Below, piece by piece: positions 1 through 63,750 of a stretch of 63,750 bases of DNA. The position numbers were made by a program, and so were the translations under genes. The stretch spans positions 1 to 63,750 of the IMG/VR virus record IMGVR_UViG_3300044630_001179; one strand, written 5' to 3'. The notes below the pieces were generated by a model. That model had not been told where the DNA came from, searched no databases, and was given only the letters and a program-made list of their open reading frames with translations. The stretch comes from a virus. Its lineage: Duplodnaviria; Caudoviricetes. Each line of letters begins with the position of its first letter. Positions within the stretch are counted from its first letter, which is position 1.

Positions 1-127
1 TTTTGATAGACTCTAACTCGTCTGCCATAATATCAAGTCTGCTGTTATCTTGGTTACTCATCATTACAATTGAATTACCAAAGTGCGTTAATAAGAGTTG
101 CTGTTGTTGAAGTGCTTCTTAGTTTTA
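1..127. repeat. 127-bp terminal direct repeat (copy 1); indicates a circular/complete assembly
   Basis: Bases 1-127 are identical to 63624-63750; 127 is a common assembler k-mer size. Confidence 0.95.
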
Positions 128-560
128 GCACTTGAATAGGAAGTGTTGTTCCTGCCGGTACACCATTAAATGTAATGATGTCACCACCAATTGTAACAAC
201 TGAAACGTTACCCGTTCCACCTACATATAAAAAGCAACCCGGATTACCCATACTTGTTTGAGGAGACATTGTATAAACTACATATGCCTGAGCAGTAGAA
301 GTAAAAATGTTTGCGTTCAAAGTAAGTTGAGTCTGACTATCTACAGATACTACAGTTGCTGCTGTACCGGCTGTGTCATTGTGAACTACATCTCCTGTCT
401 TTATATTTTGAGTAATAAACGTTGCAGCAGAGTCAATTAATTTTGACGCTGTTGCTGTAGTGTTTGTTCCTGATTCAGCTACGTTTGGATATGCAATATC
501 TGCATTATCTGAAGGATGTGCTCTTAGCGACCTTGTGAATGTTGTTTTAAAAACTGACAT
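75..560 (-). CDS. Head spike-base-like virion protein (RcGTA Rcc01079-like) with an inserted beta-rich domain
   Basis: PSD...LYVGGTGNV.V...G..ITFNGVPAG..LPI.V....T.TTAT.I.AL pattern; ~67-aa insert shared with ORF 39791. Confidence 0.55.
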   Translation of the reverse strand: MSVFKTTFTRSLRAHPSDNADIAYPNVAESGTNTTATASKLIDSAATFITQNIKTGDVVHNDTAGTAATVVSVDSQTQLTLNANIFTSTAQAYVVYTMSPQTSMGNPGCFLYVGGTGNVSVVTIGGDIITFNGVPAGTTLPIQVLKLRSTSTTATLINALW

Positions 561-565
561 ATTTT

Positions 566-739
566 TTATTTTTTATCTTGATAAGGAAATGCTCTATTAA
601 GTGCGTCTCTGCGTTCTTTACATCCACAATCTTTACCTGTTGCTTTAGCTACAGTTTCAACTACTTTTTTAATTCCGGTAGCATTTGTGATTTTTTCAAT
701 AGTGTCGCCAAGACCTTTACTTTTTTGTTGCTGTTGCAT
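566..739 (-). CDS. Small phage protein (57 aa, SKGLGDTIEKIT...DCGC..RR..LN)
   Basis: Translated by hand (below ORF-track cut-off); fills gap in the gene string. Confidence 0.7.
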   Translation of the reverse strand: MQQQQKSKGLGDTIEKITNATGIKKVVETVAKATGKDCGCKERRDALNRAFPYQDKK

Positions 740-750
740 TTGATTAGATT

Positions 751-1089
751 TTAAATATTTGAAACTCTTCTACCCATACCAACTCTTGACTTCTCAGCTT
801 TCTTAGCGGCAAGTTTAGAAGGACTTATTTCCGATTTTGTTTTTGGTGTCTTTGAAGACACTCGTGTTGTTGGTCTGCAATATTCATTGCTACCACCTGC
901 ACCACAGGCTTTACCACTTTTTGTATCCTGCCACTTTTCTTTCTCCCATCTTTTCAAACTACTACCTGCTTCAGTCTTTCTAACCACACCTGAACCCTTG
1001 CGACACTTAGCTATTGCTTGTGATGCACGAGCAGATGGGAACACATCATACGATGCTTTGACTTTTTTATAACAGGCATCCTTTGGCAT
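751..1089 (-). CDS. Basic hypothetical phage protein (LKRW.KEKW, YCRP motif; DUF5872-like)
   Basis: ORF track; Lys-rich. Confidence 0.6.
   Translation of the reverse strand: MPKDACYKKVKASYDVFPSARASQAIAKCRKGSGVVRKTEAGSSLKRWEKEKWQDTKSGKACGAGGSNEYCRPTTRVSSKTPKTKSEISPSKLAAKKAEKSRVGMGRRVSNI
846..861 (-). repeat. 16-bp palindrome GTGTCTTCAAAGACAC, copy 1 (inside CDS)
   Basis: Exact match on - strand; encodes VSSKT. Confidence 0.9.
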
Positions 1090-1090
1090 A

Positions 1091-1216
1091 TTACTTATTT
1101 TTCTTAGCGATAGTAGTCTTTGTAGTTTTAGCTACATTGCCTTTAAGAAATTTCATTGGTCCTTCCAATGACTTCTTTGATTCGTACTTTGCTGCTTTTT
1201 TAATTACTTGTTTCAT
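1091..1216 (-). CDS. Small Lys-rich hypothetical protein (41 aa)
   Basis: Translated by hand, MKQVIKKAAK...; abuts both neighbours. Confidence 0.55.
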   Translation of the reverse strand: MKQVIKKAAKYESKKSLEGPMKFLKGNVAKTTKTTIAKKNK

Positions 1217-1506
1217 TAGTATTTCCCTCTTCTGTTTTTAGGACTGCTTTGTGTTGAACCACCTTTACCTGCCCATAAGTTTTTACAAGCCCAATATCTT
1301 GGAGTTAATTTATCGGTTGCGGTATCACAACTATGTCTCGCCTTGAAACTCTTACGAGCTGCATCGCTATAATTGTGTCCATAACCTTTTGCTCCGAAGT
1401 GAAGGAGCTTCTCCTCCCCTCCGGAACAGGCTTTAACCATTTTCTTCTTCCCCGGTCTATCCGAAGCAGTAGGACGGTTACATTGCATCTTTGACTTGTC
1501 TGCCAT
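1216..1506 (-). CDS. Basic hypothetical phage protein (HFGA.GY...RKSFKARH.C...RYWAC; DUF5754-like)
   Basis: ORF track; motif recognition. Confidence 0.6.
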   Translation of the reverse strand: MADKSKMQCNRPTASDRPGKKKMVKACSGGEEKLLHFGAKGYGHNYSDAARKSFKARHSCDTATDKLTPRYWACKNLWAGKGGSTQSSPKNRRGKY

Positions 1507-1511
1507 TGTAA

Positions 1512-1682
1512 TTAGTTTCTAAAATCACGTTTTGTGTGACCCGGATACTGAACTACTTCTTTTGGCTCAGGCATTGCGTATGCGTCTTTAGGAGCAACTG
1601 CTTTTTTTATTTCAGCTACTACTTCTTCAGATACCTGAACGTCTTCTTGGATAACTTCATCAATTAATTTTGACTTTGCCAT
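1512..1682 (-). CDS. Small hypothetical protein (56 aa)
   Basis: Translated by hand, MAKSKLIDEV...; fills gap. Confidence 0.55.
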   Translation of the reverse strand: MAKSKLIDEVIQEDVQVSEEVVAEIKKAVAPKDAYAMPEPKEVVQYPGHTKRDFRN

Positions 1683-1688
1683 AACGTT

Positions 1689-1874
1689 TTACTTTGCTTT
1701 TTTAACTAATTTTTTAGCTACACCTGCAGCTTTTACAGCAACCTTAGCTCCTTTAGAAGGAACACCATTTGCCATTGCTAATGCTTTACCTTTTAAAGCA
1801 TTCTTGATTGAAGGACCACCACCTGAAGGGTTTTTCATTCTTGATGATGCGGGTAAATTTGGAGTTGATTTCAT
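1689..1874 (-). CDS. Lys/Ala-rich small basic protein
   Basis: ORF track. Confidence 0.6.
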   Translation of the reverse strand: MKSTPNLPASSRMKNPSGGGPSIKNALKGKALAMANGVPSKGAKVAVKAAGVAKKLVKKAK

Positions 1875-1899
1875 CTTTTTGATTTTTAAATTTTGAATA

Positions 1900-2133
1900 T
1901 TATAATGTTTGTAATCCTTTTATTTTTCCGGCAGCACCGACACGTCTATACGCACTACCACTACCTTCGGTACTGCTAATGTATCTCTTTTTATTTCGAC
2001 CTAAATTATCTTTAAGTCTTTGCTTGCCTTCTTGCACTGCTTTTATTTTTTGTGCCTGAGCGTTTTTAAAAGTAATAGCGTCTAACTGCTGTTGTAGGCT
2101 TGGTTTATTATCTTCTTGTTTTGCTGTTGCCAT
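1900..2133 (-). CDS. Hypothetical basic protein
   Basis: ORF track; upstream TACATTTG promoter element. Confidence 0.65.
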   Translation of the reverse strand: MATAKQEDNKPSLQQQLDAITFKNAQAQKIKAVQEGKQRLKDNLGRNKKRYISSTEGSGSAYRRVGAAGKIKGLQTL

Positions 2134-2144
2134 AATAAAAATAT

Positions 2145-2165
2145 TAACTTTGCTCTACAAATGTA
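2145..2165. promoter_or_regulatory. Overlapping opposed Bacteroidota-type -7 promoter elements
   Basis: TAACTTTG on + (2145-2152) before ORF 2181; TACATTTG on - (2158-2165) before ORF 2133; both match TAnnTTTG. Confidence 0.6.
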
Positions 2166-2180
2166 ATAAAATTTAATTAA

Positions 2181-2642
2181 ATGAAAACAACACCAAATGA
2201 TTACCTAAAATTTTGGAGAGTCATCAGGTATTACTACAAGGCTAAGTTCCAATTAAGCCAAGCTGACCTCGACATAATCTTGTTTCTTTACTCGGAAGGG
2301 TACTTTGGGAAGGAGAAGTTTGACGAGTTTGCGGAACTCGTGAGTTGGGAAGTAAACAGGTTTAAAAGACTCCACAAAGATGGGTGGATTGAAACCTTCA
2401 GAAGACGTGGACCCAATGGCAGAGCACTTTACCAACTCAGCTACAAGGCAACTCGTCTTGTGCTTGACATTTACAGAAAATTAAGTGGGGAAGAAATCCC
2501 GACAAGTATCTCTGCAAACCCTATGTTCTTGAAGAATGTCTCCTACAACGATAAGGTTTACAGAAATATGATTATCGAGATGAATGCTTATCAAAAAGCC
2601 AATAAGTACAGGAAGCCTACAGCTGAAAAAGCTGAAGACTAA
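2181..2642 (+). CDS. Winged-helix (MarR-like) putative transcription regulator
   Basis: LSQADLDIILFLY...RL..DGWI......R.LYQLS.KA pattern typical of wHTH; lone + gene in a - block. Confidence 0.55.
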   Translation: MKTTPNDYLKFWRVIRYYYKAKFQLSQADLDIILFLYSEGYFGKEKFDEFAELVSWEVNRFKRLHKDGWIETFRRRGPNGRALYQLSYKATRLVLDIYRKLSGEEIPTSISANPMFLKNVSYNDKVYRNMIIEMNAYQKANKYRKPTAEKAED

Positions 2643-2896
2643 AGTACAACTACTACATCACGCTCGGATATTACAGTGTACTGCGTATCATCTATCAGCA
2701 TCGTGAAGCTATGAGCCTTGTCATAGTACAACTCATCGCTTTCGTCAATAACACTTACGTCAGTGCCGGGTGCTATCACCAATGCACGCTTATAGCGTAG
2801 CTGATTGGTATCCTCCCCTGACAATATCAGACCACTCTCTGTGGTTACTGTCTCTTGGATGTCTTTTACGATAATGTATTTGCCTATTGGTTTCAT
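2639..2896 (-). CDS. groES: Co-chaperonin GroES (Cpn10)
   Basis: MKPIGKYIIV, TESGLILS mobile loop, VISERDVVVV; adjacent to GroEL. Confidence 0.85.
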   Translation of the reverse strand: MKPIGKYIIVKDIQETVTTESGLILSGEDTNQLRYKRALVIAPGTDVSVIDESDELYYDKAHSFTMLIDDTQYTVISERDVVVVL

Positions 2897-2900
2897 TTTC

Positions 2901-4517
2901 TTATTGTTGTTGCTCGTATGTACGAGCCATTGTGATAATTGCGTTTGTACTTAGAATGGTTACAGCTACACTTACTGCGTTCTGCAAGGCTGACCTTGTA
3001 ACTTTCAATGGGTCAATAACACCCATCTCAATCAAGTCACCCATCTGACCGGTCTTAAGATTGTATCCGTGACCAACCGGAGTGCTATCCTTGTAGACAT
3101 CGCTTGGTTTAAGTCCTGCGTTAGCAAGTATCTGTTGGAATGGAGCCATAAGTGCGTTACGAACAATGCTTAATGCTGCGTCATACTCAGCACTATTACT
3201 TGGTTCACCCAACTCAGCACTCTCATCAAGTAACGCTTTGCCGGCACCCGGTAAAATTCCTTCCTCAAGTGCGGAACGTACTGCACAAACAGCGTCATCA
3301 ACCCTGTCGTACAACTCTTTTTGCTCCAAGTCAGTCTGACCACCTACAAATATTACACCAATGCCACCTGTAAGTGACGCTATTCTCTCTAATAAGAAGT
3401 CTTTGTCACCTTTCTTAGTCGCTTCTTTGTGTGACTCCCACAACTGCTTCACTCTTTCCTCAACCAAAGCCTCATCAGCCTTAGCTGTACTGCGAATAAT
3501 GACAGTTTTGTCCTTGCTCACAATAACTTTACCTGCGTGACCTAAGTCTCCGTAGTTGATATGGCTCAAATCATCACCTGTCTTCTCACTATAGTAGGTT
3601 GCTCCTACACTAATCGCAATATCTTGCATCAACTCGTGCTGCTTGTAGCCAAAGTTTGGTGGAGGCACTGCCACCACTTTCAAATTACCCTTAACTGAGT
3701 TCGCTGCAAGTGTGTTCACCACATTACTATTACACGGAGAGATGATAAGTAGCTTCTTGCCTTCACTAATGATTGGTTTCAACACATTCTCAATCTGAAG
3801 TATGTTCGCTATCTCCATATCACAAACCAACACCATCACGTCCTCAAACACGCACTCATCTTTTTTGGCATCATTGATAAACATCGGGCTCAAATACCCT
3901 CTGTCAAATTTCAAACCCTTAGTTGTCTCAGCATATGTGTCTGCCGTTTGGCTTCTCTCAACTGTTACAATACCCGTCTTACCAACGTCCTTATAAACTT
4001 CTGCAATAATGCGACCAATCTCTCTGTCGTTGTTGGCTGAGATAGCCGCCACGTCCAATAACATAGTTGAGCTGACCTTTTTCGCTTTACGTCTTAACTT
4101 GTCCACTACCTTACCCGTTATGTCCACCATATGTCTTAGCACCTCAGTCCTGTTCATATCATCTTTGATATGCTCAAGTCCTCCAAGTACCAATCCTTCT
4201 GTAAGAACAATAGCCGTGGTCGTACCATCACCTGCCGAAGTAGCTGTCTTGTCTGCTGCCTCCTTCATCATCTTAACCGCAAGGTTCTCGCTTGGGTCAA
4301 TTAGGTCAATTGACTTGGCAACTGTTACACCATCCTTAGTAACTGTGATGCCGTGTGTGTGATGCGGACTCTCAATGAGTACAGTGTTACCACTTGGTCC
4401 AAGAGTTGACTTAACAGCCTTAGACATCTTAACTACACCACTGATTAATTTCTTTCTGCCGTCCGAACCGAACTGCAAATCCTTGGGTGAGTACCCAATT
4501 CCTGACGTTTCTACCAT
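2901..4517 (-). CDS. groEL: Chaperonin GroEL (Cpn60); likely start ATG at 4517
   Basis: TLGPSG, VTKDGVTVAK, AGDGTTTA, GGQTD.E.KE, EEGILPG, GVIDP.KV.RSALQNA; promoter element overlaps the longer ORF start. Confidence 0.95.
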   Translation of the reverse strand: MVETSGIGYSPKDLQFGSDGRKKLISGVVKMSKAVKSTLGPSGNTVLIESPHHTHGITVTKDGVTVAKSIDLIDPSENLAVKMMKEAADKTATSAGDGTTTAIVLTEGLVLGGLEHIKDDMNRTEVLRHMVDITGKVVDKLRRKAKKVSSTMLLDVAAISANNDREIGRIIAEVYKDVGKTGIVTVERSQTADTYAETTKGLKFDRGYLSPMFINDAKKDECVFEDVMVLVCDMEIANILQIENVLKPIISEGKKLLIISPCNSNVVNTLAANSVKGNLKVVAVPPPNFGYKQHELMQDIAISVGATYYSEKTGDDLSHINYGDLGHAGKVIVSKDKTVIIRSTAKADEALVEERVKQLWESHKEATKKGDKDFLLERIASLTGGIGVIFVGGQTDLEQKELYDRVDDAVCAVRSALEEGILPGAGKALLDESAELGEPSNSAEYDAALSIVRNALMAPFQQILANAGLKPSDVYKDSTPVGHGYNLKTGQMGDLIEMGVIDPLKVTRSALQNAVSVAVTILSTNAIITMARTYEQQQ

Positions 4518-4544
4518 TTGATTATAATTTAATTTACTGTTGTA

Positions 4545-4552
4545 CAAATATA
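4545..4552 (-). promoter_or_regulatory. -7 promoter element for groEL-groES
   Basis: TATATTTG on - strand, 28 nt upstream of ATG 4517. Confidence 0.6.
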
Positions 4553-4634
4553 GTCAACCTGTGGTATATTAAGTGGTATTCTTGAAATATTTTTATTCCA
4601 TAAGATAGATTACACCCGTTAGGGTGAGGGGTTT

Positions 4635-4951
4635 ATGTCAATTTTTGCCGGGCAAATGTCAATTTATGTCGGTTTTATTTTAATTTGTAAAAACTCGACA
4701 TTGGCTCAAACGTAATGCAGTAAAGCATTTAGATGGTTTAGTGACATATGAATGTCACAAATGCAGAAAAATTTCCCCTATTCTCTTATATATATTTCCC
4801 TCCTTTTATTATTTTTTTCCCATATTATTTTCTCTTAAAAATCGACATAATCGACATTAAAAGAATAAAGTATTAATTACTAATAAGTTACAAAAATAAA
4901 ATCGACATAAAAACGACATAAAATCAAGACAAAAATGTCAATATTGACATA
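4635..4951. repeat. AT-rich iteron-like region A (multiple GACAT/ATGTC repeats)
   Basis: More than 10 copies of (T/A)CGACAT or ATGTC(A/G) in both orientations around a pyrimidine/AT-rich core; similar to 14211-14370. Confidence 0.65.
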
Positions 4952-5009
4952 AAGAAAGGGAGACCTAAGAATAAGCCCCCCTTTACTAAACCATAAACCT
5001 CAAAGTATT

Positions 5010-5267
5010 TTAGTCCATCTCAGGACCTTCCATCATTTCAGCTTTGATGTTACCCAAGAACACAGCCTCAGACATACGACTAATCTTCTCAGCGTTGTAC
5101 ATAGCCTTCTTAATCTGTGCAGCTTGTGCGATGCCGGTCTGACCATCAGGACGATTGTTGATTAACATACCATCACTAACATTCAAGCCAAAGCCCGCTC
5201 CCTTTTGCTGATAGATGCTGTTTTTCAAGTCTGCCTTGTAAACAGAATTTCCAAATTTTAGTTTCAT
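5010..5267 (-). CDS. Hypothetical protein
   Basis: ORF track; upstream TATCTTTA -7-like element. Confidence 0.6.
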   Translation of the reverse strand: MKLKFGNSVYKADLKNSIYQQKGAGFGLNVSDGMLINNRPDGQTGIAQAAQIKKAMYNAEKISRMSEAVFLGNIKAEMMEGPEMD

Positions 5268-5594
5268 AATAATTGTTTTAAAACGAATGCGAAATATTTC
5301 AGGGTAAAGATAATTAATTTTTAGATACTCGTAGTGTTGGGGCTATATAGCGGTTTGACGCTGACTGCCCCGGACCGGAAACGACTTTTTTTTTGAGGGG
5401 TGGGGGGTCAATTCGGCTCACGCCTCACAGACTTTTTAGCTTTTTGCCCTGCCTTTGTATGCAGTGGATGGGTCACAGGTAGCGTGACCCGTCCCCTGCC
5501 GGCTGTTGCGTGCCGGCTGTTGCCGTCCCTCCTTGCATTACCCATCCATTGCCCCTGCTTTGCTTTGCTGTATTGAATTGTCAAGCCCTTTGCA

Positions 5595-5610
5595 GTGTCT
5601 TCAAAGACAC
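5595..5610 (+). repeat. 16-bp palindrome, copy 2 (intergenic, upstream of early promoter)
   Basis: Exact match. Confidence 0.9.
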
Positions 5611-5754
5611 AAAAAGAGAGAAAAGGCACAAAGAGAGATGCCTTAGCCCCTGCCTTGCCCTGTGTATGTCTAAACATTGTATGCCCTTTGTACATTACTA
5701 ACAGCCTGACAGCAAAGATTTTTAGCTTGAAATAAAAAAAAGATTGAAAATAAT

Positions 5755-5784
5755 TTTGCAGTATGAAGATTTATACTACATTTG
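5755..5784 (+). promoter_or_regulatory. Early promoter (Bacteroidota sigma70 type)
   Basis: TTTG (5755-5758)-N18-TACATTTG (5777-5784), with an A-rich upstream element, before the first + gene. Confidence 0.7.
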
Positions 5785-5814
5785 TGAAAGAATTAAACAA
5801 TTAATCAACTAAAA

Positions 5815-6465
5815 ATGTACAAAATGAACAATCTATTATCAATTGAAACAGCGTTTCTAAACCTGCCACAAGTGAAGCAGGCATTGAATTTAAGCGAAAT
5901 TCGAGCGGTTCAAAGAACCATCACAAACGCAAAGAAGAAAAAATTCGAGCAAACGCTCGCCCTGTCTAAGTTAGTGACACAGGCTGTTGCGTGGTTTCAG
6001 TCAGAGGATGGCAAACGTGCCTGCAATGATGAGGGCATCAGTTGGAGCAATGAGGAAATAGGCTTGAAGGTTTTCGGATGGCAAAAAAGTTTCTTCTACA
6101 AAGTAGTTAAGGCAGGCAAATTGGATGAGGCAATTGTTACCACGTTCAAAACAAAATGCGATGAGGCAGAAGCAAATGGGGACGAGCCCAACAGGTCATT
6201 GGAAGGCTTATTGAAATTCGCTAAGCAGGTGGAAACAGGAAACACAGGCGGTGGAAATGAGGAGCACGAAATGAGCGACCCTGAAACAACAGGTGAAGCA
6301 CAAATTGAAACAAGGGTTGAAACCATTTTAACGTTCACGTACAAAAATGAAGCAGGCAATGTTTCAGTGCGTATTGATGCAAATGGCGTGGTGAAGACTA
6401 CCAACACAGACGAGCAAATTCGTGAGGCTATTGCAGTATTAAATTTCAGTTTACAAAACAGATAA
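5815..6465 (+). CDS. Early hypothetical protein, possibly HTH-containing
   Basis: ORF track; first gene after early promoter. Confidence 0.7.
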   Translation: MYKMNNLLSIETAFLNLPQVKQALNLSEIRAVQRTITNAKKKKFEQTLALSKLVTQAVAWFQSEDGKRACNDEGISWSNEEIGLKVFGWQKSFFYKVVKAGKLDEAIVTTFKTKCDEAEANGDEPNRSLEGLLKFAKQVETGNTGGGNEEHEMSDPETTGEAQIETRVETILTFTYKNEAGNVSVRIDANGVVKTTNTDEQIREAIAVLNFSLQNR

Positions 6466-6490
6466 TTATCAACCATAAAAATCTACTACA

Positions 6491-7357
6491 ATGCAAACAG
6501 GTATCATTTACACAACCACAGGTCAAAGAGACAGAGGCGAGGTTTCAAATTACCACAGGAAGCCGGAGCCCCTATTTTTAAACAAAACTAAGCACGCTGT
6601 TGACGTGGCAGGCTTAAAGAAGGCAGAGCAAAGAACTGCCATCAAATTTGAGGGCGGAGATTATGAGGCGAAATTTACCATCGGTTTTGAGGTTGAGAAA
6701 AACCAATTGTCACGTAACGCAGTGCGTGAGTATGAGCTTTTTTGTGGCTTCGAGCGTGACGGGTCGTGCGGTTATGAGGCAGTCACTCACGTGCTCCCAT
6801 TACTTCCGGCAGGCAAATGGCGTACAAAGGTTTTTGACCTTATGCACAAAGCCGAAAAAATCATTGATGACAGATACAGCCCGTCTGACAGACGTTGTGG
6901 CGGTCACATTACCATTGCTGCCGATGGCTTCACAGGTGAGGAATTAAGGGCTGCCGTTCGCAAAAATGCAGGCATCATTTACGCCCTATTTCGCAACAGG
7001 CTTGAAAACAGATATTGCAATGCAAACAACAGGATGCAGAATATATCCGGTGACAGGTATCAGGTGAGCCTTGCAAAAGGCAAATGCTTAGAGTTTCGCT
7101 TGCCATCACGTTTTGAGTCTGTTAAGCAAATGATGAGAAGATACGAGTTATTTTATGAGATGGTTAATTTCAGCGTAAGCAAGCCGAACGGGTCACACGA
7201 GGCGTTTTTAAAGAGCATTACGCCCATCGTCTTATCAATGTACAATGGTGACACAGACAAAGCAAATGAGGTTCTGAGACTTGCAAAGCTATTCAGAGCG
7301 TACATCCTTGATGGCACAATACATCCTGACATTGCGAGATATTTAAGAGGATATTAG
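6491..7357 (+). CDS. Putative amidoligase (COOH-NH2 ligase type 2-like)
   Basis: FTIGFEVE, ERDGS.GYEAVT, CGGHITI, LEFRL motifs of the glutamine-synthetase-like amidoligase family. Confidence 0.7.
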   Translation: MQTGIIYTTTGQRDRGEVSNYHRKPEPLFLNKTKHAVDVAGLKKAEQRTAIKFEGGDYEAKFTIGFEVEKNQLSRNAVREYELFCGFERDGSCGYEAVTHVLPLLPAGKWRTKVFDLMHKAEKIIDDRYSPSDRRCGGHITIAADGFTGEELRAAVRKNAGIIYALFRNRLENRYCNANNRMQNISGDRYQVSLAKGKCLEFRLPSRFESVKQMMRRYELFYEMVNFSVSKPNGSHEAFLKSITPIVLSMYNGDTDKANEVLRLAKLFRAYILDGTIHPDIARYLRGY

Positions 7358-7370
7358 GATACAATGGGGG

Positions 7371-7386
7371 GTGTCTTCAAAGACAC
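7371..7386 (+). repeat. 16-bp palindrome, copy 3 (before HH1)
   Basis: Exact match; stem extendable by GGGG/TCCC. Confidence 0.9.
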
Positions 7387-7390
7387 TCCC

Positions 7391-7443
7391 TGCTGTCGCA
7401 GGGTGTTTGCCCTGCCTGACGAGTCCAACAGGACGAAACAGCA
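7391..7443 (+). ncRNA. Hammerhead ribozyme type III (HH1); predicted cleavage after C7397
   Basis: TGCTG-TC | GCAGGG-tgtttg-CCCTGC | CTGACGA | GTCC-aaca-GGAC | GAAA-CAGCA: all core nucleotides and three paired stems. Confidence 0.93.
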
Positions 7444-7464
7444 ACCACAAAAAAATCAAATCAA

Positions 7465-7575
7465 ATGGGAACACACATCACAATTTTAGAGGCAGTAATT
7501 ATCAGCCTGACATCCATCGTTTTATGGGTGTTTGTTAAAACTTTAATTCAACATTATAAACCATCAAAAAAGTAA
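7465..7575 (+). CDS. Small single-TM membrane peptide (36 aa)
   Basis: Translated by hand: MGTHITILEAVIISLTSIVLWVFVKTLIQHYKPSKK; preceded by AATCAAATCAA. Confidence 0.65.
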   Translation: MGTHITILEAVIISLTSIVLWVFVKTLIQHYKPSKK

Positions 7576-7578
7576 GTT

Positions 7579-8118
7579 ATGTACATCAAAACAGCCGAAA
7601 AAGTACGTGTAGAAAATTACCCGTATTCATTTACACTTCGCACTACATTGTTCGACACAATGGAGTTCAACCCTAAAAAAGGTTACAGACACGTGACCCA
7701 AACAATCAACCCAAAGACAGGGCGTGAGAACAACCCAAAGAAATCGACATACTATCCGCTCCTTGTTCGGTACAGAAACGAAGAGGGGCACATAAAAAGT
7801 ATGGCTTTTGACTTCAATGGGCGTGATGAGTTGAACAGGGGCGTTCAGTTTATAGCAGAGAACTTCGACCTATTCAGTGCCGATGAGGTTCAGTATTTGT
7901 ACTCAATCCTATTCACGATGACAGCCGTTGATATGAAGGCGACAGTGATATATGGAGGGGCGAAATTTGACGACCTTAAACCTATTTATGACCCGTTTAT
8001 CGACACTATCAAGCAGGGCTTGACAGGTGGGGGAAATGTACTGACAGGTTTGAGATTAGATGCGGAGGCAATAGAGAAGGCAAAGCCTGAGGGGTACAAT
8101 CCATTCAGAGTTAGGTAG
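7579..8118 (+). CDS. Early hypothetical protein (VENYPY.F.LRT...TQT.NPKTG..N.PKKSTY)
   Basis: ORF track. Confidence 0.75.
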   Translation: MYIKTAEKVRVENYPYSFTLRTTLFDTMEFNPKKGYRHVTQTINPKTGRENNPKKSTYYPLLVRYRNEEGHIKSMAFDFNGRDELNRGVQFIAENFDLFSADEVQYLYSILFTMTAVDMKATVIYGGAKFDDLKPIYDPFIDTIKQGLTGGGNVLTGLRLDAEAIEKAKPEGYNPFRVR

Positions 8119-8127
8119 CAAGTGGGG

Positions 8128-8143
8128 GTGTCTTCAAAGACAC
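8128..8143 (+). repeat. 16-bp palindrome, copy 4 (abuts HH2)
   Basis: Exact match. Confidence 0.9.
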
Positions 8144-8195
8144 TCCGTCCCTGAGTGAGTTGCTCAGGCTGATGAGTCCCAAAGGACGAAACGGA
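8144..8195 (+). ncRNA. Hammerhead ribozyme type III (HH2); predicted cleavage after C8149
   Basis: TCCG-TC | CCTGAG-tgagttg-CTCAGG | CTGATGA | GTCC-caaa-GGAC | GAAA-CGGA. Confidence 0.93.
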
Positions 8196-8216
8196 AACCA
8201 CTTAAATTAAATTCAA

Positions 8217-8411
8217 ATGACACAAGAACAAATGACCATCGAAAGACAGCGTAATGAAACCATTCAGGACGTAATCGACAGACTACTTTACCTGCCGGCA
8301 GACAAGTTGGAAGAGTACAAGTACTACCTCAATGTATTAGTGGACGTGTATCCCATTGATATGAAAATTGAGGACGGAATCAGAATCTATCACGTATCAA
8401 AAAGAAAGTAA
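8217..8411 (+). CDS. Hypothetical protein
   Basis: ORF track; directly downstream of HH2. Confidence 0.65.
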   Translation: MTQEQMTIERQRNETIQDVIDRLLYLPADKLEEYKYYLNVLVDVYPIDMKIEDGIRIYHVSKRK

Positions 8412-8412
8412 A

Positions 8413-8538
8413 ATGAAAATCTTATCAGTAATCTTAATCGTATCGTTCCTAACTTCTTGCAGTGTTGAGTACAAAATTGCTCACTACAAAAGACCAAACA
8501 GAAAACAGACCTGCATCGTTGGGAAGAGACCATTCTAA
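8413..8538 (+). CDS. Small lipoprotein (41 aa, lipobox LTSC)
   Basis: Translated by hand: MKILSVILIVSFLTSCSVEYKIAHYKRPNRKQTCIVGKRPF. Confidence 0.6.
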   Translation: MKILSVILIVSFLTSCSVEYKIAHYKRPNRKQTCIVGKRPF

Positions 8539-8550
8539 AATCAAATCAAT

Positions 8551-8712
8551 ATGGAAAGTCAACACTATTTCAAAGTATTCTACGGACAAGTATGCGTATG
8601 GTCAGTAGTCGCCCACACTAAGTGGGAGGCTATTGACAAGGCGTACTACAAATTCATTGGGGATAGACCCCATTTAGATAGGGCAAAGTTCAAGGCAAAG
8701 AAGGTTTATTAG
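8551..8712 (+). CDS. Small hypothetical protein (53 aa)
   Basis: Translated by hand, MESQHYFKVFY...; AATCAAATCAA leader. Confidence 0.6.
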   Translation: MESQHYFKVFYGQVCVWSVVAHTKWEAIDKAYYKFIGDRPHLDRAKFKAKKVY

Positions 8713-8720
8713 AAAATAAA

Positions 8721-8752
8721 TTTGGAGATGTCTAATTTATGTCGTATCTTCG
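8721..8752 (+). promoter_or_regulatory. Putative promoter
   Basis: TTTG-N20-TATCTTCG (one mismatch to TAnnTTTG). Confidence 0.5.
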
Positions 8753-8780
8753 TTCAATATCAGTTCAATAACAGGGTTCT

Positions 8781-8796
8781 GTGTCTTCAAAGACAC
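8781..8796 (+). repeat. 16-bp palindrome, copy 5 (5' leader of GATase-GGCT)
   Basis: Exact match. Confidence 0.9.
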
Positions 8797-8816
8797 TGCC
8801 CACAAATCAAATCAGT

Positions 8817-9917
8817 ATGTGTGTAATCATTATCAAGCAGACAGGGAAGCACGTTCCTCAGGAGGTTGCAAAGACCTCAGCAAGAATCAATCCTCACGGG
8901 TTGGGAATTATTTGGCTCGACACGTTCGAGGTTACCTATCACAAATCGTCCGAATACGCAGTATTGGACACAAAGCGACCATTCATCGCTCATTTTAGAT
9001 ATGCTACCATTGGTGCTATCAACAAGGAGAATACGCATCCATTCAGATGCGGGAGTAACAAACAGGAGTGGCTTATGATGAACGGTACTATCAGAGCACT
9101 TGGCAATTTCAAGAAGAGTGATTCAAGAGTATTGGCAGAGAACTTGGGAGAGATACCACGTCATAAATGGAAGAAGGAATTGGAGCAGTATGAGTGCAGG
9201 TTCGTTACGATTAACACGCACAGCAGAACGTATCAGGTGTATAACAAAGACTTATGGATTCAGAAGGATGGCGTGTGGTACAGCAAGGACAATGTACTTG
9301 AAGATAATTTAGTTGCGGTGTATGGCACGTTGAAGAAGGGTTACAGCAATTACAACCATTACCTTACCGGCTCAAAGCACTTGGGTAAGGGTGAGACCAA
9401 AGATAAGTATCCGCTTGTCATTCAGGGTTTGCCATACTTGATTGAGAAGAAGGGAGTAGGGCACAATGTGGAGGTGGACGTGTTCAAGGTGAGCGGTGGA
9501 ATATTGGCACAGCTTGACAGGTTGGAAGGTCATCCTAATTGGTACAGACGTAAGCAGATTGAGATTCAGATGAAGGACAAGACACTTACCTGTTGGATAT
9601 ATTTTAATATCAGAGAGAACGAGAAGGGACACGAGTTGCATAAGACATACACTCAGTTGCCTAACAAAGTGAAGTGGTACGAGGAGGAGGATGAGATAGA
9701 GAGCGAGAGGGTATTTAGTAAGTATGCTGACAGGCAGTTGAGTTTGCTCGATATATTCGAGGATGATTGTGAAGATTGTGGTTTTGATATAGTAAATGAG
9801 AAGCCCATTTGTGTAGATTGTTTTCACGACTTGGAACACGATGGCTTTGCGAACTACCATTGTAGTGGTTGCGATGGTTGGTTTGCTGAGGATGAGGTAC
9901 TGCGATTTAAACCTTAA
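8817..9917 (+). CDS. Class II (Ntn) glutamine amidotransferase fused to gamma-glutamylcyclotransferase (GGCT/AIG2-like) and a C-terminal Zn-ribbon
   Basis: Start MCVII gives the N-terminal Cys; NPHG.G, HFRYAT.G, HPF, MNG; then VAVYGTLKKG and LDRLEG; CVDC...CSGC. Start moved from 8781 to 8817. Confidence 0.8.
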   Translation: MCVIIIKQTGKHVPQEVAKTSARINPHGLGIIWLDTFEVTYHKSSEYAVLDTKRPFIAHFRYATIGAINKENTHPFRCGSNKQEWLMMNGTIRALGNFKKSDSRVLAENLGEIPRHKWKKELEQYECRFVTINTHSRTYQVYNKDLWIQKDGVWYSKDNVLEDNLVAVYGTLKKGYSNYNHYLTGSKHLGKGETKDKYPLVIQGLPYLIEKKGVGHNVEVDVFKVSGGILAQLDRLEGHPNWYRRKQIEIQMKDKTLTCWIYFNIRENEKGHELHKTYTQLPNKVKWYEEEDEIESERVFSKYADRQLSLLDIFEDDCEDCGFDIVNEKPICVDCFHDLEHDGFANYHCSGCDGWFAEDEVLRFKP

Positions 9918-9932
9918 CCTCAGTAGTGGGTG

Positions 9933-9948
9933 GTGTCTTCAAAGACAC
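9933..9948 (+). repeat. 16-bp palindrome, copy 6 (before HH3)
   Basis: Exact match. Confidence 0.9.
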
Positions 9949-9953
9949 TGCCC

Positions 9954-10004
9954 TCCGTCCCGGGATGTGCGTCCCGGCTGATGAGCTCGAAAGAGCGAAA
10001 CGGA
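9954..10004 (+). ncRNA. Hammerhead ribozyme type III (HH3); predicted cleavage after C9959
   Basis: TCCG-TC | CCGGGA-tgtgcg-TCCCGG | CTGATGA | GCTC-gaaa-GAGC | GAAA-CGGA. Confidence 0.93.
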
Positions 10005-10019
10005 AACCATCTAAACAAA

Positions 10020-10169
10020 ATGTCTATGAATTATTTTATCTTAGTCCTGAGTTGTTTTGTAAGTGCAATGGCAGGATGTTTTATCGGAGCGTATGTAACT
10101 TACAGGTCAATGAAAGTAATCGTGAGACGTAAGGTCGCACAAATTTTAAAAAATCAAAATCAAAAGTAA
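10020..10169 (+). CDS. Small single-TM membrane protein
   Basis: 3' part of ORF 9930-10169; ATG after HH3; hydrophobic YFILVLSCFVSAMAGCFIGAYV, basic tail. Confidence 0.6.
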   Translation: MSMNYFILVLSCFVSAMAGCFIGAYVTYRSMKVIVRRKVAQILKNQNQK

Positions 10170-10403
10170 ATGAAAAATCTAAACGTGTTTGAAATCGCAA
10201 CAAGTGGTTGGGAGGAAGAGAACTTCCGACTAATGACAAATCTTACTGAGAAGCAAATCAGAGATGTAATCAAGCCAATGGTTGACAAGGAGAGAGAAGA
10301 CGACATTGTGCTAAGCAATGATGATTATGTGCAGGCTTTACAGGACAAGTACAGGAATAAGATAGTAGTACTATTCGTTGACTTCGAGTTGTTAGAATTT
10401 TAA
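10170..10403 (+). CDS. Hypothetical protein
   Basis: ORF track. Confidence 0.65.
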   Translation: MKNLNVFEIATSGWEEENFRLMTNLTEKQIRDVIKPMVDKEREDDIVLSNDDYVQALQDKYRNKIVVLFVDFELLEF

Positions 10404-10406
10404 GTT

Positions 10407-10574
10407 ATGAGAAAATATTTTCAAATAACAAAGGGGTTGGTGTACTTCTTTGCTGAGTTGGTGTGGTTCTTTATTGTATCCATACCGTTGGCAATTTTGT
10501 TATTGACCATTGTTGAATCAGTATCATTAATCAAATCAATTATAATCAAATGTCAAAAAATCACTACGAGATGA
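10407..10574 (+). CDS. Small hydrophobic membrane protein (55 aa)
   Basis: Translated by hand: MRKYFQITKGLVYFFAELVWFFIVSIPLAILLLTIVES... Confidence 0.5.
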   Translation: MRKYFQITKGLVYFFAELVWFFIVSIPLAILLLTIVESVSLIKSIIIKCQKITTR

Positions 10575-10867
10575 GTGCGGTTGCCTCCGCAAATCTTGAA
10601 ATCGACTACCTACGAGGTCAGTTAAATGAGGCAAAGAAAAAACTAAAAGATATTGTAGAAGCACGATTGTTTCTAAGAAGCAAGGGGTACTTTGTTGAGA
10701 ATCTTTGGACTACAGATGACGTTACAGAGAACTACAATTGTACACAGGAACAGGCACAGCAGGTTCTTGAAATGGCACTTACAAACACAGCAACCATCGA
10801 GCAAATATGGAACGCCATTGACGATGCGTGCGACTCATTAGAAATTCGTAAAAATCTAAATCAATAA
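10550..10867 (+). CDS. Hypothetical protein
   Basis: ORF track. Confidence 0.7.
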   Translation: MSKNHYEMSAVASANLEIDYLRGQLNEAKKKLKDIVEARLFLRSKGYFVENLWTTDDVTENYNCTQEQAQQVLEMALTNTATIEQIWNAIDDACDSLEIRKNLNQ

Positions 10868-10871
10868 TCAA

Positions 10872-11267
10872 ATGGAAATCAAAATCATTCAAGGAGTAAA
10901 GCGAGAAGTCTTAGAAGATGTTTTCGTAACAGCGTTAGAAGGCGGCAGTAACTATTGGTACTACTTACCTGAGGAATCAATTAAGGCAATACGCAAGGCA
11001 GTACCTAAGAGCGAAGACCCATACATTAGTACAGCAATCTTAAAGGCAATCTTAGACCACGATGTGAAGATAGCTATCAATGATGCAGAGAACGAGGATG
11101 AAGTTATCGGGGTTATTACACGTGGAACAATGCAGGCACGTCTTCAATTGCTATCAGATAGCAATGAGAGGTGGGCGTTGGAGGCACATATGCGTGAGGA
11201 AGGAGATGCCGGTTCAGCAGATGTAGTATTTCAATATCTAACTATGGGGGAGGTGGTTTATGGATAA
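10872..11267 (+). CDS. Phage hypothetical protein (TALEGGSNYW...DA..AD...Q....GEVVYG)
   Basis: ORF track; motif typical of phage early proteins. Confidence 0.75.
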   Translation: MEIKIIQGVKREVLEDVFVTALEGGSNYWYYLPEESIKAIRKAVPKSEDPYISTAILKAILDHDVKIAINDAENEDEVIGVITRGTMQARLQLLSDSNERWALEAHMREEGDAGSADVVFQYLTMGEVVYG

Positions 11268-11457
11268 GGAACAAACATTAATCGACAGACTAAGGATGTT
11301 GCAGGAGCAAGCGTCCTTATTAATTCAGGAGTTGGAAGCAAATCCAAACTTCCCTGAGGGTCATATCATCACGAAAGAGTCTTGGGACAATGCAGACAAA
11401 ATTATCCACGATGGTTTTGTTTACGTGAAATATACAGACCTATTGTTTTATAAATAA
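11260..11457 (+). CDS. Hypothetical protein
   Basis: ORF track; overlaps the upstream stop. Confidence 0.6.
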   Translation: MDKEQTLIDRLRMLQEQASLLIQELEANPNFPEGHIITKESWDNADKIIHDGFVYVKYTDLLFYK

Positions 11458-11472
11458 ATTGTACTATATTTG
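11443..11472 (+). promoter_or_regulatory. Putative promoter
   Basis: TTG-N19-TATATTTG. Confidence 0.6.
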
Positions 11473-11526
11473 TACGGAATTTAATCAAATCAACGGGAGC
11501 CTTGTGCTCCCATAAACTTTTATCAA

Positions 11527-11769
11527 ATGAAAAGCATCATCACATTAGAAGATTTTAGCAACACGGGAAGGTTCACAGGAAGAGTAGCATACCTCGATAA
11601 GAATCCGGAAGTAGAACTGCACGAAGACTGTACAGACGTGGTTCAGTACATTGGCGGTCATATCATTCAGGTATTGAAGTCAGGTCAATTTATGGTGGAC
11701 GAAGGGTTCAGAAGTATCTCATTAGACGAATCAGAGGGTTGGTTGTATGTAAAAAAAATTAACAAATAA
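11527..11769 (+). CDS. Hypothetical protein
   Basis: ORF track. Confidence 0.65.
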   Translation: MKSIITLEDFSNTGRFTGRVAYLDKNPEVELHEDCTDVVQYIGGHIIQVLKSGQFMVDEGFRSISLDESEGWLYVKKINK

Positions 11770-11794
11770 TTGAACGATGTATGAACATTTTCAC

Positions 11795-11802
11795 TATATT
11801 TG
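11795..11802 (+). promoter_or_regulatory. -7 promoter element for the recombination/replication operon
   Basis: TATATTTG 21 nt upstream of ATG 11824. Confidence 0.55.
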
Positions 11803-11823
11803 TTTTCAAATCAAATTGAAGTT

Positions 11824-12126
11824 ATGAAGCACGATGTTTTTAATCAGTATGTAGAAAGGGTGGCTGACTTGTTCAGCATTAGCAAGGAGGATATATTCTC
11901 CAAATCAAAGAAGAGAGAGTTGGTAGACGCACGTCACTTGGTATATTACTTATGTGCTAAGAGACCTATGCAAATCACATACATTCAAAAGTATATGAAC
12001 GAGGCAGGCTACGAAATCAAGCACTCATCTATCATCCACGGAATCACTGCGGTTGAGCAGAAGATAGCGGAAGACAAGGACTACGTATCCATTGTCAAGG
12101 ATGTAGAGAGAGCAGTTTTTATTTAA
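11824..12126 (+). CDS. Stand-alone DnaA C-terminal-like HTH DNA-binding protein
   Basis: VADLFSISKEDI.SKSKKRELVDARHL.YYL...HSSIIHG...VE matches the DnaA domain IV pattern. Confidence 0.75.
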   Translation: MKHDVFNQYVERVADLFSISKEDIFSKSKKRELVDARHLVYYLCAKRPMQITYIQKYMNEAGYEIKHSSIIHGITAVEQKIAEDKDYVSIVKDVERAVFI

Positions 12127-12160
12127 TCAAATCAATCAGTTAATAATCAAATCAAATCAA

Positions 12161-12805
12161 ATGGAAAACAAAAAGACAGTTTTCGAGAGGCTATCTGCCA
12201 TCAATGTCAATGAGCACGTTGAAAAGAAAGACAATCTTACGTACCTATCTTGGGCGTGGGCTTGGTCAGAAACAAAGAGAGCGTGCCCTGACGCCACTTA
12301 CAAAATCGGGGAAACTACCTATGACGATGCACTTGGATTTATGTGCCACACTACGGTAACCATTGAAGGCGAGACCTTGGAGATGTGGTTGCCTGTGATG
12401 GATGGCAAGAACAAGTCAATGAAGAAGACAGCGTATAGTTACAGCACTCGCTTTGGAGACAAGCAGGTTGATGCTGCGACTACGTTCGACATTAACAAAA
12501 CCATTATGCGTTGCTTGGTGAAGAACTTAGCGATGTTTGGATTAGGGATTTATATCTATGCAGGAGAGGATTTACCGGAAGGAGAGTCTACAACTACAAA
12601 GGTGGAGGCTCCTAAGAAGACAGCCCCGGCAGTTGGAGATGCGTTACCTGACTTAAAGAAAGGTACAGCTAATTGGGATGCAGTTGTAAAATACGTAACG
12701 GCTAACAAGTCTTTGGGTATTGAGAAGATTGGGTCACAAATTACACGCAAGTACAAAATCAGTCCTGCATTAAAGAAAGAAATCGCTAACCTAATAAACG
12801 CATAA
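12161..12805 (+). CDS. Sak/Rad52-like single-strand annealing protein (DUF1071-like)
   Basis: LTYLSWAWAW, MWLPVMD, DINKT.MRCLVKNLAMFGLG.YIYAGEDLP. Confidence 0.85.
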   Translation: MENKKTVFERLSAINVNEHVEKKDNLTYLSWAWAWSETKRACPDATYKIGETTYDDALGFMCHTTVTIEGETLEMWLPVMDGKNKSMKKTAYSYSTRFGDKQVDAATTFDINKTIMRCLVKNLAMFGLGIYIYAGEDLPEGESTTTKVEAPKKTAPAVGDALPDLKKGTANWDAVVKYVTANKSLGIEKIGSQITRKYKISPALKKEIANLINA

Positions 12806-12807
12806 CA

Positions 12808-13548
12808 ATGGCAGATATAGATATAATTTCAGTACTACGTGACGACAACGAGTACTACAATGGTATTGGCAAACAATACTTATCCAATTCAGATATAGGC
12901 GTGTTGCTTAACAATCCTCAGGACTTCGGGAAGACACGTGAAGACAACAAAGCATTTATGGATGGCAGATACTTCCATCAGTTAATCTTGGAGCCTGAGA
13001 AGGCGAAGGATATGCCGGCAGTAGATGTGAGCACACGCACAACCAAAGAGTACAAAGCATTCTGCGAAGCAAACAACCTACCGTTCTGTATGTTGAAGAA
13101 GGAGCAGGACGAGATTCAAAACTTGGTGAGCATCATCAACGGGAACATTGCATTCTACGATGAGATTTACAAAGCAGGTAATCTGTACGAGACTCCGGCA
13201 ATTGCAGAGATTCAAGGTATGATGTGGAAGGGTAAGGCTGACATTGTCACAGACAATGCGGTGATTGACCTGAAAACTACAAGTGACATTCACAAGTTCA
13301 AGTACACTGCTAAGTCTTACAACTATGACAGTCAGTGCTACATTTATCAGGAGTTATTTGGTAAGCCATTAGTTTTCTACGTGATTGACAAAGGCACCGG
13401 AGTTCTTGGTATATTTAGACCAACAGAAGACTTTGTAAAAGGTGGGGAAATCAAAGTTGGTAAAGCGATTGAGGTATATAACAAGTATTTCAGTTCTACG
13501 CCATCAGATGACATTGTCAACTATTACATTGACGAGTACTTGTTATAA
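12808..13548 (+). CDS. PD-(D/E)XK exonuclease, RecE/DUF3799-like
   Basis: LSNS, G..FH.LILEP, KGKAD, IDLKTT, Y.Y..Q..IY. Confidence 0.8.
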   Translation: MADIDIISVLRDDNEYYNGIGKQYLSNSDIGVLLNNPQDFGKTREDNKAFMDGRYFHQLILEPEKAKDMPAVDVSTRTTKEYKAFCEANNLPFCMLKKEQDEIQNLVSIINGNIAFYDEIYKAGNLYETPAIAEIQGMMWKGKADIVTDNAVIDLKTTSDIHKFKYTAKSYNYDSQCYIYQELFGKPLVFYVIDKGTGVLGIFRPTEDFVKGGEIKVGKAIEVYNKYFSSTPSDDIVNYYIDEYLL

Positions 13549-13644
13549 AAAATTATGGCGTGTAACGTATATTGGGAATCTAAATAAGGTGAACGTTGTC
13601 CTTTCATCCACGCCATAAACTTATTTTTGCTCCCCCCGAAGCAA

Positions 13645-13660
13645 GTGTCTTCAAAGACAC
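13645..13660 (+). repeat. 16-bp palindrome, copy 7 (before the tRNA-like RNA)
   Basis: Exact match. Confidence 0.9.
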
Positions 13661-13663
13661 AAA

Positions 13664-13755
13664 GAGTCAGGTCGCTTAAGAGATGCATAAGTCAGTGCAT
13701 ACAGGTAAAGCGTAGGGATACTATGATGCAGGTTCGACTCCTGTCCTGACTCCCA
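13664..13755 (+). ncRNA. Aberrant tRNA-like RNA (acceptor stem, T-arm and encoded CCA; no canonical D or anticodon arm)
   Basis: AGTCAGG (13665-71) pairs with CCTGACT (13745-51); GCAGG-TTCGACT-CCTGT T-arm; C discriminator then CCA; middle folds as CGCTT/AAGCG enclosing ATGCA/TGCAT. Confidence 0.65.
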
Positions 13756-13828
13756 CTAATCATTAGCTTAGCCTCAGAGGTTAATGGTTGGTATAAATAG
13801 ACTGAGGCAACAAATAAATTTTAGACCA

Positions 13829-14143
13829 ATGGCACAAGACGAAAAAATCTTTGCAGACGGATTCTCATTCAAGAGAAACGAAAAAGCTCCTGACTTTGTA
13901 GTCGGAAGATTATCAATGAAAGTAGATGAGGCAGTCGCCTTCATCAGACAGCACGAGAAAGGCGGATGGGTAAACCTTAACATTAAGACTGCACGCAGTG
14001 GCAATCATTATGTTGAGTTGGATACCTATGAGCCGACTGTTCAGAGTGGTATGAAACCACAATCAGAGAAGGCTGCTACTCCAACACAGAAAGCACCTAA
14101 ACCGGATGCTCCTGATGAAGAAGATTTAGACCTTCCATTTTAG
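13829..14143 (+). CDS. Single-stranded DNA-binding protein-like
   Basis: Acidic C-terminal tail EEDLDLPF; next to Sak and exonuclease; start at MAQDEK. Confidence 0.65.
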   Translation: MAQDEKIFADGFSFKRNEKAPDFVVGRLSMKVDEAVAFIRQHEKGGWVNLNIKTARSGNHYVELDTYEPTVQSGMKPQSEKAATPTQKAPKPDAPDEEDLDLPF

Positions 14144-14172
14144 AATTGACACCCATTTAGAGAACAAAAATT

Positions 14173-14199
14173 GGGGGAGTGAAAACTTCCCCTTTTTTT
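14173..14199 (+). terminator. Intrinsic terminator
   Basis: GGGGGAGT-gaaa-ACTTCCCC followed by T7. Confidence 0.8.
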
Positions 14200-14210
14200 A
14201 CCTCTAATGC

Positions 14211-14370
14211 GTGACGAAAATGTCAATGTGTTTTCCCTATATTCTCTATATGTGTTTTTCTATTCTTCTTATTTTTTTAAATTATAATTTGAATAAAAAA
14301 TTGACATTATCGACATTAGTTCTAATAATCAGATAGTTAGCTATAATAAACCGACATAAAAACGACATAA
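14211..14370. repeat. AT-rich iteron-like region B, upstream of primase-helicase
   Basis: ATGTCAA, TTGACATTATCGACATTA, CCGACATAAAAACGACATAA; resembles region A. Confidence 0.65.
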
Positions 14371-14371
14371 G

Positions 14372-16795
14372 ATGATACATAATGTGACGATATTCCAAAA
14401 TATTAGAGATACTGACACGCCATTCTTCCGAGATGTACACGTTATACTCGATAGAATCAAGGACGGAGCCGGTGCTACTAAGGATTTGGTAAAGAAGATA
14501 CGCTTAGAAAAGCGTAAGCCTGAGAGACAGGAACTAAAGAAGCAATTACCTGCGATATGTTTTAGTGGTACGTTTAATAAGAGAACAGATGCGTCACTGA
14601 TTGAGCATTCAGGTTTGATATGTTTGGACTTCGATGGGTACACAAAGCAGAAAGAACTATTGCAAGACAAAGAGAACTTATCAAAGAACAAGTATGTGTT
14701 TTCAGTATTCATTTCCCCTTCGGGTAATGGGCTGAAAGTATTGGTGAAGATTCCGGCAGATGCAGAGAACCATACGATGTACTTTAATTCGTTAGAAAAG
14801 TACTTTAATTCGCCTTATTTTGATAAGACGAGCAAGAACCTTAGCCGAGTGTGTTACGAGTCCTATGACCCTCTAATTGCGATTAATGAGAATAGTAGCA
14901 TTTGGGATGTGATTGAGGAACCTGAGTATACTGAGGTAAGTAAGACGAGAGACAAGGCAACCATCCCTATCACGGATGAGAATAAGATTGTGGAGATACT
15001 TGTAAAGTGGTGGGAGAAAAAGTATCCAATGCACGAAGGACAACGTAATCAGAATGCGTATGTGCTTGCTATGGCGTTCAATGATTTTGGTATTAACAAG
15101 AGTCTTGCGTCATATGTACTAAACCAATTTGCTTCGGAAGACTTTTCACTTAGGGAGATTGGAACGACAATTGACTCAGCGTACAGACATACTGCAAACT
15201 TCGGGACTAAATACTACGAGGATGAGGAGCGTATCAATAGCATCAAAGCAAAGTTGAGGAGAGGTGTATCAAAAAAAGAGATTCGCATCCAACTGCAAGA
15301 TTCCAATTTGGACAGCGAGACTATCGACTCGGTGCTTAACAAGGTTGAGGAAGAGAATGCAATGCAAACCTTTTGGGACAGGAACGATAGAGGAGTCATT
15401 AAAGTAGTACACGTACAGTTCAAGCAGTTCTTAGAGGACAATGGGTTCTACAAGTATTGCCCTGAGGGTGGTAAGAACTACATCTTTGTAAAGGTTACCA
15501 ATAACTTGATTGACCATACGAGTGAGAAAGAGATTAAGGACTTCGTGCTTACGCACTTATTGGAGTTGGACGACATTGGCGTGTACAATTACTTCGCTGA
15601 TAACACACGCTTCTTCAAAGAAGAGTTCTTATCACTTCTGTCAACGATTGAGATTTACTTCATTGCTGACAGCAAAGACTCATCTTACTTGTACTACAAA
15701 AACTGTGCGATTAAGATTAGCAAAGAAGGGGTGACAACGCTTGACTACTTGGACTTGGGAGGATACGTGTGGAAAGACCACGTGATAGACAGGAACTTCA
15801 ACCTGTGCAGCGTGACAGAGAAATGCGACTTTAAAAAGTTTGTGAGCAATATCAATGGTGGAGATGTGCACAGAGTTAGAGCAATGGAGAGCACCATTGG
15901 ATTCCTACTACACGGATATAAGAACCTATCATTCTGTCCGGCTGTGATTCTGAACGATGAGGTGATTAGTGACAACCCTGAGGGGGGAACAGGTAAAGGA
16001 CTTTTGATGAGTGCACTGAGTAAGATGAAGAAACTTGTTGTGATTGATGGCAAGTCGTTTGCTTTCGAGCGTAGCTTCGCTTATCAGTTGGTGTCAGCAG
16101 ACACGCAGATACTTTGCTTCGATGACGTGAGAAAGCATTTTGACTTCGAGCGTTTGTTTTCGGTTGTTACTGAGGGTCTAACGCTTGAAAAGAAAAACAA
16201 GGACGCCATCAAGATACCATTCAGCAGGTCTCCGAAGATTGCCATCACTACTAACTATGCAATAAAGGGAGCGGGAAATTCGTTTGCAAGAAGAAAGTGG
16301 GAGTTGGAGTTGCATCAGTATTATACCAAAGAGTTCACGCCACTTGATGAGTTTGGAAAATTAATGTTTGGCGATTGGAACGATGACGATTGGTGTGAGT
16401 TCGACAACTATATGATTGGGTGTCTAACTAATTATTTGAGAACAGGACTTGTGAAGAGTAAGTTTGTGAACCTCAAGATTCGTCAGCTATCAGCAGAGAC
16501 TTGCCACGAGTTTATTGAGTGGTGTGGACTTGTAGATACGCATCACAACAGAGAGGTAATGTTGCAACCTGACACGAGACTTTACAAGAACGAGTTGTAT
16601 TCCAACTTCGTGGATGAGTATCCTGACTACGGACCGAGAGGTAGGATGAGCGTAAGTAGAACCAAGTTCTATAAATGGCTTATCGCTTACGGTATTTACA
16701 AGGAAGGAGTGATGCCACAGGAGGACAGAGACCAACAAGGTAGATGGATTATCATTAAGAGCAAACCTGAGGGACTTGAAGAAGCACCTTTTTAA
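14372..16795 (+). CDS. Primase-helicase (BT4734/VirE-N-like primase domain, PriCT, P-loop helicase)
   Basis: K.QLPAICFSG.F, HSGLICLDFD, FISPSGNGLK, EGQRN, GGTGKG Walker A, FDD, ITTNY. Confidence 0.85.
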   Translation: MIHNVTIFQNIRDTDTPFFRDVHVILDRIKDGAGATKDLVKKIRLEKRKPERQELKKQLPAICFSGTFNKRTDASLIEHSGLICLDFDGYTKQKELLQDKENLSKNKYVFSVFISPSGNGLKVLVKIPADAENHTMYFNSLEKYFNSPYFDKTSKNLSRVCYESYDPLIAINENSSIWDVIEEPEYTEVSKTRDKATIPITDENKIVEILVKWWEKKYPMHEGQRNQNAYVLAMAFNDFGINKSLASYVLNQFASEDFSLREIGTTIDSAYRHTANFGTKYYEDEERINSIKAKLRRGVSKKEIRIQLQDSNLDSETIDSVLNKVEEENAMQTFWDRNDRGVIKVVHVQFKQFLEDNGFYKYCPEGGKNYIFVKVTNNLIDHTSEKEIKDFVLTHLLELDDIGVYNYFADNTRFFKEEFLSLLSTIEIYFIADSKDSSYLYYKNCAIKISKEGVTTLDYLDLGGYVWKDHVIDRNFNLCSVTEKCDFKKFVSNINGGDVHRVRAMESTIGFLLHGYKNLSFCPAVILNDEVISDNPEGGTGKGLLMSALSKMKKLVVIDGKSFAFERSFAYQLVSADTQILCFDDVRKHFDFERLFSVVTEGLTLEKKNKDAIKIPFSRSPKIAITTNYAIKGAGNSFARRKWELELHQYYTKEFTPLDEFGKLMFGDWNDDDWCEFDNYMIGCLTNYLRTGLVKSKFVNLKIRQLSAETCHEFIEWCGLVDTHHNREVMLQPDTRLYKNELYSNFVDEYPDYGPRGRMSVSRTKFYKWLIAYGIYKEGVMPQEDRDQQGRWIIIKSKPEGLEEAPF

Positions 16796-16806
16796 AACAA
16801 ACAGAT

Positions 16807-17562
16807 ATGATTGAATTAATAAATGGAGAATCATTAGAGGTTATGTCAAAGATGGACAATGAATCTATTGATATGATATTTTGTGATTTGCCATACGGGA
16901 CAACGAGAAACGATTGGGATGCAATAATACCATTAGGGGAACTTTGGGAGCAATACAACAGAATAATTAAAGAAAACGGAGCTATAGTTTTAACCGCAGC
17001 AAATCCTTTTGATAAAATATTAGCCTGTTCAAATATGAAGGACTACAAGTACGATTGGATTTGGCACAAAAATAAAGCAACGGGTCACTTAAATTCTAAG
17101 AAACTTCCATTGAAGGCACACGAATATGTTTTAATCTTTTATAAAAAGCCGCCAACATATAATCCGCAATACACAATGGGACATAAACCTATGAATAAAG
17201 TTTCTCCAAAGGGCATACCGCATCCTGAAAAATTAAGGAATTACGGTCACATAAATTTCCAAAATGGTAATGAAGGCGGTTCGACAATTAGATTGCCAAG
17301 GACTGTGTTGGATATACCTGTGATAAATAATGATAATCCATTAAAGTTTCACCCCACACAAAAGCCGGTAGAACTTGCAGAGTATTTTATCAAGACGTAT
17401 TCAAATGAGAATGATACCATTTTAGATAACTGTATGGGTTCAGGCTCTACCGGGATTGCTTGTATAAATACAAGACGCAATTTTATTGGGATAGAAATAA
17501 ATGAAGAGTATTTTGTCAAAGCAAAAAATTGGATTGAAAACGAAAAAAACAAAAGAATATGA
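16807..17562 (+). CDS. DNA N6-adenine/N4-cytosine methyltransferase (beta class)
   Basis: CDLPYG, HPTQKP, LDNCMGSGST, FIGIE. Confidence 0.9.
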   Translation: MIELINGESLEVMSKMDNESIDMIFCDLPYGTTRNDWDAIIPLGELWEQYNRIIKENGAIVLTAANPFDKILACSNMKDYKYDWIWHKNKATGHLNSKKLPLKAHEYVLIFYKKPPTYNPQYTMGHKPMNKVSPKGIPHPEKLRNYGHINFQNGNEGGSTIRLPRTVLDIPVINNDNPLKFHPTQKPVELAEYFIKTYSNENDTILDNCMGSGSTGIACINTRRNFIGIEINEEYFVKAKNWIENEKNKRI

Positions 17563-17786
17563 AAACAGCAGTACAAGAATTAATTGAAATGATGGAAGAC
17601 GCAAAATCAAAGAAATTTGATAAAATAGATTGGCTCGTTATTATGAAAGTATATAGTACAGAAAAGAGAGAAAAAGACCAAATGATTAACTTCCACAAGT
17701 GGATGAAGATAAATGAAAAGGAAGAAAAATATTTTCATTATTCAGATGAAGATATGCTTAACGAATATTTAAACAGAGACATATGA
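17559..17786 (+). CDS. Hypothetical protein (MKTAVQ.L type)
   Basis: ORF track; ATGA overlap. Confidence 0.65.
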   Translation: MKTAVQELIEMMEDAKSKKFDKIDWLVIMKVYSTEKREKDQMINFHKWMKINEKEEKYFHYSDEDMLNEYLNRDI

Positions 17787-18118
17787 CACAAGAACAAATG
17801 ATACACGTGGGAATGATTAATTCATTTAATATAATTACGGAGAAAAATACGTTTGAGGAGATTGCAAAGTCAGAGGTGAGTTTTTTTGCTCACGTTCCTG
17901 ATGAGGAGGTACCACTGAAATTGATTCAACTTATGATGGACTACTTCAAGTCTTATGAGATGTTTGAATACTGCGTAGACCTAATGGAATACATTGCCTT
18001 AAACTTCAATGATGATGGTACACGTATTGTTGACGGATGCGAATGTCCTCAGCCTGTGATAACAGAGTACAGTAGGACAATGTTCTGTGGTACTTGTAGT
18101 AAACGATTAAGAAAATGA
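17783..18118 (+). CDS. Hypothetical protein with C-terminal Cys cluster (CEC...CGTC)
   Basis: ORF track; ATGA overlap. Confidence 0.65.
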   Translation: MTQEQMIHVGMINSFNIITEKNTFEEIAKSEVSFFAHVPDEEVPLKLIQLMMDYFKSYEMFEYCVDLMEYIALNFNDDGTRIVDGCECPQPVITEYSRTMFCGTCSKRLRK

Positions 18119-19572
18119 TTGAAAGACTACCGGCATACAGCAACAAATCAATGTGGGAATACTGCGAGATTCTAAAACGTGTAATCACTCAGTTTAAGGA
18201 AGTAAAGGTTGGTAGAGGCAAACAGGTAGAGGTAATCAAGGTTCCTAAATACAGTACTGAGAAGCACCTTGTAGACAATATTGTCAGCAGTTGTGAGTAC
18301 TATAAAAACTTATACGAGATGGAGGACAAGCAAGGATTTAATTACAGGGACTATCAGATTGACATTATTGAGAAAGGTCAGCAGATACTTTCAAAGTATG
18401 GGTTCCTGTATTTGGCAATGGAGGTACGTACCGGCAAGACCCTAACAAGTCTCGGGATAGCTGAGCGTGTGCACGCAAAGAATGTTTTGTTTGTTACCAA
18501 GAAGAAAGCCCTGAGCACCATATCAGACGACTACTCAATGCTTAGCCCTTCGTATTATATGCAGGTCATCAACTATGAAAGCCTCCACACCGTGATGAAT
18601 GAGCAAAGATGGGACTTAATTATTTGTGACGAGGCACACGGAATGGGAGCGTTCCCTAAGGCGAGTGGACGTGCAGAGTTGGTTGCACAAGTGATTAAGA
18701 AATGCAGACCAATGGTAATGCTACTTAGTGGTACACCAACGCCTGAGTCGTACTCACAGATGTACCATCAGGTATATGCAATACCTAACAACCCGTTCAA
18801 AGAGTTTAAAAACTTCTATAGGTTCTGCGACAAGTACGTTAAAATAAAACAGCGTAAGATTAACGGACTATTCGTTAATGATTATAGCGGTGGACTTGAT
18901 ACCATCCTCAAAGAGATGGAGCCTTATACTATTAACTACACGCAGCAGGAGGCAGGTTTTATGGCTGAGACCAAGGAAGAGATATTGGAGGTAGAGATGA
19001 AGCCATCGACTTATGCGATGATAAAAAAATTAAAGAAGGAATTGGTGATAGAAGGAAAAGAAGAAATAATTTTGGCAGACACTCCGGTTAAGTTGATGAT
19101 GAAGGTGCATCAGTTGAGTAGCGGCACGATTAAATTTGAGAGCGGCAATAGTATGATACTTGACCTAAGCAAGGCTGAGTTTATCAAAGAGCAGTTTGAA
19201 GGATGTAAGATTGGAATCTTCTACAAGTTCAAGGAAGAGTACAACGCACTCAAGCAGGTATTTGGTGATGACTTAACCTCTGAGCTAAGTGTCTTTGAAG
19301 ACACCAATAAGAACATAGCATTACAGATTGTAAGCGGACGTGAGGGAATCAGTTTAAGACAGGCTGAGTACTTAGTTTACTACAACATTGATTTTAGTGC
19401 TACGAGTTATTGGCAGAGCAAAGACCGGATGACCACAAAGGAACGCCTCGAGAATCAAGTATATTGGATTTTCTCTAAGGGTGGTATTGAACACGACATC
19501 TACAAGGCTGTCACAAAGAAGAAAGACTACACTGTTAACCATTTTAAAAAAGATTTTTATGACAACGACTGA
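18115..19572 (+). CDS. SF2 (SNF2-like) helicase
   Basis: RDYQ, RTGKT, DEAH, LSGTP, SGREGISL, QS.DR. Confidence 0.85.
   Translation: MIERLPAYSNKSMWEYCEILKRVITQFKEVKVGRGKQVEVIKVPKYSTEKHLVDNIVSSCEYYKNLYEMEDKQGFNYRDYQIDIIEKGQQILSKYGFLYLAMEVRTGKTLTSLGIAERVHAKNVLFVTKKKALSTISDDYSMLSPSYYMQVINYESLHTVMNEQRWDLIICDEAHGMGAFPKASGRAELVAQVIKKCRPMVMLLSGTPTPESYSQMYHQVYAIPNNPFKEFKNFYRFCDKYVKIKQRKINGLFVNDYSGGLDTILKEMEPYTINYTQQEAGFMAETKEEILEVEMKPSTYAMIKKLKKELVIEGKEEIILADTPVKLMMKVHQLSSGTIKFESGNSMILDLSKAEFIKEQFEGCKIGIFYKFKEEYNALKQVFGDDLTSELSVFEDTNKNIALQIVSGREGISLRQAEYLVYYNIDFSATSYWQSKDRMTTKERLENQVYWIFSKGGIEHDIYKAVTKKKDYTVNHFKKDFYDND
19289..19304 (-). repeat. 16-bp palindrome, copy 8 (inside helicase, antisense)
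   Basis: Exact match on - strand; encodes SVFEDT on +. Confidence 0.9.
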
Positions 19573-20197
19573 TTCAAATGTATTAAACATCAACATCCCA
19601 AACCTTAAACTAAAAGTAAGAAGGAGTTGGCTTACCAAAAAAGAAAGCGACAGCTTAACGTTTGATAACTGCTACGCCTTTGCAATACAAAGCATAGCCG
19701 GGAAGATACTTACGTTTCACATTATGACTGACTACGGAATGCTTCGCAGTAGAGTACCTATCTCAGAGTTGTTTTACGAAGAACCATCTAAAGATATACC
19801 TGCAGACTTCAAGCAATTGTGGGATTGTTTTAGTGAAAACGTTAGTGTAGTTGAGTACTTGTACTTAGCTGAAAAAAGATGCAAGGTTATCCTGAAAGAT
19901 AAATCACTTATATGGGCAACTTATATGTTTACAGTAGATTGGTTTAGTAATCCATATTCAGATGAGCCGAGCGATTATAAGTGCGGTCACATACTATTGG
20001 CTGATGATGGGTATCTCTTATGCCAACCTAACAACAGGATATTTTGGAAGGACTCCAACTTCATTACCAATGAGTTCCCTATTAGTCCAAAGGAGTTTAA
20101 AGTGGATACCACATTACAATGCGTAGAAGCTGAGAGTGACAGATGGGTTAGTTCAAATGGTGATTCTTTTTATTACGACATCAACGAAATAAAATAA
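19559..20197 (+). CDS. Phage hypothetical protein (LNINIP...RVPIS...QLWDCFS...QPNNR)
   Basis: ORF track; start adjusted to MTTTDS. Confidence 0.7.
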   Translation: MTTTDSNVLNINIPNLKLKVRRSWLTKKESDSLTFDNCYAFAIQSIAGKILTFHIMTDYGMLRSRVPISELFYEEPSKDIPADFKQLWDCFSENVSVVEYLYLAEKRCKVILKDKSLIWATYMFTVDWFSNPYSDEPSDYKCGHILLADDGYLLCQPNNRIFWKDSNFITNEFPISPKEFKVDTTLQCVEAESDRWVSSNGDSFYYDINEIK

Positions 20198-20199
20198 AT

Positions 20200-20526
20200 A
20201 TGGTAAAATGTATCTGCATCAACGACAAGAATCGTCCGAGCAAAATACCACAGAGCAAATGGCTTAAAGAAGGACAAGAGTACACCATCATCTTCACGCT
20301 AATAGTTCTCCCACAGAAAACTTTGGCAGTGCAGTTGGAGGAGATTGACCTTGACGAAAGCTGTATGCCTTACGAGTTCTTCTTAGCCAATAGGTTCGCC
20401 TTTACGCAGGAGGAATTAGAGAAGCTAATTGTATTTATTGAGGAGTGTAATAACGTTAGTCTTTCTATTAAAGACTTATTAAAACAAACGAATGAAAGAG
20501 CAGCAAGTACAAGCCAAAAAAATTAA
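20200..20526 (+). CDS. Hypothetical protein (KCICIND..RP..IP..KW)
   Basis: ORF track. Confidence 0.7.
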   Translation: MVKCICINDKNRPSKIPQSKWLKEGQEYTIIFTLIVLPQKTLAVQLEEIDLDESCMPYEFFLANRFAFTQEELEKLIVFIEECNNVSLSIKDLLKQTNERAASTSQKN

Positions 20527-20797
20527 AGAGTTAGAGGCTCAGGGATACTACGTTATTAAGCTCACGATGACTAACAAGAATGGGATACCGGACTTGCTTG
20601 CCATACCACGAGACAGTGACGTGATATTCATTGAGGTAAAGGCAACCAATGGTAAGCTATCTAAGTTGCAAGAGTACAGATTAAAAGAACTTCAAAACCA
20701 CGGAGTGAAGGTTGAGGTATTTAGAGAAGAAAAAATCAAATCAAATGAAAAGAGCAAAGGATTGGTACAGAATAAGCGGGACGATGCAACTGATTAA
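20492..20797 (+). CDS. VRR-NUC domain nuclease
   Basis: E..VQ, GIPDLL, FIEVK...GKLS.LQ. Confidence 0.85.
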   Translation: MKEQQVQAKKIKELEAQGYYVIKLTMTNKNGIPDLLAIPRDSDVIFIEVKATNGKLSKLQEYRLKELQNHGVKVEVFREEKIKSNEKSKGLVQNKRDDATD

Positions 20798-20945
20798 AGA
20801 TGAAAGAGTTATTAGGGAATACAGGTTTAACGACATTTATAAAAGAAGAAAAATGCTAAGAATATGGAACGATGAAATAAAGCCAAATGGAATATCTCGA
20901 TACGAATTAATCATCATACCCGAAATTGATGCATATGTTCGTTAA
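20745..20945 (+). CDS. Hypothetical protein
   Basis: ATG after AATCAAATCAA within ORF 20712. Confidence 0.5.
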   Translation: MKRAKDWYRISGTMQLIKDERVIREYRFNDIYKRRKMLRIWNDEIKPNGISRYELIIIPEIDAYVR

Positions 20946-20984
20946 AAAAACTAATTTTGTTAAAACGCTTATGCGAATCCAATA

Positions 20985-21173
20985 ATGGACAACAACATAG
21001 AGAACGCTCGAGCAGAGCGTATCGCTTTTAGAATAAACGAACAACACTTGTTGTTGGCAAGCATCTACGAGAATCTCGTGGACAGGGACTTCGTCCCCGC
21101 AGAACGAGACATAAGAAATCTTGTTGTAGACCTGCGACTAATATTAAAATCATTAGAAGACGATGACTTTTGA
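20985..21173 (+). CDS. Hypothetical protein
   Basis: ORF track. Confidence 0.6.
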   Translation: MDNNIENARAERIAFRINEQHLLLASIYENLVDRDFVPAERDIRNLVVDLRLILKSLEDDDF

Positions 21174-21576
21174 AACAGAGGTGGACTTAATCAGAGAGAA
21201 GAAAGCAATTGAATTATTCGTTAGCATCTTCGGAGGTTCATATAATAAGTTAGACCCACACGATATAGACTACAAAGTATTTGATAAAGACAAGAACCTT
21301 ATTGCATACGCAGAGGTTAAAGGTCGAATTAGGTCAATGAAGACAGCGTACCCATTACCACTCGCTGCTAAAAAATTAGTTAAACTAATTGACAAGAGAA
21401 TCACTCCGGTGCTTATATGGGCGTGCGACGATGGCATCATCTATGGCAAAGCCAATAAACTTTACGGAGAGATTAAATGGGGAGGGCGACCTCCCCGTGA
21501 TGGTTCGTCTAATGATAACGAGATGATGGTTTACTATGATAAGCAGAAGGAACTAAAGTACGTTCGGTACGTTTAA
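21163..21576 (+). CDS. PD-(D/E)XK-like nuclease
   Basis: IDY.....YAEVKGR pattern. Confidence 0.55.
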   Translation: MTFETEVDLIREKKAIELFVSIFGGSYNKLDPHDIDYKVFDKDKNLIAYAEVKGRIRSMKTAYPLPLAAKKLVKLIDKRITPVLIWACDDGIIYGKANKLYGEIKWGGRPPRDGSSNDNEMMVYYDKQKELKYVRYV

Positions 21577-24500
21577 CTACTGACCAAACTTTGACTTCCC
21601 GAATCCTCCCTTGCTTTTACCTTTACCACTTCCAAATCCTGCTGACCCAAATCCTTTTTTAGATTTAGGAGTATAGTTGTACATCTCATCTTTCATTGCT
21701 CTTTCCAAGCTGTCCTTTGTTTTTTTGATATTCTTCTTTGCTTGCTCTGCATCGTATTCAGGAGCATTAGGACCAAATGTTTCTTCCCAAAGTTCAGGGT
21801 CGTAACGCTTCATATCAGATTCGTTCTCATATCCTTGTAACTTTTCCAACTTGATTTGTCTTTTATTTTCTGCATTCTCATCTGCTTGCTCAAGGTCTTT
21901 ATACATATCCTTCATTACAACTTTACGAACGTCTTTGTACAAAGGAACAAGACCTAAGTTTCCTAATACCTCAAGAGGAATACGAACGGTTAGTTCTTTC
22001 TTTTGTCTTTCAATAGCCGCAGCTTCTTTCTTTTCAGGTTCAGATAACTTTCTAATTATTAAATCAGTCGTTTTAGCAGCAGGACCAAAAGAACCTAACA
22101 TATTAATACCGTAATCAAATAAGTCTGTCGGTCTTCCTTTTCTTTCAGGAGGAACAATAGTATATTGAATGGCATCTTTATAAGGGTCGTAATCTCCCTC
22201 TCTTAAAAAGTCAAGATATTTTTCATTGGCACGTTCTACTCCGTAGTTTAAAAGTCCCTTTGAAGCATTACCAAAGTCACGACCAAGTGTCAATGATGTA
22301 AATGCTGAAGCAAGTGACTGACCAAGTTTTTGCATAAATGACTTCTCATCTTCCGGCTCATCCTCTCCACCAAATGCTAATTCCATAAGTCCTGAACCTA
22401 ACATCTGAGTCAATAATGTATATACCATCATACGTGTAGCAACCGCACCTAATAAAGCACCTCCTTGCTTCTTAGTCAATGAACCATTACCAATTGCAGC
22501 ATTAATAGCTGTTCTTGCAGTAACATATTCAAATATTAAGAATCGAGTCATAAAGTTATTAAAGTTGTTGAATCCTCTTAATAATAAACTTTGATTCGGT
22601 TTTGTAGTTCCTTTTAAGATACCCATAAATGCGTTGTCAGTAGCACCTGTCATTACAGACCTTTCATCTGCAACAGTCTTTGCTTGCTCAATGGCTTCTT
22701 TATTGTCAGCCATATACTTTTCATCATTAGCTGCAATCTTTTCAAAGTCTACATCTTTTCCTGAAACTTTTTTGAACTCATTAGCAAAAGACCCAAACCA
22801 CATTGGACGCATAATAATTTTATCCGGGGTAGAGATTAATGCATCTGCACTTAACTCAACTACGTTTGCATATTTCTTACCTGTTAAATTATAAATCTGC
22901 TGAATTTTATTAGCAACAATGTTTTTAGACTTCCCTCCTTTAATACCACTTGCTTGCTTTATAATTGACGTATCAATCAACTTGCCTGATAATGTATCAG
23001 TAGGGAATATTCTATTGGTCTGCTTACTATTTACATTCTCCATAACTAATGGAGCACTTTCAGACATAATAACACCTTTATACTTTGCACCTTCTATGAA
23101 AGCCTTAGGGTCTGAAATAACAGCAAAGCCAATGTTTGAAGTAAGCTCAGAAATAAATCTTCCTGTGCCTGCAAGTATCGCACGGTAGCCTTGTTTGTTT
23201 ATGTAATCAATTGCATCATCAGCAATTGAAGTGCTAACGTAAGAATTGGTAAGTAAATTCTCAATAGCCTCCTCAAAAGCACTATTAATAGCATTGATAA
23301 TGTCTCTTTTTTGTTTAGGTATTCTACCTTCCTCTTCTAAATTAGCAATGGCTTGATTGATTGTTTTACGTGCAGTACGGATTGGTTCAGTCAAATTATA
23401 ATCCATCAAGACAAACTTAGCACCACGTTGAGCACTTGCAAATACATCAAAGTTTAATGGAGACACCTTGCCGGTTCTCGCTATCAATGACTTCGCTTTT
23501 GTAGATGGTCTCATTGAGTCGTTGTACTCAGTAATGAACGCACTACCTGCAGTTAAATCGTTAGGCTGATGCTCGTGTAATACGTTCAAGTGAACGTAGT
23601 TGTTGAGTGGATTAATCCTATCACCACGAATGATAGCTGCTGTGTACTCAGCTTTATCTCTAAGTGATTCGTTTACACCACGAATATCATTAATGGCATC
23701 CTTCTCCGCTTGATTAAATGATTTGTACAACTTCTCGTTATCAATGTTGCCATCAGAGTCAGTGTATGTATCAAGTATATCTTGTAGCATCTCTGCATCA
23801 CGCTCACCAAACTGAGACTTGCCGGCATCAATATGTTTGATAGTTGCTCTTAAATAATCTGCCGCAGGATTAACTTGCTTGTTCCCTTTATTTGATTCAA
23901 ACTCAAGCTGAATCATATAGGTCATCATCTTGAACTTAGACATTAATGTTTTATTAGGGTCAAGTTTAAACGACTTAGCAACTTTCTCTTCTGCTTTTTC
24001 TAATATATTTTGAATCTTTTTAAGCTCAGCACTAAACTTAGCCTCGCCTTCTGCTGCTTTATTTAATACTGAATTGAATATATCCTTTGTCTTGAAGTCA
24101 CCAAATAATTGGTCGATATTGAACAATGGGTTTCTTCTTATTAATTCAACAATGGCTCCTTTCTTTGTAATCAAAGACTTTATTCTTGCATAAAGTCCTG
24201 AGAACTTGGCAACCTTTGCATTCTTAATAGCATTAGTTAGAGTCTTACCATTGTTAATTGCATTCATCTTTTCTACCATCAACTGTGCGTAGTGAGGTAA
24301 GTAGTTGTTATTGATGTTGTCAATTACCTTGAGTAAGTTCTTTAGTTCTGTGTTAGTTAATCCTTTTAGAGCGTCAGTCTTTATTAGACGAGCAATTTCC
24401 TTAGCCAAATCTCTCTCATCCTTGCTTGGCAATTCACTGCCATCAACCTGAGACGCTTTAACTACGGCAATTAGTTCGTCTTTTTCTTGCTGAGCCTCCT

Positions 24501-27500
24501 CTTCTGTTAACTCAGTTTCTTCAACCTGAGGAGCGATGTCCTCTTTATACTTACGCATTGTCTCGGCTTCCTTCTCGTCAATCTCTTTCTCATCAAGCAT
24601 TTTCTTGATTGAAGCTGCGTAATCTAACTCATCATCCTTAAATACCTTGTTCTCTGAGTTATTAAACCTATCTGCTAACTCATCAGCTTTTGATTGCTCG
24701 TTGTCAATCTCATTAAGTATGTCGTTTACATCCTTGGTAACTACTGACTTCTCTTCAAGATTAAGCACAGCTTGTCTTGCAGAGAACATATCAACCAATT
24801 CTAAATAACGGTCAAGGTATTGGTCAGGAATAAGTGTTGGGTTAATTGAGAATAATCTTTGTAACGGACCCACTAAACCATCTGCAATACCAATCTTTGT
24901 AACAATATTCTTTTTAGCGGCTCTTAACTTGCTTTTAGCAACGTCAATCTTATTGGCATATTCTGCGTTAGCAAATACCTTAGCCATATAATCAACAAAA
25001 CTTGACACTGAAACCTCGTTCAGCATATTTACTTTGCCAAATCGAGCAACAATGTTAGCAGCTTGAACGGCTGTAATCTTTCCGCCTGCTGCCATCTCAC
25101 GAATCTCTTTTGCTAACTCTTTAGCAGCATCTCTTGACAGGTCTCTGATTCTCTTGATGACAAGCATCTTTTCTGCTCTTGTGATATTGGTAATATCTTT
25201 TAAAGCACCAAGCACACGACCAATAGATACAGCACGCTTAGGTCCGATACCCATTTTTATCCTTGCTTCACGCTCCATTATCTTTTTCTGTAAGTCATTG
25301 GCGTTCTTATATACTTCTGAATTTCTGATAAAGGTATCTAAGTTAGATACAATCTTATCGTCAGCAATGCCTCTTCTTTTTTGACGAGCAATCAACTCAT
25401 CAGCCTTAACCATAAGTGCATCATATTCTTCCTGAATAGGAGCAATCTGAGTAACAGCATTGATACCATTAACAACATCACGGCTGCTTACGTTATTATC
25501 TTTAGCAACTCTTTTTATGGCTTCCTGTAATGCAACCCCTGTATCAACCAATGCTTTTACAGCTTTGATTATAACCTTCATTACAGGAAGTGCAATGTTT
25601 ACACCAAGATTTTCTCTCTCAAACTTCTCAATATCTTTTAATGCTTGCTCAAGAGCAGCAGATATTTTCTGTCCTGTGGTCTTATTATTAGGGTCTAATG
25701 CAAGCAATTCATCAAGTGTTCCTTCAACATCTTCTGTAACTTCCTCAACTGTTGGCTCAGCCTTTGCTTTTGCTTTAGCTTTTTTAGCTTCAGATTTAGC
25801 TTTATCTTTTGCTTTTTTCTTAGCAGCCTTGTCAAACTCTTTCTTTTGGATTTTGTTGTAGCTATCAGCGATTGCTTTTTTAGCATCACCCAATGTTTCA
25901 TAACCATCCAAGTTAAGTTCATTACCATCAGCATCTTCTGCTGTAAAGTAAAATATCTTATCCTCGTCAGTTATCTTAGTGATGGTTCCTAATGGTTCTT
26001 CATCCGTGTTTGTAGCCTCTACGGTTACAGATGACAAATAGGTACTCATTCTTCCACTATCTGTTTCTCTTTCATCTTCTTCGTAGAATAAAGCATTTTC
26101 TCTATTAAATGCAGGAGTCTTAACGTCAGATGCTGTAATAGGTTCAAACGCCTCTTCTTCTACAACATCGGGAGCCACTTCGGCAACCGTCTCTGCTTCA
26201 ATACCTAAGTATGCTTCAGGACTTACGCCTTGGAACTCTGCGTCCCTTGCGATGGCTTGGTCGATTTCCCGATAAATACCTTGCCCACTTTGTCCAACTT
26301 GGGACCCTTTGCTTTTAATTCTTCTAAGAACTTCTTGCCTTTTTCCCTTGTCGACATACCTTGATTCGACAGGTCGATATTCTGATTGTTCATAACTTAT
26401 ATTATTTTCGTCTAATATTTCTGTAAATCTACCGATTTTATCTTGAAGTTCAGCATCTGCAAAGTCTAATACGTCAATAAATGAAACTGTGTTTTTACTT
26501 TCATTAACGCTAAAATTTGATATGCCTGCTTCTTTCAAAGCCTTCATTGCACCATTAATATCACTTACTTGTACTTGGTATTCGTTGGCGTTATGCGTGT
26601 CTGTACCTTCATCTGTGTACTGAGCAGCAATACTTGCTTCTTGAACTTCAGGAGAAATAGTTGCAGCTAACGCAGCAAACTCTTCAGCTTGGTCAATGGT
26701 AGCTCCTTCTAATGTAACTAAGTTTGATATTTCAACAAAGTCTTCTCCTGCATCATTTTTGTAACCACCAATTACGTCATCAATAACCGCATTAGGGATG
26801 CCAAGTTGTGTAGCAAGGTCAGAAAGTTTTTGCTTGTATGCCTTGTAATTATCATTTTGTCTTAATGCCTCTGCTTCTTCTACCGTTTCAATCTTAGTAT
26901 TAAAATAAGGAGCAATGTTTACTTGTGTCTTTGAAGACACTACTTCTTCCGTGCCCTCAGGAGTGATGGTTTCTTCGGTCCCTGCGGTAACGACTTCAGG
27001 TTGGACGTTTCCTTCGCCCACTTGCTGCAATCCCATTTCGGGTTGTTCTGTGCGTAGCACGCTTTCATCTGTTGCTTGTTCTTGAATGGCATCTTGTTCT
27101 GATTTTATAGTTTCTGTCACAGCTTCTTCTTGTAGCTGATTCTCTTGAATATTTTTAATCTGCCCTCTGATAGCGGCAGCTTTATCTTTTCCTGTCTGAG
27201 TGGTATTGCCTTCTAACTTCTTTAAATCTTTTTCTAACTCAGTAATAGCATTAAGGCTTGGCTCGTTAAGCTCAGGGTTACCTTGTCTTACTTGCTCCTT
27301 AATTGATGCGGTAACAATCTTATCTTGTATTTTAAACTCACGACCTTCGTAGTCGTTCTTAATTTCAATCTTAGTTTTTGCCAAGTCAGTAGGACTCATT
27401 GTATTGATTATCTCATCAACTTGCTCCGCAGAAACTTTCTCTCCATTTACTTTGTAAGATGGTTTAGCAAGTCTCGCTTGAATAGTAGAACGAATACCAC

Positions 27501-28707
27501 CCGGTAATTCTGCAATACCTTCTAATGCAATTTCAGACACATCCATCTCTTGCCCAATTGCCGCTCTTGCTGTTGCCTCTCCTAATGAACCACCGGCACC
27601 TTCAACTGCTGCACCGGCTGCTATTGCTCTTGTAGCTGCACCTCTTGTCACAGCACCTGTTGCTGACTTTGCTGCAGACCTGCTTACAATTTTAGCACCA
27701 ACTCCTGATGCAAGTTTGCCTGTAAAGGCGTCAACTGTACCAATAATTGAACCACGTGCAATTGCTCTATTTCTAATGCTATTTAACTTTTCAGGATTCT
27801 CAAGAATAGCTTTCACATTCTCCTTGGTCATTTCCTTTCCACCTAACTCTTCTTGAAGTAACTCTCCAAATGTAGAACCCATCTCTACCACACTGCTTGC
27901 TAAACCAAATGCATAAGGAACAGAAGCGATTGCTCCTGCTGCTGCACCGGGGATTGCTCCAACACCACCTGCTAACGCACCGGTACCTGCACCGTATGCA
28001 GTACCTGCTCCAACGCCTGCCGCACCGGCTGCCAAGGCATCGGTATTAGTAGCCATTGCTGTGATTGAACTTGTAAGAACCTCAGGAATAATAGAAGGGT
28101 TATTTGCTAATCCTTTTACTACACCCCAAAATCCTTTTCCTTCATTCTCATAAATTTTTTGATAGTTTTGCATTTCTGCAGATGCACCAAGTGACTGTGC
28201 ATTTTTGTTGGCGTTAATGAACTTTTGTATTTGTTCAGGAGTAGCTTTTGTACCTTGTAATAAAAGTTTATCTGCTTCTTGAGCAGCCGTGCCTTGTCTG
28301 TATCCCGCAGCAACACTGCGAGCCATATCATCTACAAAGTCACCGATACCAATTGGTACGATGTTGTCAAGTCCTCTTAATACGCTGCCAAATGCTCCTG
28401 TAAAATAATCTTGTTCTTCAGGTTGTTTTGACGAAACCGAAGAACCAACCCCTGAAGGTAATGCCGTACCGACTTTTTTTTTAGAAACAGGTTGCTGTCC
28501 ACTAATTCCAAATTCAGGGAACTTTGAAAACAACTCATCTTCATTAGTGTACTTCCCACTATTAGCGGTAGCTACAAAGTCTTTTAATGCGTTAACATCA
28601 TATCCTTGCAATTCAGGGAACTTAGATATTAAAGTAGCCTCATCGGGATATTTCCCACTATTAGCGGTAGCTACAAAATCTTTTAACGCTTGTCTTAAAT
28701 CCGGCAT
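21577..28707 (-). CDS. Very large (2376 aa) putative internal virion/ejection protein
   Basis: Last of three genes after the tail module; helical, with a Gly/Ala hydrophobic stretch; N-terminal 33-aa tandem repeat. Confidence 0.6.
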   Translation of the reverse strand: MPDLRQALKDFVATANSGKYPDEATLISKFPELQGYDVNALKDFVATANSGKYTNEDELFSKFPEFGISGQQPVSKKKVGTALPSGVGSSVSSKQPEEQDYFTGAFGSVLRGLDNIVPIGIGDFVDDMARSVAAGYRQGTAAQEADKLLLQGTKATPEQIQKFINANKNAQSLGASAEMQNYQKIYENEGKGFWGVVKGLANNPSIIPEVLTSSITAMATNTDALAAGAAGVGAGTAYGAGTGALAGGVGAIPGAAAGAIASVPYAFGLASSVVEMGSTFGELLQEELGGKEMTKENVKAILENPEKLNSIRNRAIARGSIIGTVDAFTGKLASGVGAKIVSRSAAKSATGAVTRGAATRAIAAGAAVEGAGGSLGEATARAAIGQEMDVSEIALEGIAELPGGIRSTIQARLAKPSYKVNGEKVSAEQVDEIINTMSPTDLAKTKIEIKNDYEGREFKIQDKIVTASIKEQVRQGNPELNEPSLNAITELEKDLKKLEGNTTQTGKDKAAAIRGQIKNIQENQLQEEAVTETIKSEQDAIQEQATDESVLRTEQPEMGLQQVGEGNVQPEVVTAGTEETITPEGTEEVVSSKTQVNIAPYFNTKIETVEEAEALRQNDNYKAYKQKLSDLATQLGIPNAVIDDVIGGYKNDAGEDFVEISNLVTLEGATIDQAEEFAALAATISPEVQEASIAAQYTDEGTDTHNANEYQVQVSDINGAMKALKEAGISNFSVNESKNTVSFIDVLDFADAELQDKIGRFTEILDENNISYEQSEYRPVESRYVDKGKRQEVLRRIKSKGSQVGQSGQGIYREIDQAIARDAEFQGVSPEAYLGIEAETVAEVAPDVVEEEAFEPITASDVKTPAFNRENALFYEEDERETDSGRMSTYLSSVTVEATNTDEEPLGTITKITDEDKIFYFTAEDADGNELNLDGYETLGDAKKAIADSYNKIQKKEFDKAAKKKAKDKAKSEAKKAKAKAKAEPTVEEVTEDVEGTLDELLALDPNNKTTGQKISAALEQALKDIEKFERENLGVNIALPVMKVIIKAVKALVDTGVALQEAIKRVAKDNNVSSRDVVNGINAVTQIAPIQEEYDALMVKADELIARQKRRGIADDKIVSNLDTFIRNSEVYKNANDLQKKIMEREARIKMGIGPKRAVSIGRVLGALKDITNITRAEKMLVIKRIRDLSRDAAKELAKEIREMAAGGKITAVQAANIVARFGKVNMLNEVSVSSFVDYMAKVFANAEYANKIDVAKSKLRAAKKNIVTKIGIADGLVGPLQRLFSINPTLIPDQYLDRYLELVDMFSARQAVLNLEEKSVVTKDVNDILNEIDNEQSKADELADRFNNSENKVFKDDELDYAASIKKMLDEKEIDEKEAETMRKYKEDIAPQVEETELTEEEAQQEKDELIAVVKASQVDGSELPSKDERDLAKEIARLIKTDALKGLTNTELKNLLKVIDNINNNYLPHYAQLMVEKMNAINNGKTLTNAIKNAKVAKFSGLYARIKSLITKKGAIVELIRRNPLFNIDQLFGDFKTKDIFNSVLNKAAEGEAKFSAELKKIQNILEKAEEKVAKSFKLDPNKTLMSKFKMMTYMIQLEFESNKGNKQVNPAADYLRATIKHIDAGKSQFGERDAEMLQDILDTYTDSDGNIDNEKLYKSFNQAEKDAINDIRGVNESLRDKAEYTAAIIRGDRINPLNNYVHLNVLHEHQPNDLTAGSAFITEYNDSMRPSTKAKSLIARTGKVSPLNFDVFASAQRGAKFVLMDYNLTEPIRTARKTINQAIANLEEEGRIPKQKRDIINAINSAFEEAIENLLTNSYVSTSIADDAIDYINKQGYRAILAGTGRFISELTSNIGFAVISDPKAFIEGAKYKGVIMSESAPLVMENVNSKQTNRIFPTDTLSGKLIDTSIIKQASGIKGGKSKNIVANKIQQIYNLTGKKYANVVELSADALISTPDKIIMRPMWFGSFANEFKKVSGKDVDFEKIAANDEKYMADNKEAIEQAKTVADERSVMTGATDNAFMGILKGTTKPNQSLLLRGFNNFNNFMTRFLIFEYVTARTAINAAIGNGSLTKKQGGALLGAVATRMMVYTLLTQMLGSGLMELAFGGEDEPEDEKSFMQKLGQSLASAFTSLTLGRDFGNASKGLLNYGVERANEKYLDFLREGDYDPYKDAIQYTIVPPERKGRPTDLFDYGINMLGSFGPAAKTTDLIIRKLSEPEKKEAAAIERQKKELTVRIPLEVLGNLGLVPLYKDVRKVVMKDMYKDLEQADENAENKRQIKLEKLQGYENESDMKRYDPELWEETFGPNAPEYDAEQAKKNIKKTKDSLERAMKDEMYNYTPKSKKGFGSAGFGSGKGKSKGGFGKSKFGQ
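26925..26940 (-). repeat. 16-bp palindrome, copy 9 (inside 2376-aa gene)
   Basis: Exact match; encodes VSSKT. Confidence 0.9.
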
Positions 28708-28728
28708 AATTAACTATTTTATTTTGTT

Positions 28729-30519
28729 CTACCTAACATTACCACCTGTGATTCCTCCACCACCCGTAGGAGCACCATTAACTTTTATAAATTGTTCAAG
28801 GTTTGCTTTTTCTACTGCAGCCTCTGATTTATTTAAGTTTGCATTATAAGTAAACCTCTGACCATTTGGAGCAATAACTTCAACGTCATTACCGAAAGGA
28901 CCACCTATATCATTCACTTTAAAAGTAGGACCCAATAAACTTTGTAATGATTTACTTGATTGTACTGATTTTACAGTAAACAATTCAGGCATTATATTTA
29001 CAACAGGAGCAGCAGCAGTTTCTCCTGCTCTCAATGATTTAATAGTTCTCCACTCTTCAGGTTTCAACGCACCATATCCGGTACCGCCACCACCTGCTTT
29101 AACAGCTTGTTGTCTATCTACTACACCGTGAAGTTCAACTCCTGTACCTGCAAAGTCAAATAAGCTAATTGGCTTACCTGCTGTATCTAACATTGATATT
29201 GTTCTATTCTTCTTACTATCTGCATAAGTAAGTTTAACTACACCCGGAGTACTCACATCAACACCAAGTAAACCTTGTGCCTGAGCGTTTGGAGTACCTA
29301 ATAATATATCTGCTGCTGCTTTTTTCTCAGCTGCAGTCTTACCTGTATATAATTGGTTCCAAGCACCTGCCGCAGCTAATTCATTTTTCTTTTCTTGACC
29401 TGCTTGATATTGCCATTGTTGTGGCTGAGGACCGTAAGGGATAGTTCCTGTAACGTCAATCTCTCTCTTATCATCTATCTTACCTAACAATTGAGTTCTA
29501 ACCCATTGACGAGCTTCTTGTTCTTGTTCTTTATAATGAGCACCACTCTTGTCAATAATAGGCAATCCTGAGCTTTGATTAATCTTTAAAAGAATCTTGC
29601 TCTTATCTTTTGCTGCTACGTCTTTATCATAAGTAAATGACTCTTGGCTATACTTACCTGTGTTCTGAGTAAGAACAGAAGAGATGTTATAGTCATTAGC
29701 AAAGTATGAATCAATCGTACTATTGATTGCTGCGTTGGCTTTATCAATTGAATCTTTAAACTCAGGATGCTTGGCTGCTTCTCCTTGCAATGCTCCAATA
29801 CCTAATAGTTTTGTTACCGTACCTGCTCCTGTTTTAGTTGCAGCTTGGTAAATAAAATCCATACTTGTACCTAAATTCTTAACAGTATTGTTCATTACTT
29901 CATCTGCTTTCCAAGCAGGGATGTCAGCCAATATTTTACCTTTAATAACGTTAACCGGAGCCACATCATTCGTCAATTCTAATACACCTGTTGTAGCATT
30001 TGGTCTCATTATACCAACATTAACTACGCCTGTACTTGGGTCAATAACTGCTTTTGATTTTGAGAAATCAGCAAAGCCTTCAACTGAAGCCATATTAGCT
30101 CCTGTTAAAGCCTGAAGTTCTCCGCTTTGGATACCCTCCATTTTCTTTTTGTAATTCTCTTGATATAGTTTTTGTAAATCAAACAATGTATTTGTTCCAT
30201 CTACATAGTTTTGTCTTCTAAAAGTAAAGTCCTGCAGCTTCATTTGACCTGACTTTAATAGTCTATTGTCAATCATCTGCTGCTCCATCATTGAATGGGC
30301 GTAATCATTTGTAAACTTGTTTGCATCTTGGAATTGACCTTGCGGTGCATTTTCCAATGTTTTCTGAAACTCACGAGTCGCTTGGTCAATTGCGGCTTTT
30401 TTTTGCTCACGAATAGTGGTCTCTTCTTTAAGCATATCAGATATGCCTTTACCTACCTCTGCCCAATTTACCTGACTATCGGCACTTCGTTCTGCGTATT
30501 TATAATATGTTGCCATCAA
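28729..30519 (-). CDS. Putative internal virion protein
   Basis: ORF track; position between small and large ejection-like genes. Confidence 0.55.
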   Translation of the reverse strand: MMATYYKYAERSADSQVNWAEVGKGISDMLKEETTIREQKKAAIDQATREFQKTLENAPQGQFQDANKFTNDYAHSMMEQQMIDNRLLKSGQMKLQDFTFRRQNYVDGTNTLFDLQKLYQENYKKKMEGIQSGELQALTGANMASVEGFADFSKSKAVIDPSTGVVNVGIMRPNATTGVLELTNDVAPVNVIKGKILADIPAWKADEVMNNTVKNLGTSMDFIYQAATKTGAGTVTKLLGIGALQGEAAKHPEFKDSIDKANAAINSTIDSYFANDYNISSVLTQNTGKYSQESFTYDKDVAAKDKSKILLKINQSSGLPIIDKSGAHYKEQEQEARQWVRTQLLGKIDDKREIDVTGTIPYGPQPQQWQYQAGQEKKNELAAAGAWNQLYTGKTAAEKKAAADILLGTPNAQAQGLLGVDVSTPGVVKLTYADSKKNRTISMLDTAGKPISLFDFAGTGVELHGVVDRQQAVKAGGGGTGYGALKPEEWRTIKSLRAGETAAAPVVNIMPELFTVKSVQSSKSLQSLLGPTFKVNDIGGPFGNDVEVIAPNGQRFTYNANLNKSEAAVEKANLEQFIKVNGAPTGGGGITGGNVR

Positions 30520-30539
30520 CTGAATGTTTTATTTTACTA

Positions 30540-31358
30540 CTAAAAAAGTTTTTTATAGGTCGATGGTTGAAAAGGATTGAAGCCGTACATATTAAGACCT
30601 TGTTGTCTTAAATTTCTTAAAGCATCTCCGCTTTGTTTCCCCATAAAATCTTGGTATTGGAATCTATTCATTGAACCTACCTTGCCATAATCAACACCTC
30701 CAATTGTTCCCAATCCTGAAATTTGTTGTTGTATTTGCTCAGGAGTCATACCTTGTCTTTTACCCATATCTTCAATACGACCTAATTGACGAGCACCTGC
30801 ACTCTTTTCATATAATGGAGCCATACTTGCAAGTTGACCTGCCATACTTGTAACACCTTCAAATCCTTGTTGAGTTGCTTGTGCACCTAACTCAGCCGCA
30901 TTTGCTGCAGCTAACTGAGCACCTGCTACTTCTTCCAAATCTAATTGCATACCAATATCTCTAAGGCGACCTTCTTCTTGTGCACTTAATCTTTCAAGAC
31001 CCATTAAGTCTTGACCCATAGCAGTTCTGATTCCTGCCTGTCCTTCTTGTTGTGCCATTTGAATACGACCTGCTGTAGCAGCCGCACCTCTTTCGCTCTC
31101 TACACCTGCTTGAATAGCTTGAGCACCTTGAGAAAGCAATGCTTCTCTTTCCAATTCGTATGGTTCTTTTTGGATGCTTAGCTTGTCATAAACATTGACT
31201 TCAAGTTTTTTTCTTGCTTCTTGCATAGCTTCTGCTGCATCACGCTCAGCTTGACGCTGTGCTTGTTTCTGCTTACCTGCTTGAACAAATGACATTGTGG
31301 TTGTGCCTGCTGTTGCGGCTAACCCGATTCCTGCTGCGATTGTAGTAAATGCTGCCAT
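30540..31358 (-). CDS. Putative small ejection/pilot protein
   Basis: Hydrophobic Ala/Gly N-terminus followed by Gln/Ala coiled coil, typical of podophage ejection proteins. Confidence 0.55.
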   Translation of the reverse strand: MAAFTTIAAGIGLAATAGTTTMSFVQAGKQKQAQRQAERDAAEAMQEARKKLEVNVYDKLSIQKEPYELEREALLSQGAQAIQAGVESERGAAATAGRIQMAQQEGQAGIRTAMGQDLMGLERLSAQEEGRLRDIGMQLDLEEVAGAQLAAANAAELGAQATQQGFEGVTSMAGQLASMAPLYEKSAGARQLGRIEDMGKRQGMTPEQIQQQISGLGTIGGVDYGKVGSMNRFQYQDFMGKQSGDALRNLRQQGLNMYGFNPFQPSTYKKLF

Positions 31359-31359
31359 A

Positions 31360-31770
31360 TTATAATACTTTTATCATTTCTGCTGTATAAGAATCTCCCT
31401 TGATATATCCAAGTTCTTCGTACATTCCTATAAGGCTTTCATTTTTAATTAATGCGTAACTATATTTACTTCCCGACTTCTTGCAAATCTCTGTCAACGC
31501 TGACACCAATAACTTAATGGCGTCTTTTCTTTGTGGCTTATTAGTGTATTCCTTGTTTGATATTATCCAATCTACCCAAGCCACTTTGGAATTAGTGATG
31601 TACATAAATCCTGCACATACAGGAGTTTCTTCATCATATATAATTATACCACCCTTGCCATCGTTAGGTAGGAAGTCTCTTTGAGGAGGCGTCCAACCCC
31701 ACTGTTCCCACCATCCTACAAGAATATTATCGTAGTCAGTTTCGTTCAGTTCTCGTATAATTAATTCCAT
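31360..31770 (-). CDS. GNAT-like protein of the virion assembly module
   Basis: IREL...DY, CAGFMY, YEELGY; sits between tail and ejection genes as in podophages; TATCTTTG element at 31778-31785. Confidence 0.55.
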   Translation of the reverse strand: MELIIRELNETDYDNILVGWWEQWGWTPPQRDFLPNDGKGGIIIYDEETPVCAGFMYITNSKVAWVDWIISNKEYTNKPQRKDAIKLLVSALTEICKKSGSKYSYALIKNESLIGMYEELGYIKGDSYTAEMIKVL

Positions 31771-31791
31771 ATTCTTACAAAGATATTAAAT

Positions 31792-32595
31792 TTAAGGAAA
31801 ACTTTTCATAACCTCTGTCTGAACTACAAACAATTCTACCTTGTCTGTAGACGTGTTCTCTATATTGAATGTACAATAATGACCTAATACTCCGTGTGAC
31901 TCTGCAACCGAGTTCTTGATGTATAAGAAAAACGCATCTTGAATAGGTATCGGAGTTGTCCCCGGAATAGTAGTATCTATTGTCAATTGGTTTACAGCAG
32001 TAGGTAAATCTACGGTAATTGCCGTAACCTTACCTGCAAGTACAGGAGTGGTATATGGAGGAACTGAAAAGTATAAAAGGTCGCCAATGCTGATGATGTT
32101 ACCAATGGATATACCAACGGCAAACTTAACCACATTACCCCCTGTTACCTGAAAACTTCTGCCTATACCATTTACGCTTCTTAAAGCAAGTTCACCTATT
32201 GCATTGTTTCTAATAAAGGCAAAGAATGAAGCCTCTTTCTTCTCAAACCAATTGGCTTCAATAAAACCTGATACCTGTAAGTCAGTTTCTAATTGTACAG
32301 ACCACTTAGCATCTCCCTCCAAGTTGATAGTCTTGAACAACTTATTCTCAAGTGGTGAGGTATTAAATACACTCTGTAGTGTAGCCGGAGTAAAGTCTCC
32401 TGAAGGATTCCCAATCTTTACCCACCAAGGACTATAAAATGTATTACGACTTGCGTTTACATTGTGCCTGTAAAGGTCTCCTCCTTTAAACGTATAGAAA
32501 TAGTTGTTCATTCCTATCATCCAATCAGGATAATAAGAGTAGAAGGATACCCATCCTCCAACTATATCGCTATACGATAATGTATAATTTGCCAT
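31792..32595 (-). CDS. Tail stabilisation/nozzle protein, C-terminal portion encoded as a separate gene
   Basis: TLSYS...GWVSFYSY.PD.M...NN.FYTFKGG.LY.H, KLFKTINLEG, FEKKE, GVLGHY. Confidence 0.55.
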   Translation of the reverse strand: MANYTLSYSDIVGGWVSFYSYYPDWMIGMNNYFYTFKGGDLYRHNVNASRNTFYSPWWVKIGNPSGDFTPATLQSVFNTSPLENKLFKTINLEGDAKWSVQLETDLQVSGFIEANWFEKKEASFFAFIRNNAIGELALRSVNGIGRSFQVTGGNVVKFAVGISIGNIISIGDLLYFSVPPYTTPVLAGKVTAITVDLPTAVNQLTIDTTIPGTTPIPIQDAFFLYIKNSVAESHGVLGHYCTFNIENTSTDKVELFVVQTEVMKSFP

Positions 32596-32606
32596 AGTTA
32601 TTTATT

Positions 32607-33989
32607 TTATAAACAAGCTGTTTCACAAGTTGAAAAAGCATCTAAATTTAATGTATTTCCTAAATCACCACTTACTACAGTATAAACAGCCGTAAAAATA
32701 CTTGCTACTGCATTATTTTGACAATCAGCATCAGTTATAATACCGGTACAATATGCGTTTGCATATGTGTTTGGTGAAGCTGTACATTGATTGCAAACCA
32801 CCTCAACATTAATAGTATCTCCTAATCCAACATTCCAAGTGCCGCTTGAAGTAGAACTTCTACTTTCAATTATTGAACCATTTACATATAAATCCATTGT
32901 ACCACTTATAGCAGACATCGTATAATCCCAAGCTAATGATGCAGTTGTTGGAGCTCCACAAGCTGCTTCGCATAATTCTAATGTTGCATAGGTACCTGTT
33001 CCATCACCCGGGTCTGTGCAAATCCCTTCAACACAATTATATGAAACTTCAGGAGGTGCTGAACAAACTCCTAAAGCTATAACCACTCCTGCTGAATTAA
33101 CTTGAAACCAATCATTACTTCCTGTAATTGAACCTTCGGCAAGATAGAATCCTGCTGTTAATGGAGTTGAACCATAAGCATCAGCATATACAAAATCATA
33201 TAATCCAACTGTGCCCGGGGTATTTGCTAATGAAGCATTATAGTAAGTAACGGTCTCAGTCAACTCGCACACTGCTGTACTTGTTGCAGCCATTACACTT
33301 GAACTAAATCCTGTAAGTAATTCAGGACAAGCAACTGACATTTGCCAAGCTGTACCTGAACAAGGACCAACTACCTCAAAGTTAATAATGGATGGAGACG
33401 CTGTTAATTTTGGTATAACCATCATTGTACTACCGGGAGCAGATACTCCCAATGATACATCCCCCGCATTAACGGTTATACTTTGAGTGTCGCCTGTTGC
33501 AACAAAAGCTGTTCCATTGTAGCTAAACTCTGTCAAAGCAGGGTAAGTGGTTCCTGATATTCCACAATCACCACCTGTTTGTCCTACATAAGTAAAGTTC
33601 CCTGAAGTACTACTTTGATGTAATCCATCAACAGGAGAAGTTAGTTTATTATAAACATTTGCTCCAAGTGTTGCTCTTATGCCATCAGGGACCCCATACG
33701 GGTCGAATCTAACTATAATAGCACCAACATCACCTCCTGTACTTCCGGTGTCTAAATCAAGCAAGTAAATGCCTTGACCGCCACTTGCGTTAATAGTCTC
33801 TCCGCAAGGAGTTGCACAAGTAGGACAATTTTGTTGTGGTAGTAATACTCCTCCAACCTGCTCTCTCACGATAACTCCATTGGAATAAAATCCATCAGCC
33901 GCAAGAGTAGTCAAACCTTCATTTGTAAATACTGCTGTTGCAGACCCAAGAGAAGGAGCGTTTAAATAATATGATGCACTTGTTGCCAT
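32607..33989 (-). CDS. Ser/Thr/Gly/Cys-rich virion (tail-associated) protein
   Basis: ORF track; beta-rich composition; shares a Cys module with ORF 34002. Confidence 0.6.
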   Translation of the reverse strand: MATSASYYLNAPSLGSATAVFTNEGLTTLAADGFYSNGVIVREQVGGVLLPQQNCPTCATPCGETINASGGQGIYLLDLDTGSTGGDVGAIIVRFDPYGVPDGIRATLGANVYNKLTSPVDGLHQSSTSGNFTYVGQTGGDCGISGTTYPALTEFSYNGTAFVATGDTQSITVNAGDVSLGVSAPGSTMMVIPKLTASPSIINFEVVGPCSGTAWQMSVACPELLTGFSSSVMAATSTAVCELTETVTYYNASLANTPGTVGLYDFVYADAYGSTPLTAGFYLAEGSITGSNDWFQVNSAGVVIALGVCSAPPEVSYNCVEGICTDPGDGTGTYATLELCEAACGAPTTASLAWDYTMSAISGTMDLYVNGSIIESRSSTSSGTWNVGLGDTINVEVVCNQCTASPNTYANAYCTGIITDADCQNNAVASIFTAVYTVVSGDLGNTLNLDAFSTCETACL

Positions 33990-34001
33990 TTATTTTTTAT
34001 T

Positions 34002-37000
34002 TTAAGATGTTCCGCATATTGGTAACATAGACCAAAATGACTGATGGGTTAACGATGTACTTGATGTAGCTATTATTGTTCCTCCTGAGTTTCTTAATTC
34101 AAGTGTAAAGTAAACAGGGGTCGCTGAACCGCTTGGCTCAAAATATGTTATTTGACCATTATCAGGGTCTGAATCTGATATAGTCACAGTAGCCGTAGAA
34201 GAAGGGAAACCTGTAGTTACAGTTATGTAAGACCCAACCGGAGCGTTTGATGTGTTTATACCATATCTAACTGTACAAGCTGCGTTGTCATTACAATTGT
34301 TCTCTCTACACTCAGGAGCACCTAAGGATATTGATGCCGCAAAACAGTTTGCTTGACAGTCCTCTAAGGTAGAGTATGTTCCACTTCCATCTCCCGGGTC
34401 AACACAACTTCCACTTTCGCAGTTGTAAGACTCTACCACAGGAGCACCACATCCACAACAAGCATCACTTGCACTTTCGTCCGAATAGCATAATGTTGTT
34501 GAGATGGCTTCTCTTAAATCCCAAATAAAGTACAAGTAATCTTGTAATGCAGGAACCGTAAAGTTTGCAAAATTATTTGTTCCTCCTCCTTGATTAGGTG
34601 TAGCTGTAGTAGCCAACCCTAATAAAGTATTAATATCAGAGGTGTTATTTCCGTATAGAGTATCTGATGTATAGTACTTAAACTCGTCTGTTGCAGGATT
34701 AAATACGAATGTGTCAGTAGCAAATTGATTAGTAATTAAGCTAACCGTACTACCTGTAGGAGGGAATGCTCCTGTTCCTACAGCACCCGTTGTCACGTTG
34801 TATCTTGATATAAGAGGTGTAGTTGTTCCTGATGCAAACGTTACAAGACTTGACTGTAATGGAGAGGTAAACGCTCCATCTACATATCTATATTGCGTAT
34901 GAATGGTATCACCTGAGTCATAGTCATTAGTCAATACAACCTGAACGATTGTTAATTGAGCCGCTTGACAACAATCAGCAAGTACACTTAAAATAATATC
35001 TCCTGTATAATTAATTGTAATTGAAACAGTTTCTACCGATACGTTATTCTTATCAAATGTTATTACACCACTTTCAGTTACAAATCCTGTAGTGTCAGTT
35101 GTACCATCATACTCAACTACTATCTCGAACTCACCATCTTCGCTTATTGATACAACTGAATAAATCACATCAGCAAGACCAACGGTAGGACCCAAATCAA
35201 CACAATAGTTGAAAGACTTGGTCTCTTCGGCTAATGTAGTTAATGTAAATGTTTGAGATATACCACACTCTATACACTCAATATTGTAAGGTAAGTCTAA
35301 CTCATTACTTGATAGAACGTACTCGTTCATATAAGGGTCAAAACCACCAAGTTTTTGTGTATTAAACGAAATGTTAAACTCATCTCTAAACCAAGTTCTC
35401 ATATTCATCTCAGAGATAACTTTCAATTGGTCTTGAGCATAAGAGTCTCCTCTTAATTGAATCACAGCTCCACGCTTTACGTCAGTAAAGTATCTGTCAT
35501 AACCCCATTGAACATAACTCTCAGGGTTAAAACTAATACCATATTTCTCGCTACGAGCAATCTGCGTTCCCAATACCTGAGGTACAGATGCTACAACTCC
35601 TCCTCCTGTGGAGTCAGAGATAAGATTCTTATCAGCCAATACATATGAAATCTTGTCTTCTTGTAATAAAAGTATATCTGTTTGACGACCATCCATTACG
35701 AATATCTCTCCAAATGATGGTTCACAAACTTTATAGTTAAGTAATCCTAAATTAAATTCATTTAACTTATTTACGTTTGACTCATCACTATATACGCCAC
35801 TGTATGTAATATCAGCAAATCTATCTGCCGCTTTATAATCTTGAGCAGAAACGCTTGTTACTCTGTTTCCAAAGTTGAACGAGTTGCCTACTATAGAGTC
35901 TCTAATCTTATAACTCTCGGCTCCGTTTCCAAAAGCAAAGCAGTTAAAGAATTTTGTATCTACAATTGCAGGGATGCCTGCTGCAATATTTTGGTCTTGA
36001 ATATTACCTAAGTGGTTTCCCCCAACAATAGGTAGTGACAATTCATTTTCAAAAAACACATCAGGTAACGAATCAGATGGAAGAGTCTCAAATATGATTG
36101 TCTTATCTGAACGGAATACCGTTATATTAACTTCAACATTTGAAGCACGAGCATTAGGATAGCCTACGCCTGTACAAGGAAGTGTTCCCGTTACCATCAA
36201 TTGTAATTGGTTGGTAGCTGTATTTCTATAAAACTTATAGTAGTTAATACATAAGTCAGTTAATATATCTCCTGCCGTATTTGTAATCCCGGGAATAAAT
36301 TCATTATCAGGAGTACATTGTCCTCCACCTGCATATCTTGTACCATCATTTAAAAACTGCTCAACATCATCACCTATCCACCAATCATACATATTGTCGT
36401 ATGCATTTGATGAAATAAGCGTTTTTTCCAAAGTGTTTCTTCTTTCCTCACAAGAATTACCAACACCACCTCTGCTCTGTTTAATACTTAATACAATGCG
36501 GCTACCTGCCGGTACATCATAATCAACCCAAGCTGATGTAGCTGTATCAAATCTATTCATTGGATAGTAAAGAATAGGATAAGGTCCTCCTCTTGGAGAG
36601 GTTTCAGTCACCTTTCCCGGAGCTATAATAGCTAATTCATCCTGAACAATGTTAAAGCTGTTAGGATTAATTTTAGCATATACACCTGCAGGTATTGGTA
36701 TCATTACATCAGGGTCCAATGCACTTGGTATTTCCAAGAAGCCTGATGCCTGAGAAGACTTCTCAAGTATAGTTGCATAAACACAAGAACTTGTAGGACC
36801 ATTAGAATCAGCCTTAACAATAAGCCTGTCTCCTGCTTCTACCTTACGTGCGTTCTCACCTTCAAGCAAGAAATATGCATTGTTTGTTATAGGGTCTTGG
36901 AAGAAAATGCTAACGTAAATCGTTTCATAGTTTTCTTCGTCAGGCTTAATAACAAACTTATATCTTGTTGCCCAAGATGGAGGTAATTGAGTTGGCGGTA

Positions 37001-38852
37001 TTACAACCTGAATAGCATTCTTAAAAGCAGAGAGTCCACAAGGAATATGCTCTGTGTTATTAGGACTTACAAGAGCAGTTGTTGCTCTATTAAAGTCATC
37101 CATATATACAATACCAATCTCATAGTCACGATTGCTGTGCAAACTTTGTGGGTTTGCAATCTCTTGGAATGTAGCCTCTGCAAATGATACTGCATAGTAC
37201 TCATAAAACGTTTGAGTAGGAGTACTTAAATTATTAACGTATCGCATTGCAGGGAACTGAAGTCCAATTACACTACTGCCGGGACTTGTTACAATACCAA
37301 CAGGTTGTGCAACCGCACTAATACCACTTCCATTCTTAATGAATGCATCTAAGTTATTTGGTATCGCACAGTTAAATGCATCTGTAAATGTTGTTCCATT
37401 ACAAGCATTGGCTACTGTTTGAATATTTGCAGCAGTACCTACTGCATTTTGAAACTCTACGCTCGTTGCCAACTGATACACTGATGTATATGTAGTAGAC
37501 AAAAAGAACGCAAAGTTTAATCTAACATTGTCTGTTGTTTCGGTAGGGAACGGAGTTTGACCGGTAAACTGAGAGTGAGATATTGTTATCTCTAAGTTGA
37601 TTGCCGAACCTGACACTAATGTCTGTCCTGCTAAATCAAATGTAACTATAGCGTTTGCAATATTTACACTTCCGTTTATTGAATAGTTTCCTGATTGAAG
37701 ACCATCGTCAATATTTGTATTACCAATAGCAGTAGATACTAAATTAGTAGTGTACTCAAATTTAACAGGAGCACCAAATTGGTCTACTAAATCATATCCC
37801 TCAACATAGTTACCATACATTAATCTATTACCCATAATTGTCTGAGCCTTGGCAAAACGAGGTACGTTATCGTACAATCTCAATAGCTCAGCCTCAGATA
37901 GAATGGTGAATATTTTGCTGTTTGTAAATGTATATTGATAGTTGGTATTGTCTGCAAGACCTAAATTAGCCTTGTCGAGTTTCTCAATAACCTTAATTAC
38001 ATTGCCATCTGCTCTCTTAAATAATAAGTCTATACCAACTACAAGAGAACTACCTGAGTTGTATGTAACAATTGCTGAGTTACAGAAATTAGTCATACCC
38101 TCATTTAAGAAACTCTCAATACTAAAGCTAAATGGATTAGGCACAAACGCAGGTTGAGACCACTGAGAAGTGGCACTATACTCTCCGTCAATGTATCTGT
38201 ATCTGTAAGCAAAGCAAATGAATCTTGTGTTCAAAAAGTTCTCTTGACCATTGGTTACAATTGGCTCAACTCCCGGTGATTCTACCGGTGGCTTCTTAAT
38301 AACAAGCAATGACTCTGCTGTGATTTGGTCTACATTACCAATTGGATTAGGGTAGTTCCTTTTGATGTTCATACATCTCGGAGCATTATAATCATCAGTA
38401 AAAAAGAACAAATCGTTTAATATATCAATACCCGTAACTAAGTAGTTCGGGTTAAAGTTAAGTGTTGTGTTAACGCCACCACCATCATCAACAGAGACAA
38501 TGTGATAGGTTAAAATGTTTGATGAAACATTAAAAGAAACAATTAAGTCAAGTTTGCCCGTAGCACCTTCTGAAAAATTTGGGTCGTGCACAAGCCAAAA
38601 GATAGTCTCAGTTGCACTATCTTGAAGTGCCCCAATACATCTTGCTGATGCACTGAGCGGAGTTCCGTCAATATAAGCCAATGAAGTAAGGGGAAGATTC
38701 CCCTTTGTATTTTCAATTACCCCAACTTCTGAGTTCTCTGTTGAACCCATCCTGATATTCATAGCATCTATATACTCACCTTCAGGCAGTAAACGTTGGT
38801 CTACTACCTTGTTCATCCTACCTGCTATAAAGTTTCTTGAAATATTTGCCAT
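34002..38852 (-). CDS. Tail stabilisation/nozzle protein (P22 gp10/crAss muzzle-like), N-terminal portion with Cys-rich extension
   Basis: F.AGRMNK..D.RL.P.GEY.DA.N, AQ..MGNRLMYGNY..GY, SLHSNRDYEIGIVY.D, YGIS.NPES, YFTD..RG.V..L. Confidence 0.7.
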   Translation of the reverse strand: MANISRNFIAGRMNKVVDQRLLPEGEYIDAMNIRMGSTENSEVGVIENTKGNLPLTSLAYIDGTPLSASARCIGALQDSATETIFWLVHDPNFSEGATGKLDLIVSFNVSSNILTYHIVSVDDGGGVNTTLNFNPNYLVTGIDILNDLFFFTDDYNAPRCMNIKRNYPNPIGNVDQITAESLLVIKKPPVESPGVEPIVTNGQENFLNTRFICFAYRYRYIDGEYSATSQWSQPAFVPNPFSFSIESFLNEGMTNFCNSAIVTYNSGSSLVVGIDLLFKRADGNVIKVIEKLDKANLGLADNTNYQYTFTNSKIFTILSEAELLRLYDNVPRFAKAQTIMGNRLMYGNYVEGYDLVDQFGAPVKFEYTTNLVSTAIGNTNIDDGLQSGNYSINGSVNIANAIVTFDLAGQTLVSGSAINLEITISHSQFTGQTPFPTETTDNVRLNFAFFLSTTYTSVYQLATSVEFQNAVGTAANIQTVANACNGTTFTDAFNCAIPNNLDAFIKNGSGISAVAQPVGIVTSPGSSVIGLQFPAMRYVNNLSTPTQTFYEYYAVSFAEATFQEIANPQSLHSNRDYEIGIVYMDDFNRATTALVSPNNTEHIPCGLSAFKNAIQVVIPPTQLPPSWATRYKFVIKPDEENYETIYVSIFFQDPITNNAYFLLEGENARKVEAGDRLIVKADSNGPTSSCVYATILEKSSQASGFLEIPSALDPDVMIPIPAGVYAKINPNSFNIVQDELAIIAPGKVTETSPRGGPYPILYYPMNRFDTATSAWVDYDVPAGSRIVLSIKQSRGGVGNSCEERRNTLEKTLISSNAYDNMYDWWIGDDVEQFLNDGTRYAGGGQCTPDNEFIPGITNTAGDILTDLCINYYKFYRNTATNQLQLMVTGTLPCTGVGYPNARASNVEVNITVFRSDKTIIFETLPSDSLPDVFFENELSLPIVGGNHLGNIQDQNIAAGIPAIVDTKFFNCFAFGNGAESYKIRDSIVGNSFNFGNRVTSVSAQDYKAADRFADITYSGVYSDESNVNKLNEFNLGLLNYKVCEPSFGEIFVMDGRQTDILLLQEDKISYVLADKNLISDSTGGGVVASVPQVLGTQIARSEKYGISFNPESYVQWGYDRYFTDVKRGAVIQLRGDSYAQDQLKVISEMNMRTWFRDEFNISFNTQKLGGFDPYMNEYVLSSNELDLPYNIECIECGISQTFTLTTLAEETKSFNYCVDLGPTVGLADVIYSVVSISEDGEFEIVVEYDGTTDTTGFVTESGVITFDKNNVSVETVSITINYTGDIILSVLADCCQAAQLTIVQVVLTNDYDSGDTIHTQYRYVDGAFTSPLQSSLVTFASGTTTPLISRYNVTTGAVGTGAFPPTGSTVSLITNQFATDTFVFNPATDEFKYYTSDTLYGNNTSDINTLLGLATTATPNQGGGTNNFANFTVPALQDYLYFIWDLREAISTTLCYSDESASDACCGCGAPVVESYNCESGSCVDPGDGSGTYSTLEDCQANCFAASISLGAPECRENNCNDNAACTVRYGINTSNAPVGSYITVTTGFPSSTATVTISDSDPDNGQITYFEPSGSATPVYFTLELRNSGGTIIATSSTSLTHQSFWSMLPICGTS

Positions 38853-38853
38853 T

Positions 38854-39777
38854 TTATTTTATTTGCTTGTCCATACCTCTTAAGTTCATTAAGAGTCTGC
38901 CCGGATGAATATTGCTAATTCTAATTTTTGCGTTTCTCAACAATGCACTTTTCTCTTTACGAGCACGAGCAATGATGTATTCTTGCACGCCTAATTTAGA
39001 ACTTAAAATGTCATATTGAATAGATGCATAAATATATTTCTCAAACAACTTATTTACAGTAATTAAAGAATTATCTCCCTGCTCCATACCATCAGAAACG
39101 TACTCAAGAATACAAGATAATCCTGACATAGACGAATCAAAGTTAATTACTCCTGCTTTTCTATCCACATTAAATGTAGGATTAAAATTAGCTGTCTCTG
39201 TATTTAGTCCATAAGCTGTTCCAATGTTCGCCTCAAAGTACCACATACCATCATAGTTCCATCCCAACTGACCATTGAATTGATTGCCTTGATTTAAGTA
39301 GATGCTCTTCTTAGTCTTAGTTAATCTGTCAAAGTCAATGTTTGAATACTGAGGACTCAATGCGTTTCCGTCTTGGTCAAATAAAATACGACCTGTATTA
39401 TCTTGTAAGTACGCCTTAGATGAAAGTGTTTGAATATTTTCAGTCAATGGTCTTAACCAACCATCTTTATACAAAGAAACTCTTACCCAATTGACATAGT
39501 CAGAAGGTAAGATAAATCTTAACATATCAGGTACAGTCAACTCTAATACTTTAATTTCTTTAAATGCATCATAGTTTAACTCCTGAATAGCACGCTTAGC
39601 GTGGAACAATACTTTAAAACGTTCCTCGTTGTTAACCAAAGAATGGTTTCCTGAGTACATCAATAAGAAGTTATTTACAATATCTTGTAAACTTACATAC
39701 TGATACGACCCCCAATTCTTATCTTCAGGTACAACACCTCCATTTTCGTAATATTGATACTGTGATATATATGCCAT
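38854..39777 (-). CDS. Tail ring/adaptor-like structural protein
   Basis: FHAKRAIQELNYD, LPSDYVNWVR, ILEYVSDG; position after capsid genes. Confidence 0.6.
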   Translation of the reverse strand: MAYISQYQYYENGGVVPEDKNWGSYQYVSLQDIVNNFLLMYSGNHSLVNNEERFKVLFHAKRAIQELNYDAFKEIKVLELTVPDMLRFILPSDYVNWVRVSLYKDGWLRPLTENIQTLSSKAYLQDNTGRILFDQDGNALSPQYSNIDFDRLTKTKKSIYLNQGNQFNGQLGWNYDGMWYFEANIGTAYGLNTETANFNPTFNVDRKAGVINFDSSMSGLSCILEYVSDGMEQGDNSLITVNKLFEKYIYASIQYDILSSKLGVQEYIIARARKEKSALLRNAKIRISNIHPGRLLMNLRGMDKQIK

Positions 39778-39790
39778 ATCTTAAAAGTTT

Positions 39791-40729
39791 TTATGGATTT
39801 TGTTCTTGTTGTTCCTTAGCCATATTGAATTGTACAACTTCGGATTCACGAATAGATATACCACAATACTGAAGAATCCTTGTAATTAATTTATACTCAT
39901 CTTCCGGAGGTAATTCAAAGTCTTGGTAGTCAGATTGTGATTGGTCAAATACAGGCTCACCATTAGCCAAAGTAATGTATGTCCATTTAGGCACCTTAGG
40001 GTATCTAAAATAGGTTGCAAGAACCTGACCCTTGTTACTTATGGTTGTAGGGTAGAAAGTCAATTCTTCGCCTTGTAATGCGTAAACAGGGAACTCTATT
40101 GTTGGTTTAGTTAAATTAGAGTTAACCAATAAATTAAGTTTACTATTAATTACCTTTTCTGCTTGATTAATAGTTGAAGAAGAAAATATCGCATAAGCGT
40201 TACCTGCTGCCAAAAATATATTTGAATCTAATTGAATTGCTGTATTACTAAGTACCAATACCACGGTAGATACCAAACCTGTAGTAAGATTTGTAACTAC
40301 ATCTCCTGCTGAAAGACCATTGGTTAAGAATGTTGCTGTACTATCAACCAACTGCCCACTAACTACAGCAGTATTTGTCCCGGTCTTAAGCGTTACAGGC
40401 TTGCATTTAACATCCAACAACATATAGGTTAAATATCCCGTAGTTGAAGGAGTAGGCATTGAAAATTTATTAGCTGATATTTTTGAAAGATAATCTGTAC
40501 GTAAGAAATACTCCAACACTTCTGCAATAGGTTGTTCCATATCGGCATAATCTACGCCTGCTGCTCTTGCATTTTCAGCATTTATAACCTTGTTATAGCT
40601 GCTAAAATATTCCTCGTAAATTTCCATCTGCGAATTTTGAGCATACAGATTGAAATCAGAAGGTGATACATATCCGTAGTTGTTTTTATTCAACACAGAT
40701 AATACCGTATTTCTTACTGAGTTTATCAT
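39791..40729 (-). CDS. Head-tail connector/ring protein with inserted beta domain
   Basis: MINSVRNTVL..LNK.N.GY..P..FN..A, Y.R.P..PKW, DFELP; start at 40729 after TATATTTG (40744-40751). Confidence 0.6.
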   Translation of the reverse strand: MINSVRNTVLSVLNKNNYGYVSPSDFNLYAQNSQMEIYEEYFSSYNKVINAENARAAGVDYADMEQPIAEVLEYFLRTDYLSKISANKFSMPTPSTTGYLTYMLLDVKCKPVTLKTGTNTAVVSGQLVDSTATFLTNGLSAGDVVTNLTTGLVSTVVLVLSNTAIQLDSNIFLAAGNAYAIFSSSTINQAEKVINSKLNLLVNSNLTKPTIEFPVYALQGEELTFYPTTISNKGQVLATYFRYPKVPKWTYITLANGEPVFDQSQSDYQDFELPPEDEYKLITRILQYCGISIRESEVVQFNMAKEQQEQNP

Positions 40730-40754
40730 TAGTTCTTTTTTTACAAATATACAT

Positions 40755-40786
40755 AAAAAAAAAGAGGGCACAACAAGTGCCCTTCT
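40755..40786 (-). terminator. Intrinsic terminator
   Basis: On - strand AAGGGCAC-ttgtt-GTGCCCTC followed by a T-run. Confidence 0.7.
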
Positions 40787-40816
40787 TTCTAATCATCAAT
40801 CAATAATCAACATCAA

Positions 40817-41560
40817 TTATCCTAAAACAGCTTCTAACATCTTTAAGGAGTCAATGCCATCATCGCTCTGTAAGTAGTGGGCTACCATCTCATATGGGTC
40901 CTCTCCAAACGGAACAGACAACATCTTCTTCTTATTGGTAGCGGTATTAAACCACACCTCTTTGTCGCTGTTTCTTAATATCAATAATTTGTTCTCAAAG
41001 AATGTACGAACCTTAGCCTGAAACTTTAATTCAGGGTCGTTTAATATATTCAAGAACTCTTTAGGGTCTCTTTTAGCAAATACCAAAATGTCACGTCTTA
41101 ATTCAGCAGTAGACACGGTAGATGGGTCTTTTCCAAACATAACCCTTGTCAACGTTTCAATTTGGTCAAGTGATAACTGACGAGCTTCAATTAGAGCCTC
41201 AACTTCTAAGTTCAAGTCTTCTACCTCAGCAGCAGCGTCTTTTTCTTTATCTACTTCAACAAATATGTTACCGTTCAATGGGTGATAGTGGAGAAACTCC
41301 TGTAATACAGGGTTGTTCTTTGGAACTCTTAAAAAGCCATCTTCAAAGATAATAGGCTCAATAATAAAGTTTCCGTCTTGCTCGTCCTCAAATGGGGACT
41401 TTTGATTCGTGCAATATCTAAGAGCACGATTAACATTGTTCTTCTCGTCAAACCACATTAGTGGGAATCGAGGGTGATTTCTTGACGCTAACGTATATGA
41501 TAGCGGATTTCCTATTTTAAGTCTATAGACTTTATCTACAGGAGTAGTACCTTTTGCCAT
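40817..41560 (-). CDS. Capsid-adjacent hypothetical protein
   Basis: R.LRY..NQKSPF.DEQ, FEDG.L.VP; directly after the MCP gene. Confidence 0.7.
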   Translation of the reverse strand: MAKGTTPVDKVYRLKIGNPLSYTLASRNHPRFPLMWFDEKNNVNRALRYCTNQKSPFEDEQDGNFIIEPIIFEDGFLRVPKNNPVLQEFLHYHPLNGNIFVEVDKEKDAAAEVEDLNLEVEALIEARQLSLDQIETLTRVMFGKDPSTVSTAELRRDILVFAKRDPKEFLNILNDPELKFQAKVRTFFENKLLILRNSDKEVWFNTATNKKKMLSVPFGEDPYEMVAHYLQSDDGIDSLKMLEAVLG

Positions 41561-41586
41561 TTTGTATTTGATTTAATTTGATTTTT

Positions 41587-41620
41587 AAAAAAAGGAGAGT
41601 GTCTTTGAAGACACCCTCCC
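41587..41620 (-). terminator. MCP terminator whose stem is built around the 16-bp palindrome
   Basis: On - strand GGGAGG-GTGTCTTCAAAGACAC-TCTCC followed by a T7 run. Confidence 0.75.
41599..41614 (-). repeat. 16-bp palindrome, copy 10 (MCP terminator)
   Basis: Exact match. Confidence 0.9.
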
Positions 41621-41639
41621 TATAGATTTTCTTCCTTTA

Positions 41640-43058
41640 TTATCCGTAACGGAATAATACGAAGTTGTTAGCACCCAAGGTACATACGCAACGCTCAGAA
41701 AGGAAGTTAACCTCCATTGCATCCAAGTCGCTTGTAGCAGCACCACCGGCAGAACCTGTAATCCAAGTTTTGTATCTGCGGTCTTCAGCTTCAGAAGCAC
41801 GGTAACGAACGTGTAAGAAAGGACGCTTAGCGTTCTTGCCCATAATTTGGTCGTACACTGAAGTAGAACCTGCAGGAACCATCAAACCTGTGATAGTACC
41901 GGTTGCAGTTGCAGCAGTAGTATTTAAACCACCACGCATTGTTGGGTCATTTAGGTATTTCCAATCAGACTTGTAGAAGTCATAACCTCTACGGAAACCT
42001 GTGAAACCTAAGTTCAACGCCATATCAACATCGTTATCGAAAAGACCGAAAGAAGCTGATTGAGCAACACCACCTGAAGTGTAGCCGTTCAATGTAGCTA
42101 ACATATTGTCAATATCGAAGCTCAATCCACGATTTACGAATACAACGTTCTCTTCGATAGCACCTTGCTTGTCAAGACGAGAAACGATTGAATCCCAATC
42201 AGAAAGAGTTGTTGGAGTACCACCACCCCAAACGTTACCACGGTTGTTTACAACGTAGAAGATACCTTCAGAACCAATGTAACCTGCAGTAGCAGCACCT
42301 GAAGAAGATGCAGCCGGAACAGCTTCAATCATTGAAGTCTCTAAGTAATCTTCAAAACGTAAACGAGTTTCGTGCTCACTCTTTAAATACCAAAGGTATC
42401 CTGTAGCACCATTCTCTGTAGTTACTTCTACCCAACCGATTTGAGCCATATCAGAACCGTTAACCGCATACTTATCTTTGATGATAATAGGGTTGTTGCT
42501 GTAGATGTCATCTTCAGATTCTAAAGAACCAACCATTCCGTTAGTACCTTTTTTGAACTCAGAACCGTAAATGAATACAGTACATTGAGTAGAAACTGCG
42601 AATGCTTGACCTGCAGTCTCATAGTAAGCTACTGTGAAAGTAGTTGCTGAAGGAACTGCTGTAACGATAGCCTTGTTGAAAACACCTGATGTATTGTTTT
42701 GAATCATCAAAGTTTGTCCAACACGGATAGCGATGTAAGTAACACCACTGTCAGCTACAGTAAAAGTTGCGGTTGCCGCACCTGCTGCTGCTGCTGAAGT
42801 ACAGTTTGTGTACTTAATGTGTAAACGTCCTTGTTCTGCCCATTTGATTTGGTCAGAGTTAGACGGCATCTCTGCTCCTACCATACGTAAGAAAGATGCG
42901 ATTGTTCTATTACCATAACGCTCAAATTCTTTCTCGTATGTATCAGGAAGATACTGATTCAAGAAGTTGAAGTTGGTAATGTAGTTTGTCTGTAACGCCA
43001 CCTGCTCAGCACTTGGCTGTAATTGGTAGGTGGGGTTATTCAATAAAGCACTTGCCAT
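41640..43058 (-). CDS. Major capsid protein (crAss-like/Flavobacteria-phage type)
   Basis: QYLPD.YEKE.ERYGNR, W.EQGRLH, YLWYLK.E.ETR.RF.DY, GF.GFRRG.YDFYK..WKYLND, FLSERC. Confidence 0.85.
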   Translation of the reverse strand: MASALLNNPTYQLQPSAEQVALQTNYITNFNFLNQYLPDTYEKEFERYGNRTIASFLRMVGAEMPSNSDQIKWAEQGRLHIKYTNCTSAAAAGAATATFTVADSGVTYIAIRVGQTLMIQNNTSGVFNKAIVTAVPSATTFTVAYYETAGQAFAVSTQCTVFIYGSEFKKGTNGMVGSLESEDDIYSNNPIIIKDKYAVNGSDMAQIGWVEVTTENGATGYLWYLKSEHETRLRFEDYLETSMIEAVPAASSSGAATAGYIGSEGIFYVVNNRGNVWGGGTPTTLSDWDSIVSRLDKQGAIEENVVFVNRGLSFDIDNMLATLNGYTSGGVAQSASFGLFDNDVDMALNLGFTGFRRGYDFYKSDWKYLNDPTMRGGLNTTAATATGTITGLMVPAGSTSVYDQIMGKNAKRPFLHVRYRASEAEDRRYKTWITGSAGGAATSDLDAMEVNFLSERCVCTLGANNFVLFRYG

Positions 43059-43079
43059 TTTTTTTAAATTTTAATTGTT

Positions 43080-44171
43080 TTAAACTCTTTTTATACTGCG
43101 GATTTTCAGGTTTCTACCTGAATCAGGGTTTACCGCCTTCACCTGCATTCCTCCTGATGTCGTGCCAACTTCGGGTGCTTTACGCTCTGACATATTGATG
43201 TTCTTGATTTTACGAGTAACATCATCAGTTGCATCAGCCATACCTTGTTCGTAAAAATACTTAGCGAACTTGTCAGGATTCATTGCTATTGACAAAGACC
43301 TATGATAACCTGCTGCGTCTTTCATCAAACCTTGGTCATCCAAAAACTTATTTATAAAGTTTTGTGGGGTTGCTTGGTTCTTTTTCAACTCATTGGCGTC
43401 TCCCGGAGCAAACGTGAACTTCCTGTCATTAACATTGAACTCAAAACCTTTGAACTCTCCGCCAAAAACCTCGTTCGTCTTTTGGTCAAACCATTGACGT
43501 TTACGATTGTTCTCCTCTTCAATTGTCTTTGCCTCTTGGGTATATTGCTTAAAACTTTGATATACTTCTTTCTCTTCATCGGGGATAAATGCCGTTCTTG
43601 ACTCAAGGGGCATCTTGTATTTCTCCTTCTGAGAATTGAAATATTTCTTGGCTTCAGCAAGAACTTTCTTTTTTGCGATTTTTGCTTTTTTAACGGTTGA
43701 CTCATCATCCAACTCCTCGTCAAATTTGTAGTCATCCATCAAAGCCTCGATGTCATCACTATCGAGACCCTCCTGCGTAGCAGTTAGGTATTCTTTAAGA
43801 AGTTGGTCAGGATTCATCGTCTCGAAGTCATTCTTTAACTTAACAAAATCTTCAAAACCACGCCCTGTTTCCTTCTTGTATTTCATATAAGCAGCTACAT
43901 CTTCAGGTAAAGCCTCGTTGTTTTCACGCTCCGAAACTAAATCATCCAATGAGTTAATCTGCTTATTATATCTCTTACCAATATATGAAAGAACGTCTTC
44001 ATCTTTTAGCTCAACCGCTTTTGGTTGAGGTTCAGGTTCCGGGTCGGCTGCTGCCGGTTCCGGATTGTTTTCTTGATTTAACGACTCTTCGTGTTTTTCA
44101 AGTAACTGTTGTTCTACTTCTTGAACACTCTTCGGTTCAATTATGTCTAATGCTCTAACTTTTAATTCCAT
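43080..44171 (-). CDS. Capsid scaffolding protein
   Basis: Acidic coiled coil between portal and MCP; ETGR.FED, FYEQG.ADA; TAAGTTTG element at 44192-44199. Confidence 0.7.
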   Translation of the reverse strand: MELKVRALDIIEPKSVQEVEQQLLEKHEESLNQENNPEPAAADPEPEPQPKAVELKDEDVLSYIGKRYNKQINSLDDLVSERENNEALPEDVAAYMKYKKETGRGFEDFVKLKNDFETMNPDQLLKEYLTATQEGLDSDDIEALMDDYKFDEELDDESTVKKAKIAKKKVLAEAKKYFNSQKEKYKMPLESRTAFIPDEEKEVYQSFKQYTQEAKTIEEENNRKRQWFDQKTNEVFGGEFKGFEFNVNDRKFTFAPGDANELKKNQATPQNFINKFLDDQGLMKDAAGYHRSLSIAMNPDKFAKYFYEQGMADATDDVTRKIKNINMSERKAPEVGTTSGGMQVKAVNPDSGRNLKIRSIKRV

Positions 44172-44218
44172 TTGATTTGATTTAATTTATACAAACTTAT
44201 ACAAAAATTTTGACATTT

Positions 44219-46654
44219 TTAACGAGGCTCAAATTCCGCTAAGTCAAACCCATCCAAACTATCCTCGTTTGACTCAAAAGTCATTGGCGGAAGATTGTTC
44301 TTTCTTTGATTAATTAACTTAGATTGCTCGGTGTTTTGCTGACTAATTCTTTTAGCTTTTGCGTCCTCTTTCATCTGCTCTCTTGCAGTTAAGTCACCAA
44401 CCTCCATACCACGTAGCTGAAGATTATACTGAAACTCCTCACGCATTAACTGAGATTTAAGCATAGCTTCCTGCTCAGATTTTTGAATGTCAAAGGCAAC
44501 CTCTGCTTGTTTAATCTGCATTTTAGATTGAGTTTCCAATTGTATCTTCTGCATAGCCGTCTCTGCTGCCATCTGTTGAGCTTGTAATTGCTGCTGAGCA
44601 ATCATAGCTTGTTTCTGCATAGCCATCTTCTCCTCACGTTCTTGAGTCTTCACACGCTTCATCTTAAGTAATTGGTTTGCCAATTTAAGATTGCGAATCT
44701 CACGGATGTCAATTGCATCCTCAAGATTAATGTCGCCCTTAGATAATGCCATTTGGATATTAGCTTCAAGCTGTGCTTTCTGCTCTTCATCAGGTGAAAC
44801 CTCAATGAAAATACCAAAGTCATAAATGTAAAGGTCTTTAATATCGTTTAATATAGATACGTTGTACTTTCCAATTTGGTTTGCAAACTCTTCTTTAAAG
44901 TCAGCATACTGCAAAATGTCAGCAACTCTATATGTTAAAGCCTCAGCTAATGTACGGAACACGTACAATGAACCATCAAGGATATGTCTTGTAGCTGTAT
45001 TAGAATTTAACGCAGCTAATTTCTGTAGACCAACTAATGAGTTAGGGTCAGGATTAGAACCATCTCTTGCTTCGTTAAGACCGGTTACGGACCTAATCAT
45101 ATCAATGTAATGGTTCATATTGGTGATTAACATCTGCGTTTTAGCTGCACCTGAGTTAGATGTCAACTGAGTAATAGGTACTCTTGCATTGTTAAAGTCA
45201 CCATCTTGAGTAAAGCTACGTCCAATTACACTACCTGTTTGGAAGTATAACCTTAATGCATCCTCAGGATTATATGCGTTACCCGTTCCTAAGTCAATTT
45301 CATTTAAGCCATCAGCATCAATAAATACACCATCGGGTACGGTACGAGCAATAACTTGTTGTAGTTTTAAGTGCGTGATTTGAATCAAATCAGCAAATGG
45401 TATCATCCTTCTGCACAATGATTCAATAGCACCTTTGTACATACGAGGAGCACAAGCAACATAGTTAGGTATTGCGTGTTGAGATGCTGACTTAGGACGA
45501 ACCATATTCTCAGACATTCTCCATTGCAATAAGATATTAGTACCCATTACCATAATACCTTCATACCACACATCAATTGTTTTCTCAATCTTTTCAAAGT
45601 TACCTTCCTCCATCATTTCAGCAGGAGGGTTAAAAGTTTCGTCTTTCTCAATTACTCGAGAACCACCACCTTCAAGTCTTTTCTTTTTATAAACAACTTT
45701 CTTTGTGCTCTTATAATTAAAATACATCAACGTGCAAGTGTCTCTATAAAACATATCGTTCTGATAGAACTGTGCTACGTTGTAATAATCGTACCACGCT
45801 TGGCTATATTGAGTAATTTCTTGTAAGTCTTCTTTGGTTAATGATTGGTCAATCTTCATAAGTTCCGTTAAAGGAACTGTCTTAATTTCTCCCCAATAAA
45901 AACAATCTTTAAAAAATGGGTCTTCTGTATAGCTGTAGACCATATTTGCAGGGTCTACATATGAAATCTTAACACCTGTTCCTTGTAAGAACTCGTGCTT
46001 TGCAACACTAATACCAATAACAGTTTGGTCGTAGTTTAATCTTTTACGAATATCTTCATAATGATTCTCATCAAATATTGTATTAATAGCTTCTTCTTCA
46101 GCTATCTCAATTGCAGGCTTATAATTAAGCTGCATATATAATGATAATTCTTCGTCTGTTTCAGGAAGCTCATCGGGCTCCATCATAAATGTGTCTACCC
46201 CTGTCTTCTCTTTGATAGTCATCAAAATATCTTTTGACACCATCTGTGCTTCAACCATATCCTGATACTTACTTCTTTTAGCTTGAGACATTGCATCTTG
46301 TGCATATGCTTTAACTTTGAATAGCCTATCAGACATTCCGTTTACAACAATATCAATAAATTTTGGAAGAATAGGAACCGGAGTCCAATCAAGATTTAAG
46401 TAAGACAAATCACCATCAATAGCTAACTCATTTTTATATTTACCAATTGGTTGCTCACCTCTTGCATAAAGTCTTAATCTACGGAAATCTTGCCATTGAC
46501 CATAGTATCTACAGTTGTTACCATCTTTTCTAAACCATTCGTATTGAATAGCCTGACCCACTTGCAATCCAAAAGCATCTGTTGCTTTCTCGGCATCAGT
46601 CGCTAATTGACTTGGGAATGCTGCGGTGTTTATGTTGATTGTTACATTTTTCAT
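44219..46654 (-). CDS. Portal protein
   Basis: RLYARGEQ...KYK.EL..DGDLSYLNLDWTPVP, TGLNEARDGS; Gln-rich C-terminus; next to terminase. Confidence 0.85.
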   Translation of the reverse strand: MKNVTININTAAFPSQLATDAEKATDAFGLQVGQAIQYEWFRKDGNNCRYYGQWQDFRRLRLYARGEQPIGKYKNELAIDGDLSYLNLDWTPVPILPKFIDIVVNGMSDRLFKVKAYAQDAMSQAKRSKYQDMVEAQMVSKDILMTIKEKTGVDTFMMEPDELPETDEELSLYMQLNYKPAIEIAEEEAINTIFDENHYEDIRKRLNYDQTVIGISVAKHEFLQGTGVKISYVDPANMVYSYTEDPFFKDCFYWGEIKTVPLTELMKIDQSLTKEDLQEITQYSQAWYDYYNVAQFYQNDMFYRDTCTLMYFNYKSTKKVVYKKKRLEGGGSRVIEKDETFNPPAEMMEEGNFEKIEKTIDVWYEGIMVMGTNILLQWRMSENMVRPKSASQHAIPNYVACAPRMYKGAIESLCRRMIPFADLIQITHLKLQQVIARTVPDGVFIDADGLNEIDLGTGNAYNPEDALRLYFQTGSVIGRSFTQDGDFNNARVPITQLTSNSGAAKTQMLITNMNHYIDMIRSVTGLNEARDGSNPDPNSLVGLQKLAALNSNTATRHILDGSLYVFRTLAEALTYRVADILQYADFKEEFANQIGKYNVSILNDIKDLYIYDFGIFIEVSPDEEQKAQLEANIQMALSKGDINLEDAIDIREIRNLKLANQLLKMKRVKTQEREEKMAMQKQAMIAQQQLQAQQMAAETAMQKIQLETQSKMQIKQAEVAFDIQKSEQEAMLKSQLMREEFQYNLQLRGMEVGDLTAREQMKEDAKAKRISQQNTEQSKLINQRKNNLPPMTFESNEDSLDGFDLAEFEPR

Positions 46655-48900
46655 CTAATCAATTGACTTGTTGTTCCTTCGTTTTTATATTTAGCGAAGT
46701 TAATAATTAATTTCGATTCTTTTTTCTCCGGTATGTATAGATGCTTCTGATTAGCCATAATGCATAATCCCGAACTAATGGAGGCATCGAACCTTGTTCT
46801 GTCATTAATGTCAAACTTAGCCCAATCCTCAAGCGTTCTTGTAAATGGCATTGTGCCCATTTCTTCAGGGTCTCTATACTTTGCTTCCAAGTCTAATCCA
46901 ACATACTTCTCAATATAAGATTCAATAGCGGAGGCGTGTGCTTGCTTAACATCTTCTGATGAGTTTGGAATACCTCCTAACTCACGCTCAGTCTTTGTTA
47001 ATTTAGCCAACTGCTTATCCGGTCTATTAATAGAAAATCCTCTGTATCCTCTATTTTTAATATGGTATAAAAGCCTTGGTTTATTATTCTCCACTAAGAT
47101 AGGCATTCCGTAGAATATACAAGCCATTAGTACTTCTTCAAAGAATATTTCTGCCGTTTGTGGACGAGCAATGTACTCTAAAAAAAATTGATTGGTTGGT
47201 GCGTCATCCATATGAAACTTAGTCATACCGTGAAGTGCACCATTAGAACCACGTCCACCTACTACAGCAGAGATGTCATAAGAGTCACAACCAAATGAAC
47301 CAAGATGCTCATTACCCGGATACTTGATTCCGTTGCGTATGTGCACATTATTTTGCATATGCTTAGGAGGTGCCCAACTTATTAGGAACCTACCTCGTGT
47401 ATCAGGAGTCCATATCACCTCGCTATCTTTAATACCATCCTTCCACGAAAATGCCCCACGAGTAAGGTATTGCCCCTTAATCATTGAGTCGTTATAATCA
47501 ATCTGCTGATATAGTTTAGTTAAATTGAATAAGGCTTGCTTGCTCTCGTCTCTAAAAGCGTGAGACTCTGTTCTTGGAAACTGACGATAAAATTCGTTTA
47601 GTGCGTCAGCATCACTATTTAAAGACTCAACCTCCGCTTCCCAATAGTCAATGGCTCCGTTTTTAATCCAATTACCATCCACACCCATAATAGGCTCCTC
47701 AGGTTTGCGAAACACAGGATGACCATATCTGTCAATGAATCCTTCCATATTCCACTCCATTGGAATAAATATGGCATATAAACCACTTTTAGTTTGCCCG
47801 TTGGCGTTACGTACTTTTACGTTTGAGTCCTCGTAAATATCTTTATAGTTCTGTCCCCCTTTGCTTAATGCATTGGACGTTGAACCCATCATACATTTAC
47901 CGATAATCTTACTACCCAAGCGAAGACAGGTTTTGGTTACACGCCAATTCTCTTTAATGTTTACAGGCTTGGTCCACTTGGCAGACTCATCGTGTGCCAA
48001 AAATAATAGCTTCTCTCCATCGTATGAGTTGTCCTCAGTATTTTTCCAATCTATTGATGTATCAAGTCCATCGACATCATTGTCGTCAGTCTCATACATA
48101 TTCTTCTTAGTAATCTTTGCTGCCGGAACCCTATACGCCAACTCAGTTTTTGGCTTGTCCATACCATCCATAATCGGTTTGAAAAAGAATGGTAGGCGGC
48201 TATTGATTGGTACAACCTTATCGGTGAACATCTTCTTAGCATCCGCACCTGTCTTAGATAAGATACCTATACGTGCGTCACGAGCGAGCGTACCTATGTT
48301 CACGCACTCTGATGATGACATAAACGAGAACCCTGAACGTCTAATTTTTAGGTATATCATACCAAATGACCTCGGGTCAGCACGACAGGCTTCCCAAAAT
48401 ATCCAATAGATTCTATTGGCTTCACGGAAGTCAGGGTATCCTATGTCAATACTTGACCATTGCAAGTACATATAATGAGAGCCGGTTATGTAAGTCTTTA
48501 CTCCATTGTTCATAAACCAACATCCTTGCTCACGGTAGTCAAACTCCTGCTCAATATAATCTACCCAACGGTCTTTAAATTCTTTTGGCTTTTCGTTCCA
48601 TTGAAATATGGATTGTATCTTGGCTAACTCACGTGGAAGGTCTTGACGTTCCCAATATTGTTCAGCCTTAGTGGAGTGTCTTTGAAGACACTTTTCAGGA
48701 GCAAGCGGAAGAGCAATAATTAATCCTTCTATCTCTACTATCTGTCCTATCTGTCCGGTCTTTGAAATTACAATAACATCGTATTGGTCGTTATACCCAT
48801 ACAGCCACGACCTCACCCTATTTTTGTTAGAGATAACGGCAGCCGGTATGTGATTATCGACTATACGGCATAGATTATTGTTTTGACCTTCTTTCTGCAA
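46651..48900 (-). CDS. terL: Terminase large subunit
   Basis: KIRRSGFS Walker A-like, HDESAKW Walker B, GST, GCDSYD nuclease motif, ENNK. Confidence 0.9.
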   Translation of the reverse strand: MQKEGQNNNLCRIVDNHIPAAVISNKNRVRSWLYGYNDQYDVIVISKTGQIGQIVEIEGLIIALPLAPEKCLQRHSTKAEQYWERQDLPRELAKIQSIFQWNEKPKEFKDRWVDYIEQEFDYREQGCWFMNNGVKTYITGSHYMYLQWSSIDIGYPDFREANRIYWIFWEACRADPRSFGMIYLKIRRSGFSFMSSSECVNIGTLARDARIGILSKTGADAKKMFTDKVVPINSRLPFFFKPIMDGMDKPKTELAYRVPAAKITKKNMYETDDNDVDGLDTSIDWKNTEDNSYDGEKLLFLAHDESAKWTKPVNIKENWRVTKTCLRLGSKIIGKCMMGSTSNALSKGGQNYKDIYEDSNVKVRNANGQTKSGLYAIFIPMEWNMEGFIDRYGHPVFRKPEEPIMGVDGNWIKNGAIDYWEAEVESLNSDADALNEFYRQFPRTESHAFRDESKQALFNLTKLYQQIDYNDSMIKGQYLTRGAFSWKDGIKDSEVIWTPDTRGRFLISWAPPKHMQNNVHIRNGIKYPGNEHLGSFGCDSYDISAVVGGRGSNGALHGMTKFHMDDAPTNQFFLEYIARPQTAEIFFEEVLMACIFYGMPILVENNKPRLLYHIKNRGYRGFSINRPDKQLAKLTKTERELGGIPNSSEDVKQAHASAIESYIEKYVGLDLEAKYRDPEEMGTMPFTRTLEDWAKFDINDRTRFDASISSGLCIMANQKHLYIPEKKESKLIINFAKYKNEGTTSQLIR
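48676..48691 (-). repeat. 16-bp palindrome, copy 11 (inside terL)
   Basis: Exact match; encodes KCLQRH (different reading frame). Confidence 0.9.
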
Positions 48901-49162
48901 ATCCTTGTTTTGTATCTGTTTTACTTATTCCTCTGTCTGCGGACTCAAGATTTTCTTTCTCCGCTTCTATTCTACTCAATATCTCAAACGCATCAAAGAT
49001 GGCTAACTTCTTAGCTGCTGCTGCGTTCTTCATCTTATCGGCAGATACATCTGTATCTGACTCTGTATTAATAATATCTTCCTCAGCTACCTTTACAAGA
49101 TGGTTAACCGCTTTGTATCCGGCTTCAATAATCCTTAGTTTTATTTCTTTAGTGTCTTTCAT
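48875..49162 (-). CDS. Small helical protein upstream of TerL (possible small terminase subunit)
   Basis: ORF track; position only. Confidence 0.45.
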   Translation of the reverse strand: MKDTKEIKLRIIEAGYKAVNHLVKVAEEDIINTESDTDVSADKMKNAAAAKKLAIFDAFEILSRIEAEKENLESADRGISKTDTKQGFAERRSKQ

Positions 49163-49635
49163 TATTTAACCTTTAAAAAAATTACCTGAACCAACCTTGC
49201 GGTTTCTGCTTCTCCAAAGTTATCAAAAATATTCCTCGAGTGTGGAGCTTCTGAGTTAAACGCAATCATACGATTAAACTTAGAGTACATCGTAAGCAGT
49301 GGCTTCTTGTCCTCATCATAGATGGTTGTGCCGTCATTCTCGGGTGCCTGCTCGTTTAAATACAATAAACAGGTAATATCACCCATCATTTCATCTGTAT
49401 GTACAAAATTTGGTTCTTCTTGGTTCAATGGTGACTTACGAATAAAGTTTAAGTCTACTTTATAACCACTAAATAAATTAGTGACGTATAAGGCAAACTC
49501 ATCGTTCTTGTCTCGAGGTTGAATGTTCCTGAATACGTTGTCACCATCTGCCACGTCTTGGAACCCGTAAAAGTGGATGTCTGATACATAAGCGTTTGGG
49601 TCTTTAATAATGTTGTCGAATGTGATTAGATTCAT
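49162..49635 (-). CDS. 2OG-Fe(II) oxygenase-like protein (DUF6445-like)
   Basis: HTD...LLYLN...GT..Y...FNR...F....PHS...RL.QV.F: HxD...H triad plus Arg. Confidence 0.7.
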   Translation of the reverse strand: MNLITFDNIIKDPNAYVSDIHFYGFQDVADGDNVFRNIQPRDKNDEFALYVTNLFSGYKVDLNFIRKSPLNQEEPNFVHTDEMMGDITCLLYLNEQAPENDGTTIYDEDKKPLLTMYSKFNRMIAFNSEAPHSRNIFDNFGEAETARLVQVIFLKVK

Positions 49636-50195
49636 AATTTAATTGTTATTTGATGGTCGTACATTCTATATAGTTTCTCATCATCTACTGTAAACTCGTA
49701 TTCGCTATCCGGAGAAAAGCATACCATATCTCCTGCTTTTATGCCACGCACAAGTAAATACTCGTTTGGATATTTCATTACACCCATTAGAGGCTCTTCT
49801 GAGAATGGCTTCTTGATATAACTTTGTGTAGTGGGGATAGGCTTAACAAAACAGAATCTATCATAAGCGTTCCACGTGGAGTCTTGCTTATACATATAAA
49901 ACTGCTCCGTCTCTATAAAGAATAGGTCGTCTTTAAAAAAAGACTTGCCACTCTTCTGCCTACCCCGCATATCATTATAAAACTTAAATACGTTATGGTG
50001 CACAAGTAAAGTATCACCTTGCTTAATTGGTCCTTTATATCCCAATGGGAGTTCAACTACTTCTGCAAATCTGTTAGAAAACTTATGGTCTTCCTCAGAA
50101 GTACTGACAATAAAGTCTACCCCACCAATATCCTTGGTGTTATCATACCTTTTACCATTTACAGGTTTTGCTATAAAATAGAACGGAGACTTCAT
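49632..50195 (-). CDS. GroES-like (tandem) protein
   Basis: FIAKP, AEVV..P, IK.GD...VH; second half FVKPI...G.MKY...IKAGD.V.F...EYEF.VD..LYRM. Confidence 0.5.
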   Translation of the reverse strand: MKSPFYFIAKPVNGKRYDNTKDIGGVDFIVSTSEEDHKFSNRFAEVVELPLGYKGPIKQGDTLLVHHNVFKFYNDMRGRQKSGKSFFKDDLFFIETEQFYMYKQDSTWNAYDRFCFVKPIPTTQSYIKKPFSEEPLMGVMKYPNEYLLVRGIKAGDMVCFSPDSEYEFTVDDEKLYRMYDHQITIKL

Positions 50196-50422
50196 TATAT
50201 GTTTATGTTATATTCAATTGAGATAGGGATGGTAGCGTTAAACTCTTTCCAAAGCACTACCTCTGCTTTCTCATTTATAATGTAAATCTTAATAGATTGT
50301 TTCTCTGCATCAAGTTTAATTAAGTGTATTTCATTAGTATCATTAAGTACTTTTTGCCCTACAATGTAGTGCATAGCACCTCCTTTATAATCCGGTCCTA
50401 TTGATATTTTGCGTATGTCCAT
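50195..50422 (-). CDS. Hypothetical protein (IRKISIG.DYK..AMHY.VGQ)
   Basis: ORF track. Confidence 0.7.
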   Translation of the reverse strand: MDIRKISIGPDYKGGAMHYIVGQKVLNDTNEIHLIKLDAEKQSIKIYIINEKAEVVLWKEFNATIPISIEYNINI

Positions 50423-50642
50423 TATTATTTCTTTTATTATTTAGACCAAATTTAATCCATTTATACCATATACGTTCGTGAATATAATATTGAATAGGTT
50501 TATATACTAATTCTGCTACGCCAAATGCTGCTCCTACTTTTATAGAACCGCTTACAATCCACATAATAAAAAATCCAATTGCGGTGCTTACTATTCTATA
50601 ACTGATAGTTTTAGCTATATGTCGTTTCTTTTCTACTATCAT
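50385..50642 (-). CDS. DUF2061-like small membrane protein
   Basis: RH.AKTISYR...T....YY.HER.W motif. Confidence 0.75.
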   Translation of the reverse strand: MIVEKKRHIAKTISYRIVSTAIGFFIMWIVSGSIKVGAAFGVAELVYKPIQYYIHERIWYKWIKFGLNNKRNNNGHTQNINRTGL

Positions 50643-51016
50643 AATCCTAAATCTTTTCTTATTTTGGTTGCAGATATTTCAGCCACTTCAGTTGGAGGTA
50701 TGTGCTCAATAATATCATAGCCTACTCCTCTTCCAAAATTCACACTTGATATATCCGGAACCACCATTACTGATACGTTAGGATTGTCTTTGTACTCGTT
50801 TTTAATCGTGTTTAATACTTCACTAACAGGAAAAGGATTCTTTTCATCCGGCTCTACATCCCTTATACCAATTAGAACTCTTCCTCCCTCATCCAATACT
50901 TGTTGAAACATTTGTCTGTGTGCTTCGTGTATTGGCTGCCAACGACCTATAAATAAAGACCATTGGTTGTTTTTACGTTGCATTGAACTTGCAACGTGTA
51001 CTTTTTTACTCCACAT
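50639..51016 (-). CDS. HIGH-superfamily nucleotidyltransferase (cytidylyltransferase-like)
   Basis: FIGRWQPIHEAH (HxxH), NPF, GRGVGY, ISATKIR. Confidence 0.75.
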   Translation of the reverse strand: MWSKKVHVASSMQRKNNQWSLFIGRWQPIHEAHRQMFQQVLDEGGRVLIGIRDVEPDEKNPFPVSEVLNTIKNEYKDNPNVSVMVVPDISSVNFGRGVGYDIIEHIPPTEVAEISATKIRKDLGL

Positions 51017-51422
51017 ATGATTTGATTTGATTTAAGCATTCTTCTACCGTTAAGTTGTCCGTGTTAATCTGTAAAAAATTTTCTAACTCAGGCTCTTCAA
51101 AATCACTTACGTGAAATTGCTCTCTGCCTCTTGGCTTTGTGTAAGTAAGGTAAATCCATTTTACGTCAGTAGTAAGACTGTTTAAATAGTCCCTTGCTTC
51201 TTTGTATGGATATACCAATGATAAAACTACAGGCTTGCCTGTGCTATTTATATAATGGGCAATATCACTTGCCCTATTTAAGTTTTTAATCCGACCTTCT
51301 TTGCTATAATCTTTGTTGGCAAATAGTTCTCTTAGCTTATCTCCATCTATATTGTGGACATTAATTTTATTAGCTAAAGTAGACTTGCCACTATGAGGTT
51401 GACCAAATAATACTAATATCAT
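51006..51422 (-). CDS. cysC: Adenylylsulfate (APS) kinase-like P-loop kinase
   Basis: GQPHSGKSTLA, IDGD.LR, DYS.EGR..NL, LV.PY...R, FEEP; start at MILVLFG (ATGA overlap). Confidence 0.75.
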   Translation of the reverse strand: MILVLFGQPHSGKSTLANKINVHNIDGDKLRELFANKDYSKEGRIKNLNRASDIAHYINSTGKPVVLSLVYPYKEARDYLNSLTTDVKWIYLTYTKPRGREQFHVSDFEEPELENFLQINTDNLTVEECLNQIKSYVE

Positions 51423-52237
51423 TTTGAATATTTGAATTGTTGAAAGAACCATTGATAGTTATCCCATATCCAATTGTTTACATCCTTACCTAAAAGCTGT
51501 TTTGCTTTTGATGGAACCGGCTCTAACTTAGTTCTAATAACGTGGTCTCCAAAACTACCATACACCTCATCATCTTCTTTTGTTACCTGCTCTATATTGT
51601 CCCAATCGTGCTTAAAGTATGGTATGCCCAAATATTCATATATCTTAACCATAGTAGTATCAGGATACAAACACAAGTCTTCAAACTTGACAAACAATAT
51701 ATGCTTGTCTATACCCAATCTATATAACTCTTGAAGTCTTTCAATAGCTAATCCAATAGGTTGAGACTGTGCCCATATGTCAATACGCTTAGGTACGGTT
51801 GTACCCTGCATCTGTGCCCAATTAAGAATGGCATTTGCTTTATCAGGATTCTTTCTGTAGTTATTCTCCATAGACGCAAATACGTCTCTAAGGTCCCTTA
51901 CCATACATATAATCTTTGGCTCAGGATGAATAAAGTTGAGGAAGTCGTAATGGATTCCCCATCCACGAGATTTGTCTACAACATATTTCTTGTCAGTAAT
52001 AGCATTGTAATAAGCTGTCATACCTTCTTTGCAAAATGCTTGGAAAGCAGTTTTCATTATCTCAGGGTCCTGTGCTTTAAACTCAGGAGAGTCTGTGTAA
52101 TTACCTCTTGCAGCAAACACAAGTTCTAATACACCTGATGTAGGCGTTGCGTATATGTCAGGATTTTGTGCTAATATATTTTGTAATAAAGTTGACCCTG
52201 CTCTTGGCAAAGAACTTTGATAGAATATTTTTTCCAT
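51419..52237 (-). CDS. Sulfotransferase
   Basis: SLPRAGSTLL..IL.QNP 5'-PSB loop, DKSR.W, MVRD...VFAS 3'-PB motif, KFEDL...P. Confidence 0.85.
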   Translation of the reverse strand: MEKIFYQSSLPRAGSTLLQNILAQNPDIYATPTSGVLELVFAARGNYTDSPEFKAQDPEIMKTAFQAFCKEGMTAYYNAITDKKYVVDKSRGWGIHYDFLNFIHPEPKIICMVRDLRDVFASMENNYRKNPDKANAILNWAQMQGTTVPKRIDIWAQSQPIGLAIERLQELYRLGIDKHILFVKFEDLCLYPDTTMVKIYEYLGIPYFKHDWDNIEQVTKEDDEVYGSFGDHVIRTKLEPVPSKAKQLLGKDVNNWIWDNYQWFFQQFKYSK

Positions 52238-52238
52238 A

Positions 52239-53114
52239 TTATTTTTTAAGAGATGCTATAATCTTATCTACGTCAAATATTTCATCCTCATTGTTATAAG
52301 GAAACTCTAATAAATCACCTGCAATATTGTATTTCTGTAAGAATGAATTTCTTAACTCAGGTTTTTTAGTTTGAGGATTTGCTAAAATATTATCGTGTAA
52401 GCTATGACCAAAGACAACCGGGCTGTTGGCAATCCAACATACAGTACTTGGTTTGTTAATGGCAGCAGCAGCGTGCTGACCAAAACTATCCATAAGTAAT
52501 CTTTTATCGCTTAGTTCAATTAAGACTGCTAATGCTCTAAAGTTATCTGAAACTGTATAGGTACCATCATATGCCACTTGGTCTTCTCTCCTAATATGGA
52601 TGATGTTGTATTCGTTTTTAAATTCTTCTATAATTTTTGTTACAACTGTTGCAGGAATATCTCTTGCCCAAGAATACTTTAATTCTTGTTGCACTGCTCC
52701 ACCATTGGTTTGTAATAAAAGAATAGGCTTGTCTGATACAAACTTTTTAGAGAAAAAAGACTTTTCTCTATCTGTAATAAATAATTCGGGATTGGTTGAC
52801 TCAGGCGTTTCAATGCCAAACATATTGCACCACGTGTGTACTAAATGTTCTGACTGAGACAGATGACCTGCTTCAAAATAAGGGTCGTGTCCAAAAAACT
52901 TGAACTCTTTATTCTCAATATAGTCTTGGTAAAAGTATTGAGTGCCTCCAAATGAAAACGCTCTATCTACGTGTGGGTTATCCAAAAAAACTTCAGGATA
53001 ACCACTCATTACTATTAATTGCGAATCAGGGTATTGTTTTTTAATTTGCTTACATACTGTCGTAGACATTATGGCTTTGCCAATACCCCCATTAATTTGG
53101 AATATTATATTCAT
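52239..53114 (-). CDS. GT-B glycosyltransferase (GT9/heptosyltransferase-like)
   Basis: GGIGK, F..NP.V, DSF.QHAAAA...PS.V.W, P.VFG. Confidence 0.7.
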   Translation of the reverse strand: MNIIFQINGGIGKAIMSTTVCKQIKKQYPDSQLIVMSGYPEVFLDNPHVDRAFSFGGTQYFYQDYIENKEFKFFGHDPYFEAGHLSQSEHLVHTWCNMFGIETPESTNPELFITDREKSFFSKKFVSDKPILLLQTNGGAVQQELKYSWARDIPATVVTKIIEEFKNEYNIIHIRREDQVAYDGTYTVSDNFRALAVLIELSDKRLLMDSFGQHAAAAINKPSTVCWIANSPVVFGHSLHDNILANPQTKKPELRNSFLQKYNIAGDLLEFPYNNEDEIFDVDKIIASLKK

Positions 53115-53151
53115 ATTAGATTAGATTTAATTGCCAATAAAAAAACTCCTA

Positions 53152-53475
53152 CTATTCTGTAGGAGGCACGTAAGCTAAAACCTCAGTTGCTAATTTATCT
53201 AACAACGCTTGGTCTAAGTCAGCAGCTTGAACTCTAAATGAATCAACATTTGGTTCATTAGGAAGCCAATCAGAAAACAATGTGTTAAAGTTATTGATAG
53301 CGTGATATGTTTTTGTACCGGTGTAACCTTCAGGTTTACCTGCCCATACATTGTCAACTACAGCATCAACATCTGCTTGGAAAGCAGCAATTGGTGCTTG
53401 TACGTTTTGAGTATCAGAGATTGCTTGAACTGTGCCAAATCCAAAGATGTGTAGCGTGTTCCATAAGTTTGCCAT
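53152..53475 (-). CDS. Hypothetical protein downstream of tail fibre
   Basis: ORF track. Confidence 0.65.
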   Translation of the reverse strand: MANLWNTLHIFGFGTVQAISDTQNVQAPIAAFQADVDAVVDNVWAGKPEGYTGTKTYHAINNFNTLFSDWLPNEPNVDSFRVQAADLDQALLDKLATEVLAYVPPTE

Positions 53476-53497
53476 AGTAATATTGTTTTGTGTAAAA

Positions 53498-56400
53498 TTA
53501 TGATTTATTTTCTAATTTTAATAATCTATCGTTTATTTCCTTAAAAGCGTTTACATAAGAAGCGTAGATGGCATCTTTCTCAAATTGTAAGATTGGACTA
53601 CCTAAATTCTTATCAAGAACCTCTAAGCCATTCTCATCCACTCTTGAAATGCTATTGGTTTCAACCACACAAGCCATTGCTTGTTGCACTTCTTGTGCTA
53701 TAAAGCCATACTTTTTGTGGCAAGACTTATCCCCGTTCCAACAATAGCTTACCGGTCTTAGTTTAACAATGTCATCTAAGCCAAATCCTGTATCTTGAAT
53801 TGTATTCTTTCTTCTTCCATCAGAGATACCACCCCCTAAACTACATATGTTGTTTACAAATGTAAAGTTGTTTGCTACAGCAGATATGCAAGAACCAATC
53901 ATATGAGCATTAATAGCACTATTAGTTGAGTTATTACATCCACCAAGTACAGATGAAAAGCAAGAGTTAGCTGTGTTATAAGCACCTCCTCCAATAAAAG
54001 TATAATCACCTGAAGCTGTATTGTTTCTACCTGCTACAACTATATTAAATTGTGTACCTGAGGCTACGTTACTTAATCCATTACCTACAAAGTTATAGTT
54101 TGCAGTTGCGCTATTACCTTGACCGTTTATAACTGTGCCGTGGAAGTTTCCTGTGGCTATGTTATTACATCCAACACCAAGAAAACCATAATTGCAAACT
54201 GTACAACTTGCACTACCACCACCTACAAAAGAACAATTACCTAATGCCTTATTGTTTACACCACCTCCTAAAAATGACTGAGCACCTGATGCGACATTAC
54301 CACCTCCTCCACCAATTGCACTTCTATATCCTGAAGCAGTATTGGATTGACCACCGCTAACAACTGAAGCAAAAGCATTTGCTGTGTTACCAATACCTCC
54401 TGCTACAGTAGTATAATTTGCAGTGGCACTATTACTATCACCACCTGAAACTGTTGTTCTATATGCTGAAGAAGTATTGTAAATACCACCACCTACAAAT
54501 GAACGATAGCCTGAGGCTGTATTACCATATCCACCTACTACAGTTGCTTGGTTTGCACTTGCTGTGTTTAATTGTCCTCCTCCAACAAAAGAAGCATTTG
54601 AATTTGAATTGTTGCCTTGACCACTACCAATAAAAGAACAATTTCCTGAAGCTGTATTTTGTACTCCTCCTACTACTGCTGAAGTACCTCCACTTGTTAC
54701 GTTTTGATTTCCACCACTAATTGTACTATAATTTGCTGATGCTGTATTTTGATTACCTCCTCCAATTGTTGTAAGAGTACCTGTAGCGTTATTACATCTA
54801 CCACCTGATATAGTTGCGTTATTTCCTGAAGCTATATTAATACAACCACCACCAACTACACCCATATATCCTGTTACTGATGCACAGTTATTATAACCAC
54901 CTGAAACTGTTGAATAACTTGCTTCAGCATTGTTATTTGCACCACCACCAACTGTTGAATAAGTTCCGCCTGCAACACCAACACTCCCTCCTGCCACTAC
55001 TGAACCATATCCACTTGCAGTGTTTTGATAACCACCACCAATAGTCCCTCTTACACCTGAGGCTGAATTTATGTAACCTCCACCTACAGTTGAATAAGTG
55101 TTAGATGCTGTATTGCCTCTACCACCTGCTGCTATAGAACGAACACCTGAGGCGGTATTTTGATAACCACCTGCTACTACAGCCTCTGTATTATTTGCAC
55201 AGTTAAATGTACCTGCACCAACAAATGTTTTTGCACTTGAAGAAATGTTACCATATCCTCCTGAAACTGTTGAGCCATAAGCAGAAGCTGTATTGTTATG
55301 TCCTCCCCCTACAAATGCTCTTTCTCCACAAGCGGTATTGTTATAACCCCCTGCCACTGTTGCTTGAGCATTTGTTGCTTCATTACTATAACCTCCTCCT
55401 ACAGTAGAATAAACACCTGTTGCACAGTTTGGATAACCACCTCCTACAGTTGAATAAGCACCTGATGCTAAATTAGTACTACCTCCACCAATAGCTGAAC
55501 AAGCTCCTGAAGATACGTTAAAATAACCTCCTCCTATTGCAGAATAAGCACCACTTGCTGTACTTCCTCTACCACCAAGAATAGCTGCTTCTAAACCTGT
55601 TGAACTATTTGATTCTCCACCTGCTACTACTGATTCACTTGTAGTAGCTATGTTACCATATCCCCCACCAACAAAAGGATAGAAACAGCCACTTGCTACA
55701 TTATAATATCCTCCACCAACAGTTGCTCCATTACCTGTTGCTCTATTCTGAAATCCGCCACCTATTGTTGAAAATCTACCTGCATTTATTCTTGTTGGAT
55801 TAACTGTCCATCCATTTGTAAATGTTCCTCCTGTAGAGTTGTTACCAACACCACCCCCAATTGTAGCACCTAATGCACATACATCGCTAACTGAATGACA
55901 AACTGAGTTAAAACTACCACCACCTAAAGTTCCATAGGCTTGGTTATTTAATCCTTGATAACCTCCACTAACAGTTCCTGAATAACCTGATACAGTATTA
56001 CCTAAACCACCACTTACAACTCCATTTGCAATTGAAGAAGTATTACTATATCCTCCTCCTACAAATGATTTAGCACCTGATGCTGTATTAGACCATCCTC
56101 CACTTATTGTAGAACAAGCTCCTGAAGCTGTGTTTCCAATTCCTGCTGCTACAGATGTGTGACCACTTGCCACTGAACCACATCCTCCTGCTACAGCTGC
56201 AAAAGTACCTGAAGCTGTGTTAGAAGCACCACTACCAACAAAAGAATATCTACCACTTGCTGTGTTTCCTTGTCCTCCTCCCACTGTTGCTCTATAACAA
56301 GAAGCTGTATTGTTGAATCCTCCTGATATTGTTGAATATGCAGATGATGCAGTGTTACTTTTACCTCCCCCTATTGTAGCACAGTTACCTGAAGCTATGT

Positions 56401-59400
56401 TAGATATACCTCCTGATATATTTGAACGAATTCCTGAAGTTGCGTTAGTAGAACCTCCGCCTATATTTGATTGTGGTCCTGAAACTACATTCAAAATACC
56501 GCCTCCAACAAACGAATAAGTTCCGCTTGCTGAGTTTTGATAGCCTCCTACAACTGCTGAATAAACATTTGATGCTGTGTTGTCATAACCTGCTCCTACA
56601 AAGGAATAATTTGCACTTGATAAATTTGATTCACCACTTACAACAGCTGACCTTGTGCCTGATGCATTATTACTTAAACCACCTCCTGTAAAACTGTATG
56701 TACCTGAAGCTGTGTTTGACTGACCACCTCCTACAACTGACCTATTTGCTGAAGCTGAATTATTACTACCACCACCTATAAAAGATGATGTATTTTGTGT
56801 TGTATTAGAAAGACCACCTGCAATAGCAGAATATGAACCCACTGAAGCATTAGCTGAACCACTTAAAGAACCACTATATGCTCCTGATGAAGTGTTAGTT
56901 ACACCACATCTTACAGATGAACATAATCCTGCACCTGTTACAATAATAGCTTCACCTGAATAAGGTGCTGTATTGGTAATACAGAACGTACCTGATGTTG
57001 TGATTGGAGAACCTGTAATGCTTATGCCTGTACCTCCATTTGCAGCAACGGATGTTACCGTTCCTACGCAAGAAGTCTTATTATTAAATGTATTCCAATC
57101 AGTACTACTTAAGAATCCATTACTTGCAGTACCTGCTTGAGTAATGCTTATAGCACCGGTACCACTATTATAGCTAATAGGAGCCGTTCCGCTTAATGAA
57201 CCTAAAGTAATAAAGTTAGCACCATTGGTTAACTGACTTGTATTAGTTGGTATAGTGATAACACCCGTAGTGCTATTATAAGCACCACTACCTGCCGCAA
57301 ATGATAATGCTGCACGTGCTCTGCTATTTAAGTAATATTGGTTTGTGGTTCCTTCAGGAATATTGTCAGTAGTCAAACTAACAGCACCTGTAAATCCGTT
57401 TACACTTACCACTGCGTCAGTATTATCTACCTGTTGCCACGCAGTGCCATCAAATATCGCCCAATCCCCTACGAACCAATCTGTAATTCCATCAAGGTTT
57501 GTGTTACCGGCTACACTTACAATGTAATAGTAACCTCTTACTCCAACACCACTTGTTAAAGTAGGTGTGTTAGTAGAAGCGTTCCACGTGCCTTGATAAA
57601 TGGTACTACCAATCAAACCATTGATTTGGTTTTGTACTTTACCAAACGCTGTAAGAATGCTATCAGAAGCACTAATGCTACCTCCTGTAATATTAACACC
57701 GGTAAGAACCTTTCCTGTTACTGCAGCATTGTTCAAAGTTACTGAAGCTGCACCCGGACCTGAAGCCGTAGCCTCACCCGTAAGTGAAGTAATATAGTTG
57801 CCTGCTGCTTGTTTATTATTAAAAGTAGTCCAATCAGTTGAACTTAAGAATCCATCCTGACTACCACTTGCCTGTTGAATTGTAATATTTGGAGTAGAAC
57901 CACCGCTTGATGCCAATGGACTACTTGCTGTAACGTTACCTACCTTAGTATTAAACGTTGACCAATCAGCAGCACTTAAAGCACCACGATTAGCAGCACT
58001 CGCTGTAGGTACATTTAATGTAATTACAGGAGTAGTTGTACCATTAGCTACGCTTGAACTTAAATCAGTTCCACTTGTGCCTAATGTCAAAGCAGCTACT
58101 GATGTAACCGTTCCAACACTCCAACTTCTATCTGCACTCAAGTCATATTGAGTACCATTGATAGAAAGTAATCTTGATGTTGGAACATAACTGCCTGCCG
58201 GTTGCTTGTTATTGAATGTATTCCAATCTGTTGAAGAAAGGTATCCATCACTTGCTGCTCCTGATTGAGTAATTGAGAATGTTCTATTTGCACTTAAATC
58301 ACCACCACCTTGTAAAGGTGCAGTTGTGCTTATTGTAGTTGCGGCATCTGCAGGAGTATATCCTAAAATTCCTGCAACAGTATTATTCTCATATCTTAAT
58401 GTAGTACTATTCCACCAAATACTTGCTTTGTTTGCAGGACTTGGAGCATAGACATTATGTAATTCTCCAAGCTCATATCCTGTATCTACGGATACATAAA
58501 TCTTACCATTATTTGCGTGAGCATAAGTAACATAACCCACAATTACTGCGTGGTTAGGAGCAATAGGTCTTATATTTGTTAATTGACCCGGAGTAACTGC
58601 AGATAAATAAACTACATCTCCATCAACCCAAGTTTCACCTTGAAGTGAACCTGTTGTATTAATTTGCTTTACCTCACCAAAGTTTGTAATAAATCCTTCT
58701 TGATTTACTAAAATAGTCTCAGTAACAAGACCTAATACTTCTGTGCTATTATTCTCATTATTACCCTGAGCCAATACAATAGCAAGACGCTGACCTTGAG
58801 CACCGCCTTCTGCTACCTTTCTTATTCTTACTACTTGATAGTTTGCTTCAAGTAAATCAATTCCCGACTTGTTTACTACTCGTGTAACAGTTTCTTGTCC
58901 AATTTGAAGCGTAACATTGTTACCCATCAACCTTAAATCCATTGTTCCATCAGTAGAGTTCCACTGCATACGTCCAACCTGTAATGCACCTGTTGGTGTC
59001 AAGTCAGCTTGAAAGTATCCTGCAGAAATGCCAAACTCTCCTAAATCAACATTAGTTGTTGCTCCTGTGTAAGGAACAAATCCTGTTAATCCCGGAAATG
59101 TTTGAAGTGCACCTGTACCATCAATGTACTGAAGACTTGTACCCGCACCTGTAATTGCAATCGTACCATTTGCAGTCAATGGGCTATTTGCCACACTAAA
59201 TGCTGATGGCATACTTACACCAACAGAAGTTAATCCCGTGTCTAAATCAGTCCAAGAAGCGGTAATGGTACCACCATCTTGCTCATTAAGCGTTAATGTC
59301 TTTGTTGTTGTTCCTGTAACCGCAGCACTTACAATACTTCTATCATAAGCTGTATTCCAATTACCTGAGTTATCAGTGATATATGTAATGGTTCCGGCAG

Positions 59401-60907
59401 TAGATTTAACTAAGCCGGTTCCACCTAAATAATTTTGTTTGTTGTTGAATGTTGTCCAATCAATAGCACTTAAGTATCCATCTACCAACGTTGTTGCTTG
59501 AGGAATACTGAAAGCCCCTGTTAAGTTATTATATACCAATGGAGATGACGCACTTAGCGAACCAAGTGTAATGTATCCTGCTCCATTTAATATTTGATTA
59601 TTATTTGTAGGAATCGTTATAACACCTGTTGTATTATTATACGCTCCGCTACCCGCAGCAAAACTTAATGCCGCTCTTGCTCTACTATCTAAATAATAAA
59701 GATTAGTTGTTCCTTCAGGAATGTTGTCAGTCGTAAGACTTACTGCTCCTGTAAATCCATTTACGGATGTAACTGAATCAGTGTTGTCAACTTTCTGCCA
59801 AACACTTTCACTAAATATAGCCCAATCACCTATCTGCCAATCAGTAATGCCATTTAAGTTTGTATTACCTGCTACGTTTACAACATAATAATGACCTTGA
59901 ACACCTACGCTACTTACTAAAGTAGGTACGTTTGTGCTTGCATTCCATACCCCTTGGTATTGAACGCCACCAACTAATGCATTGATTTGACTTTGAGTCT
60001 TACCAAATGCAGTTAATATGCTATCAGAAGCGTTAATAGTTCCTGCTGTTGGATTAAATCCTGTTAATACCTTACCTATTACAGCAGAATTACTAAGTGT
60101 AACAGTTGCTGAACCCGGACCACTTGCAGTAGCTTCACCTGTTAATGCAGTAATATAATTACCTGCATTTTGTTTGCCATCAAATGTAATCCAATCAGAA
60201 GAACTCAAGTATCCGTTTTGGGAACTTGTTGCTTGCTGAATACTAAATACACCTGTTGCAGAATTAAATAATAATGGAGATGTGGCACTATAAACAGGTA
60301 AACTTATCCATTCAACAGTTGTTGCAGTACTTGATAAAACTTGTCCTGCTGTACCAACTGACTCATTATAGTCCATAACTACACCTTGAATTGTCAATTG
60401 TGTAGTTACATTAGCTGTTTCTGAAGTAACATCTAATGCTTGAATATTTGCATCAAGAACAATATCAATGTCAGCCGTATTACCAACTTCTAATACTTGT
60501 TGTAAATTAGGAGTAAAGATTGGAGGAAGCGTGAACCACTCCACTCCATCACCTGTGCTCGTAAGAACTTGACCCGGTGTTCCAACCAAATCAAGTGAAT
60601 CAAATACACTACCTACTATATGAGTTTCCTCATTTAAGTAGGTAATGTATAGATTAGCAGTATCTGTTACGTCAAGATAAGTTGTAGTAATTGTACCAAA
60701 TAAATTAATGTCTTGTGTAGCGGTATTGCCAAAGTCCAAAATACCTTGCAAGTTATTTGCAGGCATTAATGGGATAAAAAGGTCTAATAGTTCTTGTAAC
60801 GTAAAATTATACGTTGCATCTTCTATTTCTCCTCCAACACTTGTACCAATTAGCTTATCGGCTAATTTAGGTACAGGTACAACTTCGTATGTACTAATCT
60901 TTGACAT
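53498..60907 (-). CDS. Long tail fibre/adhesin with Gly-rich beta-helical repeats and C-terminal S74-type intramolecular chaperone
   Basis: GYLS..DW.TFN.K repeats; many ~14-aa N.ASG..S.V.GG repeats; SDGRRK...L.PV.Y.W...GFIAQEV. Confidence 0.85.
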   Translation of the reverse strand: MSKISTYEVVPVPKLADKLIGTSVGGEIEDATYNFTLQELLDLFIPLMPANNLQGILDFGNTATQDINLFGTITTTYLDVTDTANLYITYLNEETHIVGSVFDSLDLVGTPGQVLTSTGDGVEWFTLPPIFTPNLQQVLEVGNTADIDIVLDANIQALDVTSETANVTTQLTIQGVVMDYNESVGTAGQVLSSTATTVEWISLPVYSATSPLLFNSATGVFSIQQATSSQNGYLSSSDWITFDGKQNAGNYITALTGEATASGPGSATVTLSNSAVIGKVLTGFNPTAGTINASDSILTAFGKTQSQINALVGGVQYQGVWNASTNVPTLVSSVGVQGHYYVVNVAGNTNLNGITDWQIGDWAIFSESVWQKVDNTDSVTSVNGFTGAVSLTTDNIPEGTTNLYYLDSRARAALSFAAGSGAYNNTTGVITIPTNNNQILNGAGYITLGSLSASSPLVYNNLTGAFSIPQATTLVDGYLSAIDWTTFNNKQNYLGGTGLVKSTAGTITYITDNSGNWNTAYDRSIVSAAVTGTTTKTLTLNEQDGGTITASWTDLDTGLTSVGVSMPSAFSVANSPLTANGTIAITGAGTSLQYIDGTGALQTFPGLTGFVPYTGATTNVDLGEFGISAGYFQADLTPTGALQVGRMQWNSTDGTMDLRLMGNNVTLQIGQETVTRVVNKSGIDLLEANYQVVRIRKVAEGGAQGQRLAIVLAQGNNENNSTEVLGLVTETILVNQEGFITNFGEVKQINTTGSLQGETWVDGDVVYLSAVTPGQLTNIRPIAPNHAVIVGYVTYAHANNGKIYVSVDTGYELGELHNVYAPSPANKASIWWNSTTLRYENNTVAGILGYTPADAATTISTTAPLQGGGDLSANRTFSITQSGAASDGYLSSTDWNTFNNKQPAGSYVPTSRLLSINGTQYDLSADRSWSVGTVTSVAALTLGTSGTDLSSSVANGTTTPVITLNVPTASAANRGALSAADWSTFNTKVGNVTASSPLASSGGSTPNITIQQASGSQDGFLSSTDWTTFNNKQAAGNYITSLTGEATASGPGAASVTLNNAAVTGKVLTGVNITGGSISASDSILTAFGKVQNQINGLIGSTIYQGTWNASTNTPTLTSGVGVRGYYYIVSVAGNTNLDGITDWFVGDWAIFDGTAWQQVDNTDAVVSVNGFTGAVSLTTDNIPEGTTNQYYLNSRARAALSFAAGSGAYNSTTGVITIPTNTSQLTNGANFITLGSLSGTAPISYNSGTGAISITQAGTASNGFLSSTDWNTFNNKTSCVGTVTSVAANGGTGISITGSPITTSGTFCITNTAPYSGEAIIVTGAGLCSSVRCGVTNTSSGAYSGSLSGSANASVGSYSAIAGGLSNTTQNTSSFIGGGSNNSASANRSVVGGGQSNTASGTYSFTGGGLSNNASGTRSAVVSGESNLSSANYSFVGAGYDNTASNVYSAVVGGYQNSASGTYSFVGGGILNVVSGPQSNIGGGSTNATSGIRSNISGGISNIASGNCATIGGGKSNTASSAYSTISGGFNNTASCYRATVGGGQGNTASGRYSFVGSGASNTASGTFAAVAGGCGSVASGHTSVAAGIGNTASGACSTISGGWSNTASGAKSFVGGGYSNTSSIANGVVSGGLGNTVSGYSGTVSGGYQGLNNQAYGTLGGGSFNSVCHSVSDVCALGATIGGGVGNNSTGGTFTNGWTVNPTRINAGRFSTIGGGFQNRATGNGATVGGGYYNVASGCFYPFVGGGYGNIATTSESVVAGGESNSSTGLEAAILGGRGSTASGAYSAIGGGYFNVSSGACSAIGGGSTNLASGAYSTVGGGYPNCATGVYSTVGGGYSNEATNAQATVAGGYNNTACGERAFVGGGHNNTASAYGSTVSGGYGNISSSAKTFVGAGTFNCANNTEAVVAGGYQNTASGVRSIAAGGRGNTASNTYSTVGGGYINSASGVRGTIGGGYQNTASGYGSVVAGGSVGVAGGTYSTVGGGANNNAEASYSTVSGGYNNCASVTGYMGVVGGGCINIASGNNATISGGRCNNATGTLTTIGGGNQNTASANYSTISGGNQNVTSGGTSAVVGGVQNTASGNCSFIGSGQGNNSNSNASFVGGGQLNTASANQATVVGGYGNTASGYRSFVGGGIYNTSSAYRTTVSGGDSNSATANYTTVAGGIGNTANAFASVVSGGQSNTASGYRSAIGGGGGNVASGAQSFLGGGVNNKALGNCSFVGGGSASCTVCNYGFLGVGCNNIATGNFHGTVINGQGNSATANYNFVGNGLSNVASGTQFNIVVAGRNNTASGDYTFIGGGAYNTANSCFSSVLGGCNNSTNSAINAHMIGSCISAVANNFTFVNNICSLGGGISDGRRKNTIQDTGFGLDDIVKLRPVSYCWNGDKSCHKKYGFIAQEVQQAMACVVETNSISRVDENGLEVLDKNLGSPILQFEKDAIYASYVNAFKEINDRLLKLENKS

Positions 60908-60921
60908 CCGCTATAAAGTTT

Positions 60922-61188
60922 TTAATGTACTATCTTCAAATCATCTCCTGTTCTATAAAGTTCACCCACAGCTAAACCTGCTAATACTGCTGCTGCATTA
61001 TCTGCATAGACAGGAACGTTAGCTATAACAATAGCTGCAGCGTTAAAGTTTGCCTGAAATAAAGCTAACAACTCTGCCGGAGTAAAGTTATATGTTGCAT
61101 TTTGAGGTGTATTACCAACCCTTGTGCCTACAAGTTTATCATTTAACTGCGGTGCCGCATTATTAGGATACGAATTAATTTTTCCCAT
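60922..61188 (-). CDS. Small virion protein sharing the tail-fibre N-terminal module
   Basis: MGKINSY...L.DKL.GT......ATYNFT..ELL.LF resembles the fibre N-terminus; YADNAAA..AGL..G.LYRTG. Confidence 0.6.
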   Translation of the reverse strand: MGKINSYPNNAAPQLNDKLVGTRVGNTPQNATYNFTPAELLALFQANFNAAAIVIANVPVYADNAAAVLAGLAVGELYRTGDDLKIVH

Positions 61189-61426
61189 CTTCTTTTTGTT
61201 TTACTTCTCCTGTTTGCGTATTGATTACAGCATTAGGACCGTATTTCTCAATAAGAACTTTTTCGTTATTAGAAAAAGCCTCCATTATTTTCTCTGCTTG
61301 AGAAACAAGGGCTTGTTTCTTTAACTCAAGGTCTCCAAGACTAATCTTAATCTTAGTGAAATCTTGTGTTCCTTTTTGGATAAATTCTAATTCTTCTGCT
61401 GTCAAGTTTACTGTTTCGTTTGTCAT
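61175..61426 (-). CDS. Coiled-coil hypothetical protein (L.EKYG...IN..TGE)
   Basis: ORF track; TATATTTG element at 61450-61457. Confidence 0.65.
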   Translation of the reverse strand: MTNETVNLTAEELEFIQKGTQDFTKIKISLGDLELKKQALVSQAEKIMEAFSNNEKVLIEKYGPNAVINTQTGEVKQKEDGKN

Positions 61427-61471
61427 TTGATTTGATTTTTTAATTTATACAAATATAGTAAATAAAAATTA

Positions 61472-61927
61472 TCATTTTGGTAGATACTTACGTGCTAACC
61501 ATAGTACGAACAGGATGAGGATAAGCCACAAAAAAACTGAATAGTTCGCTTTCTTATCGACCTTCTTCTCAAAACCTTTAGCCTTAATATCTTTTTTGAC
61601 CGAAACCTTATTCTCAATAGACTTAGACACAGTTACTTTGGACGAATCCACTACGTGTCTTCGTGTTTTTTTGAGCCTAACTTTCGCATTAAAGTATTGC
61701 TTACCATCAATTACTAATGGCTTAGCTGTATCAATGGGTACTATCTCAACCTCATCAATATCCTCTTTAACAGAAATAGCGTTCTGTTGTACAGAAACGC
61801 TATCCTTCTTTTCGACAACTGTGCTGTCAATATGGGTTTCTACTTGTGTCTTGGTAACCATTACCTTCCTTGAAGCACAAGAGAATAGTAAGAAACTAAG
61901 TAATATTAAGGTAAGATGTTTTGCCAT
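61472..61927 (-). CDS. Lipoprotein with C-terminal TM helix (u-spanin-like)
   Basis: Lipobox LFSC; C-terminal VFLWLILILFVLWLA; overlaps the endolysin gene. Confidence 0.6.
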   Translation of the reverse strand: MAKHLTLILLSFLLFSCASRKVMVTKTQVETHIDSTVVEKKDSVSVQQNAISVKEDIDEVEIVPIDTAKPLVIDGKQYFNAKVRLKKTRRHVVDSSKVTVSKSIENKVSVKKDIKAKGFEKKVDKKANYSVFLWLILILFVLWLARKYLPK

Positions 61928-62360
61928 TTGATTTGATTGCTTTTAAAATTTGACCCCTATTTTTACCATTGGTATAAGATACGTGTACCCAATCAGGATT
62001 AGAATCAGAGCCAAACTCCCAAATCAATTGGTCGAACTCCAAGTTGTCTTTGATATAGTCAAAGACCATCTTATTAGTCACACCATTTGGAGTGCCATCC
62101 ATATCAATATCAACTGCTTGACCTTTACAATGTTGAGAAGTCAATGACCCTCCTATTATCTTGTTAAGTTCAGCCGACCTGTATCCACTTGATATATGGA
62201 TTGGACATCTAAAGTTATTGCGAATAGGCTCAAATACATTCTCCGCTAATAATTTAAAGTTGGCAATATGCTCTTCTGTCGGCATATTACTAATCCCATT
62301 ACGCTTTGCTGATTCGCTTCTGATTAACTCAGATAGTGCTAAGTGCTCACTTATTTTCAT
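61896..62360 (-). CDS. Endolysin, peptidase M15 family
   Basis: ISSGYRS..LN, SQH..G.AVD, WVHVSY. Confidence 0.9.
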   Translation of the reverse strand: MKISEHLALSELIRSESAKRNGISNMPTEEHIANFKLLAENVFEPIRNNFRCPIHISSGYRSAELNKIIGGSLTSQHCKGQAVDIDMDGTPNGVTNKMVFDYIKDNLEFDQLIWEFGSDSNPDWVHVSYTNGKNRGQILKAIKSNGKTSYLNIT

Positions 62361-62610
62361 TGTCTGTTCCTTTAAATCCTTTAATTAATCCTGTTACCGC
62401 CTCAATGGTTGTAAGACCTAATGCCACAGCACTAAGTGCAAACGTTGCCCATACAAGTGAGTCTGCCGGAGCAAAGTCACCCTGAGTTTTTGAGTTGTCG
62501 TATAAAGTATAGAATAAAGCAAACGCTCCTACTATACCTACTAACCTTTTACTTGATGTTCCACTTTCTGAGGAAAAAAATCCTCCAAGCCATCCGAATA
62601 CTTTTTTCAT
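62347..62610 (-). CDS. Putative holin (2 TM)
   Basis: SSKR motif followed by two hydrophobic segments; overlaps endolysin. Confidence 0.6.
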   Translation of the reverse strand: MKKVFGWLGGFFSSESGTSSKRLVGIVGAFALFYTLYDNSKTQGDFAPADSLVWATFALSAVALGLTTIEAVTGLIKGFKGTDNENK

Positions 62611-62958
62611 TTAATCGTTATTTGTAGTGTCAACTTTGGTTTTACCCCAAAAATTCTTCTTCTCTTTAATCTGAATGGTATCGTGTATATACACTGTATC
62701 TACCCTAACCTTCATCCCACTAATCTCACTTTTAAGGTCTTTAACTTCTGCTTTCAAAGTTACTATTTTAGTAATTGCCTGAGCAACTAATTTGTCTTCT
62801 TTCTTTTTTGCCTTTGCGTGTACCTGATGAAAATTGCTATGATTTTGCTTTGCATCCTCAATTAGCTTTTTAAACTCTGCATCTTTCTGCTGCTCTGCAT
62901 CTTGCTGCTGAGCACTTAATGTACATCCTGTTAGAAAAAGTAAAAATAAATACTTCAT
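62611..62958 (-). CDS. Putative lipoprotein, coiled coil (o-spanin-like)
   Basis: MKYLFLLFLTGC lipobox; in the lysis cluster. Confidence 0.45.
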   Translation of the reverse strand: MKYLFLLFLTGCTLSAQQQDAEQQKDAEFKKLIEDAKQNHSNFHQVHAKAKKKEDKLVAQAITKIVTLKAEVKDLKSEISGMKVRVDTVYIHDTIQIKEKKNFWGKTKVDTTNND

Positions 62959-63251
62959 TACTTAATGCTTTGAATTTTACCTAATTGCTCTAACGTACTT
63001 AGCTTAGAAGTAGCCGCAGCTAATGATGAGTCAGTTCTTCTAAGTGTAATCTGCATCACCTCAACTTTTCCTTCTAACTTCTCAACCTTTGTATTTTGAG
63101 AAACTATCTGTTCTTTAAAAGTAGACTTAACGTCTATGTATAGGTACGATATTGCTATCAATACCAAAAATAACGTAGCAACAATTGGATTCTTCGCAAA
63201 AGTCTTGAAATCCATTACACTCGTTATTGGGTTTAAGTTTTTTACTGCCAT
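62958..63251 (-). CDS. TM-anchored coiled-coil protein (i-spanin-like)
   Basis: Single TM followed by coiled coil; 1-nt overlap with the next gene. Confidence 0.45.
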   Translation of the reverse strand: MAVKNLNPITSVMDFKTFAKNPIVATLFLVLIAISYLYIDVKSTFKEQIVSQNTKVEKLEGKVEVMQITLRRTDSSLAAATSKLSTLEQLGKIQSIK

Positions 63252-63262
63252 TGTATTATTAT

Positions 63263-63394
63263 TTATCGTCCTTGACCTCGGTACGCTTTTTTATAAAGTT
63301 TACTTGTTTTGATTTTGCTTGTCTTGTTTTTTGCAGCTACACCTCTTTTTTTAGGCTTGCTAATATAAGAACTTGTGTTTGTTGCCTTTGCCAT
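63263..63394 (-). CDS. Small basic protein ending KKAYRGQGR (43 aa)
   Basis: Translated by hand; fills gap. Confidence 0.6.
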   Translation of the reverse strand: MAKATNTSSYISKPKKRGVAAKNKTSKIKTSKLYKKAYRGQGR

Positions 63395-63687
63395 TATTTT
63401 CTAATTATAAACTCAGTAATAACTTTTAATGCACCTAATCCAACCAATGTAACCAACGCATAGAAGTAAGCCTTGTACTTTTTCAACTCAGCTTTTAACT
63501 CATATACTTCTTTCTTAACTTCTTTAAAATTACCAATCAGTCCACTTGAATCTTTATCTATTGGATTGCCGGCTAATAAAGTATATACATCTTTTAGCAT
63601 AGCCTTCATCTCAGATACCTCTGTTTTGATAGACTCTAACTCGTCTGCCATAATATCAAGTCTGCTGTTATCTTGGTTACTCATCAT
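63394..63687 (-). CDS. Coiled-coil protein with C-terminal TM helix (holin/XhlA-like architecture)
   Basis: ORF track. Confidence 0.5.
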   Translation of the reverse strand: MMSNQDNSRLDIMADELESIKTEVSEMKAMLKDVYTLLAGNPIDKDSSGLIGNFKEVKKEVYELKAELKKYKAYFYALVTLVGLGALKVITEFIIRK

Positions 63688-63750
63688 TACAATTGAATTA
63701 CCAAAGTGCGTTAATAAGAGTTGCTGTTGTTGAAGTGCTTCTTAGTTTTA
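63624..63750. repeat. 127-bp terminal direct repeat (copy 2)
   Basis: Identical to 1-127. Confidence 0.95.

Follow-up and report, generated by a model that had tools for sequence, protein, structure and literature searches.

A lineage-specific 16-base palindrome in a Bacteroidota phage as a possible genome-wide operator set that partly doubles as RNA hairpins

Introduction

When one 16-base sequence recurs without variation along a phage genome, inside genes as well as between them, the question arises as to what reads it and whether it is read as DNA or as RNA. Such a palindrome, GTGTCTTCAAAGACAC, is present in the window (the whole stretch of phage DNA analysed, 63,750 bp). The first-pass annotation suggested that a phage protein uses it on double-stranded DNA, as an operator or in the manner of parS, that it acts as a protein-bound RNA hairpin, or that both are true. 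Our analysis supports selection on the nucleotides and hairpin use at a subset of the copies, and argues for a phage-encoded reader. In the explanation which we consider best, and which may equally well prove right or wrong, the palindrome is a genome-wide set of double-stranded DNA operators, bound by such a reader and partly doubling as RNA hairpins. As part of the same explanation, the 16-mer would be one member of a lineage-specific palindrome family of the form N5-TTCAAA-N5'.

Results

Copy number and genomic context

Exact search of the whole genome identified 11 copies, starting at positions 846, 5595, 7371, 8128, 8781, 9933, 13645, 19289, 26925, 41599 and 48676. The 16-mer was not matched in any of 100 dinucleotide-preserving shuffles, which bears out the earlier claim that so many invariant copies are beyond chance. 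Near copies with one or two mismatches were not found, and even a whole-genome search allowing up to three mismatches returned the same 11 places only (0.81 expected; each place also scored on the opposite strand as 2 mismatches), with no degenerate copies. The site is symmetrical with 7+7 arms. The source assembly is a single contig of 63,750 bases whose two ends share 127 identical bases; as the window is this entire assembly, 11 is the genome-wide count. The motif as written lies on the + strand at 5595 to 13645 and on the - strand at 846, 19289, 26925, 41599 and 48676, thus forming two orientation blocks in the window, a pattern which is absent in the relative G002.

As previously noted, four of the 11 copies are located within long open reading frames (ORFs), where they read as VSSKT (twice), KCLQRH and SVFEDT. 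The copy at 846-861 (- strand) lies inside a DUF5872 ORF (751-1089, - strand) as VSSKT and is syntenic in four relatives (G002-G005); the copy at 26925-26940 (- strand) reads VSSKT within an ORF of 2376 amino acids (aa). The copy at 48676-48691 (- strand) occupies codons 70-75 (K-CLQRH) of the terminase large subunit ORF (46651-48900, - strand). The copy at 19289-19304 (- strand) is antisense inside the helicase ORF (18115-19572, + strand), whose coding strand reads SVFEDT. The contexts found agree with the earlier tally of nine sense copies, one antisense copy (19289) and one copy upstream of the early promoter.

The latter (5595-5610, + strand) lies in a 547-bp divergent control region, with a C-rich repeat stretch on one side and a purine-rich AAGAGAGA stretch on the other. 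It is located 145 nt upstream of the string TTTG-N18-TACATTTG (5755-5784, + strand), which by its consensus we take to be host-type promoter-like, and which precedes the first early gene (5815-6465, + strand) encoding a 216-aa protein. The remaining + strand copies follow or precede genes. Those at 7371-7386, 8128-8143 and 9933-9948 are located 13 nt past the stop of a 288-aa ORF, 9 nt past the stop of a 179-aa ORF and 15 nt past the stop of the GGACT gene, respectively. The copy at 8781-8796, also syntenic in G002-G005, lies 20 nt ahead of the ATG (8817) of that gene, a GATase/GGACT fusion, and the copy at 13645-13660 lies 96 nt past the stop of an exonuclease gene.

Conservation and lineage-specific replacement

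Five relatives of about 60 kb, alignable with the window over 13-32 kb only and at 68-72% nucleotide identity, carry 9-13 exact and syntenic copies each. The first-pass annotation held that selection acts on the nucleotides, and the coding copies agree with it. Among 80 terminase loci selected regardless of the motif, 33 encode CLQRH, and 32 of these 33 use the identical codons TGT CTT CAA AGA CAC, for which the expectation from the genes' own codon usage is 0.013 each; the preceding codon ends in G in all 33. Intermediate states are present among the terminase relatives, where coding copies arise by point changes at constant length.

At the helicase place, the exact copy is found in 35 of 41 relatives of the main class and is antisense in most of the relatives examined. 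In the 15 relatives of other classes, the lineage's own palindrome is present exactly in one, with one mismatch in four and with two mismatches in two, and is missing in eight; in the seven with a site, the amino acids are altered where read. L250 has SLFEET with its own GTCTC...GAGAC palindrome, L283 and L289 have SLFQQT, L251 has SPFERT and L272 has SVFKDT, and in L249 and L255 the motif is placed 10 codons upstream. Judged from these alignments, the protein sequence yields to the site at this place. Selection at the nucleotide level is thus strongly supported by the terminase codons and by the helicase residues that changed along with the lineage palindrome.

In other lineages, the place of the motif is taken by another invariant palindrome whose arms differ symmetrically, such as GTGTCGTTAACGACAC, GAGGGTTCAAACCCTC and AGTCTGTTCGAACAGACT. 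The genome MW202828.1 has 14 copies of GTGTCGTTAACGACAC and none of the window motif within 2 mismatches; all 14 lie in the early operon directly before start codons, ahead of nearly every early gene. The 80 loci anchored on the GGACT gene divide into 52 of the main type, 16 in which both arms are symmetrically altered to give one of ten further palindromes, and 12 in which the palindrome is missing or the set is mixed. The whole genomes of three further lineages contain 8-15 sites each. In L223-225, the arms are unchanged and the 4-nt centre is free, and the family-wide centre on the sense strand is CA in 262, TG in 103, TA in 40 and CG in 6 sites, which are not independent of each other. Relatives therefore keep the exact motif or swap in a lineage-specific one, which argues for a phage-encoded reader; the sequence comparison implies that this reader is itself lineage-specific.

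The same comparisons bear on the possibility that the copies are selfish or by-product repeats, i.e. REP-like mobile palindromes or microhomology junctions for cassette exchange, without a dedicated reader. The early genes between the copies are highly variable, with three ORFs (7579-8118, 8217-8411 and 9981-10169) that are without a homologue in any of seven genomes compared, and the gene set of the phage includes an exonuclease as well as a Sak single-strand annealing protein. However, the coding copies, four of 11, arise by point change without change of length, and intermediates are seen in the terminase. Moreover, the copies are syntenic across genomes at 70% identity with one sequence kept in all of them, and drift or gene conversion alone would give per-genome sequences, yet one sequence is shared in 52 of 80 loci. 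This explanation is considered scarcely credible.

RNA hairpins, terminator and hammerhead elements

Several intergenic copies are part of longer potential RNA structures. The copy at 41599-41614 forms the apex of a hairpin (41592-41621, - strand) with 13 base pairs, a loop of four and a T run, located after a capsid-like ORF (41640-43058, - strand). It fits an intrinsic terminator, in line with the earlier assignment as the terminator stem of the major capsid gene; no T run is present in the printed flanks of the remaining ten copies. Four copies had also been said to precede RNA-processing-type elements. Matches to the type III hammerhead (RF00008, + strand), each covering model positions 1-54 of 54, begin 0-3 nt after the copies at 7371, 8128 and 9933. 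They are located at 7390-7444 (44.7 bits, E 2.3e-07), 8142-8197 (45.1 bits, E 1.8e-07, followed by an ATG at 8217) and 9952-10006 (44.5 bits, E 2.7e-07). With a gathering score of 48.5, no RF00008 match is reported at the gathering threshold; however, the alignments show the GUC cleavage triplet, the core CUGAUGAG or CUGACGAG and CGAAAC; stems I-III are paired and vary from copy to copy. The fourth copy (13645) is followed after 29 nt by a weak tRNA-like element only (13690-13752, + strand; Rfam tRNA 19.1 bits, E 4.7), which ARAGORN did not call.

These features raise the alternative that the RNA hairpin GUGUCU-UCAA-AGACAC is the primary unit and punctuates two long polycistronic transcripts. 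It would shield the 3' ends that arise when hammerheads or RNase P-type activities cut, form terminators and insulate A-rich leaders 19-23 nt before starts. Its reader would be a protein that binds RNA sequence-specifically, for which the 216-aa product is one possibility. Besides the terminator apex and the three adjacent hammerheads, 63 distinct copies family-wide are followed by a hammerhead core. Flanks that extend the stem by at least 3 positions occur at 38% of 308 intergenic copies as against 5.3% of random places; in the window, they are exemplified by ggggg/tccct at 7371 and gggtg/tgccc at 9933. At the syntenic copy upstream of the GGACT gene (8781), the outer flanks covary among relatives (ggg/ccc, gag/ctc, gagg/cctc). 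The copies also favour the transcript orientation, with 50 CA, 11 TA and 2 TG centres before hammerheads and 96 CA against 32 TG among 144 distinct copies before ORF starts. Where the centre is free, the ribozyme-adjacent copies of L223-225 and L248 have GNRA-type loops. Long phage transcripts are known to be divided into gene-length mRNAs by hammerheads that occur in clusters (PMC3088659).

On the other hand, half-changed stems on the sense strand show no preference for G.U over C.A (28 versus 21). Only 7% of 156 coding copies have pairing flanks, and ribosomes would unwind hairpins in coding regions. The helicase copy is mostly antisense, the motif in the G002 terminator is flipped, and terminator-type copies are unbiased in orientation (18 CA, 14 TG). 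The 14 copies of MW202828.1 have no evident flank pairing when their printed flanks are inspected by eye, and the orientation bias may stem from common descent of hairpin-ribozyme modules. Further, it is in the outer stem that the lineages differ; this part tracks a helix of a helix-turn-helix and is hard to read sequence-specifically in A-form RNA. An RNA-primary role is hence regarded as unlikely. Use as an RNA hairpin at a subset of copies, namely the terminator, those before hammerheads and about a third of the intergenic copies, is supported.

Promoters and transcription

Only two convincing host-type promoter-like strings were found before genes in the whole genome. A single copy of the 11 lies within 200 bp of such a string, the other ten being farther away; hence, the classical overlap of promoter and operator is not seen. 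The palindrome could itself be a phage promoter element, with the 216-aa protein as a MotA- or sigma-type appropriator of the host RNA polymerase and a middle-class transcript for each motif-led cistron. The scarcity of host-type strings is in favour of it, and so are the fixed distance before many starts (mode 19-23 nt among the 144 distinct copies), the presence of the motif ahead of nearly every early gene of MW202828.1, and the arrangement of the early region, in which no motif separates the first two genes from their promoter and the following cistrons are motif-led. However, a palindrome is directionless, the opposite orientation is found for 32 of the 144 copies that precede ORF starts, and coding regions and terminators account for many copies. 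Stem III of the hammerheads begins 0-3 nt after the motif, so that transcripts must already include that stretch. By our own reading, no -7-like element follows the motif in the printed flanks of the window copies or of MW202828.1. A phage RNA polymerase was likewise not found: the three largest proteins lack the DFDxD motif of N4-type virion RNA polymerases, and a PDB sequence search gave no match for the 2376-aa protein and adhesin-like repeats only for a 2469-aa protein. A promoter function is therefore very improbable.

Candidate reader of the palindrome

The first-pass annotation named three candidate readers, i.e. the winged helix-turn-helix protein at 2181, the DnaA-C-like protein at 11824 and the 216-aa protein encoded at 5815-6465, and only the last tracks the motif class clearly. 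Its excess divergence between motif classes is the largest, with a residual of -13.2 points (p 2.3e-07, by statistics that ignore kinship). After marker correction, it shows +0.14 p-distance, the largest among 11 proteins (permutation p 0.003, kinship again ignored). In the same test, smaller effects were obtained for the 288-aa neighbour (+0.079) and the DnaA-C-like protein (+0.071), and the winged helix-turn-helix protein has no association (-0.003; residual +2.0). The model of the 288-aa protein is a glutamine-synthetase-like enzyme (Foldseek E 1.4e-04), so its second-ranking signal is probably due to linkage. Given the shared ancestry of sites and loci and the smaller effects in two other genes, a co-inherited early-region module is possible.

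The AlphaFold2 (AF2) model of the 216-aa protein (pLDDT 84.6) has a helical N-terminal domain, an acidic disordered linker and a small C-terminal beta-beta-beta-alpha domain. It contains a predicted helix-turn-helix at residues ~79-101 (helix 79-87, turn, helix 91-101), and residues 9-62 are helices that form part of a predicted dimer interface. Homodimer prediction scored 0.47, and the best of three controls scored 0.00; by a rough calibration with a different alignment, this mark is reached by 20 of 30 same-chain pairs versus 1 of 23 solved single-chain proteins. At least 96% of the contacts recur between runs, with a partner pLDDT of at least 79. The predicted interface comprises residues 6-75 and 169-216 and leaves helix 91-101 free. 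The putative recognition helix is 0.74 identical in pairs with the same arms (rest of the protein 0.47) and 0.35 in pairs with different arms (rest 0.28); in background-matched pairs, the values are 0.69 versus 0.38. In L223-225, where the arms are those of the window, this helix is unchanged while the whole protein is 45-47% identical to that of the window and neighbouring genes are 70-92% identical. By statistical association, the 216-aa protein is the best candidate reader of the palindrome.

Fold comparison of the model by VIA-align gave KorB as the best rows (8qa8_A, Z 5.0, rmsd 4.6, 86 aligned; KorB with operator DNA, 1r71_A, Z 4.4, rmsd 3.2, 84 aligned), followed by VirB (Z 3.9, 79 aligned) and SopB (Z 3.7, 78 aligned); all Z values are at most 5.0, below the tool's caution line of 8, and the matches are weak. 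No match was returned by Foldseek. Sequence searches of the family against Pfam, PHROG and PDB gave no match other than that of 1 of 46 members to a ParB-like PHROG (E 0.0014), and none of the 46 matches the ParB N-terminal CTPase domain PF02195 at E up to 1, which makes a sliding-clamp mechanism unlikely. The predicted DNA-binding domain is thus weakly KorB/ParB-like.

This resemblance suggests another explanation in which the same protein reads the DNA site for DNA transactions, such as a parS-like centromere or condensation function, control of a replication origin or fork, or a packaging mark. The best structural matches, though weak, are all ParB-family DNA-binding domains, and parS-type sites are spread over genomes and also lie within genes, as the copies do here. 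The control-region copy is found in 16 of 16 aligned relatives, in a repeat-rich and strand-asymmetric region that could be an origin, and the orientation of the copies in the window forms two blocks. However, a ParA-type partner and the ParB N-terminal domain were not found in the ORFs scanned, the block orientation fails in G002, and the phage looks lytic. Further, the confinement of the MW202828.1 copies to the early operon, before start codons, suggests a role in gene expression and not in segregation. A DNA-transaction role is accordingly judged distinctly improbable.

Discussion

The explanation preferred here is the genome-wide operator set. The 216-aa gene would be transcribed first, from the host-type promoter, and its product, probably a dimeric helix-turn-helix protein, would recognise, in the DNA duplex, both outer arms of 5-6 bp, which are separated by one helical turn. 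Helix-turn-helix dimers on B-DNA fit half-sites about one helical turn apart, and arms of 5 bp with centres 11 bp apart suit such a dimer. About a dozen sites would be served, one in the divergent control region, several at early cistron junctions and a few inside long late genes. Bound there, the dimer may control transcription genome-wide, and the sites would act as operators, silencers or roadblocks in a manner resembling KorB-OB or stoperators. As the site is palindromic, intergenic copies can also be used in longer RNA hairpins; about a third of them would be built into such hairpins, one being the capsid-gene terminator, and copies upstream of hammerheads would, once the ribozyme has cut itself, be left as a hairpin at the 3' end of the mRNA upstream. 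Binding of the site by the 216-aa protein, with DNA and not RNA as its target, is inferred, as are the consequences of that binding.

Some observations are against this explanation. The flank pairing, the orientation before hammerheads and the GNRA-type loops are RNA features that a pure DNA operator does not need. An operator set would not usually be totally invariant, as the copies in the window are, and lack weaker sites altogether. Further, just one copy is close to a promoter-like string, the fold comparison gave weak matches, and the association statistics ignore kinship. A broader and more tentative proposal, which we regard as rather doubtful, is that of a private address code used by aquatic podophages of Bacteroidota that form a large family without cultivated members. 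A minimal, clamp-less KorB-like dimer, the first product after infection, would read the lineage palindrome in control regions, at gene junctions and in coding sequences whose amino acids change to preserve it, the same palindrome would be re-read as an RNA hairpin that sets mRNA ends together with hammerheads, and switches of the code may act like immunity or incompatibility between co-infecting lytic phages.

Sets of identical regulator sites spread over a whole genome have been described for a plasmid (KorB-OB) and for temperate mycobacteriophages (stoperators), and our literature search found no description of such a site set for lytic-looking Bacteroidota phages. The present case is clean and large, with one 16-mer exact across 70%-identical genomes, at least 10 alternative palindromes in sister lineages, a small protein of no known family whose putative recognition helix follows the site, and coding sequences bent to fit. 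This natural series of probable protein-site specificity switches provides a testable system for DNA-binding specificity and for how a dozen dispersed sites change together. The palindrome-hammerhead coupling can serve as a model for cutting and stabilising polycistronic mRNAs in phages of hosts without Shine-Dalgarno-led translation, and the signature palindrome is a simple marker to sort metagenomic contigs of this phage family into lineages.

Comparison with known systems

REP/RAYT elements, T4 intercistronic hairpins and PeSL cassettes are junction palindromes which stabilise mRNA or flank cassettes; they are genome-specific and are not known from coding sequence. Here, four of the 11 copies are coding and come from point substitution, and no transposase was seen in the ORFs scanned. 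In pairs of the lambda N/boxB type, a short hairpin is recognised by an early protein, and the hairpin sequence differs between related phages in step with that protein. The lambda nut sites, however, are two per genome, act as RNA only, are not known inside genes and are read by an arginine-rich peptide, whereas the present phage has a dozen sites, some inside genes, and a candidate reader of the helix-turn-helix type. In clustered hammerheads, several ribozymes flank single genes or short blocks, which implies processing into gene-length mRNAs; the accessible part of that report (PMC3088659) does not describe a conserved lineage-specific hairpin directly 5' of each ribozyme. Our literature search likewise found no description of palindrome-hammerhead pairing in Bacteroidota phages.

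The stoperators of Cluster A phages (L5 gp71 type), according to the part of PMC6550527 available, are about 30 repressor sites genome-wide, mostly off promoters and oriented with transcription; they block elongation, and the motif co-varies with the repressor between lineages. The present sites are likewise many and genome-wide, with ten of 11 away from promoter-like strings; as to orientation, there are nine sense copies, one antisense copy and one control-region copy. Stoperators serve temperate-phage immunity and, in the available portion of PMC9283540, are 13-bp asymmetric sites with a monomer reader, whereas the phage here is lytic-looking, with no lysogeny module noticed, and has a 7+7 palindrome and a predicted-dimer candidate reader from the first early gene.

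The OB sites of the IncP plasmid RK2 (~60 kb) are many, lie also inside genes and are read by the dimeric helix-turn-helix protein KorB for global silencing. The OB operator is 16 bp and is either promoter-proximal or located 45 to over 1,000 bp distal, as given in the accessible part of PMC11790492. Our sites differ in belonging to a probably lytic phage, in varying by lineage and in doubling at some places as RNA hairpins by ribozymes, and the 216-aa family is without a detected CTPase domain and without sequence similarity to KorB. Both systems share a 16-bp palindrome in several copies per replicon, and among known structures the 216-aa model is matched best, though weakly, by KorB.

Genome organization and the eleven copies of the palindrome

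The window is a single contig of 63,750 bases which makes up the entire assembly. An identical 127-base repeat is present at both ends (1-127 and 63624-63750; its equivalent in the relative G003 is 123 bases). This points to an overlap from circular assembly and is no proof of a terminal repeat. The phage genome is complete and circularly assembled. Exact search for the 16-bp palindrome GTGTCTTCAAAGACAC recovered all the positions listed in the first-pass annotation and gave 11 matches, and this is the genome-wide count because the single-contig assembly has identical first and last 127 bases. No match was found in 100 shuffles, so that a chance origin is implausible, as had been argued before. 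A search tolerating one or two mismatches, widened here to three, added no further place in the window.

Genes are encoded on the + strand between 5815 and 21576, and by the - strand everywhere else. PHROG matches gave a capsid-type virion protein (41640-43058, -), the terminase large subunit (46651-48900, -), a portal, a primase-helicase and a helicase (18115-19572, +). The nearest named relative is the uncultured podovirus MW202828.1, whose terminase is 77% identical, followed by Elemovirus phages of Flavobacterium (44%) and then by Cellulophaga phages; a nucleotide search of GenBank phages with the early region of the window gave no match. Phage-encoded GroES and GroEL (2639-2896 and 2901-4547) are also found in relatives, in Elemovirus and in Cellulophaga phage phi38:1. 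The 2469-aa protein at 53498-60907 shows UspA1-like and ice-binding-like repeat matches (PDB 3pr7, 9.9e-20); on these matches it is more probably a fibre or an adhesin than a polymerase. The segments 7579-8118, 8217-8411, 9981-10169, 16807-17562, 50385-53475 and 62347-63687 have no homologue in seven compared genomes; an N6/N4 DNA methylase is among such genes, and those of the early region are variable cassettes placed between palindrome copies.

Four of the 11 copies are located inside long ORFs, where they read as VSSKT (twice), KCLQRH and SVFEDT, in agreement with the earlier readings. At 7371, 8128 and 9933 (+) the copy is preceded by a stop codon at a distance of 9-15 nt and has a hammerhead match 0-3 nt further on. 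Copy 13645 (+) stands ahead of a weak tRNA-like element, copy 8781 (+) is 20 nt upstream of a start codon, and copy 41599, directly after the capsid-like gene, is at the tip of a 13-pair hairpin with a T run behind it. The 547-bp divergent control region contains copy 5595 (+), which stands 145 nt ahead of a host-type promoter-like string; only two such strings precede genes in the genome. A promoter role for the palindrome itself is very improbable, and the crAss-like phage phi14:2 gives no precedent since its early transcripts are reported to share no upstream motif (bioRxiv 10.1101/2020.03.07.982082).

The genome is apparently organized as two divergent transcription units leaving this control region, which holds the universally conserved copy. 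The region (5268-5814) contains a stretch of 50-70% GC in a genome of 38% GC. Conserved blocks GACTTTTTTTTTGAGGGGTGGGGG and TTTTTAGCTTTTTGCC are followed by C-rich short repeats (CCCGTT, CCTGC) which vary by lineage, then by the palindrome and by AAGAGAGA repeats. It gave no Rfam match, and could be an origin or a non-coding RNA. A leader, AAATCAAATCAAATG, precedes start codons, its 14-mer being present in six copies in the window and also in relatives; phi38:1 has a similar recurring leader, AACACTATCAAA. It is probably a translation-initiation leader of a host without Shine-Dalgarno pairing.

Conservation of the palindrome in relatives

An exact-pattern scan of IMG/VR found the motif in at least 120 stretches, several of them with 3-9 copies. 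Five full records hold 10, 12, 11, 9 and 13 exact copies against an exact count of 0 for a reversed control pattern, and these relatives can be aligned with the window over no more than 13-32 kb, at an identity of 68-72%. Synteny holds for the copies in the terminase, DUF5872 and giant genes, for the antisense copy in the helicase, for the one in the capsid terminator and for the one preceding the GGACT gene (8817-9917, +). Absence from relatives, set in the first-pass annotation as part of a refutation, was thus not seen in these five.

The terminase copy was analyzed in 80 loci with 75-94% amino-acid identity, picked without regard to the motif, and the exact motif occurs at the same codons in 32 of them. 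CLQRH is encoded in 33 loci, of which 32 share the identical five codons (the genes' own codon usage predicts 0.013), and the last base of the preceding codon is G in all 33. The terminase has no need of CLQRH, because the other 47 loci carry different residues at the site (CFQRH, CHQRH, CYKRS, VYKRS and others). Judged from this synonymous-site comparison, selection at the terminase site acts on the nucleotides, as had been proposed, and the site can be lost.

Different palindromes in different lineages

MW202828.1 has no copy of the window's motif within two mismatches. It carries 14 copies of a perfect palindrome, GTGTCGTTAACGACAC, all in the early operon; with flanks read by eye, most are just past a stop codon, some are 17-25 nt before an ATG and a few are without a nearby ATG. 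In a second unbiased set, made up of 80 loci reaching 10 kb to either side of the GGACT gene as anchor, the main type palindrome (centre CA/TG, or TA) was found in 52, one of ten other palindromes in 16 and no single signature in 12. The alternatives are GTGTCCTCAAGGACAC, GTCTCTTCAAAGAGAC with its TTCGAA-centre form GTCTCTTCGAAGAGAC, GTCCGTTTAAACGGAC, the two TCCG-arm forms TCCGTTCAAACGGA and TCCGTTATAACGGA, and GACGCCTTGAGGCGTC, GCTCGTCAACGAGC, AGTCTGTTCGAACAGACT, GAGAGTTTGAACTCTC and GAGGGTTCAAACCCTC. Their arms are always altered jointly, the centre is mostly TTCAAA-like, and in three such lineages a whole genome contains 8-15 sites. At the loci L223-225 and L248 the arms GTGTCT/AGACAC are kept and the 4-nt centre is free. 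A pyrimidine-purine rule for the centre, true in the main lineage (CA/TG, TA, CG), is broken by the CC/GG centres of the relatives G008 and G009. The genome G010, with the signature palindrome GTCTC...GAGAC, also has hybrid sites GTCTCTTCAAAGACAC at 35100-35115 and 40160-40175 which combine one GTCTC-type and one GTGTC-type arm, and these may be transitional half-sites of a specificity switch.

The palindrome system is confined to the clade with the gene for a 216-aa protein (5815-6465, +) and its replication module, since no 14-mer is present more than twice in the outgroup Flavobacterium phage elemoA, whose terminase is 44% identical, and no palindrome recurs in the first 40 kb of phi38:1.

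Where a lineage has another palindrome, its helicase often contains that version at the same place, SVFEDT becoming SLFEET, SLFQQT, SPFERT or SVFKDT; in some lineages the site is ten codons upstream, where VFGDD becomes VFEDT. The 63 helicase loci counted comprise 41 of the main class, 15 of other classes and seven without a defined signature. In the main class the site was exact in 35 loci, with one mismatch in five, with two in none and absent in one; the corresponding numbers for the other classes are one, four, two and eight. Sameness within a genome, difference between lineages, symmetric arm changes and in-gene origin by point substitution together call for a trans-acting, lineage-specific reader, and neither RNA fold alone nor copy-and-paste can explain this pattern. 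That the copies are selfish repeats is hardly credible.

Candidate reader of the palindrome

Identity to the window was regressed on conserved-marker identity in the main class for proteins with homologues in at least 40 of 81 loci. In this regression, which leaves shared ancestry in, the 216-aa protein stands out by its excess divergence in the other classes (-13.2 points, p 2.3e-07); its 288-aa neighbour (6491-7357, +) ranked second at -8.3 and the wHTH protein (2181-2642) gave +2.0. A pairwise permutation test on p-distance, in which shared ancestry likewise remains, gave +0.14 for the 216-aa protein, +0.079 for the neighbour, +0.071 for the DnaA-C-like protein (11824-12126; Pfam PF08299, 9e-11) and -0.003 for the wHTH protein. 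These were the candidates of the first-pass annotation apart from the neighbour: the wHTH protein is rejected as the reader as it has no class association, the effect of the DnaA-C-like protein is only modest, and the 5815 protein, with the strongest association, is retained as the candidate reader.

The 288-aa protein has many invariant residues, and as its model is a glutamine-synthetase-like enzyme (Foldseek E 1.4e-04) its association signal is probably linkage. A possible identification as an amidoligase has no Pfam support. Near its gene, 8817-9917 encodes a GATase class II/gamma-glutamyl cyclotransferase fusion (Pfam GGACT 7.3e-23), and the two genes look like a conserved early amide-ligase/peptide-modification module. 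A phage RNA polymerase as reader or promoter user is also disfavoured, no DFDxD motif being found in the three largest proteins and no informative PDB sequence match for the 2376-aa and 2469-aa proteins.

Sequence comparison with PHROG and the PDB gave no match for the 216-aa protein, 46 members of its family and 10 longer or remote ones were without a Pfam domain match, and its model had no Foldseek match in the PDB at E 0.001. From the Atlas came no more than a lead, a 29% DUF3102 cluster at 0.91. An exhaustive profile search collected about 390 members (about 200 aa in all 150 listed) and no link to a named family. In the model (pLDDT 84.6) the N-terminal domain is helical and contains the helix-turn-helix (79-101); it is followed by an acidic, disordered linker and a small domain at the C terminus. 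The putative recognition helix KSFFYKVVKAG is near-constant within the main class, and each of the other arm classes has a different one; its identity is 0.74 in same-arm and 0.35 in different-arm pairs (0.69 and 0.38 in matched pairs), compared with 0.47 and 0.28 for the rest of the protein. At L223-225 arms and helix are unchanged, against an identity of just 45-47% over the remainder of the protein; a segment after the helix-turn-helix is missing there, and the four central bases of the site are free.

The protein passed a homodimer test with a score of 0.47 against 0.00 for the best control. Among proteins solved as one-chain pairs 20 of 30 reach this mark, and among those solved as single chains one of 23, these counts being approximate because a custom alignment was used. 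Contacts agreed to at least 96% between runs with pLDDT of at least 79, and the predicted interface (residues 6-75 and 169-216) leaves the recognition helix free. In an exhaustive structural comparison KorB of plasmid RK2 came first (Z 5.0, rmsd 4.6, 86 aligned), followed by the KorB DNA-binding domain on its operator (Z 4.4) and, lower, by VirB and SopB, all under the tool's safe level; these ParB-family DNA-binding domains gave the longest alignments in the structural list.

RNA elements associated with the palindrome

No Rfam family reached its gathering threshold in the window. In an E-value search, full-length type III hammerhead matches were found in the early operon at 7390-7444, 8142-8197 and 9952-10006 (+; 44.5-45.1 bits, E ~2e-07), just below the curated gathering score of 48.5, with catalytic core and GUC triplet intact and stems that differ. 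Self-cleavage would leave the palindrome hairpin, with a few nucleotides after it, at the 3' end of the upstream RNA. In 87 sequences, made up of 80 loci, of G000-G005 and of MW202828.1, a loose hammerhead core pattern has 141 matches, duplicates between overlapping contigs included.

ARAGORN found no tRNA in the window. The element at 13690-13752 (Rfam 19 bits), adjoining a palindrome copy, and another palindrome-adjacent one in G003 (L127, 17299-17372; ARAGORN 'tRNA-???') both have a good T arm and an aberrant anticodon arm, and are possibly RNase P/Z processing signals. Only two RNA runs were found, both as contigs, with 0.08 and 0.06 of the sampled words; at 88% likeness they are mostly relatives and speak neither for nor against expression. 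Two joints in the RNA contigs skip 9937-10016 (third hammerhead) and 13661-13755 (tRNA-like), and at this likeness such joints often come from other organisms.

That the palindrome is primarily an RNA hairpin is considered rather unlikely. It would account for the three or more extra flank pairs seen in 38% of 308 distinct intergenic copies against 5.3% of 3,440 random places, whereas coding copies lack extended pairing (7% of 156). A CA bias is found ahead of hammerhead cores, which follow 63 of 468 distinct copies (CA 50, TA 11, TG 2), and 12-30 nt before ORF starts (CA 96, TG 32, CG 7, TA 9; distance mode 19-23 nt), although these orientation counts include many homologous sites and the bias may stem from shared descent of hairpin-ribozyme modules. 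Orientation is unbiased in the copies that precede a T run (CA 18, TG 14, TA 3). GNRA-type loops in the ribozyme-adjacent copies of L223-225 and L248 also speak for RNA, but one-sided stem changes are neutral on the sense strand (G.U 28 vs C.A 21) and the motif is flipped in the G002 terminator. The RNA features are real, are confined to a subset of intergenic copies and are most simply explained by a palindromic operator built into hairpins needed there anyway.

Proposed role and comparison with known systems

The reading to which we give an even chance is a genome-wide set of DNA operators with a secondary use in RNA. The palindrome has the signature of a duplex-DNA operator, because its lineage-specific outer arms, with centres 11 bp apart, follow the helix-turn-helix helix of the predicted dimer. 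The reader would be the first product of the rightward transcription unit. The two divergent units, a reader encoded first in the rightward one and the location of most sites at cistron junctions suggest that site binding times or silences transcription; a DNA role outside transcription is improbable.

No description of this palindrome element was found in open-access full text and bioRxiv. KorB silences through 16-bp OB sites on RK2 (PMC11790492), the stoperator motif of Cluster A mycobacteriophages co-varies with the repressor (PMC6550527), and prophages carry clustered hammerheads (PMC3088659). KorB-OB and the stoperators are the closest parallels, with the prophage hammerheads on the RNA side. 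The element here is set apart from the strict ParB/KorB family, since the CTPase domain is absent and homology to the family is unproven, and it differs from the stoperators in being a palindrome with a predicted dimeric reader.

Follow-up and report, generated by a model that had tools for sequence, protein, structure and literature searches.

What self-cleaving ribozymes do in bacteria and phages is still largely elusive and, besides glmS, only mRNA processing has been suggested for them (2019 review, PMC6765202). Clustered hammerheads flanking prophage genes were described in 2011, and the available sections of that survey propose that long transcripts are cut by them to gene-length mRNAs and report in vitro cleavage for three tandem hammerhead sets (Perreault et al., PMC3088659). 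Processing of polycistronic RNA by phage hammerheads is therefore a proposal that dates from 2011. The same sections describe the HHphage ribozyme of the haloviruses HF1 and HF2, which lies in an early region too, with 13 nt between it and the start codon that follows, and for which a transcript 5' end was mapped within 3 nt of the cut site (PMC3088659).

The window, which is the whole stretch of 63,750 nt that was analysed, belongs to a 64-kb phage and carries three type III hammerheads on the + strand of its early operon (Table 1), the timing being deduced solely from gene content. As in the prophage clusters, several hammerheads on the same strand flank single genes or short blocks; the clusters belong to other phyla, and a 5' hairpin, a fixed distance to the start codon and a repeated hairpin core are not mentioned for them in the available sections of the survey (PMC3088659). 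HHphage differs in being a single copy with a variant, high-salt-dependent core in an archaeal virus, and no hairpin coupling is described for it in those sections. The three elements of the window are likely to be functional ribozymes in a stereotyped intercistronic module, which would uncouple neighbouring cistrons by predicted self-cleavage.

Table 1. Features of the three cassettes, their flanking genes and the other copies of the 16-nt palindrome (16-mer) in the window
Feature	Positions	Strand	Remarks
Upstream gene of cassette 1	6491..7357	+	288 aa; no Pfam or PHROG family; weak amidoligase-like lead
Hairpin 1	7366..7391	+	11-bp stem on 16-mer 7371-7386; adjoins stem III (fold of 87-nt construct)
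Hammerhead 1, type III	7391..7443	+	predicted cut 7397/7398; RF00008 44.7 bits; family model R1 76.2 bits
First ORF after cassette 1	7465..7575	+	36 aa, hydrophobic; ATG 21 nt past stem III
Upstream gene of cassette 2	7579..8118	+	179 aa; no family
Hairpin 2	8125..8146	+	on 16-mer 8128-8143; 3' extension 8144-8146 overlaps 5' strand of stem III
Hammerhead 2, type III	8144..8195	+	predicted cut 8149/8150; RF00008 45.1 bits; family model R1 71.3 bits
ORF after cassette 2	8217..8411	+	64 aa
Upstream gene of cassette 3	8817..9917	+	GATase-like and gamma-glutamyl cyclotransferase fusion; PF06094 7e-23; phrog_2520
Hairpin 3	9928..9953	+	on 16-mer 9933-9948; adjoins stem III; fold -39.6 kcal/mol, z -4.35
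Hammerhead 3, type III	9954..10004	+	predicted cut 9959/9960; RF00008 44.5 bits; family model R1 79.6 bits
ORF after cassette 3	10020..10169	+	49 aa, hydrophobic
16-mer copy	846..861	-	within DUF5872 gene, sense strand
16-mer copy	5595..5610	+	divergent intergenic region ahead of + operon
16-mer without ribozyme	8781..8796	+	21 nt before ATG of cyclotransferase gene; hairpin with internal loop
16-mer copy	13645..13660	+	immediately before tRNA-like element
16-mer copy	19289..19304	-	within SNF2-type helicase gene, antisense
16-mer copy	26925..26940	-	within gene of 2376 aa, sense strand
16-mer copy	41599..41614	-	13-bp hairpin then T7, terminator-like; z -5.84
16-mer copy	48676..48691	-	within N-terminal coding part of large terminase gene

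The last base of the GUC triplet lies at 7397, 8149 and 9959, the cores read CUGACGA, CUGAUGA and CUGAUGA, each followed by GAAA, and alignment to the RF00008 consensus finds the core C3 U4 G5 A6 N7 G8 A9 / G12 A13 A14 / A15.1-U16.1 / H17 complete in all three. Stem I has 6 bp (GCAGGG/CCCTGC, CCTGAG/CTCAGG and CCGGGA/TCCCGG), stem II 4 bp with G10.1-C11.1 (GTCC/GGAC in two copies and GCTC/GAGC in one) and stem III 5-6 bp, while loop I begins with UG and loop II has A as its final base. No mispair occurs next to the core (1.1-2.1, 10.1-11.1, 15.1-16.1), in agreement with the criteria given in the available sections of PMC3088659. The full-length RF00008 match (positions 1-54) and the folds identify stem III as the open helix, with stems I and II closed by loops, and each hammerhead folded alone has the canonical three-way junction as its minimum-energy fold. 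The preliminary description had placed three type III hammerheads here, with stems that differ in sequence and stay paired, and it is correct to the base by sequence reading, RF00008 and folds.

The comparison with the Rfam hammerhead model, which the same description had suggested as a check, matches all three elements with 44.5-45.1 bits (E 6e-8 to 1e-7 in a search of 3.4 kb and 1.2-1.8e-6 in a search of the whole window), but these scores are 3.4-4.0 bits below the curated gathering score of 48.5, which is a database inclusion threshold and not a structural feature. A scan of the window at that threshold therefore gives no match, and the elements surface only with E-value reporting. The shortfall is mainly explained by loop II, which has 4 nt against 8 in the model. 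No other Rfam family was found in the window at E<0.1, and the family model, used with filters off, detects no further ribozyme site there, since the three score 71-80 bits and the next match 10 bits.

The family model was built from relatives and finds 36 distinct hammerhead copies in 15 related phage genomes; to the covariation set (n=36) the window contributes 3 copies, and 14 related records contribute the other 33. Paired cells amount to 92.0% across the 36 copies, compared with 66.0% in shuffles and 34-44% with partners slid. Stem I is paired in 100% of cells with compensatory change at 6/6 pairs, and both-sided change is found at 13/16 pairs overall, so stem covariation, on whose loss the identification was to fall, is kept in relatives. 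Loop I (UGNGUG-like) and loop II (RAAA), between which a tertiary contact that gives fast cleavage may form, are conserved while stems vary, and the first position of loop I is U in 16/16 aligned copies. Nine of the 36 copies, none of them in the window, have U.U or A.A at positions 10.1/11.1, a type of change that was treated as a reason to reject in the available part of the 2011 survey (PMC3088659). The complete core, the topology and the covariation in 36 homologues strongly support that the three elements are real, selected hammerhead ribozymes.

Hammerheads are present in 10 of 12 near-complete relatives, with 1-4 copies each on one strand within about 5 kb; the overall range is 0 to 4 copies per genome and many relatives have a single copy. 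The phage itself is related to Flavobacterium phages. Among cultured relatives, RF00008 has no match in Cellulophaga phages phi38:1, phi13:2 and Calle_3 or in Tenacibaculum phage Gundel_1. In the cultured relative Elemovirus elemoA, a single hammerhead lies in the 5' leader of an operon's first gene and is not intercistronic, so operon cutting is not the sole role, and this phage has no repeated palindrome.

The layout common to the family runs from a stop codon to a hairpin, the ribozyme, an A-rich leader of about 21 nt and an ATG. The stops at 7357, 8118 and 9917 precede the 16-mers by 14, 10 and 16 nt, and the next ATGs after the hammerheads are at 7465, 8217 and 10020, so all distances given in the preliminary description are seen. 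In the family, the median distance is 40 nt from stop to cut site (36/36 measured) and 21 nt from the end of stem III to the ATG (35/36 copies). All 36 ribozymes are preceded by a hairpin of at least 6 bp that ends at most 8 nt before the cut site (median dG -18.4 kcal/mol), and since hairpins unrelated to the 16-mer serve six of them, the conserved cassette feature is a hairpin in general and not the specific palindrome. The earlier claim of a fixed palindrome-coupled cassette thus stands for the layout, which is real and conserved in the family, but not for the 16-mer, which is not cassette-specific and occurs without a ribozyme at 8 of its 11 sites. Outside the family, coupling was defined by a hairpin dG <= -12 and a tail <= 8, and is found for 28/44 hammerheads of other viral contigs without the 16-mer, 22/23 with the 16-mer and 35/1500 random windows (2.3%). 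No T run follows hairpins 1-3 and the + strand terminator scan is empty at these sites. Literature searches, which covered neither subscription journals nor supplementary figures, found nothing on hairpin-coupled phage hammerheads; hairpin coupling and the 16-nt element appear undescribed, while the idea of processing by clustered hammerheads is already known.

Cassettes 1 and 3 fold with the hairpin directly against a canonical hammerhead, with a 0-nt linker, the 87-nt construct of hairpin 1 and hammerhead 1 reaching -40.8 kcal/mol (z -4.67). In the 83-nt construct of cassette 2, the minimum-energy fold retains the extended hairpin and stem III is lost; because this hairpin competes with stem III, the modelled fold suggests that cleavage of the second copy may be slow or conditional.

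The window contains 11 copies of the 16-mer, compared with 0.05 expected, and relatives have 10-22 per genome with invariant sequence. In copies linked to ribozymes, the stem is longer by a median of 4 pairs and the flanks covary, while the unextended copies of relatives lie 2-5 nt past a stop and 14-23 nt before an ATG. The intergenic early-region copies are all invariant and co-oriented with genes in 5/6 genomes, and genic copies are antisense in helicase and GroEL genes. The copy at 41599 (-) has the G+C-rich hairpin and U run of an intrinsic terminator, and the 16-mer is inverted at the corresponding site of record G003. With ARAGORN, neither a tRNA nor a tmRNA is detected in the window. 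The sister phage MW202828 has a compensatory variant, with a G-C pair and UUAA loop at all 14 copies instead of the U-A pair and UCAA loop found here, and all 14 are 15-40 nt upstream of early-gene ATGs. The 16-mer was not found in published papers, and in prokaryote genomes it occurs in at least 128 stretches, mostly as single copies and roughly as often as chance predicts. In that search, contigs with several copies come only from a Cytophagales bin (5 copies) and from a Flavobacteriaceae bin (2 copies) and are probably phage-derived, so they give a weak hint of the host. On these distributions the palindrome is a hairpin element in its own right, specific to the family, which serves in several contexts and is apparently reused as the core of the cassette hairpin. 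Its invariance, also inside genes, poses a puzzle of its own and points to some sequence-specific factor.

Homologues of the genes upstream of cassettes 1 and 3 precede 14/36 and 7/36 family hammerheads, respectively, while 29/35 downstream ORFs have no homologue in this genome. Atlas look-ups for the two genes ahead of cassette 1 gave no function beyond a 12% amidoligase lead, and blastn of 6400-10400 against INPHARED gave a single weak match, to the cyclotransferase gene. The motif TAnnTTTG, which we take to be the Bacteroidota-type -7 motif, is absent from + strand positions 5784 to 8717, so that a single transcript probably contains both ribozymes 1 and 2 internally; a sigma-70-type promoter scan was at chance level (19 found, 21.9 expected). 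The metatranscriptome runs X1 and X2 (shares 0.08 and 0.06) contain related sequence as Logan contigs of relatives, without starts, ends or strand, and so speak neither for nor against cleavage. One such contig bridges site 3, as a contig that carries no RNA-end information, and a relative's contig joins 9937 to 10016 with the ribozyme exactly skipped. Record G006 has, directly behind a 16-mer, the 5' strand of stem III and GUA, but the ribozyme body is absent.

During transcription of the + operon, the hairpin would fold first and the hammerhead would then fold against it, and the RNA would cut itself after C7397, C8149 and C9959. Hammerhead cleavage leaves 2',3'-cyclic phosphate and 5'-OH ends. 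The upstream mRNA, encoding a conserved core early gene, would end in a hairpin of the 11-bp class with a tail of at most 6 nt and a cyclic phosphate, presumably a poor substrate for 3' exonucleases, and the downstream mRNA, usually encoding small variable ORFs, would have the folded ribozyme body, bearing a 5'-OH, at its start and an unstructured leader after it. The module would then uncouple stability and translation of adjacent cistrons with no need for a host endonuclease. A further role of the hairpin may be to hold the short stem III (4-6 bp) together and to keep the ribozyme from misfolding with coding sequence.

It is possible, if not what we would expect, that the module serves accessory genes mainly as an expression insulator and a recombination cassette, a reading that overlaps with the one above. 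Each acquired small ORF would gain a defined 5' end and leader, as is obtained with the synthetic part RiboJ, and the repeats would promote ORF shuffling, as has been suggested for the promoter-stem-loop cassettes of T4-type phages. Conserved genes upstream with variable ORFs downstream, and the presence/absence polymorphism seen in the RNA contig that skips the ribozyme, the remnant in G006 and the variable copy number, are in its favour, but the two anchor positions are stable across genomes with proteins 48-88% identical, which is more like vertical inheritance. Excision of 7398-8149 and 8150-9959 by hammerhead pairs, followed by joining into circular or spliced RNA by a host RtcB-type ligase, is very improbable: three tandem ribozymes on one strand and ends that are established substrates of such ligases would allow it, but many relatives have a single copy, the joined form is not seen in relatives' RNA contigs (a weak test), and the 2011 survey, in its available sections, sought such products from clustered hammerheads and found none (PMC3088659). 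That the elements are inactive, as decaying relics or chance matches, is hardly credible in spite of scores under the gathering cut-off and nine family copies with a non-canonical 10.1/11.1 pair, given E ~1e-6 for each of three in a 64-kb genome, conserved positions and a stem I with compensatory change at every pair.

The 16-mer could instead be a phage-specific promoter, as an N4-like hairpin or an operator overlapping a promoter, with transcription starting just downstream of it and the hammerhead trimming from the primary transcript a few nt together with the 5'-triphosphate. Its invariance and gene orientation in early intergenic regions, the distances to ATGs of unextended copies and of all MW202828 variants, and the leader position of the Elemovirus hammerhead agree with this reading. 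It is nevertheless unlikely, because the extended stems and covarying flanks of ribozyme-linked copies mean that the 5' flank must belong to the same RNA, unrelated hairpins precede six of the 36 ribozymes, and the 16-mer also builds the terminator at 41599, inverted in G003, and lies inside genes, in part antisense. No Pfam or PHROG RNA polymerase match was found in the window, and the crAss-type DFDxD motif is absent from three giant proteins.

A wider interpretation, offered tentatively and with a modest chance of being right, is that the hairpin-hammerhead pair is a general, protein-independent punctuation of phage operons, in which the ribozyme makes the 3' end and the retained hairpin protects the upstream product, and that the clade 16-mer is a recognition element for a co-evolving phage factor or hijacked host factor. 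The 16-mer would then be a genome-wide RNA code with three reading contexts, written even into coding sequences. Since many unrelated phage hammerheads are coupled to a hairpin as well, the coupling may hold as a general rule, of use for better ribozyme annotation. As a natural design, the arrangement in this clade is unusually regular, with two anchors behind conserved genes, a retained hairpin, a fixed leader and alleles with and without the ribozyme, and this regularity makes it testable whether cleavage sets mRNA stability, translation or both. A bench system exists, because cultured Elemovirus relatives carry a hammerhead, one copy being present in Elemovirus grown on Flavobacterium sp. 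BAL314.

Among the known systems, the early operon of phage T7 is cut by RNase III at intercistronic hairpins and the upstream products end in a stabilising hairpin. The T7 sites need a host protein enzyme, whereas a cut by the RNA itself is proposed here, leaving a cyclic phosphate and a 5'-OH. RiboJ is an engineered hammerhead with a hairpin that standardises the mRNA 5' end ahead of a start codon; its hairpin is 3' of the ribozyme, while here it is 5' and would be retained on the upstream product. The three hairpin promoters of the N4 virion RNA polymerase have 3-nt loops and act as DNA hairpins. They share with the 16-mer the repetition of a short conserved hairpin ahead of early genes, but the 16-mer has 10-22 copies per genome, some of them genic or part of terminators, and the covariation of its flanks indicates an RNA hairpin. 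For the phi14:2 polymerase, the preprint gives neither a common early-promoter motif nor a palindrome. Self-cleaving ribozymes in the 5' UTRs of RNA viruses are likewise located ahead of a viral ORF and, according to the available part of their description, are needed for translation initiation, which cleavage promotes (PMC13725137). They differ from the hammerheads of this phage in that they are mostly type I, belong to RNA genomes and act in eukaryotic hosts in cap-independent translation (same part of PMC13725137).

The 63,750-bp window, a complete virus record that has direct terminal repeats, carries three type III hammerheads (Table), and a reading of the sequence of 7200-10200 bears out every detail that the preliminary description gave for their cassettes. 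Each hammerhead has a stem I of 6 bp, a stem II of 4 bp with G10.1-C11.1 and an open stem III of 5-6 bp. The 16-mer GTGTCTTCAAAGACAC, which is the core of the hairpin ahead of each ribozyme, starts 14, 10 and 16 nt past the stops 7357, 8118 and 9917 in cassettes 1, 2 and 3, and each cassette leads to a new ATG, at 7465, 8217 and 10020. An Rfam scan at default settings reports no match anywhere in the window. With E-value reporting, the model RF00008 (Hammerhead_3), proposed earlier as a check, matches all three at full length with 44.7, 45.1 and 44.5 bits (E 1.2-1.8e-6 for the whole window), though below its gathering score of 48.5, and no other Rfam family has a match in the window with E<0.1. 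Each hammerhead, folded alone, adopts the canonical junction at minimum energy. When the hairpin is included, cassettes 1 and 3 fold with an 11-bp hairpin that abuts stem III (z -4.7 and -4.4), and in cassette 2 an extension of the hairpin takes over nucleotides 1-3 of stem III, which is absent from the minimum-energy fold.

Hammerheads, hammerhead variants of relatives and copies of the 16-mer in the window
Feature	Position or locus	Strand	Remark
Hammerhead 1, type III	7391-7443	+	GUC, CUGAYGA, GAAA core; predicted cut after 7397
Hammerhead 2, type III	8144-8195	+	GUC, CUGAYGA, GAAA core; predicted cut after 8149
Hammerhead 3, type III	9954-10004	+	GUC, CUGAYGA, GAAA core; predicted cut after 9959
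Hammerhead of cultured Flavobacterium phage elemoA	NC_055852.1 19081-19143	-	
Hammerhead of cultured Flavobacterium phage elemoB	NC_062741.1 19024-19080	-	
U.U at 10.1/11.1	L172, L181, L183, L188, L191, L195, L199		GUA triplet
A.A at 10.1/11.1	L178, L187		GUU triplet
16-mers with ribozyme	cassettes 1-3		three copies
16-mer, terminator-like	41599	-	13-bp hairpin, then T7
16-mer ahead of cyclotransferase gene			21 nt before its ATG
16-mer in divergent region ahead of operon			one copy
16-mer ahead of tRNA-like element	13645-13660		
16-mer in DUF5872 gene			within coding sequence
16-mer in 2376-aa gene			within coding sequence
16-mer in large terminase			within coding sequence, N-terminal part
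16-mer in SNF2 helicase gene			within coding sequence, antisense

Exact matches to the 16-mer occur in more than 163 stretches of viral contigs, several with the same kind of hammerhead, and an alignment of 16 hammerhead copies was used to build the covariance model R1. Run with filters off, R1 finds only three sites in the window, with 71.3-79.6 bits, and the next match has 10 bits. The search of related phage contigs that had been proposed is positive, with 36 R1 sites spread over 14 of 24 related records; 10 of the 12 records at least 90% complete have one to four copies, always on a single strand and within ~5 kb. The 57 matches in 30 related loci and the window collapse to 36 distinct hammerheads, three from the window and 33 from relatives. 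Among these, 92.0% of cells are paired. Shuffles give 66.0%, with 0 of 500 as high as the real alignment, and sliding the partners gives 34-44%. The alignment is fitted to the model and biased towards the structure, but a MAFFT alignment made independently from 16 copies agrees, with 91.4% paired. The preliminary description had named loss of stem covariation in relatives as counting against the ribozymes. Covariation is instead retained: stem I pairs in every cell (100%), with both-sided changes at all six pairs, and 13 of 16 pairs overall change on both sides. Loops I and II are kept across copies while stem sequences vary, which agrees with a tertiary contact, short of proof. The 10.1/11.1 pair is non-canonical in nine of the 36 copies, as U.U in seven (all GUA) and A.A in two (both GUU), and in none of the window's three; these copies may be slow or conditional variants.

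The geometry of the cassette is also conserved. The upstream stop lies a median of 40 nt (range 13-120) before the cut site in the 36 copies, and the next ATG at the head of an ORF with 25 codons or more, found for 35 of them, lies a median of 21 nt (11-52) past the end of stem III. In folds of the 3'-terminal 46 nt of the predicted 5' products, all 36 form a hairpin of at least 6 bp that ends at most 8 nt ahead of the cut site (median dG -18.4 kcal/mol). The coupling of hairpin and ribozyme described for the window holds throughout, but the palindrome is not invariant: the core is the exact 16-mer in 24 copies and the 16-mer with up to two mismatches in 30, and unrelated G+C-rich hairpins stand in the other six.

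The gene before the ribozyme is a homologue of 6491-7357 in 14 of the 36 copies and of 8817-9917 in seven, and for 29 of 35 downstream ORFs the window's genome contains no homologue. Both genes that anchor the cassettes (+) are conserved; the first looks amidoligase-like from an Atlas lead (12% of cluster members), and the second looks like a GATase-like/gamma-glutamyl cyclotransferase fusion; the pairing of such genes is known from phages. Alleles of the cassette without a ribozyme exist as well. An RNA contig of one relative joins 9937 to 10016, and the related genome G006 (locus L343) has at 52718-52790 the 16-mer, the 5' strand of stem III and GUA followed directly by an A-rich leader, with the ribozyme body absent. 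The paralogous cassette beside it, at 52401, is intact, and the site looks like what a deleted hammerhead would leave behind.

Hairpin coupling extends beyond these relatives. A scan of viral contigs for the hammerhead core CUGAUGAG with stem II of 4 bp closed by an NAAA loop matches at least 132 stretches; the 80 loci analysed, some of which overlap with the family set, give 74 distinct sequences, 67 of which parse as type III. Among the matches listed, the 16-mer (up to two mismatches) is present in 23 of the 67, and a hairpin with dG of at most -12 kcal/mol that ends at most 8 nt before the cut is found in 22 of these 23 and in 28 of the 44 without it (median z against shuffles -3.3 in the latter), counts that speak for one hammerhead subtype alone because the core pattern picks that subtype. 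As a random control, 35 of 1,500 46-nt windows (2.3%) from eight related phage genomes pass the same criterion. Hairpins ahead of five hammerheads of other phages (L390, L413, L414, L430 and L431) keep GTGTC...GACAC arms with differing central bases, a sign that related hairpin cores may form a broader family.

The 16-mer is part of the cassette, as first described, but is not specific to it, with 11 copies in the window against 0.05 expected. Six genomes have 77 copies with at most one mismatch (10-22 each), of which 49 count as intergenic, 16 lie antisense within genes and 12 in the sense direction, a tally in which the terminase copies count as intergenic owing to a crude ORF caller. Coding copies, which translate as VSSKT, CLQRH or, antisense, VFEDT, occupy constant places in their genes between flanks that differ from one diverged genome to the next, so selection acts on the nucleotides. 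The large-terminase frame of the window (46651-48900, -), with its 16-mer inside, is open from the first ATG (48513) upstream to at least 48900. Extra flanking pairs have a median of four in ribozyme-linked 16-mers (16 copies) and number zero in most others. All 16 single-mismatch copies differ within the central six positions, and eight carry A11G, a change that leaves a G.U pair on the written strand alone; early-region intergenic copies are oriented as the genes in five of six genomes. Flanking pairs, central mismatches and orientation are evidence for a strand-specific hairpin. The 16-mer is probably a sequence-specific hairpin element, with a putative binding factor, and ribozyme cassettes and terminators would reuse it for their stems.

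The tRNA-like element just past one copy (13690-13752, +; RF00005 19.1 bits, E 0.13 on 261 nt) has acceptor and T arms and a truncated anticodon arm, with the promoter-type motif TAnnTTTG just upstream at 13622; ARAGORN calls no tRNA there. The divergent intergenic region 5267-5815 has ~48% G+C over 5261-5600, against 38.5% in the genome. Its sequence includes repeated GCCCCTGC(C)TTGC-like motifs, a single 16-mer and, at 5751 and 5777, two TAnnTTTG motifs, and the region is a possible origin and early promoter. The + block 5815-21576, with small ORFs followed by a Sak-type annealing protein, exonuclease, primase-helicase, DNA methyltransferase, SNF2 helicase and resolvase, is by fair inference an early or middle region. 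A 1616-aa protein matches the crAss muzzle family. At 2639-4517, 49632-50195 and 50639-52237 (all -), the phage also encodes GroEL and GroES and a block of cytidylyltransferase-like, APS-kinase-like and sulfotransferase genes; this block has no tblastn match (E<=1e-3) in the six related genomes compared.

The sister phage MW202828, whose terminase is 81% identical to that of the window, has no copy of the window's 16-mer and no hammerhead. MW202828.1 43745-55154 (L354, L355) contains instead 14 identical copies of GTGTCGTTAACGACAC, all 15-40 nt before early-gene ATGs. This 16-nt perfect palindrome has the outer arms of the window's 16-mer, with a G-C sixth pair in place of U-A and a single difference in the loop. 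At the terminator site ahead of the 40817-41560 homologue, MW202828 and G008 have ordinary hairpins, G000, G005 and G006 have the 16-mer, and G003 has it inverted. By terminase, the nearest named phages are Elemovirus of Flavobacterium (47%), then Cellulophaga and Tenacibaculum phages. In the Elemovirus phages elemoA (vB_FspP_elemoA, on Flavobacterium sp. BAL314) and elemoB, one type III hammerhead apiece is present and unannotated (R1 39.4 bits, RF00008 36.3 bits); that of elemoA lies in a divergent intergenic region, in the leader of gp62, the first gene of a leftward operon. None is found in the four Cellulophaga and Tenacibaculum phages examined.

The analysis shows the sequence features, the covariation, the conserved geometry and a frequency of adjacent hairpins far beyond what chance would give. 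It is unlikely that the three hammerheads are non-functional. In the proposed mechanism, the RNA would cut itself co-transcriptionally at the hammerheads, which would leave an upstream product with a hairpin cap and a cyclic-phosphate end and a downstream mRNA with a 5'-OH start and a defined leader, so that neighbouring cistrons would become uncoupled. A role as insulator or in recombination for accessory ORFs is compatible with this mechanism and would probably form part of it; that hammerhead pairs yield circular RNA is unlikely. The 16-mer could also be a promoter whose 5' leader is trimmed by the hammerhead, a reading that agrees with the unextended copies and with MW202828, but the covarying flanks, the six unrelated hairpins, the use in terminators and the copies inside genes make it improbable.

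Multiple hammerheads flank genes in prophages, where processing of long phage transcripts has been proposed, three tandem sets cleave, and a halovirus hammerhead lies 13 nt ahead of an early start codon, according to Perreault et al. 2011 (PMC3088659); the text of a 2019 review calls the function of bacterial ribozymes "largely elusive" (PMC6765202). In open-access text, no paper was found that describes a hairpin coupled to phage hammerheads, and none on the 16-mer. The window adds new members to a known class of ribozyme, in a type of context also known before; what appears to be new is the hairpin-ribozyme architecture and the 16-nt element.
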